From the NCBI GenBank assembly GCA_907165135.1, contig OU015569.1:9114001-9178000 (forward strand): 64,000 nt of DNA. Reading direction: 5' to 3'. Below the pieces are notes generated by a model. It had not been told where the DNA came from, did no database searches, and saw only the letters and a program-made list of their open reading frames with translations. Source of the stretch: Oikopleura dioica. Lineage: Eukaryota > Animalia > Chordata. Numbering within the stretch: the first letter of the stretch is position 1; each line of letters opens with the position of its first letter. This document shows, piece after piece, positions 1 to 64,000 of this stretch. The translations under genes were made by a program, and so were the position numbers.

Positions 1-1575
1 GAAATTCTCACAGTTGGAGGGACCCCTTATTATACGTCTATATTGGTAAGAAGCCGTAAACTTACGCTTGTCGGACACCTTTATTTCAGAAAAATGGTCG
101 CTAGTGAGAGATTTATTAACGGTGTTCAATAAAAATAATGCAAATTTACCTTCCACATTCGTCGTTTGTAAAAATATTCGCGATAAAAGTCGGTGTGATT
201 ATGGGTAAGTCCAGAGCGTTCCCTTCTTTCATGCTTACTTTTCTGTTCAGGGAAGTTTGTCAATTTTCGCATTCTGATGAAGAGTGCAAAGTTTGGAATT
301 ATATGAAAGAAAACAATAGTAAGTGCAGTTTCAACAGAACCTGTCTAACCGTCTGTTTTAGTCAAAGGACTCAAAGATTTATATAAAAAAGTATCGAAGG
401 TGTGAGTGCCGCAAAATTATTATTCTACCACAAAATTTACCCCTCTTCATTGGTCTCCTCTCCTTCTCCAAGCCCTTCAATTAAGAAGGGCTGACTGGAA
501 CTGTGCGAGTGCCTTCCCAACTTGATCATACTTGCTGCTCCTTCTTTCCGTTTCTTCCCAAGTCTCCACCAACAGTGCACTCACCTTCTTTGGGAACTGA
601 GCACCGTTTCTCTCAATCTTTGGTCAGCTTACTAATATCAAAATCCTTCTCGCGGAGGAAACTCACTTCTTCTGCCCCATTTTTCTCTGATTTTAAAATT
701 ATTAATAAATGAAATTATTATTTTAAGTATTTTTTTATTGCTATGAAAACAAACCTCGATTTGTCTGAAAAAATTATTCTGTATGAAACCCATTTCTTAT
801 AGAAGTATCTCACATCGTAATTAATGCATCCTGAGTCTACAATTATATCTACTCGTAGATTTTAGAATTAAAAACTGCATCTCAAGTGCGACGAACAAAA
901 TATTTAACTCTGAAGCGAGTAAAAGCAATCACTGACGCCTTTTACGTTCGAAAGTCACCGTTTTAGATTTCACGGCGAAACTTAGTTGATTGAAGTTCTC
1001 GTTTCTATTTGTGTTTGAGTCAAAATATCCAAGTGCCTTTTAATTAGATTCCCTAATTAGTAAATTTCATCAGCAATTGTTTTAAGTTGTCCTTTTCTCT
1101 TTTGTCAGATTGGACCATTCATTCTCCCGATTCTCCGCAAATTCCCGAACAAAAAGTATTAAGCTACTTACAGAACTAGTGCTGTTCGTATTTTTTTACT
1201 CTGCTCACTCCTCTAACGTTCATTCCTCCTATACATCGTATCGAAGCCACGTGAGTTCAATTATATGTTTTATTGTGGCCAGCAAAAAGTATTTACTGAA
1301 ATTTGTTTACGAATAAAAAATGAACCAAAAATGGAAGCATAGGAGCTTTTTTTTATCAAAATAGACTCTCTACATATTTCTCTAGTCCGCATCTTGGTTA
1401 TGCACGAATTTATCACCATATTAGCAGCGGATAGTTAGATCCTAATCATACCATTAGTATTAGGCAGGTGCTGTGGCGTATTTCTTACAATCTGATTGCC
1501 TCTCAGCGGGATACCGCTGTATAAACTGTCAGTTTGGTACGAAGGAATGCGAGTAAAATTACATTTTTCGAAAGA

Positions 1576-2042
1576 ATGCCGAGAAAAAAACGCACAAGCA
1601 AAGCAATAGTAATTAAAGATGAATTCGAAGAGAAGCCAAATGGTAAAACTAAAACGAAGACAAAGATTTAAATCTCTGTTCAGGCAGATCGAAGAAGAAA
1701 CGAGTAGAGCCTCCCCCTCCTGATCTGGACTTCGAAAGATGTTGGAGACAACCATTTGCTCTCTTCAAAAATGAAGTTGAACGGCTCGGACGGGAAGTTG
1801 GTGCCTCCGAAGAACAAAAACTCCGCTTGATGACGAACTGTAGAGACGAATGCCAACGAACGATTATGCGGATCACCGAAAAGAACAGACGAGAACTCTG
1901 TCAATATGTGACTGGCAAAGAGAACCTAAGAAAGTATGAAAGAGTTGAGTAGCACAATTTTATTTTTCGATTCAGGTTCAAGGCGACTTTCTCCGAAGAC
2001 GAAGAAGACCCTATTGACATCAAGGAATTTTTCGGCGATTAA
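1576..2042 (+). CDS. Small hypothetical protein (3 exons, about 120 aa)
   Basis: ATG at 1576 (MPRKKRTSKAIVIKDEFEEKPN), a GT-AG intron, then an open exon GRSKKKRVEPPPPDLDFERCWRQPFALFKNEVERLG. The frame of the last exon is ambiguous. No family recognised. Confidence 0.5.
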
Positions 2043-2772
2043 AAAGCTCGGCATTTAGACAATGATAAATTTCCGTGCCTTTTTTCGTTATGTTCACTTT
2101 ATAGATCAAAAGTTGGTCTAGACTAATTCACACGATTACTTGAGTCTAACTTATAAGCGAAAAAAATACTTAAAAACGATATTTTTATGGATAGATTAAC
2201 GAAATACTTTTCTTCGCTGATAACAGTCTCCCACTGTCCTTATCAATGCTCCATTCAAAAGCCCTACATTAATTATTTTATCTATTATCACTGCGTATCA
2301 AGCGCCACTCACTACCAAATAAAATATTGAAAAACCTAAATTTGCATTAATAATTTATGCATTGATGAGGGCGTTATTTTTCACGCTACAGCAGTAGGGC
2401 TTTTAAATTCCGTTTAGCAAAATCTCCGACGGGCTTTTTATGGGGCGAAATTTATTGCCATGATAGGGTAGCACGCCGCTTTAGAAGCATTCTAAAGGGC
2501 GGTTGCAAAATTTTTTTGTTTGACATATTTTATTGGAGAATTCATTTTTCTCACAGACAAAAATCAGAACAGAAATTGTGAAATCTCTTCAAATTTTTGC
2601 ACCATGCATTCAGAGCATGATATCAACAACAACATTTCGAAGTAGGGAATGAACCATCGTGCCTTGACTTTTAATAATAGCTTTCACGTTATATAAATCA
2701 AGCCAATCCGATAAGCCTATCGGATGATATACTACAATTTCCAGTATTCGACCTGGTTTCAGGGATCATGGT

Positions 2773-2785
2773 TGACCTTTGACCT
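2773..2785. promoter_or_regulatory. Nuclear-receptor DR1-type element TGACCTtTGACCT
   Basis: Perfect direct repeat of TGACCT with a 1-nt spacer in non-coding DNA. Further half-sites lie near 2915 and 3007. Motif match only. Confidence 0.3.
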
Positions 2786-3488
2786 GGTAGTCGCCAACTG
2801 GCTTTATGGAAATATCCCTATCCGTAAGTGTTTTCAAGTTGGACTTGCGCGGCCACTCTAGCATCTTGAAGATTATGCAGTTACTTTGTGGGTGCTACCT
2901 TCGCAGATAACTATAAGGTCAAGGATGTATACTTGTGGCAATTTTAATCTATCTTACTACTTTGCAAATTAGTAGAAGCCACTGTCGAAATGCGCTCAAA
3001 AACAGCTGACCTTGCAAGTTTAATCGTGCTGGTGAGTTATCTGTGTTGATACAATGTCTGTATGACCATCGAATCGGTCGGTCGGGGGATGTATTCTGCT
3101 TTGCTAGGCGCTATCGCTCTCCATAGGAGGCAGCTCCAAACTCACCACTGCTGGCCAAGCGGCATTATTTAACGAAAGGGCTTCGACTTGCCAGGGCATT
3201 CCTATTTTTGGGAAACTGTTTTCAAGTTTTTGAGCTTCTCGTCTCGTTCAAGGGTGAGCAAAAGTGTTAAAACCAAGACCCGTACCCTACCCCGTCCACT
3301 CTTTTTGCGTCTATTTCACTCTCCGCTACGAGTGATCCACTTAATTATTTGCATCGAGCAGAACATTGCCCAGCCCAGATTGGTAAATATTTAAGCCGGA
3401 TTCAATTGATTTCCGACAACAAAAGCATCGGTGTACCCCGCTATTCTTTCACATAAAATACAGAGAAGATCCCCCTCGTCAGAAAATC

Positions 3489-3769
3489 ATGGAAGCCGAG
3501 AACCAACAGGTTTGATCATTTGAAATTTATGAACTTGCAAGTTATATTTAAAGGTAACCAGTTCTGTCACTGATGTTGCTAAGACCTCCGAGCCCCGTGT
3601 ACCAATTATGGTGAGTTAAAAATAGCCAAACTTCGCGCAGTAAAATAATTCTGACGCGTTTGGAAGAATCTTTCTAACTTCCTTTTAGTCAAGTTATTGT
3701 CAACATCGAAACAAAGAAGGCCTCAGAAAACTCAACATCACTCTTGGCATGCGAACCATTGAATTTTGA
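3489..3769 (+). CDS. Very small hypothetical protein (3 exons, about 52 aa)
   Basis: Acceptor-like tacag upstream of ATG 3489. Two GT-AG introns join MEAENQQ / VTSSVTDVAKTSEPRVPIM / SSYCQHRNKEGLRKLNITLGMRTIEF*. Confidence 0.35.
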
Positions 3770-4064
3770 GTTCCTTCTTTCTTTTTTGTTATATTCTGTT
3801 ATCTGAGCTATTCTTTTAATTCATATTATTCAACAGCCTTCCTAAGAAACCAAAAAAATCGTTTCGCGACGCGTTACATTTTCGCATTCTACATTTTCAT
3901 TGTGATTTTCTACTTCTTCCTTTCATACTTTCAATGCTTTCATCCTCGATTTAAATTTTACTTAATAAAATTCAAAAAAATCTACTCGGACTGATAATTC
4001 TTATGAAAAAGTTCAGGGAATTTCTTTTCCTTACTTTCAGCCTCTAATATTACATGTACATTAA

Positions 4065-4332
4065 CGCCAGAACGCATAAAATTTTTTCAACGTCGAACGC
4101 AGATCGTACCAATTAATTGGTATTCCCCATTTACCCCTTTTTAACAATGAAACTGATTAGCTCACTGTATAAATGATACAGATTAATAATTCTCAGACGC
4201 TTAGCTTCAATTTTATCCCCATACTATACCGATATCATTACATAAATATCAGTAAACATGCGAATTTCCAAATGTGTTGAAATGGCACTGAAGGGCAATG
4301 TACCAATTAATTGGTCGCTGTGCGTTTCGGCG
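4065..4332. mobile_element. MITE-like element with imperfect TIRs and TTAA target-site duplication
   Basis: Left end ttaa|cgccagaacgcata; right end tgtgcgtttcggcg|ttaa (reverse complement cgccgaaacgcaca). It is non-coding and contains two copies of the palindrome accaattaattggt. Confidence 0.65.
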
Positions 4333-4784
4333 TTAAGTAGAATTTGTATATTTCTGATCTGAGAGGAAAAGACCTAATGTTCTCAAAACATGATCATTCC
4401 AATTTTTTTTCTATCTGAAGGACATCAGAACTTATCAATACACAACAACTCTGATATGAATTCTTGATTGTCGGTTGAGAAGAGATGTCTCGCAGCAATC
4501 ACAGTACTGATGTCATAGTCACTTGATAATATTGTCTTGACTTGTTGGGCCAAATCTATTTTCAGTCCTTCGAGGGCGACTATAAGATTAGGTATTTTCT
4601 TAGTAGATTATAATACTTTATTAAATGATAGGTATTTTTCAGACGTAAGGCATGTATAAATGGTATGGGATTGAGCACTGGCGAGGATCCCTCACGCATT
4701 TTTCTTGTGTTTCGTTCAGCAACCATCCATAAGGGCAAATACATCCTAAAGACATTATTTTAGAAAATAAGCAAACAAGGGAGA

Positions 4785-7700
4785 CTAACCAGGGACGCAA
4801 GCATATTCATCACATTCACTGTTTATGCCCGTGTAGTAGGTTTCGCAAGTTATCCGACATTCTTGTTTGGGTCCACAGTCGACGAATAGCTCGTACTTGT
4901 TTTGGCAGCTAACAGCCTCTGCATAAGCTTCGGAATCGTCTTGTGAAGCAGATTTGTCGTCAACCGTCTGTTTGGCTATTTTTTCAGTTGTACTTTTTCC
5001 CGGAGAAAATAAATGTTCTTCTATGTTTTCATCGACCTCTGGAAGGCATGAAGGAGCATCTGGACGTGCTAATACTTCTTCGTATAAGCTCACTAGAATG
5101 GGTATCGCTGTGAAATCTCCAGTTGAAACTTTCACTGATAATGTTGTGACTTGCTCAATATCATCGATAGATATATTTTTGCGGGTAAAATTGCAAAAGT
5201 GTTGCTCAAGCCAATCAACAAGTTCCCACTTTGACAAAAACACTTTTACTTCGTTGAAATCGATGCTTTCAGCATTCCCAAAGTTGCTATAGATATTGAA
5301 GAAGTCAGTAAACAGGCCAAATATATCCAGCGGAACGTTATTTTCCTGGACCATGTCTTCGCTGATTTCCGAAAAGTCGATTTCTTCGAGTATACACAAC
5401 CCTGCAGTGCATTGTTCAACGCAATCAATATCTTTTTCGCAGCTTCTTTCACATAAAAACTGGCTGCTATAGGATAAAAAATCGATAGAGCAATTAAAGA
5501 GGATTCTTATGATATAAACTTTATAATATAAAGCTTTGACTATACACAATGGTAATAGTTATTTTTATCCGATGGCCAAACTGTGCGCAAGGATTGAAAT
5601 CTGGAATACCTTCAGCCAAATTAGTGATGATTGTCTCGACCTTTGAAAATGATTCAAGGTCAAAGTTTTCATATTCGTATACTTCGTCCGTAGGGTTTCC
5701 TTCCAAAATATAATCTGTTGAATTTGCCATTGAATCTTGAGTATTTATATAGCAAGCAGTGTCGTTAGGACGTCTGAGAATATCATCATAAAAACTGCTG
5801 AGCTCACTTATAGCTGCAAAATCGCCTGTTGACACTTTCAAAGAGAGATTAGTTGCTCGCTCAACATCATCAAGTGTAATTCGCTTGCCAATATGATTAC
5901 AGAAATGCTCTTCGAGCCAGGCTCGGAGATCCCACTTGGTAATAAACGCTCGTATCCACTCGAAAGAAAAGTCAGTCAGGTTTTCGAATCTGCTAAAGAC
6001 TTCGTTTAGCTCCGTAAAGAGTGTGAATATTTCAACAGGGACTCGATTTTCTACTACGAGCTCTTCTGTAATATCTTCAAAGGCTTCGATTTCTCGAAGA
6101 GCACAAAGTCCATTGATGCAATCTTGAAAACATTGTTCTTCTCTCAGGCAACTTCGATCACATAAGAAGTGACCAAAGTTCTCACAGGGATCGAAATCCG
6201 GGATACCTTCTACCAAGGAAGAAATAATTTCGCCAATATCCGCAAATTTATCAAAATACCCAGGTTGGAAATATTCTTCATAGCCATTACCGGAATAATT
6301 GCCAGGTGCGCTAGAGCTGCTATCATTAAAATAACCGTAGTGAATAGAATCAGTCGCATTGTAAAGTTCATCGACGGAGGGGAGAATTTGGATAGGACTG
6401 ATACTGTCTGTTCGGTTACTTAGTTGAATTAGGGGCAAGAGAAGACCCTCAACAGTGGCTGTATCATTTGCCGACAAGTTCTCGAGCTAAGACAGGGATT
6501 TTCTGCGCCACATACGGTATGTGACATTTACATTAAAAATCCTGTTCCTGATCTAAAAGATTGAAAGCCTCGGTAATATCTGAGTCGTTGCTTATCGTCG
6601 TAATAAACTCAAATAATGACTGCAGATTTTCGGTGGCATTGTCTCTATCAGATACACTCTCAACGCCAGTTAAACATTCCTGAAATCAATTTAATGGAAT
6701 TCATAGTTAATAAATGCACCTCATAAGAAACACATTTGCCTTGATTATTTTGATATAGCCCGGCATTGCATTGACAGCCAGCGCTGCACTCCAATGTATA
6801 AAATTCTTCTTTCTGGAAATCTTCAGATATTAAACCGTCACAATACTTTTGCGTCTTTTTCGGGATATTTTGAAACGAGAGTTATTTTTGTTTCTTTATT
6901 AATATTTTCAAACACGTGGTAATTGCTATCCTCGCCTTGCATTCTGACCAAGACCTGTTCTCTTCGCAGACAGTGACTAAATTGGGAACACGATTACAGG
7001 ATTCCACAGGGACACACGTTCCATCAATATGTTGACGGACAAATCCTTCGTTGCAAAAACAACCTTCATTGCATCCAAAATTACAAATAACAGGATATTC
7101 GTTGAGGATCGAGTCACATGTATCCTCACAGTTTGTTCCACAAGTATTATAAGATGAATTTTCGGGACATTCGGGAGAGCTAAGTCGGCATTGGTCTGTT
7201 GGTGGCTTATAATCTCGAGAACATCTCATGATTTTTATAAAATTCAAGCCCACTCTTTAGGAATGCAGTTTTCATTCTCGTCCAGAACAAAGCCGTTGTC
7301 GCACTGGCAAGATGGATTGCAACCAAAATTACACATCAATGGATTCCCAGACAGATACGATTCACAAGTTTCGGGGCAGTTTGTTCCGCATTCGTTAAAA
7401 CTTGAGTATTTTGGACATTCAGGCGTGCTCCGTCTGCATTCATCTTCAATTGGTTTCAACCTCAAGATTAAATACAAGTTAAATTCTTGATTGAAACCAT
7501 TCCTTGCTTTATACAGTTGTTATTCTCGTCAAGAACAAAGCCTTGATCACATTGACACGATGGATTACAGCCGAAATTACACATAACTGGGAGACCAGAG
7601 AGAAAAGTATCGCACGTTTGCGGACAGTTTGTGCCACATTCATTGAAAGTCGAATTGGGCGGGCATTTTGGGTTCGTTTTGAAGCATAGATCTTTGATTA

Positions 7701-9094
7701 GGTCTTAATAAAAGGGAAGAACTAAAATACTCTCTTGAAATATAACCATGTCCTTTTTCAATGCATTCGCCATTTGAGTCCAAAACATAACCTTCAATAC
7801 ACTCGCAGGACGGATTGCAGCTCAGCGCGCATAAAACTGGAGCGCGAGAGGTTTCGCATGTCTCTGGACAATGAGAACCACACTCATTATAAACTGAGTT
7901 CATAGGACAATGAATACGTGGTTTGCAATTAAACTCAGAAATACAGATTCCATTTTCGTTGCGGACAAAACCGGCTCTGCACGTACATGCAGGCTCTGCG
8001 CATATTTTTGGGCATTCCATGAGTGGCTGTTCGCATGTTCCTTCGCACAAGTTGCCACATACATTCCAGAATTCATTCTTAGGGCACTCGGGCGACACAG
8101 TGATCGATTCCTTCTGACATGTCTCCGAACTGACACAATTTCCGAGATGGTTGCGAACGTAATTCTTTGCACAGGCGCATGCGTCCTCAGCGCAGATTCT
8201 CGAGCACTCCTTTTGGGGCTGCTCACAAGTTCCATCGCATAAATTCCCACACTCATTCCAAACCTCGTTTTCAGGACACTCTGGTTGCGCGATGATCTTT
8301 CTTGGACAGTACTGTGCCTCTAGACAGCGCCCAGTACTCAGATCTCGAAGGAGACCTCCTGAACATTGACATCGCTGATGGCATTGACGATCGCATAAAA
8401 GAGTTCAAAAATAACTGTTCTTACTAAAGAATACTGCAGGAATTATATTTACGGGGGCATGTTTTGAACTCCTTGTCAATAATATTCATGAGTTCCTTCG
8501 CAATTCGGCTCACAATCTTTATTAACAGCGCAGTAATTCCACTCTTCGCCTTTTGGACATCTGGAGACTGATGCTACACTCAAATTGAGTAGAACAGAAA
8601 TATAAGCTTCTCTCATTACGGACCGTAACTGAAGCGTCCAGCCGCGCTCTTCTGCGACCTACTTTTTTTCTTATCTGATACAAGAAGTAGACTCCTCCTC
8701 GCCTTGGGGCCAAATGGTGCATCCCTTATCTACACAGTGTGTAGTACACACTACGTAAGGAGTCGCCAGAGACGATTTTTCACCTTCTTTGGACGGGCAT
8801 TCCGAACGGAAGGGGAAGCATGTCTCCGAGAAATTTTCGATAATTGATTTTAGCAACGTTATCCGATGACTGCGTTCTTTCGCTTCTTAGAAATACGCAT
8901 TTCTATCAAATAGGTCCATAAAAAATTTTTAATATGGTTTGGAATTACGGAGTCATTGTGGTGAAAAGTAAAATTAGTTGTGAGTGAATTTAAGGTCTTC
9001 TCGCAACTTTCATGTTTTTTGGCCAAACAAAGCCTGCGAGGGCTGCGACGAAACCTTGCAAATAAATATTTGTAGGAGTTATATATTTATTCAT
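4785..9094 (-). CDS. Large secreted cysteine-rich protein with about 8 TIL (trypsin-inhibitor-like) repeats and two copies of an unrecognised ~160-aa C-terminal domain; candidate mucous-house/ECM protein
   Basis: Repeated CP.N..(W/F/Y)N.CG..C..TC......C...C...C.C..G(F/Y)V.D..G.C motifs in exons 6716-8575. The ORFs 5521-6477 and 4785-5549 share GIPDF.PC..FGHFLC.RSC...KVSTGDF.AI. The 5' end is approximate. Confidence 0.85.
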
Positions 9095-9323
9095 AACAAT
9101 AAAATGACGGAAGAGAAATAAAAGGCATTTCAGAGCTTGGTAAACGTCGCCTCCGGGCGATTGATTTATTCAGCTTACTCACAGACGGGCTCCCCATTTT
9201 ATATTTCTTTTTTCCTTTCTCTGAGTCAGTCTATTGAAGCAGCAAGTGTAGGCCTCTTCTCTTCACTACAATGAGCCTAACATACCAGTAGCCACTGAGC
9301 AGAGCTTTCAACTAATCCACAGC

Positions 9324-11391
9324 ATGGTCAACTTCAAGAAGACAGTGCGAAAATTATGCTTCTGTTGTGGAAAGAGAAAATATGAAACAAAATCACCAGA
9401 AGAAGACACTCGAGATTATGGAGGTAAGAGAAAACTTCTTTCAGCTATACTTTGAGACTTATAGGTAGTTTTTCTTACAAAATCAATCATCTTCAGAATC
9501 TTGTTAATATTTTTTATTTCTATTAAATTACCAATATGTATTTAATAATTATGAATAATAATTAGGAATTGCTGTTTCGGAATTTAATTCGCAGAAATAG
9601 GAGTTAGAATTTGATGAAAACGACGTTTGAATAGCCCAAGTTCACAATGAACTTTTTAAATAAGTGAGCGTTCCTAGGTGGAATCGAAAACGTCGCGTAT
9701 GAGAAGGAAAATACGTTAGAAGTGGCGAAGTCGCGCAATATTCCTGAGCAAAAACTGGCGAATGTGATTCAGACGCACGACTTTTTGGAGCACTACAAGG
9801 ATATGATTAGCTACGAAGATATAAGTCGAGAATACGAAGAACTGAAGAATTGTTTTCGAACTGAAGTCGTGAGTCGAGTAGCTCAACTGCCTGGAAACCG
9901 CGGCAAGAACAGATACATGAACGTCCTCGCAAATGAAGCTACCAGAGTGAAGCTGACTGGATCTTACATCAACGCAAATTACATCGAAATCAAGTCGCAA
10001 GCAAGGGACTATATTGCTACACAAGGTTAGTCACATTTTCAAGCACGTTCCGTCTCGAGTAACAAGAATTCAATCCTCGTGAAACATTTCTGGCCCTGTA
10101 AAAATTTTGTAATTCATTCTTTCGTGCGTAAAATTCAACGACTTTGATATGGAAACTCTGAAATTTATAATAGGACCGCTTCCTGGTACAAAAGCCGACT
10201 TCTGGAACATGATATGGGCAGAGAAATCCCTTGTTATTGTGATGCTCGTGCAGCTTGTTGAAAACGGCAGGATCAAATGTGATCAGTACTGGCCATTTGA
10301 CGAGAAGAAAGAAACCGTTTCCGATACCCTTGAAGTAGAGAAAACGGAGGAAAATATACTCCCGCTCTGGACGGAAAGGACATTTTATTTGTCAAATGGA
10401 ACAGACACACGTAAAATTCGCCATTATCAGTTCACGAGTTGGAGCTCTACTTCCGATACCCTGCCTAATATTGGGGATTTGGTGGCTTTTATAAAGCATG
10501 TGAGGTAATTTTTAACCAAGAGGATCGAACGTGCGTGATTTTAATTCTCAGAAAGTAAGAGCAAATTTACTTTTCGCTAAATAGGATAATTGATTCATTT
10601 TGAATCATATGAGTTCACATGCACTACGCGTATGTCGTATGAAGAGTGCATGATGTTATTCATAAATTACTTAATTTGATGATGTTGAGAATCTAGCATT
10701 TCGTGAGCGGTGCCTGGAATTAGATAAGTTGTCCTTGACCTTTTGGCGGCATTTATTACTCGAGTGTAAAGTTTATCTAGGTCAGATTTACCGTTGGAAG
10801 ATATTGGGCCGATGGTGGTCCATTGCTCTGATGGAAGCGCAAAAACCGGACTTTTCATTGCTCTTGACCAGATGCTGCGAGATCTAACAGAAGAAAGCTT
10901 CGTAAACGTCTTAGGAATGGTTTATCAAATGAAGAAGTGCCGCCAGAGCCTAATAAACTCAGAGGTAAACTCGATAATTAACGAGCATCTAGTAACGAGT
11001 TTAGTCCCAATATAAGCTGATATATGACTCTGTCCGTGACAGTTTGCTCGGAAAATTCGACGAAACAGACGCCATCTCAGATGGAATCAAGACGTCTCTT
11101 TCGGTTGAAAATCTGAACGAAGAAGAACCCCACAAACCGGTAGAACAAAGTCAAAATGAACAGTGGACTTATGACTTTTAAGTACGTGAATCCCGCACTT
11201 ATGGATGACAGTTCAAGCGATAGTTCCGGCTCACTCACAGATTCAGATGAGGAGCTGCCCACTATTCGACCAAATACAATGAAAGCGACAGTAAGATTAC
11301 TATTAGCTGATTAGACGTGACATCTTCATTCTAGGACATCGCAATCAACGACAATTCATCTTCCTCCGGCTCCGAGCCTTTCAATGACTAA
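9324..11391 (+). CDS. Single-domain classical protein tyrosine phosphatase-like protein, probably catalytically dead
   Basis: PTP motifs KNRY, YINANY, YIATQGPL..T..DFW.MIW and KC.QYWP are present. The P-loop reads HCSDGSAKTG. Exons are joined by GT-AG introns. Confidence 0.9.
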
Positions 11392-11890
11392 CACAAAAGA
11401 ATTTCCCAACATCCCGCCAAGTCTTCATAACTTTGTACTTACACAAACTCACCACTACTTACCTTTCAGTATCAGATACTTCCCTCGAGAGATTGTTAAG
11501 ACGCAGTATTTATTTCCCTTTATTCTTTTAAATAAATTAGTACTCGTCTCAGTTCTGACAACGAGTATTCACATTTCGAGAAAATAAGCACTTCAAGTCG
11601 AGTATTTTTGGTAGATATGTATTTGCAGGAATAATTGTAATTTTTAATAAAGTGCGAATCTTCGTGGTTTTATTCAGGTCTTCTTCGCGCCATCGCCTTT
11701 GCTGAAAGAAGGATTGTAAATCTTGAATTACGATGCTTTAAATTAATCTATATTTCTTTATGAAATTACCATCGAGATAACCATTTTTCGATTTTTTCAT
11801 CGCTTAATTGTATGTGCTCCTCAGTATTTGTTTCTGTGCTTTTCGCAGTCAAAAGATTTTCTTCTATGTCTTTTTTGTCTTTGCGATGTT

Positions 11891-12213
11891 TTATAAAAGC
11901 AGAATCGCACACATAGTCCCAAAAATAATAAAAAGAATGAAACACTCCTGAAATGGTTTGGGCGAGAATTTCTTTAGCTTTTTTCTGTTCTTCTTCTTCT
12001 TTTAATTTCTTGTCTACTAATCTATGAAATCAATGGATTAAGGATTCGCCTAAAAATGAGGACTTACTCTTCCCATCCGTCCAAATAAGGTATTATACCG
12101 AGTCTCTTTGCTTCATGCCGTTTTTTAGCAGTTCTCTGAAAGAGTTGCAGGACCCGTTCGACCTTCTCTTTTCTCGGATGAACTCTATGGAAATGCTTTC
12201 TCTCAGGCTTCAT
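11891..12213 (-). CDS. Small basic protein with C-terminal hydrophobic segment (tail-anchored candidate)
   Basis: MKPERKHFHRVHPRKEKVERVLQ...GWEE, a GT-AG intron, then LVDKKLKEEEQKKAKEILAQTISGVFHSFIIFGTMCAILLL*. Confidence 0.5.
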
Positions 12214-12970
12214 TGCCTGTAACTTCTATTTCAAAGTGAACTAATCTTTCAAAAAATTCAACAACATTCTACGTATTCTAGAATCTAAACCATCAAAATG
12301 AAAATGATGATAAAACTGGTGGTAAATTGCATGGATTAAATCATCGAAGTAAATTTCGAAAGCGAAAACGTAAGCTTCGACGTGTTTTTCTCAGGTCACA
12401 TTTCCGAACAACGCTTGAAATCAATAAATTCCGATTAACGTTATTTTGAACGTGGGGGGTGCACTCCAAGTGCCCCTGTTCAAGCTGGAAAGTTTTCTAA
12501 GAAACAACGTAAGGTAACCAGATTTCGCGAGCAGCTTGTCACGCTGGAACGCGAGGGGCGTCATCTGAAGCTTATCACCTAATTGTCAGCCTAAGATCGT
12601 TTAAAAGTATTGTAATTCGAAGATTGGCCTCCGCGCGGCTTTTTGTTAATTATAGCACATGTCAAATCAGAGTACTTAATGAAGAGGAGAGAAGCAACAA
12701 ATTTCAATCAGAGAGTAGCTATCAATTTCTTGGAATCTTGGTAAGCCACAAACAGAAGAAACAAAAGAAAAACATTTATGGGCGTACCCACTTTTTTGTG
12801 TCTAACTAATCTCATCATGTATTGGACAAAGGGGCGGAGAAACTGTCTCATGAATCCTAAGCATTTCCGCCAGTATTAATTATGGAGGGAAATCAAAGAA
12901 GAGAAGTTCTGACTTGTTTCTAGATTCAGCTTTGGTCAATCATTTGCGTAGAGATTCACAATAAAGCTTT

Positions 12971-14410
12971 ATGTCCCACACGACACCTTTTATATACGAC
13001 TTTATCGCCGGTTATTTTGGTGGGCACGTAGGGATCGTTAGAAACTTCTTTTACAATAGCTGATTCCATTATGCAACAGTTTCGATCCCAATCCAAGTGT
13101 CTGTGGCGTTATCGTTGGACATCCGTTCGACACAGTTAAAATCCGACTACAAACGCGTGGTCATTTGTACAAATCGGGAAGGGTTTTTCAGTCCATCTTC
13201 TTTCTATAAAATGGCATTCACGATGAAAAACCAGATGATTGGGTGTTGATGCCTGCCGAGCAATTATAAAGAGCGAGGGCTCACGTGCACTTTTTAAAGG
13301 CGTTATTCCACCATGCGTCGGTGTTGGTGCCATCAACGCAATCATTTTCGGCGTCGAGGGCGAAGGTATGCGCTATCTTCAAGAGGAGACTCCCATCAAC
13401 CACATGATCGCAGGTATATTGTCAAAGTAAACCTTCCAAATACTGTGATTCAAGGGACAATTGCCGGCGGTGTTCAGTGTCTGGTTACTGGACCAATGGA
13501 ACTTGTAAAGACGCAAATGCAGGTGACTGGAATCGGGGACGCGTCTGTGAAGCCTTCCCTGTTGAATACAGCGCGCGAGATCTACAGAAACGACGGGCTT
13601 AAGTAATTAAAAAATATATGTCCTATAGCCGGATTTAAACCTTCCCGTCATCGTTGAATGGGCGGGATTATCAAAATTTCTTTTATTCCAAAGAAGAAGA
13701 GATAAAGGCCAAGTTAATTTCTATTGCTTAGAATCGCCTCTTATGAATAAATTGATGCGGGACTTTTATTGCTAAAATAAGTTCTGAGATTGTGTTTGCG
13801 TTTCTTGCATAAATTTATTCACGCCGATATCTCATTCAGCGAGATATCTATAAATATTTCATTTAATATGACTATGAATTTATAAACCCTTCTTTATGAA
13901 AATATTAAGAGGGTTCGGACGAGGTCTTGGGACAACATTGTGCCGCGAGCTTCCTGCCTTTGCCTGCTACTTCGGCAGTTACGACGCCCTCCTCAAAATC
14001 ACCAATTATAGCCCTTCAGATGACCATGCTACGGCAAAGGTACATTTCCAATCTCGTTATGACCCTCCCACGCTTCGCCTGGAGTAATCTTTTCGAGTAA
14101 TTCCTTCTGAATTTATTTAATATCAACCGTAAAAAATGAAGTTTAGATTCTCGTCTCTGGCGGTCTAGCTGGCGTTAACTCTTGGGTTCTGACGTATCCA
14201 GTTGACCAAGTCAAGTCCAAGTTACAGGCCGATCAAACAAACCGTTTCTCCGGGCCAAGTGACTGCATAAAACAGACGATGCTAGAAGAAGGCATCCGTG
14301 GTTTTTATCGAGGAATTTCTACCGCAGTAGTGCGCGCCTTCGTCGTCAATGCGGCTACCTTCGGCGGCGTTAACTACATGATGAACATTTTGCTGAGCCA
14401 AACGTCTTGA
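12971..14410 (+). CDS. Mitochondrial carrier (SLC25), basic amino acid/carnitine carrier subgroup (SLC25A29/45/48-like)
   Basis: Three carrier repeats with the PX[DE]XX[KR] signature: GHPFDTVKIRLQ, GPMELVKTQMQ, YPVDQVKSKLQ. Also RELPAFACYFGSY and AVVRAFVVNAATF. Confidence 0.9.
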
Positions 14411-14879
14411 CCTTTTGATCCTGTACACTCGTTGCCTGTATATCTCGATTATGTAAATACAGTATTTTATCTAGTATAAAGGAAGACATCAAGAATCACG
14501 ATTTGAGAGCAGATTTTTCCTCCACAAACGTATAATCGTACCTTTATTTCATTTCAAGCCTAAAAACTCAAATTATTTCTTTTTATTTAGAAACTATCAT
14601 TTGAGTTATTTTAATTTACATTTTCATATAACCCTTTTGGTACTAGAAACTGCATATTTATAGCTAAAAACATCGAGAAATCTGGAGCATAAAAAATAAG
14701 GGGTCAAGGCCTGTGCTAAGTTTGGGAGAAAAGTCTACTACGATTATTGATTTTTCACAGATCTACTACTTAAAAATTATGACATATTATATGTGTACCA
14801 CAAAAAGTGGCGGCATTAGTAAAGTGATTCGAGAGCAAGGCCTTCTTTTCGTTGCATAATATCTTGGTCAGTTTATTAC

Positions 14880-16179
14880 AAGGACTGTGCCAAAGTCCGC
14901 CTCCACTTGCAGAGAGTGCACGCATGCGCCCTCGCGTGACGGTGTTCTAATCGCTGAACATACGCTAATGGTATCGAAAAAAGGAAAAAGACAGTTCTTT
15001 CTAATTTACTGACGCTGAAGTGAAACTCCCTGCCTTTGACATCATAAAAGAGTTCCTTTATCAAGATTACATTTTTTTTTCTAAAACGCTTTAACAAGCA
15101 AGAGTTAAATTCGAGAAGAGACTTCTTCAAGAGACAACCGAATGGACTTATGGTTGACTAAAAGAAGAAAAACTTATAGAGATTAAATCCAGAGCTGCTC
15201 TACTTGTACGATCACGTGGAACTAGACGGGCCGCCGATCTAGAGAGAAAAAGTTTTCAAAGGGGCTCTTGACAAATTCAAGGTACTGTTGCTAGAAAAAC
15301 ACTTTTGTCGATATATAGTGTGCAGGCATGATATTTTTAGTAATAGGATTATATGCGCAGTGGTTTCAAGGGGACTCTTAAATGGTAGTTCACCGATGCG
15401 TATTGATTTTCGAAGTTAGCAACTCGCCATAGGTTGAAATACATTTCTCACTAACTGGAGCGGGTCCAGTTTCGGACAGCGGTTTCGTTGAAAATATGCC
15501 GCTCATTCACTTTGTTATGACTAGAGTTAAGGAACATGGAAGCCATGCTCAGTTGCAATGAAAAATAGACTCAGTAAGCAACCCGAATTGTTGGAAAGTA
15601 ATAATAGTTACAGGCAAGGGAGAACAAGACTGTTTAGACGGAGTATTTCAAGTCCCCGTGGAATGGCCCAAAGTGGCGGCCAATTTAGAAACGAAGAGTT
15701 CCGCGTTCGTTCCCGTCCAAATCGAGCCGGAAATGGCGACCGTCAAATTCCAAACAGGTGGATCCCATCAAATTGATAGTAATGGACGTTCTGGCTATAG
15801 ACCTCAATTCCTGCCGGACAGGGTGCCCGATCTCACAAAAGATATTGCCGACGTCGTCTGTGGCCTTGATACTGACGGAGTTCTTATTGGTCTGGCGGGA
15901 ATAAAAAGCCTCCTCGTCGTTCCACTTCTTGTACTAGGTGTTGTCATCATAAGGTAAGGTCACGACCACGTGTCATTTAGCATCAGTGTCCATATTCATA
16001 TGTCACTCGCCCGTATAAGGACAGATACAGCTATCAAGCGGGCACAAATCGGGTTATACTGGAGCGCAAGTTATAACATTTACTCCCTATCGTATGAGCC
16101 CAAAGAACATAGGATCAACCGAAACTATCCGTTCCTCGGCAGCGCTTCGGCCTCTGAGTTTCATTTTTCGAAAGAATAA
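14880..16179 (+). CDS. Hypothetical multi-exon single-pass membrane protein
   Basis: Open exon ~15570-15953 ending in a hydrophobic stretch (VLIGLAGIKSLLVVPLLVLGVVII), spliced GT-AG in frame to a terminal exon ending at 16179. Upstream exons are tentative. Confidence 0.4.
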
Positions 16180-16565
16180 CTTTGTGCCATAAATATTTAA
16201 TATCCCGCTTTTTCTACATATTTTGGATAAAAATCGAAAATGGCACTGCATGTTTTTTAGTAAATCGATTTCAATTTTCTAACAGTTATCAAATTTCAGT
16301 TTTTTCTAACTAATCCTGTTGTTTTACATAATGATTTATGACTTCGAGTTTCAATTCGGAGTCCAAATTTTTGATTTTTCTTCCGTTGAAATATAATAAG
16401 GGTATCGCTTTGTGAATTTTTCTAATAAAAAACCTCCCATTGCTGATGTCTAATCACTTAATGATGATTGTTGAGGACATAATTAGTAACCGATCGATAC
16501 TTAGTCTTAGAATTCAGGAAGATGAATTACCAAATAGGCTTTAATTTTAGCTATATCACTTCTAA

Positions 16566-19500
16566 ATGTTTAATAGCCAAGATCAATCCATCGAAGACGG
16601 CTCGGGTATGAGTTCAACTGCGGACTCCTCGTCTGAACCTTCGTCCAATCTTAGAAGGTACCTCGGCATTTTTTTCTCAAAAAATCAGCGCATTCAGTTA
16701 CGTTGTTTCGTTCATTTCTGGCCTTACGATGGCAGTCTCGGCTGCCGTTGACTTTATTTTATTTCGACAACGTGACTCGTCCAGAATACTTGCATACACT
16801 TCATCCTCAGGTATGTCCGCAGTATATTGCCTCGTTATTTGTCAATATCGCTTGTGAGTAGACACAATATGCTCAATAAATTAGCGCTTCTAATAATTGC
16901 TCTGTCGTCTTATAATATCTAGCTATGTTTGAGCAGACTGGGCGAAGAGTCTCAGCTACTCTGGCCCTCATTGCAGGCGTAACGATGATCTCCTCGTAGA
17001 TCTTGCCGCCATCAACCTAATTGGTGCACCTTGTTCAATTAAGTCTGCCTCTGTTCCATTTTAATTTTTAATATCGATCAGAACTGTCTTTTAACGGGAA
17101 ATTTCGTGAATACGAGTTATTTCTTCTGTCGAGACAGAGTCGCTCTGGCCTAGCAGCAGGTAGAAATGGCGACATATTAATTTCGTGCGTGTATATTTAA
17201 CCATGCAAAGTAAAAGTCGATTTCGCCTAGCGCAAAGTCGTACATAAATGTATCGAGTAAAAACTTCTTTCAGCGTTCACCTTTGTGGCCGATATTATTT
17301 GCATTGATTATGTTCGAACTGTTATTACATCTGCGAAAGACGACACGCAGAAGCCACTTTACATCACTTGTATGACGATCACCATTCTTGGAGCAGTTCT
17401 TGCCGTGGTAAGCGAGCTTAGTACTCAACCAACACTCTCCTGTTGATAAAATAGCTACAGTATCAGTTCGATTAATTTTTAAATCTAATTGTTAATGTTT
17501 AATTTGAAATTCAAGGACGTTACCGTTGCTTTTCTAAAATGGCGGAGATAAAAAATGCATTCCGAATATTTTAACTTTTAAACACTAACGCCGCGCGTGG
17601 CTGGGGACGCCCAAATACTGACAGATGAATTTTTGATTTTCTTCGTCCGCTGTCGAAAAACTACCTAGCTCTGTCACCTCAAAAATTAAGATCACCACTC
17701 GCTTTGATACATCGATTGACATAGGAAATAACTCCACGAATTTGCAAAGACCGGGAGCGTGGGTCCAGCTCGAACAAGGGCTAATGCTGATCAATCACTG
17801 CCTTTGAATTCCAGAACGGGAACGTCACAGTATCTCATGCGCTTATTCGCAACCAGTTCAGATAATCGCGTGGCATTTGGCCGCCAAATCAAAAATAAAT
17901 CCCAGTTTCAATTAAACCGAAATTAATTAGAAACCTCACTACTTGAGAGTAATCGCATATGAGCTCTCCGCGAATTTTGGCGTAATTAGCTACACATCGT
18001 TGATTGCGCACGTAAATGAAACTATCTCTCAAAATGAAGATAGAAGTCAGTTCCAGATTTATTTCCTTTTAATCATGAGTCGTATATTCTGTTGATGAAA
18101 GTTTCAAAATGAGATTCAGGTTTCAATGTATGTTGGCGCTAGAATGGCAGCCTTAGAGGAGAAACGACTGATGACCGAAAGAGGAGGTGAACTACGAGGA
18201 AATCATACTTGAAATTTAATAATTCATTTAAAGGTCGACTGGCTGTCCTCAAAAAGAAACGTGAAATTATCGCCATGAAGAAACTCAGCAGGCTAATGCA
18301 AGATCAACGATTCGGGTGACTTTTCGAGGGGCTCGGATGGAGTCTCAATAAATTCGTTTTATAGTGATCACGTTGGCCAGGATCCAGAAGGATTGCCTGT
18401 TTCTCTTCATGGCGAGGACGATGGTCAAGATAGGGAAGGCAACCATTTCCAGGGAAAGTGTCAAGATAGTATATGCGCCTTTACATCATTAATGACTTGC
18501 TCTTATATTCAAGATTGCAAGAAGCGCTTCCTATCTCGACACCGATCGCTAGAGTGGTCATGACTCAAGGGCAAAGAAATCCGACATACCTTGGGGTGGA
18601 TGAGGACCTCTCTCGTTCTGTATAACACAAGCCTTACTCTTTCACCAATCGACCCTGATCCGACAGTCTAACCCAGCAAACGCGCCATACACTGTTTCTT
18701 ACACATTCGACATTGTGTAAGGAGCAAAGTCTTTTGATTAAATTGTTTTCTTAAAAATGAATAACCTGCCTTGAAACCCTATGAGCTATTATCCAGCAGA
18801 TAAAAAAAACCTTCACCGGACTAAAACCTGCTGATACTCTTGATACCCCTAGTTCGGACAACGCGGAAGGGAGCAAAACCGTTACAGATCAAAACTGAAT
18901 GGGCTCAACGGTAATGAGCTCGTGAGATCCCCGTCGTGTTGTTATATTACAGTATATTACGGTTGCCTTGTCCACTTCTGGTGCATTCTGTAACTCATGT
19001 AAAATACCTGCGTGTCTGCACAATATCTAACTTATTCTCTGACAAAACAACGCGGATAAATTGCGATCCTCAGCATGTCAATAAATCCAAAACTCACAAG
19101 GTAAAATAAAATTCTTTGGACTTGCTTTGATTTCAAATAATCAGATTTTATTCTGTTCAAAATAAAGAGTTAAAATTCTATATCAGGTCGTAAGCTTGTG
19201 TTCCAGAGCGCTCTTCGCTAGCGTAAATGTGAATAGCGTGTTTCACAAATGTTGACTTGCTCTTTCTTTGATAGATCGAGTAAGTGGGGGGAACACCCGT
19301 TTGGATGCTCCTTCGCCGACTCTCTCCGCTTCTGCGGCTCTCGTCATGACGCCATCGAGTTACACCCGACGACGACGCGACTTGTTGACTCCCTCGCCAG
19401 GCGGGGCGTTGCGCAAAATCTCAGTTACATTTTCTAAAACAATAAATTTTGAATATAAGTTTGATAGTAATTATATGAAGAGTTAAAATTCTATATCAGA

Positions 19501-19920
19501 TAAATTGTATGCAGAATTTTTCGTTGAATTCAGGGAAAGAAGAAAAGACTTTTGTCTTCTCTCTCTGCTCTTCTTGAAGCCTGAGCCAGGCGTCGAAAAG
19601 TTCTCCTCCTTCTGTTGCATATTGTTCGTTCTCTCCCTGTATAGGAGCGTATCTTCGCAGTGGACGCCATCTCCAGGCGTTAAAATTCTATATCAGAGTA
19701 TCTAATACTCTGAAACGATATTGGCAATGTTGCTGCCATGATCGCTCCATTTCCCAAACGTAGGAACGACCTTTCTCATACTAGAAAAGAATTATTAGTT
19801 TTTGGCGCAAAAAAGGTCATTCGAAAGAAAGATGAGCGCTACGAGCCTTCCCGGCATCGTGAAAAAGATAATTGCTCGCAGGGGAGCAGCAATAGAGGGT
19901 TCTCTTAGCGGGAAGGAATA
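16566..19920 (+). CDS. Hypothetical multi-exon protein with N-terminal hydrophobic segments and Ser/Pro-rich C-terminal part (may be more than one gene)
   Basis: ATG 16566 is followed by a GT donor and the exons SYVVSFISGLTMAVSAAVDFILF and AFTFVADIICIDYVRTVITSAK. Later exons encode TPSPG twice with synonymous codon differences. The full structure was not resolved. Confidence 0.35.
19169..19696. repeat. Three exact dispersed copies of the 18-mer gttaaaattctatatcag
   Basis: Copies at 19169-19186, 19482-19499 and 19679-19696, all in the same orientation, with unrelated sequence between them. Confidence 0.9.
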
Positions 19921-20093
19921 GTGGTCCTTCTAATCATCCGCGCCCGACGGCTAGGCCAGGATTGTCATTGCCGCTAAAGCAGTACCGCTAGATGGTGATA
20001 TATCGCCATCTGGAAATAAGTTTTTACTGTCAGATGCACTTGGCAGTTTCAAAGTTTTTCGGATAGTGGGACACGCATTCACGGAGGAGTAGC

Positions 20094-21253
20094 TTATTTC
20101 TTTGGCGGAGGTCGGTATATCCCGACAACGACGGCATGGTCTCGCTCGTAGGGCTCAAGAGTCAACTGCTCTTGAGGCTTCATTTTTTCGGCTTTCATCT
20201 TTTTTACCTTTAAAAATATTAGTGACAAAGGTTAGAAATTCAAGACTCTACCTCAGATGCGAAGACAGCTTCAGGCTTGGCGGTGGAGTCAATGCACGAT
20301 GCCTTGATGGAGATAACGAAATGCCCGCCTGTCTTCAGGAAGTGATGCGAATTGAGAGCGACGATGCGGGTCTGATCGGGCTGGGCAACATCCGCGAAGA
20401 CGCAGTCAACCATTCCAACGAGCATTCTGTACTTATGAGGGTGGCGAGCATCTTCAATGATGGGCACTATGTTGGTTCGTTTCTTCGCAACGTTGAGTAG
20501 ATCTCGACCAGAGCGGTGAGAAAATTCGACCGCGTATACGAGCCCTTCTGGTCCTACGATGTCAGAGACGTGAGAAACCGTTGTTCCAGAGGCTGCCCCG
20601 AGGTACAGAACCTAAACGGTAACTAGACAGAAGTCGATTTGAATTAACTCTTACCCGTTTGCCAGGAGCAATGTGGATTTTTTCGACCCCGCCAAGAATA
20701 GCGGCTGCCAGCTTCGATCTGAAAGGATTCCACGATCTGTACTCTACTTTCTGGATTGGGTTCGCTGATCCCTCTGGCGCTGGAAGTTCCACCTAAAACA
20801 CATTATTATCACAACTTGGGTAACAAAGATTTACCTCAATTTTCTTCTCTCCATAGACAGTGTCTCCTGGAACGAGGTTTTTGGTGACAAGGACATCTTC
20901 CTTCCCTTTAGCGATGAAGACACCACCGTGTCGATGAGGCTCGACAATGACCTTGGCACCGGGACCTCTTGCACCGCCACGGCCACCCCCTCGTGCTCCG
21001 CCGCGTCCTCGGCCTCTTCCACGGGGAGTGCCGCCTCCGCGACCACGGCCACCACCTCGACCTCCTAAATTGCTAAGTTTTACTACCAGATTACTCTGCA
21101 TATCGTACTCATACTTTAATTTTAATTCGATATTAACTTTCTGATTAATTGAGAGCGATGGTAGAAAATGAATATTTTACCTCGTCCGCCTCGCCCAGGG
21201 GATTTGAATCCTCCGCCGCGTCCTCCACGCGCGCTGAATGCTAGTCGAGCCAT
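20094..21253 (-). CDS. FBL: Fibrillarin (rRNA 2'-O-methyltransferase)
   Basis: N-terminal RGG/GAR domain, [79 protein letters not shown]. Confidence 0.97.
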
Positions 21254-21654
21254 TGTTGTCTTCTCAAAGATTTATCGTCTTTGTCTCTTTCCGGCTGGGT
21301 GAGTTTCTACTCGATAACTGATTCTCAAATTTGACGGAAATGAAGAGGAAAGCTGGATCGTAAAACGTGGTCCAACGCGGCCAATCAGCGCACGGCTCGG
21401 CCAATGATGACTCATCAAGCGCCAAATTTAAATTTTTGATGAAGGGAGAGGCCGAGCAGCTCCCGAAATGACTCTCAAAAGTAGTCTCAAACAACTGAAA
21501 GTCTTAGGTAACACAGAGAGATGATAGAAGTGCATAGCCGAGCTAAAAATAATTGTCAGACATATTTTTGACCAGCAAAATGATCATGATTTCTACTCGT
21601 AATCAAACAGTCCGTAGAATAAATATTTATCTGGTTTTCTTTTTATCAAGCGTC

Positions 21655-23243
21655 ATGAGCAAAAATATGATTGCTTTTTGTTCGAGACTCTCTGACAAAG
21701 AAAAGTACTGGCGTTATTTTTTCGATGAGATCTTCTTGTAAAGAAAATTTGATGCTTCTCGGTATTAGTTTTATTTCTTTCGCTTGGAAATGATATTTCT
21801 TGTAAACAGTAGTTAAGCGCTGACCGGACTCAAGATCTGTCTTTCGGTTATATTCTTCGTCGACCTGGTTTCTGATATTCTCGTTGTCAAGTTTTTCTTT
21901 TCTGAGCGAAAATGCGATCCAAATTATGTCCCTCCAAATCAGAAAGAAGCAGCCGATCTATTTCCAAACGAAACCCGACTTGCGATGGGAATCGGGTTAG
22001 AATGGATGGAAACAGAAGCTCGAGACCCGGATGAGATTAAAATAAATTACACTCTCTATGGCATCTTGTACTTGATTTTTTTCGTGGCATCGCATTTTGC
22101 CCAGGCGATTTTCAGGTGAGACTAGAACATTCAACCTTGATACAAATAAAAACATTTTAGCTGCAAAAGATGGTCTGAGTGGACGGTCAACGGCGAATGT
22201 GAACCAAACACCTTGACGTGTCATCTTAAAGTTGCTCATGTTTTTCTCCTTCACATGATCCACAGATACTTCAAAGAGCTGCATTTCTTCTTTCGGCTAC
22301 AAAAAGCTAAAATCAAAGGCAAAACAGAAGTAATAACACGATTCTGGAACGACTATGTGAATCTGGTGCACGACAATCACTTTCTGATTATCATTGAAAA
22401 GGGAATCGAAGCTACGCCTCAGGTCGTTCTTCTTCTCTACGTTTACGTCCTTGAGCGCTGCCGGAATTGTTCGGAGGATCTGTGAGTCTAAGAGCGACAA
22501 AATTTACATTCATTTTAAAATTCAGACTCGCAGTTGATGTGCCCATCTTCGGCAAAGTCGACATTATCTACAAAATCGCCTTTTCCTTTCTATGTGTTGT
22601 TCTGCCACTGGCGTTGTCTGTTTCCGACGAACAACTGAGGCCAAATGATCTCCGCTCAGAATGGTCTGCCAAGAAGAAGTATCTCTGTTCAGCGCCTATT
22701 TACGCTCTATGGATTGTCACTTTCACCGGTGTGCGAATCATCTGTCTCGCTGGAATGTTCATAATGCACCCTGTCTTCTCACTCGTCTGGTTACTTACAA
22801 GAGTGGTTATCCTTTCAGTGTTGACGAAGAAAGCGGTCTGTTCTTTAGGTCGTACTATCCTCACGAACCTTGTTTGGATGACGATTTGGTTCGAACCGAT
22901 TGGCGCGCGAGAAATTAACCGACCCGAGTATGAAAAAAGATACCAGCAACAAGACCTTCTTTATTTCAATTACGTTGCTGGAACTATCGAGCTTCTGATT
23001 TCGTGCGCAGTCTTTTACTTTCAAGGCAACGCCTGCTTAGCCATTGTCGTGAACTGGTTCAGATGGACAAACTTGGGATTTGTCGTCGCTCTTCTCGTCG
23101 CCCACTTAGTTTCGATAGCGGCTGCATTTATCTTTCATAGATACATTAACAAAAAGAGTTCTCAAGCAAAGCTTGACGAGGAAATTGCTTTGGAAAAGGC
23201 GAGAGCGCAACAGTCGCAAGAACAAGCAGTACTGATTGCTTGA
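21655..23243 (+). CDS. XK-related multi-pass membrane protein (XKR scramblase family)
   Basis: FFVDLVSDILVVKFF (TM1 D..SD motif), LLHMIHRY and EKGIEATPQVVLLLY (compare XK ES.PQL.LQ), followed by several hydrophobic segments. Confidence 0.75.
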
Positions 23244-23418
23244 TTCCTTTCTAGAATGCATTTATATTTACTCTCTAACAGTTCTATCAATCTCTTCAAG
23301 ATTTCATTGTGCCTAATCAAAGTTGCTTACATTCCTATTACTGATATTCTGTAAAAATCCATTCAACGCTTCTTCTTAAACCGAGTCTGCATATTTTTGA
23401 ATTCAGAGACAAAGAAAA

Positions 23419-23960
23419 ATGGCCGCTCCCAAAATGGTTGATATCCGGCAGTTGAATCCACAGCAACTGTCAGAAGTAAACCAGCGACTGGAGACAGAAA
23501 TCTCTGTCCTGAACAATTGCCACGCCGAGCTTGTTGGAGGTGAATTACTGTCTGATTCTTTATTTCTATTTAAATATCTCAGTCAAAAAGAAGTTCATCA
23601 CTTCCCGTGAAGCCGTTTCGGAGCTCGAGGGATGCGAAGGCGCCGATGTGATGGTCCCATTGACTGGCTCCCTCTACGTCCGCGGAAAATTTGCGGAGGA
23701 AACGCAATGTAAGCGCATGCGTCGAAAAAGTGACCTAATTTTAACGCGATTTAGTGATCGTCGACATCGGAACGCAATTTTACGTGGAGAAAACGCCCAA
23801 GGAAGCGATTGAATTCTTCGACAGAAAGATCAAATATGTTGAAGAGAACATGGAGAAGATCATGCCACAGATGATGCAGAAGAACCAGTCACGCAACTTG
23901 GTCGAATCGGAGATCGTTCAAAAGATGAAGGCAGCCAAGCTCGCCAAACCTTCCAAATAA
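23419..23960 (+). CDS. PFDN5: Prefoldin subunit 5 (alpha type)
   Basis: QLNPQQL...QRLETEI, VMVPLTGSLYVRGK, LIVDIGTQFYVEK...A.EFFDRKI. Two GT-AG introns. Confidence 0.92.
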
Positions 23961-24234
23961 AACGCCGATGCCAATTTAACTACAAAATTTTTAGATTTTT
24001 ATTTTACTGTGTTTCCCGTATAGCTTCAATTTTGAAATTCCCGTGATTACGGTCCAGAAAATGGAGTCCCGAAAGGGCTCTCGAGATAACCAACTCCACC
24101 ACTACAATGCCTCCCCGCATCTAGGTCACTAGAGTGATGTTACACTGTGCAACTACTTGCGACATATATATTTTATTGTTTATTCACATCCGCATTCCAA
24201 ATAAATTCAGCAATGAATTCGTAAAGCGACTGAT

Positions 24235-24955
24235 CAGGGTCTCGAAAATTTGGACGTGCGGTGGATGTGCAAGCACGCCCTCTCGCCTTGCACTTCCGCG
24301 CGGTGGTCGTGGACTCGCTTCCACGCCCGAGGCTGGAAGTGCAAACGCGCTAGGGGGAAAGTGAGTAGCCCGCCCCACAGAAAACCTTGAAACGAACCAA
24401 AAAAAGTTCGTTCTCAACCCGGAAGCCCTTTTTTGTCGATTTCGGGGTATTATCGCCTACCTACCGGAACAACCTGAAATTGAATAAACATAGATTGAAC
24501 TCACTTAACTAGTCCTTTCCTTTCATAATGGCGTTTGCAACGTCAATAATATTTGCGATTTTATGATTACAGGACTGTGAGGTTATAAATCATCTGGCCA
24601 AAATGAAATGATTAGAATTTTTATTTGCGAAATTGGTCGAAAAAAGGTTTTTCCTGAGAGTACCTGACTGGGTGAAAAACCCTGACCTGAGTTCCTGAGT
24701 AAAAATCGAGAAAAATTTTCCGAACCCTGTACTCAGGTTGCCGAGCCCGGGCACATTCGAAAAGGCGCGTCACTCCGGGTGTGCACTTCCAGCCCCAAGC
24801 GCGCACTTCCAATCGCGGGCGTGGCACGACCAGCGCCGGGAGTGGCTCCACGACCAGCTCGCGGTTTTTTTAAACACGCACTTCCAGCGCGCAGAAGTGG
24901 AGCGCTCGAGAGCGCGTTTCCACACCCACCGCACTTCCAATTTTTCGAGACCCTG
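24235..24955. mobile_element. Non-autonomous hAT-type DNA transposon (721 bp)
   Basis: About 35-bp imperfect TIRs starting CAGGGTCTCGAAAA, a perfect 8-bp TSD cgactgat (24227-24234 and 24956-24963), and repeated subterminal GCACTTCC motifs. No transposase ORF. Confidence 0.9.
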
Positions 24956-24977
24956 CGACTGATGAGTTCTGTAGACT

Positions 24978-26787
24978 ATGTTCTTCCTCACTGCTTGGAG
25001 GTATTTTGCTCTGTATCCATAGAACGCATCAATTACTCCTTTTTGAGGTGCTTCTTGACAGGTTAAATGGAAAGGATATCTTCTGCTCCAGAAATCAAAT
25101 CCAAATAAAGAAAGCTAGGAACAAACTCTACCATCTCTCGTTAAAAGACCAACGCTTGTTGATTTCAAATGTCGCCAATGTACAGAAGCTAACAGATGAT
25201 GAGGTCAAGGTAAGCGAGTTGAGTCCGCGGAAAAGATCATATTATTAGTAGTACTTCGCCCCAGCAACCTTTGATATGGTCGTCATGAAGTACTTTGTCC
25301 ACAAAATGGATGGTCCAGGAATGGACGTCCATAAGTTTGTTCTATTTGAGTGTCTCTCTTATTTGGGGACTGCTATTCTCGGAAAAGTAAGTTTCAAAAT
25401 GATTTCTTCGCAGTTAATGACGGCTTTTAGGAAAAATTATCATTTGAAAATATGAAGCCTTCCTTTCCCCGGAGAAGCCTTGATGATGTCGCTAACTATA
25501 TGAAAGTTAGTAAGTCGATTGGCTTGAGAGACGACCTCGTTGAGAGCATGGTGGACGGCTTTAATCACTGTGTCCTCGATGATGATGTCTTCACACTTGA
25601 AAATCACGATGAGTTGGATTTCTTTCGCTCTTGGCTAATATGCGCTCGCTTTCCGAAGTTCTTCTCGTGCATGCCACATTTGAAAGTGACTTCATTCATC
25701 CAGCGCCGATTCGTTAAGCAGGTGCTTCCAGTCGCCAGAAAGTTCGCCATGCGGATGTGCAAAAGAAACCGAAAATTCAAAGCTGAACTTAGCGACTGTT
25801 TCCGTACTTTGGAACTGTCAATCGACAATAAAAACGCGCCCATGTGGCAGAACAAGCGCGGCGTTCGCGAGCTCCGAAATCGAGTTAGAGTTCCGCGCAC
25901 CGAGAAACTCATCAAATCTACCTCAAATAACGTCTTACGGATCGAAAAAGAGCTCTTGCAAGAGATTTGCGACGAGGTGTCTGATGGGCAGAATCGACAA
26001 CTCTCTCAAACAGACTTGCTGTTTCAGTCGCGCGATGCAGTTGCTATGACCGAGCTCAAGAATGGAAATCTAGCTCTGCACGTGGTTTCCTGCAACCCAA
26101 AGCGATATGATAAGCTGCAGATGCGGTACCTGCTGGAAGCCTTTCAAATCTTTCAACTGTCGTTGACGAACATGCCCGCCAAGTACATGGCTCGTTTAGT
26201 CTTTGATCCGCGACATCGTTGTTTGTGTCTCGTCAAAACTACCACGAATTCTGTCTGTGGCGCCATCTGCTTCCGTCCGTTCAAAGATCAGAACTTCTCA
26301 GAAATCGTCTTTTGCGCTGTTTCTAGCGACGAGCAAGTCAAGGGTTATGGAACATTTCTGATGAATCATTTAAAAGATCACCACATTTCGAAGCGTATCT
26401 TTAACCTGCTTACTTATGCCGACGAAAATGCTGTTGGATATTTCAGAAAACAGGGCTTTACCAGCGCAATTAGCATGGATAAAGTAAGTTTACTTTAGCG
26501 AAATAGCTTCTTCTATTCTTAAGGGCGCTTATACTGATTTCATCAAATCGTATGACGGCGCTACTCTTATGCAGTGCAGCCTGGACACTCGAATCAACTA
26601 CTCCCATCTCAGGTAAAGCGCACTCTTCCCGCTCGCGCCAGACCTTTGATTTAGCACTATTCTGAAGTTCCAGACGGACGTAATCGATCAGCTCAAGAAG
26701 AAACAGTCCCATCCTGCTATATTTAATGGTCTTACTGCCCCCGTCAGAGTCTCCTCGGATATTCCAGGAGTCAACTCGAAATCCTAA
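24978..26787 (+). CDS. KAT2A: GCN5/PCAF-family histone acetyltransferase without bromodomain
   Basis: PCAF_N-like segments, LTNMPAKYMARLVFDPRH, FRPFKDQNFSEIVFCAVSSDEQVKGYGTFLMNHLK, LTYADENAVGYFRKQGF, YDGATLMQC. Stop at 26785-26787. The start codon is tentative; the symbol denotes the family, not proven orthology. Confidence 0.88.
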
Positions 26788-26966
26788 CACAAGCGTGTTT
26801 TTTTTCATTTTTATTCAGCTTTTACCTGCTATTATCTTTTTCTTCTTATATTTTATTTTTATATTTTAAATCTAACCATTGTGAAACATTTTCTCGCTAC
26901 AAATAACGTATTTCCACGTTTATTACAAAAATTTGAATATTGAAGTATTTTTGTGAATGTATTAAT

Positions 26967-27805
26967 TTATTCATCATCGGGATCATCACGGATAATTGGC
27001 GTCCCGTCAATTTTTTTGAGGCTGAATAACAATTTGAAAATTCAAATAAAATTCAAACGCAGCTTCTACCTTTGTACTTTTTCCGAAGCCATGTCGATCC
27101 AGTTGCCTTCTTGTGTGTGTTTTTCTTCCAGTGGATTTCCATTGAAAACGAGTTCTTCTAACTTCTTTAGATCGGCCAGCTTATTAAACTCTCCCCAGTC
27201 CTGAATATTTCTTTACTCGGGATTGCCTTCGCCCTAACACCCTACCTTCACATTATTGTTTGCCATGACAAGTACTTTCAGCTCTTTGAGAACGTGAATG
27301 CCCTTCATCTTTTCGATGTTGTTGTGAGAAATCCAGAGTTGTTCTTAACGAACTCTTCATTCAAATTACCCCAAAACTTGTTAGGTTTCAGCAACCCCCG
27401 CGAAAATTTGAGCAACTTACCTTGAAAACTGTCAGAGCTAAATCAGAACCCCTAGTACTTGTATTCTTTCCTTTAATTCTCACCTAATGTCTGGCCTATT
27501 GAATCGAGTCCGTTCAAATTCTTGATATTATTTCGCGCGAGACAGAGGATTTTCAGATTGGTTAATCCATTCAAATTCGCAAATTTTTCAATTGTATTCG
27601 AAGAAAGCGACAGCTTCACGCATGCTTTGAGATTTGTTAGACTCGCATCCATTTTTTCGATTGGTGGCATTTGTGCGGATAGGATGATTTCTTCACTTTC
27701 ACTCGCCTAAACGCTTTAAAATAATTCATTTATTCAGCATACCTTTTTCTCATTTTCCTTTTCCCAAGAAGCTAGAGCGTCTTTAATAGACGTTCCTTTG
27801 CTCAT
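26967..27805 (-). CDS. DNAL1: Axonemal dynein light chain 1 (LRR protein LC1)
   Basis: [68 protein letters not shown]. Confidence 0.95.
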
Positions 27806-27951
27806 TTTCGATTATCTGTAAAATTTATTCGCCAAGCAAAAAAATACGGAGAGCGAGCCTCGAGCGTTGCTGGGCACACATAACAACGCGCGGGACTACT
27901 CATTGTAGCCACTTTCCGAATTAAACAAAATGAAAACGATTTTTTAAGATA
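27806..27951. promoter_or_regulatory. Probable bidirectional promoter between DNAL1 and PIGW
   Basis: Only 146 nt separate two divergent ATGs. The interval has a CpG-rich core containing gggactactcattgtag. Confidence 0.5.
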
Positions 27952-29472
27952 ATGACGATGGGATGGGTCGCAGTGGCTCTAAACTATGTCGAAATCGTAT
28001 GGGTCATCGCATCCGTCGCTCTTGTGCAGATTTTATATGCCGCCACTGCAAGGACTTTCGCTACTCTCCCTAAATTCGTAAGCAAAGGAGAATCTTCTTA
28101 CATTTGTTTATCTCATCATCTAGGCCCATGAATTTGTTACTCTCGTTTTGCCATTGCTTTTTGCTATGACTTCGTTATCCGGATCCAGTTCTATTTTATT
28201 CTATGCTTCAATCGCCATTATTTCAGTTCTTCTCTATAAGATTCTTCCATCGCCTTCTGGTAAACAATCACCATCAGTATTCTTTTATAAAGGAGAAACT
28301 AGGTCAATCGACAGATGCGAACATCGTCACCACATTCCGAGTGTATATCCTTCTTTTCACAATCGTGGCGATTCTTGCCGTTGACTTCAACATTTTCCCT
28401 CGCCACTACATGAAAACGCACAAGTTCGGCGCCTCGGTTATGGACATTGGTGTTGGCGCTTTTGTGGCGGCGAATGCGTTTGCTTCCTCGGATGCAAAGT
28501 ACAAGAATCTCTTTCTATCTCTCCCGAAGCTCTTAAAGAAAGTATTTCCACTGCTTGTAGTTGGCTTTATCCGCTGGGCATCAACTGCAGCAACGGGCTA
28601 TCACGTGGATCCAACTGAGTACGGAATTCATTGGAATTTCTTCATGTCTTTGGCGATTGTCCATACTGCAAGTATCGTCCTTATCAGGAGCTTTCCGCGC
28701 ATACGCCCGGGTCTCCTTGCTTTCATCATTATCGGTAAATTTTAACCATTTAATCTGCCCAGTAAAAAGGAGTTAAGTTTCATACGAAGTTATTCTCCGG
28801 AAGTTTGATCTTTATGCCCTTGTCTTCGGCCCTGACCGCAGTACATTCTTCCTCAAAAACAAGGAAGGCATTTTAGGATCAATTGGTCTCACAGCGCTCT
28901 ACTTGCTCTATGTCGAGCTTGGTCGGAGTCTTTTACCGCGGATCAAGATGAATGAACGCATTCTACTTCAAATCACGGGACTGGCAGTGCTATTCTGGTC
29001 GCTCGTTTTCTTGCTGCATATGTTTGAGATCGAGCCTTCGAGACGACTTTCAAACCTCGGCTATGTAGTTTGGATAGCAGCGATGGCGATGTCGTTCCTC
29101 TTTTTCTGCACCGTCGGCGATATTGCTCGAGTCAGAATGCGACTGAGACAGCCAAAGCTTATCAACGACTTTAATCGCACAATGCTTCCAGGTAACGGAT
29201 AAGAAAGCCCAGCAACTAATGTGCATTTCCAAGTGTCTAAAATGTAATGAACCTTGCCTGAGGAATTCTTTTAAGTGTTTCTACTTGCGAACATTTTCAC
29301 CGGAATGGTCAACTTTTCCATGAACACGCGGCAACAGACTTCCTTTACCGCACACGTGGTGCTCATCGTTTATCTTCTGTTCGTTTCCGCCGTGGCCTGG
29401 GGGATCTGTCGCAACGAAAAAGTAAGGTCCCTTCTTACCGGACACACACTCACCAAGCCCAAAAGCCAATAA
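27952..29472 (+). CDS. PIGW: GPI-anchor inositol acyltransferase (GWT1/PIG-W)
   Basis: AILAVDFNIFPRHYMKT...GASVMDIGVG, TEYGIHWNFF, KNKEGILGSIG, SRRLSNLGYVVW, VFLLANIFTGMVN. Confidence 0.9.
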
Positions 29473-29479
29473 TGTGTAT

Positions 29480-30330
29480 CTTTTGTATGTATCGAGAAGA
29501 AAATAAATTTCAACGTCTTCGTTGTAGATTCTACGCTTTGTTCGCAGCCTCTTCGGATCGCCGCATTCATCCGCAAAAGCAGCCGACTCAGCCCTCCCCG
29601 CATTGCCCCTTCAGTTCCAAAAGCAATAGCGTCAGATTCAGCAAACACCGATTACTCTCAAGTCAGCCTCGATCACTTCAAAGTCTTAGTATCCAACTTT
29701 TCAATATTCCAGCGCCTTATATATCTTTCTGTACATTAAATCTTAGCTTCTATATTTCCTTATGCCTTCAGCTCTTCAGTTCCACAATAAATCTTCAGTT
29801 TTGAACACAGTTGAGAGGAAAACAGGTAAAAACAACTTGTTTTTATTCGACTATCAATTTTCTCATTTCAATCGAAGGATCATCGAAGTAGCAGGCGTCC
29901 GCATTGTAGTAGTTCTGAGAAATACTAGCTTTCTCAAAAGATTTCCAGTTACTTTTTGAAGTTCCGTTTTTGTTGTTCAAGAATCCTGAATATAGATGGC
30001 AGGACGCTGAGTGAAATTATTTTTGTGAAATGTTACTCATTGAGTAAGAGCAAATGCGTGCTCAGTTGCAAGTAGCAGCCTGAAATTAGGTGATCGTGGC
30101 CACTTGTCGGATTCTCTTTATTTCCAGGCATTGAAGATATACGGGATAATGTGATTAGATATAAGCATTTCATTGGGATATGTCTTGCTACAGTAAATGA
30201 GCCGTCTTCCATTTGGTGTCACTAGAGAGTTTAGCATGATCCAGCTTAGCAAGATATTATGTCCATGCGCTCGCTCCATAACCGAAGAATCCGTCCTCTC
30301 AAAATCGAACAAATGCTTGGAAACGAGTTA
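29480..30330 (-). CDS. Possible hypothetical multi-exon gene
   Basis: Several short open stretches of coding-like composition bounded by GT/AG. No model was resolved. Confidence 0.25.
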
Positions 30331-30671
30331 ATAAACAGAGCAATTCAATCTTTTTAAGAGAAAATACTTCCGCAAGGAAAATAAACTAAGTCTATTCTTA
30401 TAATAAAGACTTACATATTGATCGTTAAAGAGTGTACAGAATACACTTCCAGAATTATCTATCTCGTGACTTCTGAAGTAACTAATTTATTGAAATAGTA
30501 TTAAACTTAATGCCGTTCAAATTTTATCGAATGAATCTTGTTTCTTCTAAAATTAACTCAAAAGAAAGAGAACTTACCGAGAAACTAAGGTTTGCAAGAA
30601 AAAATCAATACCGCTAATACTTCTAAGTTATGTACTCTCTTACACGAAGCAGCACATCCCATCATCTAAGA

Positions 30672-31465
30672 ATGAAAAAACGGAAGATGATATCGATGAC
30701 TTGGAAACGGAAGAAGATATTCAAACTCTGACGGCTTTTCAAAAGTCTGTTGGCTACGTAACACACAGATGCTCGATCGTTGGAATGATCCCCGCTGTTA
30801 ATTCCGAAAGATACTTGACAATCGGCAAAAGCGCCCAACGAAGACCACCGCCACTTATAAAAAGATCCGATGTAGAGGTATCCCTGGTCATTATGATATT
30901 GATAAGGAGACGAGTTTTAAGGCGATGGGCGAAAGACTCGATATGATCCTAAGCGCGACCGCAAGCGCAAGATCATCTACGTGTAGCACAATGAGTTTCA
31001 TGTCAAATGCCAGCCGTAGAAAACGCTCGAATTTTTCATGGTGAGTGTAACTTTCAAACTTCAGTTCTTTCAATAATAATTGTTCATTTATGATAGTAAT
31101 CGGTATTTTTGAGGACATCGCACGAACAGAATGTACGAAAATTTATCGAAGACGAGATGCTTTCCGCGAACTCGCTAACGAATATGTCCGGTTAGTCTGA
31201 AATTAATATGGCTTTATTTCTTTTGTTTTTAGTTAGCAATAATCAATCACGAAAATATTCAAGAAGAAGGCGACGAAGACTGAAGGAAATTTATAGAAGC
31301 ATGAAAAAATACTTTAGTTGCAGGCGGAAAGATAGCTCTTCAAGCTCTGAGAACATTTCACCACTTCCTATCCAAGTCCAAGGAAACGCTGGTATCAACC
31401 TTGCTGATCTACGAAACCGCCGACAATCATACTCTACAATGCAGATGAATAATTCCCTCAACTGA
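30672..31465 (+). CDS. Hypothetical protein
   Basis: ATG 30672 (MKKTEDDIDDLETEEDIQ), with GT-AG junctions near 30875-30905 and 31020, ending ...QSYSTMQMNNSLN*. Confidence 0.45.
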
Positions 31466-31711
31466 TAGTTTAAAAAAATTGATCAAATTTTCAAATCGTT
31501 CTCTTTCTTGATTTCACAAAATCAGTCATAATTTATTACAATGGTATTCTTACAAAAATAATTTGCTTATATTGACTAATAGATTGACTATTATATAATT
31601 AGAATAGCGATCATCTTTCTTTACAATAGACATTTATTATAGCAACTTGCCTCGGGGAACGGCAGAAATCAGCATTTTACTCTCGGATTTTTTAGCAGGC
31701 AAAGGAGCATC

Positions 31712-34700
31712 ATGGTAAGAGTCAGTCGACTTCTTTGGGCTAGCTGCGCTCTCGGTGATAATACTTTTATTTTTCCAAAAGGTGAGAAAATTTCCGCTTA
31801 CAAAGAATCATCTGGAAAAATTACGAAGGTAAGAAGATAATACTAGTAGAGAATACAAGATCCATAGCTCTGGACAAAAAGACTCAACGTCGAAGTTAGC
31901 TCAGGCGGGCGGATCATCAAGAACAGCTTAAAAATCGGGACAGAAGATGATGAGCTTATTTCTATCGATATTGTGACCGGTAATACCGATTGGAAATTAA
32001 AAGTGGACGGATACATCATGTTTCCCCCTACTCTCTTCAAAGGGAATATATTTCTGGCCGCTGGAGAGACCGTCTATTCTTTGAATAACAACGGAGAGGT
32101 GATTTGGCGAAATAACCTTGGAGGTCGCGTTAGTTCCCCACTGAAGATAGATGCTAATAGAAGCAGAATTCTGGCGACTGTATACAATGAAGCGACTGTT
32201 GATACTCAGCATCATGACTTGGTCTGCCTGAATGCGATCACAGGAGAAACTTTTCAAAGAAGAATGTCCAAGAAAAATTTCAGATCTTCAGTTATGATTG
32301 GAAAGAGCAATTTCTACGTTCTCACAACTGACGACTTGAGGAAATTCGGAAGAGAACAGCTAAAAGCTACGGCACCAGCAACCTCAAGAGTTCCAAGAGT
32401 GTCTGAAAAAGTATTTGGGGAAATTGATATTGAACAAGGGAAGATTATTTATCAATCTGATGGAGGAGGAGTCGTCTATGATGTTAATAATCGAACGATC
32501 ATTAAAGAATTCCCATTTCATATAAATTCCGATGTTGTCATTTGTCCCCAAATGGCGGTGTCGTATTTTGGAATCGAGGAAGATGGCGTGGGAAAAATTT
32601 GTGCAATGGACACGATAACGCTGGATGTCCAATGGAAATCAAATCTACCAGCAAATCTCTCAAGCTTTCCAGTGTTAAATCCAAACGGAGAATTGATACT
32701 AAGGTATGATGGCAGTTTTCTTTCTTCTGGAGAAAAATAGGCGTAAAATTGGCAATTGCTTAGTTTGTGTTTGGTACAAAAATAAAGAAACGTATTCTAG
32801 AGCATGATTCAGCCAATTGACCCCCCATTGATAAAGCCAGGTCGCCCAAGGTATTTTTCGGGCCCGCGGGCAGTTCCAGGGCCGGGTAGAATTGTATTTG
32901 GGAAAATTGTTCAAAGCTAGATTAACGAAAGCAGTAATGAAAGTTTTAAACTCGATAGTCGCTCTTGGGTTGTGCGAGATTCCTCAGTTTGACAACAGAG
33001 AAGTTGAGCTCGATAAGTTCGAGATTCTGCTCGCCTCCGACGATGATAAGAAGTTGTACGCCATCGATGGACAAAAAGGAGAAAAAATCTGGGAGAAAGA
33101 AATCGAAGACAACCCGACTCACTGGCCGTTTATTTCGCTAAACTACAGAGTTTACTTCTCAGACGATAGCCGAAATGTTAGGGCGTTCAACCTCCAAACT
33201 GGCCGAGAATTATGGGAAATGCAAATGGATGACATGGTTGCGCCTGCAATCCATTTGAGCAAAGGCGAAGATACTCTTTATGTGCCTTTGGTCAACGGGC
33301 AAATCGTAGCTCTGGACGTCACTCAAAAAGACATGGCTACTGTCAAGTGGACGTTTGAGGCTCCAGGGGAACTGGAGTCACCCATGATCGACGATCTCAA
33401 AAGCAGCATGATCTATTTTTGCGCTGGAATGGAGAACATCAACTACAAAGGCGACTTGGACGAGACCGATCCGGATAGTAGCGTTGTTTGCATGGGCGTG
33501 AACTACCAAGGCGAAGAAGTATGGAAAGTGGGTTTTGACGACGCTCTTTCCTCGCCGCCACAGTTTTACAAAGACAGAGTTCATTTTCTCGGCTTCCTGG
33601 ATGGACAAATCTTATCCGTCGATGCCAAGACAGGCCAGAATAAGACCCTGCGCGAACTACCAGATATCTCCGATGGATACCCAGCAGTAGATGTACATAA
33701 CGGGTTCATGTACGCCGGAGACGCCGATGGTGGAGTCTTCTCGGTCAATTTAGATGAATCAGAAGATGGTGCTAAATTTGGAGTAGGCCCGGGCTACGGA
33801 ATAATTGCTGCATGAAAAAATCAGCAATCAATTACTTGAATCTAAATTAATTTTATTATATTTAGTTTAAATTGATCTTCATAATGAATGCAGTTAAAAT
33901 TGTAAAAGTAACCTATTTAAAGAATGGGAAGATGCCTTGGAAAATGAGCAAGCTTTTTCTAGCATGCTTCACTGCGAAGGAGAAAACGATCAAATGGAGG
34001 CAATCAATTTCCTCGTTTATGCAAGTGAAACTCATCTTATCAAATACGACGTCAATCTGAGAGAACTGGCCTGGAAAATTCCCATTCCAGCCGCATCTTC
34101 AATGACATCGCCCATTATGGATGCCTGGTGGCGACTCTTGTTCAGGTTCAGAGATATTTCAAGAGCGAAAGCTATCAGTATATTCATTTAGTATTTGAGA
34201 ATAACGACAGTTTTATCATATGTGGTAAAAAGTAGACTTCAGCTAGTTGAAGTTGAAGTAAGGAAGTAAAAATAGTTGCCGTTGAGGTTTGAGATCGTCA
34301 TCAAGCACCGCACGTGCTTAGTGAATCTTCTTCACTCCGAAGGCATCGATGATTCTAGTGCAGACAGAATTCCGTCTTTCTAGAAATGTCGGCGATTGAA
34401 TTGCGGCGACGAGCTCCGAATTTTTTCGTTGAAATCTCGGACGCGGAAAGTTTTCTCGTTCGAGCTCTGAATTGAGAAAAAGTAAATTTGCACCGTAAAT
34501 TTGAAAGGTCTCTCACCTGTCACAAAGCTCAGCAGTAGAGTCAGTCTGCGAAAGCGCGGCAGAGACTTTCCACAGCATCTCGTTACGCTTTCCAAATTTC
34601 TTGAAGGCGTACTTTTTTGGTGTTTGACCACCTTGGTCAGCCTGATTTTCGTCGACCCCGTATCGTTGAAGAAACTCCAGCGCGCCAAAAATGTCTTCGA

Positions 34701-36457
34701 ACTCGTTGCATTCGGAAAAAGAGCAGAAAAGAAAGTGTAGGGCGTTAGCACTTCAAATGATTCTCATAAAATTCTTTATAAATAGGTCTTACTTGTTTTT
34801 GTTGGATGTGTTGGTGATTTTGGCACCGAATTCTTTGAGAATTGTCAATGCCAGGAGAGGATTGGCGCGCGTACAAGCCAGATGACTAGAATTTTCGATT
34901 ATAAGATATTTTAACGCCTAAATTTTAGACTCTAAAACTTATTACTATTTATATCTTACATTGGCAAGTTTCCGAAAGGATCGGCCATGTCAAGTCTTGC
35001 ATCGTGATCTCGTAAAAGCTTGATCGTTTCATGCAGTTTATTATCAGGATATAAGCGCATTACGAAATGAATAGCTGTCATCCCCAAGGGATCCTATTAA
35101 CGGGAATATTAACCAAAAGTAGAAGTCAAAGATTTACCTTAAAATTGACATCGGCATATGGCAAAACTTCGCGGACGAAATCCAAATCCTGGTCAACAAT
35201 CGCGCTGATAAATGCCTTCGAATATTCCGTTCTCTCTTCGCATTGTTTCATTAATCAAAGTTTTTGTGTTAATTCTCAACTGTATTTTGCGTGATCTGAA
35301 AGTAGATGACCTGGTCGAGACGCTTTTATACTGGCGACACCGCTCAGTGGTGAATAGGGTTGCTCACGATGCAGCAGAACCTGATAACAAACGAGCATAT
35401 TTTTTGTTTCTCACGTTGAAGCTTCAATTCAGCATAATGCTAGAACTTCTGGGAAAAAAATTATGCTCACATTTCGGTGAAATGAACGGTTGATTGATTC
35501 CGAAGAATCTTATAATTGTCTATTTTTTTCCATTTTACGTTGTTCAAAAAGTTTCATGATACTCACTTATGAAAGCAAACTTATAGTAATATAAGATGGC
35601 TAAAAAGGTACCTTGTGCTTTTAAATATTTACAGGGCTGCAAATAATGCTAAATCAACGTAGCGTAAACCCTAGCGAGTAGTCCCATGAATCTCACGTGG
35701 TGGGGCACTCTAGATCGCGTGGACCGTTACCGAATAAGCATTCTATTCACTAAAGACTTTCTTTGTTAAGCTTCCTAGCTCCAGACACTTAACACTAATA
35801 CAGTAATCTTTTTATTTACTGTCACATTCTGGATTGAGCTTACACAATGTCTAGAAATTTCTAGCGCGAGTTGATAAATGGGGCGCGCTATTTTCGAAGG
35901 AAAGAAGTGTTGAGATACACAGACGACTTAGCAGGGATCTGATAAATACTTTGCGATAAATTGACAGGCGTGAGCTATTGCGTTGCACGTAGTTGTCCAT
36001 CATCAAGCTTTTACGTAACACGATAATCATATCTTTTAGCACGGAAGCAGGACACGTGCTCGCCGTTAATTCCGACAATGGAGACATCCTTTGGCAAAGC
36101 AAAGTAGCCTCAGATAATCTCTATGGAATAGGTAACCATCAAGAGAATCTACGTTTTTTATACTTTTTTATAGTTGTGCACGAAGACAACATCGACCCTA
36201 GATGCGTTTCGAGCTCTCTACACATGATGGATGAAGAGGTAAAATTTTAAAAGTTCTTTTTTGATAAAGTTTTGTCTCAAAGGTCCTTCTTACAAGACTG
36301 ATGGATGGTTTCGACGATATTGAATCGCTCGATGACGACGAAGAAGATGAAGAGGTATCAGAGGAAGACGAGGAAGAAATTGGTAAGAATTTGGCACTTA
36401 TGTTTGCATCATCAAATATTTCTAGATGCCGACGATAATATTCACGAAGAACTTTAG
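31712..36457 (+). CDS. PQQ-like (BamB-type) beta-propeller repeat protein with signal peptide, acidic tail and C-terminal HEEL
   Basis: Many repeats of the type S.P....G..(Y/F).....G..YA.D..TG...W in ORFs 31973-32740 and 32892-33815 and in exons 33925-34145 and 36040-36130. The last exon reads DADDNIHEEL*. Confidence 0.8.
34355..35251 (-). CDS. Ankyrin-repeat protein nested antisense in an intron of the PQQ-repeat gene
   Basis: ADVNFKDPLGMTAIHFVM, LLRDHDARLDMADPFGNLPIHLAC, NANALHFLF, YGVDENQADQGGQTPKKYA. Exons are joined by GT-AG introns. Confidence 0.8.
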
Positions 36458-36851
36458 AGTTCAATGCCAAACTGCCCTTTACAGCCTTTCGTACCAATAA
36501 ATTTTTGCCAATATTATTCAAGAAAAAACAAACGAACGATCGTTAGGAGCTGTTAAAAAGTAGTGAAACATTCAAGTCTTCTGTTGGGGGAAATAATTTA
36601 CATGATAGGTGCCATCAATCAATGTGAGCAAGCTTGACTTGGATAAATAATCTACAGAACTTAATTAGGCTTGTTGGAATCGCGGTGATCACTTCGACCT
36701 TAGCGTGTCACTTTAGCCGTGAGATCTACGGTATTTCTGCGGCACCCATCTGCCAAGTCCCATTCTGATCACACGATTTATTTTTCAGAAATCAGCCACC
36801 GTAACTTATTTATTTACAGCGTTGCGTCACATTTTTCGACAGAAACAGAGT

Positions 36852-39800
36852 TTAGGATGATACTGTACTATTGATTACCATTATGGCTCCATCGGCTTCT
36901 TCGCGAACTTCCGTTTGGCCAAACTGATTCCCCTAAAGAACGTCTCAAATCAATTCATTTTTTATAGTTACCAGAATTGTTGAGCGACTACTCCTGCTCT
37001 TCACCCTGATCGAGTTCAGAATCCTATGTCGCAACGAAGTTCCCGATAATGAGTAGATCAAGGGATTAAGAATCGTGTTCAAATACTCTCGCGGGATTTT
37101 GGCTGTATTCTTATTAACGACTTACTTGGAAGAAAACAGTATTAAAGAAACATTGTTCTAGTAGTCTTTTAGGGGAGCTATGACAGATTGCTAAAGAGGG
37201 AAAACCCCTTCCAGGACACATGTCGTTGCTTAAACTAGGGTCGCCACCGAGGACCCTTCTTGGTAGTCTGGTCGATCGGTCACTTCTAACACCGGTTTAA
37301 ACCGACGGACTTCTCGACTTGTCCTCGAGAAAGCCCATCTGGTGGATTTCAAATAATTCCGTTATGATTTTATATCCGGCGAAAGAGAACCCGATCGAGT
37401 CCGGACCAAGTCGGAGTCGGTGCCGACCCTAGTTGCCAAATGCCAGAGACCAACGCCACCCTGGCCTCCATTTTCTATGCCGCTCATACCTATAAACCGT
37501 ACAGTATTTAATCGAATCAGCGGTAGCCCCATATGGAGCGTCATTATAAAAAGAGACTTACTTTCCGTCAGTGGAGCCGAAAAGGAGCCAGGCTGTGAAC
37601 GTCCAAGGTCAGATATGATGTTGGAAATATTGACAGGTGCCCAACATACTAAGAAGCAGAAAACAATGAGAACAGCAAACTGAAAAGAACTGAAAACGCT
37701 GTCACCGGAATATCTTTGGGAATCATTATTCAACATCAAAATACAGTCGCAGTTCCTTTCTTGGTAATTCTTCTTTTACGGGCGCCAACAAATGTTTTTC
37801 TACTTCTGCTCCTCAAACTTTGTGTCCGAACAACAATCATCAGAGCGCGGATCATTCCTTGGCGAAGACTTATCATTTTTCGATTAAACGAAAACCCTTA
37901 CCGACATTGCAAAATATCATAATTACTAGGGGAATAAGAAAACTTACGCCCATTCTCACGGTGTAATAGTAGAAGTCCCAAAACCGTGAATTTCCAAAGT
38001 CAGGGCTGCAAGATCGTTCAGTGCATTCAGGGATGTCTTGAAAGTCAAAGCTTTCTTCTATCGGCGCGGTGCTGTCCAATCTTATTCGAAACAATCAAAT
38101 TTTCTTCATTAATCAATTTGGCTTACTTGCGGATGGAATTGTTGAAGTTTCGTTTCATTTCTTTTTTCTAGGTCAATCAAGAGAAGGACTGGATTCGAAT
38201 AAACATATGATGCGTTAAAGTGCATATTGACTTTTGCCTGATATGCAGCTTTCGGAAGAGCGCATTCGAAAGGTTATTTGGGAAAAATAGGCGGTTGGCG
38301 CGGCGCATAGGAAAGAAAATAACCACAGAAATATGGTGATGAATATAGCATAAACTCGCGTTCGATATTTTCTCATTCTTTTTTAGTTAGAAAGAGCTTT
38401 TACGTTTCCGCTTACCGTATAGGGTAAGTGACAGCGAGGAATCTATCAATTGATAAGGCACTGTAAATAGGTCTTAATAATGCAACGATAACTGACGTTT
38501 CGAAGTTATTGGCATAGATAAAGAGTCTTTTCTTCATTAAAAAGAATGAGGGCGCGAATGCACTGCAGAAGACGACTCATTTAAATTCGAATTCGAATAA
38601 CGACATTAGTGACTCTCCATAATATCACTAAGCTAATGAGACCCTGTCAAACGGTATAAGCAGAGTTATACATCGACATGTAAAGCAGTCCAGTCAGAAT
38701 TTTACAGCCCAGTTTGCCGTAAATAAAATCACGGAAGAATATCGAGGTTGCCTAATCATGGTTCCCAGTAAATAATTTATGGCTGCAAAGTCAATTAGTA
38801 AAACTATAAATATTGAGGGAACCAAACAAAAATGGCAGCGTCGCCACAAAAATAAAGTCAGCCATCGCTTTTTCCAGGTTACAAATTCAGTAATGCAATA
38901 TTTGAAATAATTTTATTCTTATGAATTTATTATTTGTAACTTGACCAAATTACAAAGAAACACTTCTGTCATAGAAGGGATCTTTTAGAATTTTATAAAG
39001 GCTGAACCAATAGTATACTTATAGATCATCGAGTTGTTTAATAAGCTTAAAAACTATCCTTGAGGACAAGGGCCAATGAAGAAATAAGAAGGCCATTTCC
39101 AATTAACCCTAATAGATATTAATTATGTGGACGATATGTTTTTTAATTTGAGCTTGATAGTTGATACTAAAAAAGTCACTCACCGAATATAGAAATGGCT
39201 ATATAAATAAATCCGACAACAAGGTACTGTCCTCCCATTTATCTTTCGTCTTCTAACACAGAAATTTTCATTATAGAGTCTCTTGTGGCTTTACATATCC
39301 TCTGTTTTCTCTACAGGACATCTAGTGCTCTTGTCAGTTGCCTCTTTGAAGGGATATTTTAGTTGAAATTTTACATTGCTACGACATGGTGTGCCTTCCC
39401 CTAATCTAGCCATTACTCTCGCGCACCCTCCTCGGGCACATTGAATTCATTTTCAGGTGACACGAATCTAAGGACTTCTTCAGACTTTGTTTATTTCTGA
39501 GAAGTCATCAATATTGAATAAGGATTCATAAAGAAAATTAGGCTGATGATTATCAATCTTTCATTTGGATTAATAATCGCAGCTCGGAAAAATCTGATAA
39601 AGAAGTTTATTATGTCAGATACAGAATTGATATTTTTTGGAGAAAAATTTCCTTCGCTAACTCAAATTTTCTCAAAACATCATTTTAACAGAAAATCAGC
39701 TTTTGGCCTGAAGAAGAATTTCCCTACGTGAAGAATGTAATTATGAGTAGAACGGCAAAGGCTATGAACTTTTTCGGTTCTGATATACTTGATTGCTTCA

Positions 39801-39962
39801 TGCGTTGATCTTTTAAATTTGGCAGGGATGGGCCGAAAACCCCAGAAACTTATCATCACAATAGCCAAAGAAGAACAACAGTTTGGTTGCTTTTCATCTC
39901 ATGTGCGATTTTACAGTAACTGACATAGAGTGAGTTCACTTCGCAAAAGTCAAGCAATTCAT
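36852..39962 (-). CDS. Class A (rhodopsin-like) peptide/chemoattractant-type GPCR
   Basis: TM2 AMADFIFVATLPF, TM3 GCKIL...SIDRFLAVTYP, TM5 GVSFLIPLVIMIFCNV, TM6 FCFLVCWAPVNI, TM7 YLNTILNPLIY. The 5' end is approximate. Confidence 0.85.
37235..37431. mobile_element. Short MITE-like element with TAGGG termini inside the GPCR TM7 intron
   Basis: Left end (ac)tagggtcgccaccga and right end tcggtgccgacccta(gt) form a 17-bp inverted repeat with one mismatch. No clear 8-bp TSD. Confidence 0.55.
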
Positions 39963-39983
39963 CAATACAATGAATACGCGAGA

Positions 39984-41367
39984 TCAGAACCGTTCCTGAA
40001 TGGAAACAAAAGTGCAACATAAGGTCCGCCTTGAAGAGAACACATTACCGACTCGGTCTCGATTTTTACTAAAGGTAAAGTAAATCATTCTTATTCAGCA
40101 AATGAATTGTACCTGTAAATGTTGAGAGCAATACCAGAAAAGACGATGGCTCCGCTCCAGACGTACTGCATTGTGAAAGGTTTCGTGAAAAAGATGAAGG
40201 ACATGATAATAGACAAGGCTTTTCTAAAGGTAGTGACGGTAACAGCGAGCAACGCGCCGTAGCTCTTCACCATCGACAGCACGAATAAGATACCCATGTA
40301 GCCGACGAACGAGAAGAGAAAGGAGAGCCAATAGATTTGGGGGTGTTCGTTGCAATAGGTAAACGCCGGCATGAATGTGCCCGTCAGAATTTCGCCAAGG
40401 AAAATGTAGCAAAAACCGATCGAGTAGCTGAAGAGGACCACTTCCGCATTGTTAGCTTTGAATGCTTTCATCGTTTTTTCTTGGACATTTCCAATAACGG
40501 CGTCGGCGCACAATGCTGCGGAGATCAAACCAACCTAAACAATTTTGTTTTGGACGACACATGAAGGGAACCCTACCCCCATTATGTCAAACTTGGGCGA
40601 GACGGATTGATCGGCAATTGTGAAGAAAATTAATCCACAGGTCATAAGAACTACTGCAATGAAATCGAGAAGAGTGTAGCGTTTGTTCTGAATGAAAATC
40701 CCTCCAATCATCACAGGTATAAGTTTGCAACATTTGAAGATCACTTGTGTCGGGTAATTTAAATAACCTGAACCGATAACTAGCAAAAATCTGCCTTGCT
40801 GGAAAACAAACCTAGGGACGTGTTTGAGCAGCCCATTGTGGCGACTGTGAGAAAGGCGAGGAAGGCATATGTCAAAAGTGGAATTTTACGCTCGGCTGCG
40901 AAGAGGTTGATTGTTTGAAATCATAATAATATAGAGCTTTACTTGAAAATCAGACCGCTTTCTTTGAAAATCAGTTTTTGCTCTACGAAACCGAAAATCG
41001 TGTACCAAAAAAACTGCATAAGTGTAAGATGCCACCCATATGGTCTGAACCAAAGCGTAAGAGATAGTGATCCACAGAAGTTAAGAATTCTTCCACTTTT
41101 GAGTTCAATTATATCTTACTTGAAGTCGCCAAAGCTAAAGATCCACTCTTGAAGATATCCGTAAAGAACGAAAAAGAAGAATATTGACAAGCTGCAAGCT
41201 ACGAATTGACCACTTCGGCCCAATTTGGCCAAGCTGACGCCACAAACGATTACGGGTGGTTGATCATGCTCTTTCAGAGTTCTTTTCGGGCCAGAGAGCT
41301 CGTCAGCTGCTACCAGGACTTCTTTTTCCTCTGAAAACTCTTCTTTTAAAATATTCACTCGCTGCAT
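39984..41367 (-). CDS. SLC35B3: PAPS transporter 2
   Basis: FFFVLYGYLQEWIF, KPYGWHLTLMQF, SNTSLGYLNYPTQVIFKCCKLIPVMIGG, LCADAVIGNVQEK, AVTVTTFRKALSI..SF.FFTKPFT.QY. Confidence 0.93.
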
Positions 41368-42991
41368 TTTGATTTTAACCAATAGAATTGACGAAAGAAC
41401 AGAAGCAAAACATTTTGATCAGACTTCACATTGTCCCTTTTTAGTAACGAAAAAGCGCCCTTATCTACGTGCTAAGAATAGTCACAAAATAAACAAAGGT
41501 TCTGACTTTAATTTCTAGCATTTCAAGATACACACTTAGAAAGTAAAGTGAATGTAAGATCTTTTTCGTGAAAAACTATGATTAATTTATTGTTTCATTA
41601 CTTACGATTCATGAATATGTCGTGAAGTGCCGTTAAAACTCTTCTGGTTGCTTGCTTTTAAACTCTCAGGGCTCGTGCTTACGACGAGTATACTAGTGGA
41701 TTTTCATCCTTGCATGCTGATAATTGCGATCGAACCGGTTGCTGATCCAGCCAAAATAAAAAAGATGATCTGGCCCGGAGCGCCTGGCTCAAGAGTAATG
41801 ACTTTTTATGAGAAAAATTATTACTGCTTTCCTGAATTCTTGCGAAAGCGTATTTTCAGACAAGAGGATTTAAATTGACGAGAATTTGATTCTTTACGGG
41901 CCATCTAAAGGAGCTTAGAAGGCCTGAGAGCGATAGCTTCAGTTTGAAGTTGGATTTATTCGTCAGCTAGGAAGACTCGCGAAAAAATAAAGAAAAGGTC
42001 TGATAAGGACCTGGAAAATTTGTTGTATGAACGAGTTGCTCGTTGTTTTTTTTAGTTTTTTGGAACTATTCAAGGCAGATGGAAACTGACTGGCACAACG
42101 GGAAATCAGCGTCAGTGTTTGCTGTCGGTCACTGTGGCGTCATGTCTGGATATACAGAAATATAATTTCATCTCAAATCTGTTGCTTATCGCCCAGGGAA
42201 CGTCAGAAGAGGAGTCAGGGTCACCAAAGTTATATACAGGAGCAGGCATATTCAGATCTATCTTTGTACCCGGGACGAAACTCTAGTTTCATGAATCGTC
42301 TTCGTTGATGTCGACGTGGTATTGATCGGGCCGAGTGTTATCAAAGTTTTCAAGGAGGAATAGAGTGGAAGGGGAATCGTTCTAGTGCTCAGTAATTGAC
42401 AGTGACAAAGACTGAGATACTGAGACAGGACTTTGAGAGGCCATTTGGGACATGGTCATGTCTGACGTTCGATTCAGGTATGACACCGAGTTGCCATTTA
42501 CGGGGCCCTGGCTCGTTGTTCGAGGTCCCATTCGTTGAAGAATAGACTAAACAGGGTAATTTTGTGTTAAGAAAATGAAGTAACAAACACCAGCTAAACC
42601 CATTTATTGAATTCAATAAACGGGACTTCTTTAACAAACAACACCAAACGCTAGGGTCGACAATGATGCCACCTAGCAATCAAGATTAATTAACTGTTTA
42701 TTAAAACTTCTGATTACTAACTAGTCTGACTATTATTCATCGGTCTGGTTCTTAGAGTATGAGTTTGTTGAGAAAGAATTGAATTGGATGAATTTGATGA
42801 TTATGATTTTTCGAAAGCGTGTCATGACTGTCGGTTTAATCATTGCCGACCCGGATAAAATTAGGTTCATCTGATTATTATGTATTTTCGTGAACATTTT
42901 GGCAGGTGAACTTAGGAACATGTGGGATCAGAGGTGGTTGATCAGTGAGAAAGTGAGTGCAATATGAAGCGAGCAATGGTTTAACGATTTT

Positions 42992-43576
42992 TCAGTCAAT
43001 AACGATACGGGGCGATGTCGCAACCAATTGTTGTTTGATTTCATTAATCAAATTTTTACTAGTTTTGTGAAAGCAGATGTTAGAGACATGAAGCTTTCTG
43101 GCCGGTTGACCGGAAAGAAAATCGCGTTGAAGTTGAAAAGTGGGAACGACTTCATTGATGTGTTTTCCCATAACCGACAAAAGAAGGGAAATGTCTGTTA
43201 TGTTATCTACTTCTCGTGGAATAACAAGCTTAAGCTTGGAAAAACTTGGATTTTCATAATATGCCACTTGTATCTTGGCTACCGTAAAGTTTTCGGCCTT
43301 ACGAACTTTTCCGAACTTAGTGGCGGCCTTAGGTTTCGATTGCAAGGGAGAGGGAAGCTTTACTGGTCTATCAGGACATGAGCAGAACGTGTTTTCACAA
43401 AAGATGTTATCACAAACGTGGTCAACAATCATAGGATCAAGAGTAGACGGTGAAGGCGACTTATCAACAACCGAGTTAGCTTTAGAGGGAATCGGGAGAA
43501 ACTTAAAGGTTCGTTTTCCAGGATACTGAACTTGGATAGAGCTGATTATGCATTGTGGGTTGATGTTTATAATCAC
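42992..43576 (-). other. Unexplained 194-codon ORF followed by broken coding-like sequence; possible decayed retroelement ORF1 or orphan gene
   Basis: Intron-free ORF in an otherwise intron-dense window. A-rich sense strand, with fragmented ORFs downstream (42921-42200). No RT or endonuclease motif was seen. Confidence 0.3.
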
Positions 43577-43983
43577 GGAGACGGACTACAATTGTGCAGT
43601 AAGAAAAAATACGTTATATAATGAAAAAGTAGTTTCAGTTATACCATGCTAATGAAATGGATGAAGCTTATAAAATGAATTATATTAATAAAATGGGCCT
43701 GGCAGTGACTTTTACGAGTGTGAAGTTCTTTTGGTCAGTGTCGGAATTTCGGATCTTAGAATGATCCATGATTTTTGAAATTGCTTTGTTAACTAAGAAA
43801 GGACTGGAAGTCAAATGTCCACTCTATCGAGAGCGACAGAATTTGAAGCTTCCAATTGAGTACTTGTGGTGGGAACCTTGAGTGCTTTCGATGAGGTTTT
43901 GGGATGAATAATCAGAATTAACTTATATCTTGAGTATTGTGTTACTGTAGACATTTGTACTACTAGCAACCACACAAGTTGTG

Positions 43984-46143
43984 TCATACCTGGATGTCGC
44001 CAGGGTTGGTGTGCGGATCCCGCGAATGTGGCATTTCTGATAGTTGAATCGGAGAGTTGTGAATCGTTGTCACAGGTTTGTTGATAGTATAAGAAGGAGG
44101 AGCGGACGGAAGAGTACGGATTTCATTGATTTGCGAGGCTGGTCCGTCTGAGTACTCCATGATATTAAGGCGAGCGGAGTCAGTTTTTATGTCGAGAGCA
44201 CTTTCGGGCGGCGCCTGCTGTTCAATGGTTTCGTTCATTCCATTGATAGATTTCGGAGGGATGCGCGCTTCGGGATGTTTCTCGCGAACATGCTTCAGCA
44301 TATTAGGCCTGAAAAAATTATAATCTACTAAACAACGATGAATTACCTTGAAGCCCAACCACGTCCGCAAACTTTGCATTTGTGAGGTTTCACCCCATTA
44401 TGAGTGTTCATGTGGTCTCGTAGCGTGACAGTTCGCATGAAACCCTAGGGCACAGATTGAGACATATCTTTTTGTTAAAAACGTACCTTTCCGCAAATTT
44501 CGCATTTGAAAGGCCTCTTCGCCGCCAGCTCGTGGCGTTTCTTATGTGCGGCTAGGGAGGTCTCTCTGACATGCTTTCCGCATTCTTCGCACTCGACCAT
44601 GTTTTGTTGTTCCTCTGGGACGAATGGGGCGAGTGCTTTCGGCGAAGGATCCATTGCTACAACAGCATTCTGCCCGTTCTGCAGAGACAGCTGAGTCGAA
44701 TCATGTTTTACAGTGGTGACAGAATGACCGTTGTGACTCTGAGAAAACTTTGTGTCAGAAACGCTGCTGTTGAATAGCGGAGTAGTTACATTTTGCTGTG
44801 GACTAAGCATGTGTTGCGTCGGCTGTTGTTGCCCGTGCACGTTTCGCTGATGCTTTTGCAGCAACAAAGCGGTGGGAAACTTCATGCCGCATCCGTCTGC
44901 GTGACAAACATGAAGCTTCTGCATAAACTGAACATATGAATGTTCATTGCAAATTTTTGTAATTTACCTGTGCCGATGATGCGATAGGCGCACTGGGTGG
45001 AGTTACTTGGGTCAGTTGAGTTTTGTTGTTTATAGTGACTGTTTGATCTTTGAGGTCTTTATGTACACTTTGGACATGCTGCTTGATATATTGCTTCGTA
45101 TTGTACTCCTTTCCGCAGATATGACAAGCGAACTTCTTCTTTTGTCCCTGAAGAATAATTGTAGGATGCTCATAGCGTCAATACAAAGAAAAATTGAAGG
45201 GTACATCCTAAAGCTCTATATTTTGGTGCATTACTTTCACAACCATTGATGGGGATTTTTGGCCATCTGATCCAATCTGCATTGAACGTGGAGGTGCGCC
45301 ATTCTGTGTGATTTGAGGCTCGATCGTCATCTGGCTGTTTGGTATGGGCGAGTGACTGTACGGACTGTGATGCTGAGGGGTCATCCGCTGGTCTTGTACA
45401 TCTTGCTGGGGGCGGTATTTGTCTTGAAGGTGATCGTCCATTGATTGGAATTGAATTTGTTGACCAGCGCTATCGTTCTTCTCGTTCGTGTAGCGCATTT
45501 TGTCGTAAGAGGAGGAATGCTGTTGAAGGGCGATGCCTGATAATGAGACTGAGGTGACTTCCGGGAACTTTATCCGGTCTGACAGGGGGTTCATGTGCGA
45601 TTCTGTGCGACTGTGGTCGCCAAGCAAGAGCTCTTCGAGCGCGGCTGCTCTTGAATCCAATCGTTGCCTTAAAAAGAAGAATGGTTAAAAGGCTTTCTAA
45701 CTCGATTATTTACCTCACAACAAGCATATCCAAGCGACGAACAGCATCGGTCAACTGACTGTTCATTCCAGAAGCATCAGAATGATTTAATGGCAAAAGC
45801 CACCGCGAGTCTGCTGGTTGAATAAAGCGGTATTTACGTCTTAGCTGGGAGTCGCGAGCTACATTTTACTGTTGGTTCATATTAAGAAGTAATTGGATAC
45901 CTAATAGCTCGTTGAGAGAGTGGGATAACGCGTTGAACTGGCGTTGGTAGTCCGAAAATCGAGATATAACAGATGCTGGGGCTAACCAAACAACATTAAA
46001 ATTAAAGAACTAACGGCCAAGTTACCTGTGCCGAGATCGAGGTATGCCATGCCATTGACGTAGTTTATTCCTGGCGTATGAGGCATTCCGGGATTGTGAG
46101 GCATTGTCCCGTTAACCGGGTTAGCAAGCACCCCCATTTCCAT
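43984..46143 (-). CDS. C2H2 zinc finger transcription factor
   Basis: FACHICGKEYNTKQYIKQHVQSVH, CHADGCGMKFPTALLLQKHQRNVH, CEECGK...HKKRH, FKCEICGKGF...LRDHMNTHNGVKPHKCKVCGRG. Gln/Pro/His-rich N-terminal region. Confidence 0.85.
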
Positions 46144-46376
46144 CTTATTCGAGATTCCGACTTCAAGCCTCTGATCTAAATATGACAGGTTAACCGAGCC
46201 AAGAGCAGATATAGCTATTTATTGAACTTTCCAGTAAAGCATGTAAGTATGCACTAGCCCATAAAATTTAACAACAGGTACATGTAATAAGTGCGCAATA
46301 TTATCTTTTTAAAAATCGGTATCCTTTGGAGAGCTAAAAAAAACTAAAGATATGATGAAGAATTTCGAGGAGTTCA

Positions 46377-47421
46377 TCAGGCGGTGTCCATAGTTTCAAT
46401 GGTTTCGTCGACAACAACAGCGGTCATCTAAACGTTTATCTAATAGAAAATTCTTTAAAAACTGTATCACCTTCTCACTCAGAACAGGAGTGGTACCGGG
46501 CTTGAATGAGTATTTTCCAAGTCGGACGCCCTTGTCACAAACGACGTCGTATTCACGGAGGTAGTCAGTTTTGTCTTTTGTGATGACGACTAAGTCAACC
46601 TGAGAGCCAGAGTATCCATCAGAAAGAATACCAGATGCGATAGCATCCCGGACAAGCTTTTTAGCCTAAAACAATTAGATTTATACGCCAAAGATTGGTG
46701 AGTACCTGTTCTTCATTCATGCCGGGTCTCCAGCCATCCTCAAGAACAGACATGGCAGCAAGAGAACCAGAACCCATAGTTGTGTAGGGAAGTTTCGCAG
46801 TAGATCCATAAGGATGGATCTGGATAACATGGGCGCCAGCAGGATCGATACCTCCAAGAATGAGACCAGCAGAGACATGTCCCTAAAAAAAAGATGTTTT
46901 TTTTCAGATTATATTCCAGTTTATTACTTGGTAATAGAAAAGATGCTGAGCAAGCTGTCTGCAAGCGGTGCCAACACGAGGAGTTCGACCAGTGTTTAAT
47001 TTGTGGAGCTCCATCTTTGTCGAGGTCATTGTTGTCACTTGATCACAGTCAGCAGAAGTGCCAGATCCACAGCAATAGATATTATCCTGAATTTAAACTT
47101 ATTGGCCGCCACCTCATTTTCAAACTGACTGTAATTCGATGAATTTTGAAGCAGCGTTTCTCAGCAATTGTGTCGCCGGATGTCGCCCGGGTATCGGCAC
47201 CCATCACAACACCACCCTCGAACACGCATCCAGCAAGAGTTGTTCCCGTCTTGTGCAACTTTGGTGTGGGAACTTTCTAAGGAAAAATAATCAAAACGAA
47301 AAATAAACAAACTATGTACCTTTTCTTTAATAAGGTTGAGATTTCTCTCATAGTTTTCGAAGTTAAAGCCTCTCTTTGGCTCAAGCTCCTTCCATTGCTC
47401 GGCGTTATCAGCGACGACCAT
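46377..47421 (-). CDS. PSMB7: Proteasome subunit beta type-7 (beta2)
   Basis: Propeptide followed by KTG|[44 protein letters not shown]. Confidence 0.93.
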
Positions 47422-47516
47422 TCTAAAATGACCACCATATTAATGCACGGCTTATAAAAATAAAGTGTTATCATTAGGCAATACAAAAATATAGATCAAT
47501 AGATAAATACGAGTGA

Positions 47517-49580
47517 TTATTCCCAAATTTTGACGGTGCCATCTGCTGCTGAAGACACGAGCAGCTCTCCAAGTGGATCAAACTGAACGCAGTTTACAGA
47601 GGTCTCGTGGTCTCGCAGTTGAACCCTGAATAAAAGAAGTGAATATAGGAATATACCGGAAGAGTAAACAAACCGTTTCATAGTTTCGAATTCGACGATC
47701 TCGATCACGCCATTATCCAAGCCAACAGCTATAATCTCTTGTCCAATGTCCCACGACGTGGAATGACCCTCGCAGCCCAAGCTTATCTCATGCTCTACTT
47801 GAATCATTCGTACGTCCCAGATCAACAACTAAAATGTATTTAGAATTTTGCTGAGCGCACAAGAAACTCCTAGTCAACTAATTTGAATACCTTTCCGCTG
47901 CAGTCGACAGATGCGATTTTATTTCCACCGGGCGAGAAAGTTGCGTGATTGATTGGACTTGTGTGTGCAAGGAAGTTCTGGTGACAGAGACCTGTTCGAG
48001 CGTCCCATAATCTCATACTCTTGTCGGTTGAAGCAGTAAGAAGCGCGTTAGAACCGTAGACAAATTCACAGCTCATCACAGCGCGGTTATGGCCTCTGAG
48101 GGTGTTCCTGCATCGCTGCGATCCCAAATCCCAGATCTTGGCCGTATTATCCATTGAACAAGAAGCGATGAACTGACCACAAGTATGCCAAGCGACAGAC
48201 CAAGTTCCTTGAGTATGGTCGTCAAAGTCAGCCACACACGCTTCTTTCTCTAAGTTCCAAAGTCGAACGCTACGGTCACCACTAGAAGTCGCGAGATATT
48301 CACCATCCGGAGAGAATTTGGCGCAACTGACCCAGTCCGAGTGTCCAGAACCGGCGAGTAGACAGTCGCCAGTGGCCATGTCGACAACCTGCCAAGTGTG
48401 ATCATCCGAGGCCGTACAGATTTTGTGCTTGTTTGGGTGAATATCTACCCAGGCGACAGGCATCTGGTGACAGACGTGCGTCTGCGAGACACGAATAGAA
48501 CTCATCTTAGTGGACATGGACGATTTCACAAGACATGTGGTTGATTCCATTAGAGGATTGATACGTCTATCTGTGGGGAAAACCGAGTCCCGAAGGGCAG
48601 CAGGACCTTCATGTGCTGTTCCCGACGAAACAGATGGTGTGTTTGTGTCCGCTCTTGGAGAGAGTTTGGGCGATGACGGGTCGATTTCAGATGTTTTTGT
48701 AACAGTTGGGCGGAACACACGATCCTCAGATCCATCCATAGATTCCTTCTCATTTATTGGCATTGCTGAGAGTATTCCAACCAGTCGGTCACGTTCAAGT
48801 GTGATGAGCATTTTCTCCTTCATGGCTGTTTGGTATTTGGCTTGTAGTTTACTAAATAGTGAGCTAGCGGGGCGTCCAGATATCAAAAGGTCACCTCAAT
48901 TCCTCGGGATAATTAGCGTAGTGAGTTTTCGTGACTTTCAGATCATGTATAAACTTCGACTTTTCTTGTTCCAAACGGCTGTGGTGCATTTTATGATAGT
49001 CTTTTTCTTTTCGTAATTTTGAGAATAAAGGTTTCAATTCATCGATCTGAGATTTGACAATTTCGAATTGAAAGATGAACTACTCTTACCTGGTTTTCTA
49101 GTTGTGACTTTTCGTGTCTTAGCCTCGCTAATTGATCAAGCATGAGTTGATTTTCCAAGTAAACGGATCTAACCTTCTCCCGGTCGCCGCGCTTTATGAT
49201 GCCCTTTTGCTCCTTTTCGAACCATTCAGCTTGGAACTTGGCCAGTGTTTTCATGAAACCCATTTTGGCGAAGTAGTTTCGGATGAAGTCATCTATGGTT
49301 TCAGGCTGGGGACCAAGATGCTCAAACTTCAAGTCGTAGGCTCGTTGTTCGCGCGCTCTGTCATCAGCCATTTTCTCGTCCGCAAGTCGCTGTACATGAT
49401 ATAGATCTCCTGAGTAACGCATTCAGAACAAGACATTCAGAAATCTTTCTTACCGTCGCCGGGAATATCTTTTGATGGGATGACTGGTGGAAGAGGAGAG
49501 AGCGTCGCCCGGGAGCTACACTCACTCATCGCGAGCTCCTCGAGCATGTACTTCCCCTCGACTTCTAGCGTCTCATTCAT
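47517..49580 (-). CDS. SPAG16: Sperm-associated antigen 16 (PF20-like WD40 central-pair protein)
   Basis: PETIDDFIRNYFAKMGFMKTL..FQAEW, DYHKMHH.RL.QEK, KEKML..LERDR, then seven WD40 repeats. Confidence 0.9.
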
Positions 49581-49931
49581 TCTGGAAATAAACTGTTATC
49601 GATTGATGGGACTTTGATTTATATGAAAGAATCTTCTTTTTCTTAAAAATATTAAAAGAAAAACAGAAAACGTGAAGAAATAACATGACGGGGATTAATT
49701 AGCGCGAAAGAAACAGAAAATTTATCATTTTCAAGGCACTGTTGGCCGTGATAGCTTTATGACGAACAATTTCATAAAAATTATCAAGGTACAATGAAAA
49801 AGGTCAATGGAAGTTAAAGTAATACTTTAATAATTTTTAATAATTAAAAAATGGGTAATTGGTTTTGCAAGTTCGAAAGAAAATCTTTGAAGAACTGTAT
49901 AATGAACTTAACGATAGAGATAAATTTCTTT

Positions 49932-51701
49932 TTAAAAGAAAGAATCCGATTCTGGAAATTGCTGGTCCCAAACGTTAAAATGTTGGTACATTTCAAAGGT
50001 GGTGCTATTCGCCTGAACACAGCTACTAGTTGAGTTTTTCGACGGTGAAAGGTCAGTGATCAGTTGCTCCATCGAAATAACTGTACCAACGACCATTCCC
50101 ATTACGCCGAAACTGCATATCACTAATAATTGCTCAATTTTAGCTTAAGCTAACTGCTAATTCTTCATCAAAAATAAATCTATTTTGATTCTAGAAGAGA
50201 CTCGTGAGCGTTACTTACGGGCGTTTTTCGCGAGGATGAGCACGTATTTCCATTTTCGCAGAGGCTGATTATGATGCAGAATTACACTGTCTATCAAAGG
50301 CGGGAGAATCAAGGCGAGCATAGAAGAAGCAAGTGCGCCAACTAAAGAGATGATGTCCCCCAAATCTGGAATAGCGATCGCAAGAGCGCCGGTGAGCCCG
50401 ACCAGCATGTAGCGAAAGAAAAGCTCATTTCGAACAGGATGTGCTGGATAGGTAATATTTGAATATGAAAGGAGCTTCAGGCAGTTACCTGTTCTCGAGC
50501 AGAATTTATCTTTAAATGCCGGCCAGAGGAACGTAATAGGTACGTAGAATTGAACCGCGAAGCTGATAAAGATGACGCATGAATAAAGGATCTTCGTCGC
50601 AGCATAAAGATCTCCCTCTGGAAGATTTAGTGTCACTGAGCCACAAATCGTGTCCCCAAATGTGCGGTAGCCTTAATCTCCGTAAAGCGAGTTGAGTTAT
50701 TCTCGAGCCTTACCTAAAACACCCATGGTAACGTAAAGCGCTGTGACAAAGAACATTCCAATGTTAAGAATCATTGGAAAGTCTTCAGGCTTGTCGATGT
50801 TATTTTCAAGGGGTAGGACAACGGAGATCCCTTCGAACGAAAAGCAGGCTGCGCCGAAGAAGAGGGCAAAGTTCTTGAAGGATTGGACTTTAGGAAACTG
50901 GGACGTATCTTGAGCGTGTGGAATCAAGTACGAGAAGATGAAGGCAACCGAAATCCCAGTTGCCAAATTCGCCACGGCGGAGAAGGGAGCTAGATGATCC
51001 AAATTTCTAATTGAGCAAAGAGCGCAAAAAGGAACGACCAGTATTGCCATTATCGCTCGCTGCGAGTTGTGCGGATCATCCGTGAGCATTTTCGCGAATG
51101 AGGAGCTTTCATCGAGGTACTCAACCATAACTTCGTAGATATTCGCTGCAATGAAGACGAAGTAGGCACAGCAGAACCCGAACTGCGTCACGATGATAAA
51201 CAGATTCACAATTTTCGAGCCAAGCTCGGCATGTTTCCTAAACCAAGGCGAGCCGTAGTACTAGAAAAATAAAGTAAATTCAAAGAGGTTATCCGGAGTT
51301 AGTACCTCGAGCGTCGCTGTACCCACTTCGCCGTAATCTAAGTTCGAGCAGCCCGTGATCGGACAGAGATGTTGCGACGCCTTCACCAACAGGTGCATGC
51401 AGTGAGTAGCCATCAAGGCCATGAGAAGGAGCATAATAGGCCCAAGGACCCATCCGCCATGGTAAATAGCGAGCGGCAGCGCCAGCAACCCCGTGCCAAC
51501 ATTTCCTTAGATTGACAAATAAACATAAGCATTTCCTATTCGAGCATACCCTTGAAAAGATGCATCAACGTTTCCAGCCTCGTCGTCGTGTGTTCATTGG
51601 CCTCTCTTGATGTCAAAAATGAGCTTTCCGGTGTATTATTGAGCATCTGTTGAGTCGACGCAGTCAAATCGTCATCTCCCGATCCTGCCGTCCGATTCAT
51701 T
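49932..51701 (-). CDS. Proton-coupled amino acid transporter (SLC36/PAT family)
   Basis: ETLMHLFKGNVGTGLLALP, TQFGFCCAYFVF, FFGAACFSFEGISVVLPLEN, FISFAVQFYVP, SLVGALASSMLALILPP. Confidence 0.92.
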
Positions 51702-52236
51702 TTTACTTTTCTGAAAGAGAATCACCTCATATGATGCTTTTAATTAAAATTATCCTCTCGGACTTTTGTAACTCTTTATATAATGTAAAGAATTTACGAG
51801 TACGTGGGAAAATAGTTGGTTTCATTTGGACTGACAAATGGGCTAAATTCATTCAACAAAATTATTCAAGACGCTGTTCTGTATGAATAATAACTTCGTA
51901 AGTGATCCCCTACTCTTTTCAAAAGCCCGTATAACTTCCGATATAATAAGGTTGAGAAAAAGAACTAAAGAAAGAGCACACACGGATTTTTTGGAGAGTA
52001 AAGAGCAAGACAAGGAGTAGAACTCACATAATTGCTCATCGTCTTTTCATTCTTGTCGTTCCCCGGTCTTAGCGGGCCCTCTTTGTCTTTTGAGTTCATT
52101 TTAGGAAGGCTGTGTCTGTTCAACTTAGAGCCAAGCTGGGAACAATAAGTTATGATGAGAAGGCGTCTTTCGAAGGTAGTCAGTTCTTATGGGTTTTTTT
52201 GTTTGAGATGGAAATCGAGGTGCGAACTTTTGGAAG

Positions 52237-54524
52237 TTAGGCGGCCATATGAGAAAATATACTCGGCATATGGAAGGTATAGTGATGGGGGATACTGAGG
52301 GGTAAGGTTGGCAGCGGGTAGGGGTGGTAAGGGTGGTTGTAGGGGGTCGGTAGTTAGGTCTGTCACAAGGCTTTCTTCCTAGTCTGGTGTACCCTTATTC
52401 GTCAGGTGTGTCTCTCTGTTGAGCTGTGGTACTCTCGGCGGCGCGAGTTGAGCCAGTGTGTTGTAACCAGACTACTCGACCCGACGCGCGCTGCTCGAGG
52501 GCAAAACACACGGCCCGCCTACGCCCACCACACCTCCTACTCAACGCCAGTCCGTGACGCATCCCAGCCACAAATTCTAGCGTCACAGTCCATCCATTCC
52601 ATCCTCCACTCCAGCCCCATTCGAAATCACTCTCCTAAAAGAGATTTCTCCAAGAGTTAATTTCGAGCGAAAAGTTTTATCCTTATCCGAGAGAATTCTT
52701 TCTCGTTATCTCTATCTGCGCCAAACTAGTTAGAAACAAGGAAGGTTTTCAAGCTGATATCTAACTGGTGTGCCAAGCTTTTGTTCTTTCTTGCCGAGTA
52801 AGTTCTGAAGCTTCTTGAAAGTGAATGCTGATTGCGATTGGGAAAGGAAGCGGTCACACGCTGAGTCCCCCGATAAGCGAGCGTGGGAATGTTTCACAGT
52901 GTCCTAGGGTGTGGTAGAAGTCAGCGATTATTCTGGTTTTGTAGTAGAGATGGGCGCTGCATGTCCGAGGCGCCATGTTTTGCGCAAAAAGCAGAAAATA
53001 CAAGCGCCGCTGTGCGGTAATAGCCAAAGCTAGAGTGGCAAAGCCACCACTTTCCATCTCGCTCTTTCTCTTACGACTTTTTCCATCGCCGATGAAGACT
53101 TCCGCGCCTCCTTGCTGAGTGATGTTTGCTTCGAAAAGCTAGAACTATCCTCTTCCCTAGCTCCATATTCATTGAATCTAAGAAATTTGTAGTTAAAAAT
53201 AAACGCCGTATTCTTCACAGTGGTATTTCCCCTACAGCAAGCAATCGAAACTTCTAAGTCGACGACAATCGACTTGCAAGAACATGAAGTAAGAAAGGAT
53301 GAGGCGGACGTGGCTACCCTAGCCCCTCTGCCTGGGTATGCTGATTGGTCAAGTGAGTCTAGTGTTTCAGCTGGACCGTACAACGAATCAGGTATTCCGT
53401 ACGCTTTTTTCACTTGCACTACACTTGGAAGAGGCTACGATACAAAATGGCGATTGTCAATGTCGATAAGTTTATTGATTCCGAGGGTTGGGTGATAAGT
53501 CGGAAAGTGTCAACATTCCAGAGGAGGCGCTGGAACGGTCATCTAAGCCACTTGCGGCTTCGTTGTTGGCTTCTTCTTCTTCGTCTTCTTCGTAGTTTGA
53601 CTCTGAGAAGGTACTCATCGTTTTTCGGGCAACCTCGCGTTTCTCCTTCGCCATCTTTGCCTCGGCAATCTGCAACGAGGTCCAAAAAGTAAAGTAACAA
53701 GCTTTTACTTCAATATGACAAGGACCGCTCCTTGTTTTGAAAGTTGCGCGTCGAGATGTCAGACATGACGCGTTTGATCGAGTATCTCCAAGCCTCCGAG
53801 GCTGTTCCTCGTAAATGGCAGCTCTCCTCGCTGCTGGTTCCTGTCCGCAGCTTCGATATAAGTTTCTAGGGCTGGCCCTCCGTTGAAAGAATTCGAAACG
53901 CTTCCTGAAATCATTCTAAAGTCAGACGAGGTGCGGAACATTCGCGCCGGCGTGCTCTTCCGGTAAAAGTCATTGTCAATCAGCTCATCGCTGGACACGG
54001 CCTGCTGGATCAAATTTGGATTTGTCTTCTCGTAGAACTTCATTAGCTTCTTTTTCTCCTTCTTTGAGGTAGGGAACTCGACGCCTGTTTTTTCCGCGAC
54101 GACTTCTACTCGCCAGTTCATTCTGCTATCTTTGGGCTAAAAGGTGATCTTACGAAGCTAAGACTCACTGCAATTTTAAAACTTTGGAACTGCTCCTAAT
54201 ACAGGGTCTTCTTTGATTCTATAAAGACGAACCGTTAGTTCACAGCACAGAAAAGAGAAACTTACATTCCCAGAAGCGAGCTTGTTTTACTCTCGATGCT
54301 GTTCAGACTCCTGGTGACACTCACTCTCGACGATTTGGACTTTTGTTCGGATTAAACGACAAATTCAAGTTTATTTTTCAATTAAAGACTTTTCAATTAA
54401 TCTTTCCGGCGCTTTCCTTCGATCTCAGCAAAGAGCTGCGTCCCCTAGAAAGGGTAGAAGATCGACTGCGGGTTGATTCTCGCGGCTCCGGTCCCGTTCG
54501 CCGCCTTAGAAAGCCGAAACACAT
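52237..54524 (-). CDS. Hypothetical Ser/Arg-rich, low-complexity protein
   Basis: Series of open exons (54524-54400, 54121-53770, 53670-53480, 53420-53030) and a Pro-rich final exon ending ...YAEYISHMAA*. No family recognised. Confidence 0.55.
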
Positions 54525-54807
54525 TTGCCTTTATCTCTCTTCCGTTCACGAAATTTGAAGGGGACAGTACAATCCAGCCAATCAACAAGTCCGGGAATCT
54601 AGAAAGCCAAAAAAGTAACGAAAATCCATCTCGCGAACTCTAACAAGACTAAAGTTTACGTTTCCTTTCGCAGAACACCGGAACAAAATGTAACGGCATC
54701 TTATGTTTTCATGTTTATTATTTTATAATATTGGTTATTTTAATTAGTGCATTCTCGAGTAAGTATAACTGTAAATCATATTATTTAACTTCTGGGCACT
54801 GATCAGC

Positions 54808-54879
54808 GGTCTTATGGTGTAACGGTTAGCACTCTGGACTCTGAATCCAGCGATCCGAGTTCAAATCTCGGTAGGACCT
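54808..54879 (+). tRNA. tRNA-Gln (anticodon CTG)
   Basis: 72-nt cloverleaf with acceptor stem GGTCTTA/TAGGACC, anticodon arm CTGGA-CTCTGAA-TCCAG and T-loop GTTCAAATC, followed by a T5 terminator. Confidence 0.97.
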
Positions 54880-54934
54880 CTCTTTTTGCATTTTGTTTTC
54901 GCGACCGGAAGTGCGGAAAAAGGTTGAAAAAGAG

Positions 54935-55006
54935 AGGTCCTACCGAGATTTGAACTCGGATCGCTGGATTCAGAGTCCAGAGTGCTAACCGTTACACCAT
55001 AAGACC
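54935..55006 (-). tRNA. tRNA-Gln (anticodon CTG), identical inverted copy
   Basis: Exact reverse complement of 54808-54879, with its own T5 terminator. Confidence 0.97.
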
Positions 55007-55329
55007 GTTGAGAGAAGATCAAAATTTTATTTATATATTAAATAATTTAAACTTAAATCAAAATATTGTTAATAATCTGAATCTAAAAAGAGCACAGCTG
55101 AGAATTTCGCTCGCTGGAGAAAAGTAGCTCTATAAAAATATGGACTTTAAATTTTCAAAGCTTCAGTAAATCAAATGTAGAATCATGGTATTTCTTCGAG
55201 ACGTAAAAGAAGAGCTGACTTTGAGACAATAAGAAGATCTTACCTGTAGTGACAGTGGCTCGAATTTTCGAGTCGAGCTCCTATGTCGAGATTCATGAAA
55301 TTTTGGTATTTTGAAATTTTGGTTATATA

Positions 55330-56339
55330 GAAACGACAGCAAAGAAGACGGCTTTGCCAACATCGTTAAGCAACAAACGGAATTCGTACATTATGTACTC
55401 TCTCAGGATCAAATGACCAGGAAACTGAGTAGGGATCATCATTGTCTTCTTCGATATTTTTTCGGAGCGAGAAAATTTGACTGGGAAATTTTTTATTTTG
55501 AAAATTGCTTTTTTTCGGTATATCAACTTCTGAGTAACTGATTGTCTGATGAAAATTTATGGCCACGTAGCTTTTCAGTCTTGTACAGAGAGAGCCCTTA
55601 GATTCTCATATGGGATGAATGTGCTCTTGGAATGCGACTCATCAGCTTGATGATAGGATCATTATTATAATCTGCTGTTGGGCCCTCTAGACGAAAAGTC
55701 TGTCAGAAAATGCAATAGCCAAATATAATATTTTATAATAATTTATTGAATATGATTGTGCTTTTCTGGCAGACTATGAATTATTACTTTTGCGTAATTT
55801 ATTAATATAAGAATAAATCAAAATTGACAAATTTTGAATAGTAACTCGCAGAATAGAGAAACTCCCAATTTATTGACAACAGCAGTGCGAAGCTCCCCAT
55901 AAAAGTTTTTCGAGAAGAGATATTCAATCTTGCGACCACCAATATCGACTCATTAGAAGTTGGCCAATGTTAAAATCGAAATATGTCGTTTGAGTCTGGA
56001 TAAGAGATTAGATCCAAATTGACGAGGATGAGATTCATACTTTTTTCCCTGTTAAACTTCTGCTTTCTCGGAGTCGACTCAGAATCAATCGGTTAGTTGG
56101 ACCTTCTCTTCCTTGATTTCAAACAAAGGTCTTCAGAAAAAGCAAGAATAAGAAGAATGCTTGAAGACAGATTGAGACCACGAAGAAGAGAATCGACTTA
56201 TCAAGTTAATACGAAGCGCAAAACGAAAAGAAGCTTTGATAAGATTATAGGCTAACGATGTTTTTTTTAAAACCTTGAGTAGCTTTAACCTAAACCTTGA
56301 GCTGAAGCCTTGAAGCAGCGATCGTCCGAGATTCTCCAT
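55330..56339 (-). CDS. Hypothetical multi-exon protein
   Basis: ORF 56339-56133 plus downstream open stretches such as VDIGGRKIEYLFSKNFYGELRTAVVNKLG. The model was not resolved. Confidence 0.35.
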
Positions 56340-56676
56340 CGTTCTCCTCGTAAGTGATAGATTTGCTTTTATTTCGCGTCACGTTTTTACATAGAACTCG
56401 TACTGTACAGTGCACACCGTTGGAATAGAAAAGGCCTCATTAGAGGAGAGAGACATTACATTTATTTTTTGTTTTCTAACTGGCCGTGCATTATTAATTT
56501 TTACAGATAGGCCATTTTACTGTTACGTGGTTTGAGATCAAAGCGATGAAAATCAATGCTTAAGCATTCGGGCGCGATCATTTTTTAATAATTCTGATAA
56601 CAGATTTTACGCGATCAGCGCTCCAAAAACATCAACCTTTGGGATTCAATTAAATAAGCTTTTTTTCAGAGAAGAA

Positions 56677-58802
56677 ATGCGTTTTTGCTTTTTCTTTCTT
56701 AGTTGCTGTAGACTCGCATTTGCGTTGTCCATAAATACGACAGAGGTGCAAGAGTCGCTAAAGATTGAAGAAAAAACTATCAGAGACCTAAAAAGTAAGG
56801 GTGTTGGAAAATTAATGCGACTTCGTGGACGCTTGACAGACCAAGACAGAATAAACAAATTACTAAGTAATTATCATACTTTCCGGTGTTTCTTTTCGTC
56901 TTTGAAAATGACATTGATTTTAGTACTGAACATAAATTAGGTTAAATATGAAGCATTTTATATTTAACATTCCCATGTGTTTTGATAAAATATGAGCTTG
57001 GATGAGAACTGCTTTAACTCTATGTGATTGCAGGTAAAATGGACAAGAGAATTCGGCCATTCGAAGATATCGCACCTTTGAATGTATCTATCAACCTTTT
57101 CATATCCTCTTTCGACTCTATCGCCGAAACAACGATGGACTTTGGGCTCACATTTATCATGAGGTTAGCAAAGATAGTTATGCATCGCTGTCTAAGTATA
57201 TTTTCAGGCTTCGCTGGCAGGATCCGCGGATGATGTTCCCCGACATTACCAACGAGAAGACTTACAACAACCGGACAATCTTGACCATGGACTTGAAATT
57301 TCTGGACGAGCTCTGGGTTCCTGGTTAGCATTAACAAAACGCTGTTTCTAAAGTATCTTTAGACGTCTTCTTCGCGAATGAAAAGTCAGCGAATGTGCAC
57401 CAGATAACATCGGATAATAAACGGCTTCGCATTGACTCGGCGGGCTACATTTATCTAGAGATGCGTTTATCAGCCACTTTATCTTGCCATATGCGATTCG
57501 AGCATTTCCCGATGGACGTTCAGGTGCTTTCACGTTTTAGCCCAGCACTGGTCTTCTCTAACCGTGAAGTTAGGTCTGTGCGATCGAGATCGAGTCTTTT
57601 GCATACGATACAGCTGACGTCAATTTCGACTGGGACTCCACTCCCGGAGGAGTCGAACTTGCACGTTCAATCGAATTGCCCCAATTCAAATTACAAGGTA
57701 GACTAAAACTTGGTTATTTCGTTATGAAGATGAATGAATTTTGAGGCCATGTTCTTGGTAAATGCGACAGTCCACGAGGAAATTTCACGTGTATAGAAGG
57801 AAAATTTATTCTTTCTCGTCAGATGGGCTACTATCTTATCCAGGTGCACTATGATATCAAATATATATATTTTTTAATTTTTTTTCTCGTTTTGGAAAAC
57901 TTTTTGTTCCTTCTGACAGTTAGAAAATAGAAGAATATCGTTTATTGTTTCAAGTTTGAACTGAGAGTTTATTCCTAGGCTTATGTGCCAACGACGCTGA
58001 TCGTGATGCTGAGCTGGATTAGCTTTTGGATTTCGATCAATGCGACTCCCGCACGTGTCTCGGGCCGTGGTTGCTCAGATTCCAAAGCCATAAATTACCA
58101 TTTCTCGGGCAGAAATTATGGCCTCCATGACCGTGATAACGTGTCAATTTATTCGCGAAACTGAATGGAGCGCGAGTCTATCGCTATGCTTATTAGCGGC
58201 AAATTAAGACGCTTAGAGATATTGAGCCGGAGGATTAGTTTGCTAACCGGATCAACTTGAGTGAGCACTTCGTCTAAGCTAGGAATTACGACTGTTCTCA
58301 CCATCACTTCCCAAAGAAGCGCACTTACAGACAGGGATGCGAATCTATTCGTGAAAGTTTTATTTTATTCAAAAACTGTAGAAATAGATAGTTTTCCATC
58401 TCTTCATTCAGCCGCACTGCCGATGGTTTCTTATGTCATGGCCATTGATATATGGGTCCGGTTCCAAATGAATAAATTATTTTCGCCGATTCAAAAGGAA
58501 AAAAACAACGCATCGGACCCTTTTAAAAGATGTCACTTTGCATGGCTTATGTTTTCGCCGCAGTGGTCGAGTATGCGATTGCTAACTTCATCGACAAACC
58601 TGATATTGATCGACTGGCTAGGAGAGCGTTCCCCTCCACATTTGCGGTCGTCTGGTCAGTTTTATCTTTGTTTTCCTTCTTTTTCATTTTCAGCTCTTTC
58701 TATTACGCGTACTATGCCGTCTGCGTGAACGAACTTCCCGGCCTGAGCGAGCAGATGACCCGTTGGGTCGGCGACGAACGAATGCGAAAGCTCAAACCAT
58801 GA
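56677..58802 (+). CDS. Cys-loop ligand-gated anion channel, glycine-receptor-alpha-like
   Basis: Signal peptide, WVPDVFFANEK, Cys-loop LSCHMRFEHFPMDVQVC, RQMGYYLIQ, LSWISFWI, PARVSLGITTVLT (anion-selective PAR motif), LPMVSYVMAIDIW, VFAAVVEYA. Confidence 0.92.
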
Positions 58803-58839
58803 ACGGCCAAATTTAATTTGCTACCGCGTACAACTGTCA

Positions 58840-59800
58840 ATTTGTCTGTATATTGAATATATCGGAACTCGATTGCCTCAACAGATTCTTGCAGCGCTCA
58901 GAATTTTCGCAAAGGTGTTCGATGCAGCCTTTCCAAATGCTTATATAGAATTCCAATCTGAGAAGCTCAGCTGAACTGGCGCTTATCTAATCCACTCCGC
59001 GACAAGAAGCTTAAATTTCATAAGCTCGTCATAATTTTTCCACGCCTTAAATTTGATTGTAACGAAATCTCTGCGTTGACTCTGGCCACGGTTACGAAAC
59101 AAGCTTATCAAGGGACTTCTTCAAGGAACCAAGCCATGTTTCTTCACGTAAGGTGCATCGCCCAAAATACTCTATGTTGTGTATAAAAATATGACGACGA
59201 ATTTAGCCACTCAAATTCTGTTAGATCTCACGAACACATAATTCTCTTATTGCAATTTCATTATAGTAAATGTTACAAAAAGTACCCACAAGAATCTATC
59301 AGCTGTTGCAATTAAATTTAACGTGCTTTTAAAATTAATTTGGAGAATGAAAGTTGAATAATTTTAAAAGACTACCATTCGAATAATATATTTCACCAAG
59401 ACTAGCAAAATGCTACACTACTAGAGATAATAGCTAATAAAGGATCTCAGAAGGTCCAACTAAAAATGCGCTTCTTAGGGTCAAACGTGCCAAAATGCCG
59501 ATTTTTTGGTGAAATGGAAACATAGGAGTTAGTAGATGGATTCGAGAGGCTCCGAGGTTTTCGTGAGCTGCTGCTGTTACGCTCAGTAGATGTGTCGATT
59601 AGTGGTTATAACGTGGTTTTTCATGATTATGGTAGTGTGAGGTGTTCTAATGATGTGGTTTTTGTCGCCCGGGGCGGAGACCAGTTTCGAAAGCGCCTCG
59701 CATCGGAGGATGAGGACGACGCTAGTGAGTCTTTTTACCAACCGCGCCGCACGTTTCCTACTTTTTTCTAGAGCCCGAGTTCTCAGAGAAAAAAAGGGTT
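58840..59800 (-). CDS. Hypothetical multi-exon protein
   Basis: Open exons such as RDFVTIKFKAWKNYDELMKFKLLVAEW and AELLRLEFYISIWKGCIEHLCENSERCKNLLRQ...QTN*. The start was not resolved. Confidence 0.35.
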
Positions 59801-59997
59801 GAGACCGAGAAAGAAAGTCGGTTGAAGCCAACAACCGCGACGGTCAAGAAGAATACTAAAACTACACGAGAGCAGTGAAAAAAATAGAGCCTAGAACAAG
59901 AACAAGAGCAGAAAAAACGCGCAAATCATGAAACTGGTAGGTCCCCGAATCGCCCGCTAGAGGCGCGCCTGCGAGCATAGAACGTTAACATTAACCG

Positions 59998-60027
59998 ATG
60001 ACCTTGGTGTTCAAGGTCATTTGACCT
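59998..60027. promoter_or_regulatory. Cluster of three nuclear-receptor half-sites (TGACCT..AGGTCA..TGACCT)
   Basis: atgaccttg-gtgtt-caaggtcat is a perfect 9-bp inverted repeat, immediately followed by another tgacct. It lies upstream of the protease gene. Confidence 0.35.
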
Positions 60028-60590
60028 TTTTCCTCACTTATGGGTGTCAATAACGATCGAATAAAATTCGGCAGATGAATTTTATCGAGCTTTTTTTATA
60101 GCTTTAGCCGAATAACTTCGATCAAGCAATCAAAATTGATATTCTTCAGATTCTAACACAATGAAGAATTACTTTTTTATTTTGAAAGTATCCAATGAAG
60201 ACCATTAAAGAGCGCTAATATTATATAAAATTCAGAGTATCAAGCTTATTGAATATTGTTTTCAGAGTACAATCAATATTCACGATTATAAGAACTAAAT
60301 TTTTTTACGCGAAAATAACCATTCATTTTTCAATTGATATTGAAGTGTAAACAATGTGATCATAAAGAGAATAAATAATTTGCTTTATGTAATAAAAATT
60401 GTAAAAAAAAATCGGCAGTTTCGATAATTCATGCGACGGAGATCGAGATACTTAGCAGTTTTTGAAGTGTTGTGAGATCCATTGTGTAGAAAGTCAGAGA
60501 ATAACCCGTACGGTACTATGCGTATTTTTACTTGTTTTTGTGCTATGTAAAGCGTTATCATAATAACGTTGAGCCTCTGTTACCACTTTC

Positions 60591-63358
60591 ATGTTAACAT
60601 TCCATGCCGCTTGCGCAATAGTTTTTCTAAACGAAAGTCACTAGCTGCATGCATTCCTGTGCGGTATGCTCCAATTTAAACGCATTCTTCTAGCTTCCGA
60701 GCCTGGCCGTATCGTACGCTTATGCAGGTCGGGACCTCGGTGCAAACACGCAAGGAGGAGCAAGTCGCCTCCCGACTCCAGCTCATGTTAGCTCTTCTTC
60801 GATGGAATATCTGGGCGACAGTGGAGCCAAACAATCCTTGCCTGACGACGTAGACAAGCAGACTTGGAATCAAAATGAGGGCGTCGTCGGAGAAGACTCC
60901 AACACGCGGGAGAAAGGAAATCTACAACGTAAGTAACACCAGCTCCTACAATTATTATCGAAAGAATCTAATAATAAGTCTTTCTAAATAATAATTACAG
61001 CTGGTTACTGGTGCGATCAGAGAGAACACACCAAACAAGACGCGATGGATCCCTTTACTGTCGATTCACCCGACTGGCTTCTCGAGAAAGGGGCTTACTC
61101 GCCTCTTTCAAGAAGTCGTGGAAACGGAGGACGACCTTCCGTCCAGCTTTCCGAAAAAATTATTGGTGGCCAAAATGCTCAAGAGCATGCATGGCGATGG
61201 ATTGCCTATTTTTACGGCTGTGGAGCGACACTGGTTGCCAAGAATTGGGCTGTCACTGCCGCCCATTGTTGTACCATTCCTGCATGGTACTTCAAGGATA
61301 AGGAACTTTGCTTCGGCCGAGACTACAAGAACCCGGAATCCATCGGAAAGCCATCACTCCAACAATGTGCGGGAATCAGTCAAATCCTTCAGCATCCCGA
61401 GTACAACCGAACAGTCACCGTTATGAACGATATCTGTCTCTTGAAACTCTCGAGGGACGTTCTCTACAACGATCATGTGCAGCCTGCTTGTCTTCCCAAT
61501 CAGTTTGATTCTCTTCAAAATGACCTCGTTCTTTCTGAGGCAGAGAAGGAAGACACTGAAACCTTTCCCATTAATCCAGATACCGGACTCCAGACGCAGA
61601 AAATCGACTGCTTTGTCGCTGGTTGGGGATACCGACAGGAGAATAAGTGGACTTCTTTGCCAGACATTCTTCAAGACGCGCAAGTTTTCCTTCAATACAA
61701 TGAGACATGCGAAGCAGCTTACACTGACGTCGATTCCAGCGGCAACACCATTAATTACTACGATTCCAATGCTATGAGCTGCTTCGGCCACGAAGAAGGA
61801 GGAATCGATGCCTGCCAAGGTGACTCTGGTGGACCTCTGATCTGCCTTGAGCCTTCTACTAACGCCAAATGGGTGGACGATAACGGCAATCCCATCGTTC
61901 ACATGAACCCTGTTCTACGAGGAGTTGTCTCCTGGGGAGAAGGTTGTGGCAGACAAGGAAAGCCCGGCGTTTACGCCCGAGTTTCCACCTTTGTCGACTG
62001 GATTCATGATACTATCAGAACGCATGCTCGTGGTTCCCCTGCTGCTTGTATCGACGTTCGAAGCAATTACAGGATCGAGAACGATGTCAGCGTTATTTGC
62101 GGTGACGATGGATGTGACTTCAGCTGCGCCGACAAGTCGCACACGTAAATTAATTGCTCTTAATCATTTTTCACAGCTCTTTTCAGGCCAAATGTTGAGC
62201 GCGTCAACTGTCAAAAGGTGACTGGCTCCTCCAGAGGAAAATATGAGTACGTATTTGTTACCTTAGTGAGCCATGTTTTACGTGAAATAATTCAGCGTTC
62301 CACCCCAACTTATTGGATGTGCTTCTGATCCAAACCACTTCACCAAATGCGGCTCTGTCACCGCCTCCATCAATGTTCCTGATCTAGATAAGATGAAGAT
62401 CAATTGCATGACTGCCACTAAGGTTTCGATCACCGAAAATTTGTAATTTTTAACACTAATTTTAAGTGCAAAGTCACCGTCCGAGAAGCGTACAAAAAGA
62501 CTTGCGAGCCATCAGTCTCTCAGCTCAAGTGTGTTCCAAACAAGGGATATGATTACCCATACGACGAACTTCGATGCGAACGTAAGAGAGATGATCAAAA
62601 GCAAATTTATTGACTTGTATACATAGGACCGAAGACCACAACAAAATGCGGCCCTGTTCTTCAGAAATTCCCAAATCTTACTGATGACTTCATCATTAAC
62701 TGCATGACCAGCAAGTGCAAATTCGCTCACAAGTCAGGATTTGCCGTCAAGCCCGCTGAAGTTAGATGCAAAGGTACATCTTCAATGTCAAAAGTATTTT
62801 AATTTTTTGTTAAGCCAACAAATGGGTGATCCCACCATCAAACCGAAATAACAACGGTGGCATTGATTTCCAGCTTGTAACATTCGACTCGCTGCCAGAA
62901 GACACTTTCTGCAAAGGATTTGTAAGTTCTTTATTCTCCTAAAGGCATTTCTTAAAACAATATTTCAGAGTTTGAATGAGCACACAGAAGGCAACTACAG
63001 ACCACATGCTAAGGAAGTTCAATTTATGGGACAAGGAATTATTTCAAGACCAAGACCAAGTTGTGATGCCAAGGGTGTTTGTAGCTACTACTGCCCGTCT
63101 GATTACAACGGCGGTATGACGAAAATCGGCCGCCCGTTCAAATGTCATAAATCCAAGGTGACAGGAGTGCAATAAAGCAAATGTAAAAATTTGATCTAGG
63201 GATGGCTTCCTATCGTTTGGGCTGGCAAGCTGAGCTGTCACGATGTCTTCAATAAGAATAAACTTTATGATGTTGAATCAGGTGATTTATCAGATGATTT
63301 TTCCGACTCATCTGAGTCCTCAACGCAGGCAGCGACGACTCAAACAACAGCCATCTGA
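60591..63358 (+). CDS. Secreted trypsin-like serine protease with about four C-terminal Cys-rich (sushi-like) modules
   Basis: Signal peptide, activation site EK|IIGG, VTAAHC, NDICLLKL, DACQGDSGGPL (intact triad, S1 Asp), VVSWGEGCG...PGVYARV. Followed by C..C.F.C...P....C repeats. Confidence 0.93.
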
Positions 63359-64000
63359 TTGTCTGAGTGTGCCTGTTTGAAACTGCGTTTGAAACAGGGT
63401 TAGCTTACTAATCCTTCTATATTTCAGGATAATTGAACTGGCCGAAAATGTCTCGCCGTCGTCGATTTTCCACTGTACAAAGTTGTCCCTAGCTCAAGAC
63501 CCTCACACGCGCCCCGAAACTAAACCAAAATACCCCTACGTTAATATGCCCAGCTTCTTCTTGTTCAAAGCTTTCGTGAAGAGCGCCCGGTCGCTTCCCA
63601 AGCTGGCAGGGAGCTACCTTACCCTTGCAAACTTTGCGCCTACAAAATGTTTCGTATACACTTCTCATGCGAAGCTGCCTCTAGGAGTGAGGAGATCACC
63701 ATTTATCACCACTGCAGAGGTGGCAGAGACTAGCTTCATTAATCGTTGTTGTCAACTCCAAGTCAATCCCAGTTGGCCGCTGCCAACCGTGAAAGGGCGG
63801 CGCACCGTGGGGCGGAACCTAGCCGTCCTTTCACGTCCCGCTCGCGGCCCTGCTCGCACCGACCCTTATTATGGCAAACATTTTAACATTAAAACAGTAT
63901 CGGTAAAAACATTTACATATCGACCGCAACTACTACACATAAGCAATTCATGAAAAAAAAACTCTTAAATATCTGTGCAAATATTAAATATAAGTAACAA

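Follow-up and report, generated by a model that had tools for sequence, protein, structure and literature searches.

How are introns recognized when their ends break the GT-AG rule? In the larvacean Oikopleura dioica about one intron in nine does so, and the recognition of these introns has been an issue since 2010, the year in which Denoeud et al. reportedly described non-canonical introns of the G*-AG form from this species in Science. The stretch of DNA analysed here, 64 kb of chromosome XSR of strain OKI2018_I69 (the window; 100% identity to GCA_907165135.1), raises the question because several of its non-canonical introns carry inverted repeats that join their two ends. Non-GT/AG introns account for 11-12% of introns in O. 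dioica (PMC8008620; 11% in OKI2018_I69), and larvaceans have lost the U12 spliceosome (PMC13326754).

A conserved terminal helix is a concrete hypothesis for this recognition, and one open to test in a chordate that is kept in the laboratory, has short generations and provides embryos for injection. Three subjects hitherto kept apart would be connected by the finding: introns derived from transposons in Fritillaria and some protists, euglenid introns defined by structure, and the newly described SOS splicing of animals, which hairpins trigger.

Intron set and controls

The non-canonical set comprises 11 introns in 4 genes of this one window, 6 of them from a single gene; it was filled out from the annotation and from every intron of 13 curated genes, and was compared with the 43 curated GT-AG introns of the window. 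Non-canonical introns are ~15% of introns here. All are at least 59 nt long (59-106 nt in the stem-sharing majority), whereas 32/43 GT-AG introns are at most 50 nt, the ordinary introns of the window measuring 40-50 nt; the 11 GT-AG introns of at least 55 nt served as a subset of longer introns. For end pairing there were two references: dinucleotide shuffles of the interior of the same intron (500 per intron), and cross-pairings, in which 5' and 3' ends were taken from different non-canonical introns and composition was preserved.

The introns are genuine and are removed from RNA; their ends depart from the consensus, most having GA, GC or GG with AG and two being without a terminal AG. Three lines of evidence support the junctions, namely RNA reads, an RNA-seq-hinted annotation, and gap-free alignment to orthologues that have no introns. 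The RNA runs, which come from another lineage than the window strain, cover two introns, one by reads over the joint (13024-13097) and one by loose-end reads (13177-13241). The RNA-seq-hinted annotated protein crosses three GA-AG junctions (6487-6547, 7444-7502 and 7692-7752), and the remaining junctions rest on orthologue open reading frames (ORFs). A G at the 5' end with A, C or G after it, together with a 3' AG, is found in 5464-5569, 6487-6547, 6855-6935, 7444-7502, 7692-7752, 13024-13097 and 58334-58411. The rule is broken by 8395-8477 and 13177-13241, in which AG is impossible, and by the copy of 13024-13097 in the sister lineage (lineage B).

Introns of the TIL gene

Over the junctions of the TIL gene (minus strand), ORFs of intronless orthologues align without gaps, except for two additional amino acids at 5464-5569. 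This GA-AG intron (106 nt) has arms at 5472-5480 and 5562-5570, GGATAAAAA and TTTTTATCC, forming a 9-bp perfect stem (p 0.006 against shuffles). It is found in L001 and L002 with a GA donor and invariant arms, and the flanking codons differ synonymously only; in L002 the arms are unchanged though the interior is 53% identical. The lineage-B ORF aligns over the junction apart from the two residues, which correspond to an in-frame scar of +6 nt relative both to the orthologue and to the gene's own paralogous repeat. The annotation has a 208-nt GT-AG intron here, which would remove a conserved repeat motif.

The GA-AG intron 6487-6547 (61 nt; arms 6491-6501 and 6535-6544, 10 bp with a 1-nt bulge) has a duplex energy of -17.8 kcal/mol (z -3.4), and its junction is identical in the annotated protein P0010. 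In L001 the bulge is shifted by an A>G substitution in the 5' arm, with the pairing intact; pairing is weaker in L002. The exon map of P0010 also yields a GC-AG intron of 81 nt at 6855-6935, missed in the preliminary description of the window, with junctions AAG|GCG (5') and AAG|ACG (3') and a weak stem (5 bp, GGATA with TATCC, plus 2 bp past a bulge). It is present in L002 and absent from L012 and L013.

At 7444-7502 (GA-AG, 59 nt), arms 7451-7459 and 7491-7499 and an inner 6 bp make a hairpin of nearly the entire intron (duplex -17.4 kcal/mol, z -3.9); the annotation has the same junction, and the lineage-B ORF crosses it gap-free. The paralogous GA-AG intron 7692-7752 (61 nt, junction as annotated) arose by tandem duplication of an intron-plus-exon unit containing the 7444-7502 counterpart, and the lineage-B orthologue has one repeat unit and no intron at the site. 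No clear stem had been seen in 7692-7752, and neither the shuffle test nor folding detects one. The annotation still has this copy as spliced, so GA-AG introns can do without a stem.

The intron at 8395-8477 (83 nt) cannot end in AG, since the interval from the in-frame stop to the Cys codon contains no AG. Its terminal helix extends over 13 bp (8398-8410 with 8462-8474), of which 10 bp are perfect (8401-8410 with 8462-8471; p 0.004 against shuffles) and one in the extension is a G.U pair. The 13 bp first described are thus borne out with that one G.U, and the GA..AT termini given with them are one of three equivalent placements (TG..TA, GA..AT, AC..TG). The annotation avoids this intron, and the DNA contig L003 and L012 run through the site gap-free.

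Introns of the mitochondrial carrier gene

Two introns of the mitochondrial carrier gene (plus strand) are common to the lineages compared. The GC-AG intron 13024-13097 (74 nt) is closed by GGGATCG and CGATCCC (13031-13037 and 13083-13089, 7 bp). An RNA joint without the 74 nt appears in 3 runs (3, 9 and 18 reads), and it is the single joint in these 30 reads. In lineage-B DNA the intron begins with CC (CC..AG or GC..AA) and is still spliced; both arms are invariant between lineages, and the loop and 3' tail have diverged.

The intron 13177-13241 (65 nt) has neither GT nor AG at its ends, the placements being GG..TT, GG..TG, GA..GG and AA..GG. Its listing as a stem intron stands (9 bp, 13182-13190 with 13224-13232), with the correction that no AG acceptor is possible because of an in-frame TGA at 13236-13238. 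An outer 5-bp helix joins the exon end to the intron's 3' end. Loose-end RNA reads pass from 13177/13178 into lineage-B exon 3, an exon 2-exon 3 join. Six DNA contigs of the same lineage as the RNA (L004, L005 and L007-L010) retain both carrier introns, and in them the 5' 14 nt and 3' 18 nt of 13177-13241 are identical (32/32), even though the exons differ by ~10-20% and the loop is unalignable.

Pairing of intron ends

Every stem claimed in the preliminary description is present where it was placed, and six of the ten introns listed there have a perfect or near-perfect helix of 7-13 bp above chance: 5464-5569, 6487-6547, 7444-7502, 8395-8477, 13024-13097 and 13177-13241 (longest perfect stem p <= 0.036 against shuffles). 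A perfect inverted repeat of at least 9 bp brackets 5464-5569, 7444-7502, 8395-8477 and 13177-13241. Three of the ten (7692-7752, 37088-37528 and 58063-58278) have a stem no better than in shuffles of their own interior, and 58334-58411 is marginal.

The broader claim, that most non-GT introns share a terminal stem, holds as an enrichment of the class, several of the listed stems being at chance level. Across the 11 non-canonical introns, the median end-duplex energy is -14.3 kcal/mol for self pairing versus -8.85 kcal/mol for cross-pairing (Mann-Whitney p 3.7e-4), and stems of at least 7 bp form in 6/11 self pairings versus 5/110 cross pairings. Self and cross pairing do not differ among the 43 GT-AG introns (p 0.14). 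The comparison of folded intron ends that had been proposed earlier, carried out within the window, gave stronger pairing in non-GT introns than in shuffles and in GT-AG introns (p 0.0075 against the 11 GT-AG introns of at least 55 nt). Whole-intron MFE z-scores are modest (-2.2 to +1.3).

Inverted repeats across the window as a whole are not in excess (144 seen, 129 +/- 12 in shuffles); the unusual point is their coincidence with intron ends, not their overall number.

The arms are plain Watson-Crick and strand-symmetric, the antisense pairing as well as the sense. Helix offsets vary, from -1 to +7 on the 5' side and from 3 to 9 on the 3' side; in the stem-sharing majority the 5' arm begins 0-8 nt inside the intron and the 3' arm stops 3-9 nt before the 3' junction. 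The arm sequences had been called unrelated to each other and of no single repeat family; the window yielded no repeat family, but the arms do share a recurring GGAT...ATCC core, which hints at related ends. GGAT occurs in the first 16 nt of 5/11 non-canonical versus 1/43 GT-AG introns, and ATCC in the last 22 nt of 5/11 versus 0/43. Mirtrons were considered and rejected: apart from 7444-7502 and 58334-58411, the introns have stems of 7-13 bp and not pre-miRNA-like hairpins of ~22 bp over their whole length, and the splice sites are non-canonical. No Rfam family matched.

Recognition of the introns

Between lineages, the ends of non-canonical introns are 0.67-1.0 identical and their loops 0.5-0.6, as against only 0.27-0.60 for GT-AG intron ends from the same contigs. 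As the hairpin is unchanged between cryptic species, it probably helps to define these introns. A search for compensatory substitutions, also suggested earlier, showed no compensatory double substitution in the arms among the lineages compared, so the conservation of the ends could act on sequence and not on pairing.

The reading that we favour, with a little more conviction than doubt, is that recognition is guided by the helix together with the few nucleotides lying outside it, that splicing is of the U2 type and that selection keeps these elements; an hAT-like origin is a weaker part of it. The helix closing the intron, often with the GGAT...ATCC core, would contribute to recognition by bringing two weak junctions close to each other for the U2-type spliceosome, the only one of the animal, and helix and outer nucleotides would be kept by selection because they hold those junctions together. 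The preliminary description had offered either juxtaposition of splice sites or relics of MITEs. End conservation speaks for the functional half, and absence in sister lineages, the scar, symmetric arms and the core speak for insertion; the lack of covariation, of copies and of a consistent duplication weighs on the other side.

The hairpins could instead be neutral relics of palindromic or terminal-inverted-repeat insertions, or of fold-back repair, that have no splicing role and decay over time. The symmetric Watson-Crick arms would fit this, as would the missing covariation, the paralogue pair 7444-7502/7692-7752, in which one copy has lost its stem and retains its annotated splicing, and the GT-AG intron 10965-11004, whose 8-bp stem is not retained in L005. 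We nevertheless consider it unlikely, given the 32/32 identity at the ends of 13177-13241 despite its unalignable loop, the invariant arms of 13024-13097, and those of 5464-5569 in L002.

We are equally doubtful of a bolder proposal, a distinct structure-defined intron class in this chordate, in which a conserved GGAT/ATCC-type helix, not GT/AG, sets the cuts, hAT-like miniature transposons seed the class, and an adapted spliceosome or an SOS-related ligase pathway acts on it. Cutting specified by the helix would then allow ends such as CC..AG or GG..TG.

Structure-triggered removal outside the spliceosome, SOS-like (AKAP17A, CAAP1, RTCB) or euglenid-like, might account for some or all of the introns, above all those without GT or AG. 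Among the points in its favour are the ends of 8395-8477 and 13177-13241, the removal of 13024-13097 in spite of its CC start in lineage B, a helix that, like its euglenid counterpart (+4..+6 / -8..-6; PMC11282704), lies a few nucleotides in from both junctions, and the finding from worm and human cells that inverted-repeat pairing is necessary and sufficient for SOS splicing (PMC12779559). It is nonetheless improbable: removal looks precise, with one joint in 30 reads and reading frames that demand it, whereas in SOS splicing several sites are used and excision is imprecise (PMC12779559); most introns keep a 5' G, a 3' AG and GNAAG-like donors, as expected for U1/U6 recognition; and the stems are much shorter than transposon inverted terminal repeats (ITRs).

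Chance and ascertainment (stems noticed by eye, A-rich 5' ends pairing with T-rich 3' ends through composition) might be argued from the small sample with six introns in one gene, the 3-4 of ten listed stems at chance level and the unremarkable number of inverted repeats in the window, but are very improbable, as cross-pairing retains composition and loses the pairing, the 43 GT-AG introns show no such pairing, and the intron set was completed from the annotation and all introns of the 13 curated genes.

Origin of the introns

Most non-canonical introns of the window are absent from sister-lineage orthologues, and seven introns of the TIL gene are missing in L003 and L012-L014. Because GT-AG introns are likewise missing there, one cDNA-mediated loss could explain the pattern of presence and absence. 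The hairpins may be left over from small transposon insertions: terminal inverted repeats of 7-13 bp, as in introns of transposon type, are found in 6-7 of the 11 introns. Nucleotides outside the arms total 6-15 nt, without a constant value. No target-site duplication of fixed length was found, the direct repeats at the junctions being 0-4 nt with the usual AG|G overlap included, nor does any non-canonical intron have a second copy in the 64-kb window. Judged by sequence, the GGAT...ATCC core resembles hAT-type ends. This suggests that the helices may have begun as terminal inverted repeats of small insertions resembling hAT-like DNA transposons, a less secure part of our favoured reading; the introns would then be introner-like gains, since turned into unique sequence.

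Comparison with known systems

The introns agree with the known G*-AG introns of O. dioica in species, assembly, GA/GC/GG donors with AG, shortness and a U2-type spliceosome only; they depart from them in that two are without AG and one starts with CC in the sister lineage. For O. dioica introns, the literature searched describes neither a terminal helix nor a GGAT/ATCC core, nor ends conserved from one cryptic species to another.

Fritillaria borealis, as reported in PMC11282704 and PMC13326754 from Henriet et al. 2019, has non-canonical introns derived from MITEs. According to these accounts it, too, is a larvacean with U2 splicing only, whose non-canonical introns have terminal inverted repeats and lineage-specific positions, the positions of GT-AG introns being conserved. 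The same accounts give it mostly AG-AC/AG-AT termini, target-site duplications, a preceding exonic TAC and a share of ~90% of introns, whereas the window has G*-AG or irregular termini, no consistent duplication, no repeat family and a share of ~15%.

Introner elements of Amoebophrya are also non-canonical, with an inverted repeat of 8-20 nt between the ends, short direct repeats over the junctions and a splice position that varies relative to the hairpin (PMC7789003). They differ in forming repeated families in a dinoflagellate without U1 (PMC7789003); the introns here are each unique in sequence, in an animal that has U1 (PMC13326754).

Nonconventional introns of euglenids have variable borders and a helix just inside both ends that joins them, but also a CAG/CTG core at fixed positions, no polypyrimidine tract, and circular excision after the conventional introns (PMC3935182, PMC4770533, PMC11282704). 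We rejected this type, the offsets here being variable, not +4..+6 with -8..-6, and the core GGAT/ATCC, not CAG/CTG.

In SOS splicing, excision is set off by pairing of inverted terminal repeats, junctions are rarely GU-AG, and the process exists in animals including human cells; it is imprecise, acts on the long ITRs of recent transposon insertions and needs AKAP17A, CAAP1 and RTCB (PMC12779559). In O. dioica, by comparison, only precise removal will do, the stems measure 7-13 bp, and evolution has kept the ends fixed. The introns were rejected as SOS substrates on the single joint of 13024-13097 and on reading frames that need exact removal.

Weaker candidates and gene models

A probable GG-AG intron of 78 nt, in frame, lies at 58334-58411 (plus strand) in a Cys-loop receptor gene and was placed only by how the M2-M3 loop is spaced. 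The intron folds into a long hairpin with GGGAUG / CAUCUC (G.U pairs included) as its closing helix, and is marginal (duplex p 0.03; MFE -16.9 kcal/mol, z -1.6). At 58063-58278 (plus strand, 216 nt) a GG-AG intron is possible, its 6-bp stem being at chance (p 0.12); an in-frame GT-AG alternative 6 nt upstream would lose 2 residues of the conserved ARVxLG motif. Another possible GG-AG intron, 37088-37528 (minus strand, 441 nt), is in a GPCR gene whose downstream exon has NPLIY; its stem has p 0.9, and an in-frame GT-AG alternative is present. The GT-AG intron of SLC36 reported with a ~10-bp stem at about 50655-50696 actually occupies 50672-50713 (minus strand), and its pairing does not reach significance (p 0.054).

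Where such introns have no AG, the current gene models of the window are incorrect. The errors comprise a TIL protein whose first half-domain is dropped, a mitochondrial carrier cut to 195 aa, and 34 aa deleted from a repeat.

Terminal pairing in canonical and non-canonical introns

The paper describing the OKI2018_I69 assembly of Oikopleura dioica reports 11% non-GT/AG introns and a median intron of 49 bp, the gene models having been produced by AUGUSTUS with RNA-seq hints (PMC8008620). Window positions 1–19197 match the locus of the annotated protein CAG5098779.1 (L006; GCA_907165135.1, OU015569.1) at 100% identity in reverse orientation, which places the window on chromosome XSR of the Okinawa assembly. 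As a control set, we took every placeable intron in thirteen hand-curated genes (encoding fibrillarin, a proteasome beta subunit, a WD40 protein, SLC36, SLC35B, a mitochondrial carrier, a tyrosine phosphatase, a Cys-loop receptor, DNAL1, prefoldin, a GNAT acetyltransferase, a TIL protein, and a GPCR), placement being guided by open reading frames, by motifs of the respective protein families, and by PWMs for the splice sites. Two automated procedures were dropped in favour of hand curation: a codon-usage Viterbi gene finder, which fused the entire window into one gene, and a greedy PWM scan for intron calling, which returned many false long introns.

The curated set comprises 43 GT-AG introns and 11 non-canonical ones, i.e. 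those without GT-AG ends; the eleventh of these, the GC-AG intron 6855–6935, comes from the annotated protein. Within the window, end pairing is stronger in the non-canonical introns than in GT-AG introns or shuffles, as the preliminary description would require: the median duplex energy between the first and last ≤31 nt is −14.3 kcal/mol in the former and −5.8 in the latter, with median z-scores against each intron's own shuffles of −1.8 and 0.0, respectively (Mann–Whitney P = 3.5 × 10−4). Crossing 5′ and 3′ ends taken from different non-canonical introns, which preserves any A-rich/T-rich bias, yields only −8.85 (P = 3.7 × 10−4), and stems of at least 7 bp occur in 6/11 own pairings versus 5/110 crossed ones. 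Own and crossed ends of GT-AG introns do not differ (P = 0.14). The non-canonical introns are a separate length class (all at least 59 nt, versus at most 50 nt in 32 of the 43 GT-AG introns), and the end-pairing contrast persists against only the 11 GT-AG introns of at least 55 nt (P = 0.0075).

Terminal stems and their sequences

All stems listed in the preliminary description are present in the sequence at their introns. Perfect inverted repeats of at least 9 bp exactly frame four of these: 5464–5569 (arms 5472–5480/5562–5570), 7444–7502 (7451–7459/7491–7499), and 8395–8477 (8401–8410/8462–8471) in the TIL gene, and 13177–13241 (13182–13190/13224–13232) in the mitochondrial carrier gene. When the longest perfect stem was compared with those in 500 dinucleotide shuffles of the same intron's interior, P values of 0.004–0.036 were obtained for these four introns, 6487–6547, and 13024–13097; the stem of 58334–58411 is marginal (duplex P = 0.03), and those of 7692–7752, 37088–37528, and 58063–58278 are no better than chance. 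The claim that non-canonical introns carry such stems thus stands for six or seven of the 11 and for the class, but fails at 37088–37528 and 58063–58278. Both of these stemless introns have in-frame GT-AG alternatives and may not be non-canonical introns at all.

Minimum free energy (MFE) folds close the ends of six of the eight introns examined, and z-scores for whole-intron MFE are modest or weak; the signal resides in the terminal helix and not in total folding energy. The 5′ arm begins at positions −1 to +7 and the 3′ arm stops 3–9 nt short of the junction, and in 13177–13241 an outer 5-bp helix joins the last exon bases to the last intron bases. Pairing is as strong on the antisense strand as on the sense strand, with no asymmetry indicative of G·U-specific pairing, and the stems are therefore essentially Watson–Crick, as expected of DNA-level inverted repeats.

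The arms had been described as unrelated in sequence, which is contradicted by two recurrent patterns. GGAT lies in the first 16 nt of 5/11 non-canonical introns versus 1/43 GT-AG introns, ATCC in the last 22 nt of 5/11 versus 0/43, and both together in 4/11 versus 0/43; additionally, three further non-canonical introns have GGTTT(T)CA/TGA(A)AACC-like arms in common. The motif YAGGGAT, typical of hAT transposon ends, is found at three non-canonical intron ends, and is not enriched in the window as a whole (12 occurrences observed, 10.2 expected). A YAGGGAT pair at 2760/2814 falls outside any recognisable coding region. Pairs of CAGAGTT-type inverted repeats, which the arms of 8395–8477 resemble, do not occur at any other place in the window. 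A scan for short hairpins at further ORF-joining sites revealed no clear additional intron, and an Rfam scan returned two tRNAs only.

Splice junctions and gene models

RNA reads came from three runs of a diverged lineage, 90–95% alike to the window; of the five introns lying where these reads were mapped, they reached only two. A joint skipping 13023/4–13096/7 was seen in each run (3, 9, and 18 reads, respectively), and at the second intron loose read ends lead from 13177/13178 into sequence encoding LDAFRAIMR. Because the metagenome contigs L004 and L005 have precisely this sequence as their exon 3, the runs and these contigs represent one lineage (lineage B), in which introns 13024–13097 and 13177–13241 are both in the DNA and both missing from the RNA.

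For the TIL gene, the annotated protein (P0010) has the proposed junctions at 6487–6547, 7444–7502, and 7692–7752. TIL orthologues lacking most introns are found in L003 (a metagenome, i.e. DNA, scaffold according to its record name), L012/L013 (which include intergenic DNA and one GT-AG intron), and L014 (an uninterrupted 1050-aa ORF, from either DNA or cDNA), and their ORFs are gap-free over the junctions of 8395–8477, 7692–7752, 7444–7502, 6855–6935, and 6487–6547. At 5464–5569, the annotation uses a 208-nt GT-AG intron instead. Since that choice would remove a motif conserved in the TIL gene's own internal repeat, and since the disputed codons undergo only synonymous changes in the related loci L001 and L002 (with CAG>CAA within two extra codons), the GA-AG placement is taken as correct. 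Canonical introns nested within the hairpin introns were ruled out, the leftover flanks containing stops or breaking the frame.

Two introns have no G*-AG placement. In 8395–8477, no AG occurs from the downstream-frame stop to the Cys codon, and the intron can be placed equivalently as TG..TA, GA..AT, or AC..TG; in 13177–13241, an in-frame TGA at 13236–13238 leaves only GG..TT, GG..TG, GA..GG, or AA..GG. The lineage-B counterpart of 13024–13097, the intron seen spliced in reads, starts with CC and is hence CC..AG or GC..AA. The official gene models bypass both AG-less introns. The TIL model (Oidioi.mRNA.OKI2018_I69.XSR.g15968, CAG5098779.1; 4638–8660, minus strand) substitutes another first exon, and its protein lacks both the first half-domain and, within the second C-terminal repeat, 34 aa; the model of the mitochondrial carrier (13368–14410, plus strand) starts at 13368 and encodes 195 aa, with the first three exons absent. 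These odd introns thereby distort the public gene models of both proteins.

Conservation between lineages

Comparison of the window with six lineage-B contigs reveals that the first 14 and last 18 nt of 13177–13241 are identical, that its loop of ~33 nt is unalignable, and that the flanking exons are 79% identical. In 13024–13097, both arms are retained along with 16 of the first 17 nt, and the loop and the 5 nt separating the 3′ arm from AAG differ. GT-AG introns in the same contigs (10965–11004, 11140–11182, 13414–13454, and 14040–14146) have identities of 0.40–0.47 over the first 15 nt and 0.27–0.60 over the last 15 nt. The arms of 5464–5569 are invariant in L001 and L002, with the L002 interior 53% identical, and in 6487–6547 an A>G change in L001 shifts the bulge with 10 bp retained. 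Compensatory substitutions, which had been suggested as a check, yielded no clean pair among the lineages compared.

Intron gain or loss

Intron content differs greatly between O. dioica lineages (window 4638–9885 compared with L012, L013, and L014). The TIL gene has 9–10 introns in the window, one in lineage B (L012/L013), and none in L014. GT-AG introns are missing from lineage B as well (7225–7253, 4746–4789, and, in L012, the phosphatase intron 9424–9677), and one or two cDNA-mediated losses would therefore account for the pattern no less well than eight gains. A tandem duplication in the window (7254–7752, minus strand) involves a unit comprising an intron and a TIL-domain exon, of which lineage B has a single, intronless copy (L012:1740–1950); the duplicated introns 7444–7502 and 7692–7752 are recognisably homologous, with the hairpin retained in one only. 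At 5464–5569, the mRNA has six additional in-frame nucleotides relative to both lineage B and the paralogous repeat, as would be left by an insertion scar. No consistent target-site duplication was found at the junctions, and blastn-short detected no further copy of any non-canonical intron in the 64-kb window.

Interpretation and related systems

The best joint reading, in which we have moderate confidence, is that the helix would assist the spliceosome in recognising introns with weak sites and is probably derived from transposon ends. The preliminary description had suggested that the stems juxtapose weak splice sites or are MITE relics; some evidence favours each of the two, without proving either. 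An unlikely but serious alternative is that the hairpins are neutral relics. Removal by a hairpin-triggered, non-spliceosomal route, for which the two AG-less introns would be the natural candidates and the GC-AG or GA-AG ends of others the counterweight, appears still less likely. That the stems are chance is scarcely credible given the crossed-end comparison, even though perfect inverted repeats of at least 9 bp (spacer 10–450 nt) are not in excess window-wide (144, four of them the intron-framing pairs, versus 129 ± 12 in local Markov shuffles).

Among described systems, the nearest are the introns of Fritillaria borealis, with TIRs, TSDs, and termini mainly AG-AC or AG-AT (PMC11282704); Amoebophrya introner elements, with inverted repeats of 8–20 nt and direct repeats of 3–5 nt (PMC7789003); euglenid nonconventional introns (PMC3935182, PMC11282704); and SOS splicing (PMC12779559). 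The literature searched, with Denoeud 2010 and Henriet 2019 outside its scope, did not describe terminal helices for the introns of O. dioica.

Additional observations

Paired ends are also present in two GT-AG introns, namely 58456–58529 (plus strand; 7 bp, −17 kcal/mol) and 10965–11004 (plus strand; 8 bp, GUAAACUCG/CGAGUUUAG), the latter stem being lost in L005. In the WD40 gene, a 9-bp inverted repeat (49032–49073, minus strand) has one arm in the 43-nt GT-AG intron 49047–49089 and the other in the next exon. Very small GT-AG introns include 7225–7253 (minus strand; 29 nt, annotated) and a putative one of 31 nt in the WD40 gene (48864–48894, minus strand).

Three non-coding blocks (14840–15040, 17470–17640, and 13603–13700) are ~95–100% identical to lineage-B contig L005 in diverged surroundings, and none matches an Rfam family at gathering score. 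Block 17470–17640 terminates in a AATTTTTGA motif resembling an Sm site, and 13603–13700 is the beginning of a 307-nt GT-AG intron. Finally, two identical tRNA genes (54808–54879, plus strand, and 54935–55006, minus strand) lie within an 81-bp perfect inverted repeat (54807–55007).

Follow-up and report, generated by a model that had tools for sequence, protein, structure and literature searches.

Eukaryotic Cys-loop receptors usually carry a large intracellular domain between the third and fourth membrane helices (M3 and M4), and a review describes this domain as unique to the eukaryotic members of the family (PMC4801368). It is said to contribute to assembly and trafficking, to anchoring at synapses, and to conductance and desensitization. 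What is known about loop-less receptors comes so far from bacterial homologues or engineered deletions, and their behavior has been inconsistent. The M3-M4 loop of the prokaryotic channel GLIC is, in crystal structures, the pentapeptide ESQPA (PMC3335078). When the loop of 5-HT3A was replaced by two to seven alanines, the receptor was functional and its desensitization depended on linker length; no currents were obtained when ESQPA was the linker in that receptor (PMC3335078). Human glycine receptor alpha1 joined by only a heptapeptide from GLIC aggregated and was non-functional unless both flanking basic motifs were kept (PMC4891346), and among engineered loop-deleted receptors generally, several are functional and others aggregate (PMC3335078, PMC4891346). 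Turns of the five-residue type are described in the searchable literature only for bacterial or engineered channels. In a full-text literature search, neither a loop-less natural Cys-loop receptor from an animal nor any work on the glycine receptors of larvaceans came up; much of the subscription literature lay outside its scope, so that a prior description is possible. Oikopleura appears in a broad pLGIC inventory solely on account of Cys-less sequences (PMC4795631). Alpo4 of Alvinella was considered as a natural short-loop receptor and rejected, as its intracellular domain spans residues 308-412, a length of 105 residues (PMC10338036).

Here we describe a gene on the + strand at positions 56677-58802 of the window (the whole 64,000-nucleotide stretch of DNA that was analyzed), which has approximately 11 exons, encodes approximately 410 amino acids and belongs to the Cys-loop receptors most like glycine receptor alpha subunits, yet lacks the large intracellular domain usual in this group. 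The exon model was built by reading the three forward frames and by comparison with a paralogue. Its coding lengths total 1233 nt, a multiple of three, and all exons are open in frame. The features are as follows.

56677-56866, + strand: exon 1, with the ATG, a hydrophobic signal-peptide-like N-terminus and an N-terminal extension (open frame; GT donor at 56867)
57034-57163, + strand: exon 2, start of the ligand-binding domain, beta1-beta2 (weak PF02931 match; solved-structure matches)
57208-57323, + strand: exon 3, ligand-binding domain (protein identity 63-77% to the paralogue and L013)
57363-57523, + strand: exon 4, a further part of the ligand-binding domain, containing FPMD and the first of the two Cys-loop cysteines (PF02931; solved structures)
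57574-57697, + strand: exon 5, second Cys-loop cysteine, loops B and F (sequence reading; PF02931; solved structures)
57746-57843, + strand: exon 6, loop C with its disulfide, and the pre-M1 segment (solved-structure matches)
57979-58062, + strand: exon 7, M1 followed by the PAR motif that precedes M2, with a non-canonical GG donor (PF02932; RNA reads)
58279-58330, + strand: exon 8, the M2 pore helix, with an uncertain 3' boundary at 58330 or 58333 (conserved M2-M3 loop length)
58331-58411, + strand: 81-nt segment that is probably an intron; its ends are non-canonical, and it is stop-free and in frame (absent from the paralogue, L013 and L015)
58412-58455, + strand: exon 9, M2-M3 loop and start of M3 (14/14 residues identical to L012 and L013)
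58530-58654, + strand: exon 10a, in which M3 is followed by the five-residue turn, the basic pre-M4 motif and the initial half of M4 (sequence reading; L012 identity; eight-locus alignment)
58590-58604, + strand: the turn IDKPD that replaces the intracellular domain (read from the sequence; pattern in eight loci)
58655-58693, + strand: GT-AG intron of 39 nt inside M4 (position and phase as in the paralogue, L012, L013 and L015-L018)
58694-58802, + strand: exon 10b, the remainder of M4, the extracellular tail of 24 residues with NELPxL, and the TGA stop (relatives)

Family calls were made from searches run exon by exon, with no joined-exon search, fold or tree behind them. Three exons match PF02931, the extracellular ligand-binding domain; exon 4 alone scores 26.7 bits against a cut-off of 26. 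The Cys loop has the C-x13-C spacing around FPMD and is read across the exon 4/5 junction as C-HMRFEHFPMDVQV-C, and a second disulfide is present in loop C (C-DSPRGNFT-C, exon 6). All four transmembrane helices can be recognized, M1 through PF02932 (exon 7, 33 bits against a cut-off of 28.1) and M2, M3 and M4 through alignment to glycine receptor, GABA-A chains and the paralogue. A PAR motif before M2 marks anion-selective members of the family, and this gene carries one across exons 7 and 8 (...ATPARVS-LGITTVL...). The best solved relative was clearly glycine receptor alpha for four of the five exons tested (2, 4, 6 and 10), although no tree was built. In exon 2 the glycine receptor alpha matches reached 33 bits versus 20 for GABA-A beta, and in exon 4 they reached 53 bits versus approximately 34 for GABA-A, with matches down to 9e-14. 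Glycine receptor alpha was the sole good match among solved structures for exon 6, where beta was weak; exon 5 matched both solved GABA-A beta and glycine receptor alpha, with a slight preference for GABA-A beta. An identity of the prokaryotic GLIC/ELIC type was rejected, since the protein has both Cys-loop cysteines and finds its nearest relatives among chordate glycine receptors. These data support an intact animal Cys-loop receptor gene of the anionic, glycine-receptor-alpha-like type, whose function as a channel is inferred.

Among the closest described systems are the vertebrate and Ciona glycine receptor alpha subunits (GLRA1-3; Ci-GlyR, PMC2822779), to which the ligand-binding exons, loop C, M1 and M3 are most similar in sequence. 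Shared with them are the Cys loop, the loop-C disulfide, the loop B motif E-S-F-x-Y, PAR, M2 and the pre-M4 motif ID-[KR]-x-x-R-x-x-FP. Loop C itself differs, with eight residues between its cysteines here and ten in glycine receptor alpha. The glycine-contacting residues of glycine receptor alpha are Arg65, Glu157, Phe159, Tyr202, Thr204 and Phe207. Equivalents of Arg65, Glu157/Phe159 and Phe207 are present, while the Thr204 position is occupied by Arg and Tyr202 falls inside the two-residue gap. The loop-C motif R-G-x-F is kept in the paralogue and in L013. The shortening of loop C by two residues relative to glycine receptor alpha, together with the Arg that replaces Thr204, means that the agonist may be other than glycine, as far as can be judged from sequence alone.

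A further difference lies between M3 and M4, where five residues stand against roughly 70-90 in glycine receptor alpha; the loop usual for such receptors has 70-100. Positions 58530-58802 form a single open frame on the + strand that runs from the end of M3 (...VVEYAIANF) through IDKPD to IDRLARRAFP, a hydrophobic stretch, a 24-residue hydrophilic tail and TGA, with only the five linker codons (58590-58604) between M3 and the pre-M4 motif. The original prediction had placed M3, this linker and the pre-M4 motif in one exon with about five residues between them and no room for an intron, and the shared exon 58530-58654 bears this out. Its description of the exon as continuous held for M3, the linker, the pre-M4 motif and the first half of M4 but not beyond, as an intron at 58655-58693 splits M4. 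A tail of about 25 residues had also been anticipated and was found at 24 residues (NELPGLSEQ...KLKP); this conserved tail after M4 is a further difference from glycine receptor alpha. The larger inference of a naturally minimal chordate anion channel stands insofar as the gene is intact, selected, of the anionic type and short-turned, while anion conduction itself is only inferred.

When the M3-M4 exon was compared with sequences of solved structures, the top matches were engineered loop-deleted constructs (the GLIC-GlyR chimera 4x5t and GABA-A with SQPARAA). Like these and other engineered receptors (GlyR alpha3 5cfb; 5-HT3A-A2 to A7), the window receptor joins M3 to M4 by a few residues. 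Unlike them it is natural and conserved, and it is also shorter by 6-7 residues in the same alignment frame: the linker enclosed by the terminal N-[FY] of M3 and the first I-D of the pre-M4 motif has 5 residues here and 11-12 in the constructs. The very short turn is shared with prokaryotic GLIC/ELIC as well, and proline is the fourth residue of both ESQPA in GLIC (PMC3335078) and IDKPD, but the window protein differs from GLIC/ELIC in being metazoan, in having both cysteines and in its glycine-receptor-level similarity. Searched alone against Pfam, the M3-M4 exon scored under threshold, which we attribute to the profile's expectation of a loop. The basic motifs found at both loop ends of glycine receptor alpha are not both present in the window protein. 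There is no RFRRKRR-type motif after M3, where IDKPD offers one Lys and two Asp, and basic residues occur only on the pre-M4 side (R-x-x-R-R).

The M4 intron (58655-58693, gtcagt...ttttcag) is in frame and without stops. At the same codon and phase of M4, the paralogue carries a canonical GT-AG intron that breaks the frame and contains a stop. The corresponding intron of L012 is 40 nt and shifts the frame, and that of L013 is approximately 590 nt. Spliced, M4 is 20 residues long and aligns with glycine receptor M4 (...F-Y-[WY]...), while read-through would give 33 hydrophobic residues. As M3, the turn and the pre-M4 motif share one exon, the five-residue turn is unaffected by this intron. The 5' end of the M4 intron is GC in L013 (L013:2725) and GA in L016, L017 and L018; such non-canonical donors, GC or GA at the M4 intron across four lineages, appear to be common in these tunicates. 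The 81-nt segment at 58331-58411 is a second stop-free segment in frame. L012 has an unrelated 78-nt counterpart (L012:81-158), also in frame and stop-free. Because the length of the M2-M3 loop is otherwise invariant, we treat 58331-58411 as probably a young intron, although a translated insert would also be possible. If retained, it would place 27 extra residues inside the gating-critical M2-M3 loop.

We then considered how far the short turn is shared. A whole-genome search with the M3-M4 exon brought up a paralogue. This gene (L010), on another chromosome piece (G000:C4, approximately 4.8256-4.829 Mb, minus strand), is a full gene with 73% protein identity to the window gene and reads NF-INKPD-IDRIARRAFP at the same place. 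Several of its introns are placed differently, which indicates intron turnover since the duplication; it has no intron before M1 or in the M2-M3 loop and one extra inside exon 2. A search of 1.8 billion representatives with the M3-M4 exon returned 11 matches, ten of which were short ORF fragments of this receptor family from metagenomes. The eleventh, P0004, was an unrelated repeat protein and was rejected. The same search, made with a 90-residue query that is weak for distant relatives, returned no full-length annotated protein and no short-linker relative outside this group. The contigs of the relatives, seven in number (L012-L018), are marine metagenome assemblies. L012 represents a sister lineage of the window gene; L013/L014, L016, L017 and L018 represent more distant lineages with NF-IKKPE-IDRLARRVFP; and L015 groups with the C4 paralogue (NF-NKKPE-IDRLSRRAFP). 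The turn follows the pattern [I/N]-x-K-P-[D/E] in 8/8 aligned loci.

Conservation of the protein is strong at saturated synonymous divergence. Summed over exons, pS was 0.74-0.86 in four comparisons, with synonymous sites saturated, versus a pN of 0.09-0.22. In exon 10a, which comprises 41 codons, the window gene and L012 encode identical protein (41/41) at a pS of 0.88 and a DNA identity of 79%, and the four L013-type lineages have 100% protein identity at 76-91% nucleotide identity. This pattern lies far beyond chance, and on these sequence comparisons the short turn is under strong purifying selection in both paralogues and several lineages. Exon 8 (M2) matches L012 at 17/17 residues and the paralogue at 94% identity, and exon 10b has 56-91% protein identity to the paralogue, L012 and L013. 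The NELPxL motif of the extracellular tail (58694-58799) is kept in the window gene, the paralogue, L012 and L013. By the grouping of the lineages, the duplication that separated the window gene from the C4 paralogue is older than the species splits sampled here, and since both orthologue groups lack the loop, its loss is older still than the duplication.

Loop-bearing receptors exist in the same genome. A third glycine-receptor-like gene (L011; G000:C4, approximately 13277000-13280500, near 13.277 Mb, minus strand) has a conventional long loop, in the order M3, introns, a long N/S/H-rich exon, pre-M4 and M4, and its tail begins with NEL as in the window gene. A crude reading of PF02932 matches across the genome gave a concordant picture: the other receptor loci match loop positions or have gaps of 100-450 nt between M3 and M4, and only the window gene and its paralogue show neither loop matches nor gaps. 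As the loop is retained by a close relative within this genome, we interpret the short turn as secondary loss and not as ancestry. Such a loss is consistent with the general gene compaction of this tunicate lineage.

Taken as a whole, we regard it as likely that the gene encodes a pentameric Cys-loop subunit of the glycine-receptor-alpha-like anionic branch, from which the intracellular domain was deleted in a larvacean ancestor and in which a five-residue proline turn now joins M3 to M4. The subunit would fold and assemble as the rest of the family does, with a ligand-binding beta-sandwich and four membrane helices, M2 lining a chloride-selective pore. Without an MA helix or a loop, ions would leave axially through the cytoplasmic mouth, with no lateral portals. 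The phosphorylation, scaffolding and trafficking sites that are borne on the loop would be absent from the subunit, and any such control would have to be exerted by partner subunits or through the extracellular C-terminal tail, which is conserved. Assembly, anion conduction, agonist, conductance and the consequences for anchoring are all inferred, as there are no channel data and no full-length structure model. Since the protein lacks the post-M3 basic motif and has kept only the pre-M4 basic residues, it would have to be adapted in another way or depend on a partner.

The strongest of the alternatives, although we consider it less probable than the reading above, is that the gene is a conserved subunit unable to form a channel alone, which functions as a heteromer with its paralogue or with a loop-bearing subunit, the partner providing anchoring and trafficking signals. 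The loop-bearing L011 gene is a candidate heteromeric partner. In favor of this, the genome holds two loop-less paralogues and one loop-bearing relative, and human GlyR alpha1 does not arrive at the surface once its basic motifs are removed (PMC4891346). In vertebrate glycine receptors, gephyrin is bound by the beta subunit and not by alpha. On the other hand, homomers of loop-deleted 5-HT3A and GABA rho1 are functional (PMC3335078, PMC4891346).

RNA reads from three bulk runs and one single-cell run, the latter from the same strain and sampled at approximately 4%, were mapped to the gene. Very few reads fell on the gene, and these came from a divergent sister lineage, the M1 reads (57979-58062) being 90-99% identical. 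The matches of the reads that cover M1 are bounded at 57978 and 58062, and beyond 58062 the reads continue into an exact match to L012:29-58, the M2 exon of the sister lineage. Because of this continuation, we conclude that the sister-lineage orthologue is transcribed and is spliced at the predicted M1-M2 junction. The intron after the M1 exon begins with GG (58062/58063; 58278/58279), and the junction is nevertheless confirmed by these spliced reads. Across the four runs, no read covered the M3-M4 exon and none on the gene reached at least 99% identity, and the sampled portion (approximately 4%) of the same-strain single-cell run contributed nothing on the gene; transcription of the window copy itself thus has no direct support from reads.

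The lack of any read across the M3-M4 junction leaves formal room for an isoform with a normal loop, made by alternative splicing or from an unannotated exon, in which case the short form would either be one product among others or arise artefactually from reading genomic DNA. The GG, GA and GC donors of this lineage also make splice sites harder to exclude. We nonetheless consider such an isoform very unlikely. M3 and the pre-M4 motif lie 15 nt apart in one frame, GT is missing from the 15-nt linker and its flanks, and AG does not occur there ahead of the IDR codons, so that no canonical cassette exon is possible and a cassette exon between M3 and M4 was rejected. A whole-genome search with the M3-M4 exon revealed no second copy of M3 or M4 near the gene. 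Moreover, the 15 nt remain coding in eight loci, although the introns of these loci cannot otherwise be aligned. The remaining alternative, a pseudogene or decaying duplicate with a recent loop deletion, might be suggested by the absence of same-strain reads and by the unusual presence of two in-frame intron-like segments, but it is scarcely tenable and we reject it on conservation, as every exon is open, pN is far below saturated pS in all four comparisons, the deletion is common to two paralogues and at least six further lineages, and the orthologue is transcribed and spliced in the sister lineage.

Returning to a loop-less subunit of the glycine-receptor-alpha-like branch, the evidence leaves evenly balanced the broader proposal that larvaceans possess a small clade of such receptors, in two paralogues older than the sampled splits, which form working chloride channels free of the intracellular domain, its portals and its regulation, and which, given the remodelled loop C, are perhaps not gated by glycine; these would be the first natural eukaryotic counterpart of the minimal constructs. 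A naturally selected five-residue turn shows which sequences at the ends of M3 and M4 tolerate loss of the loop, and the receptor offers a compact native target for structure determination. It also raises the question of how a chordate neuron or other cell places and regulates a receptor that has no cytoplasmic handle.

The surroundings of the gene yielded minor observations. A search of 55000-64000 against Rfam gave no match. Same-strain single-cell reads start at 59722-59757 with the template-switch oligo; past 59757 they no longer match the window, and they probably derive from a similar repeat copy elsewhere. Further downstream, 61045-62148 is a single open frame of 367 residues with the motifs of a trypsin-like serine protease (IIGG..., GDSGGP).
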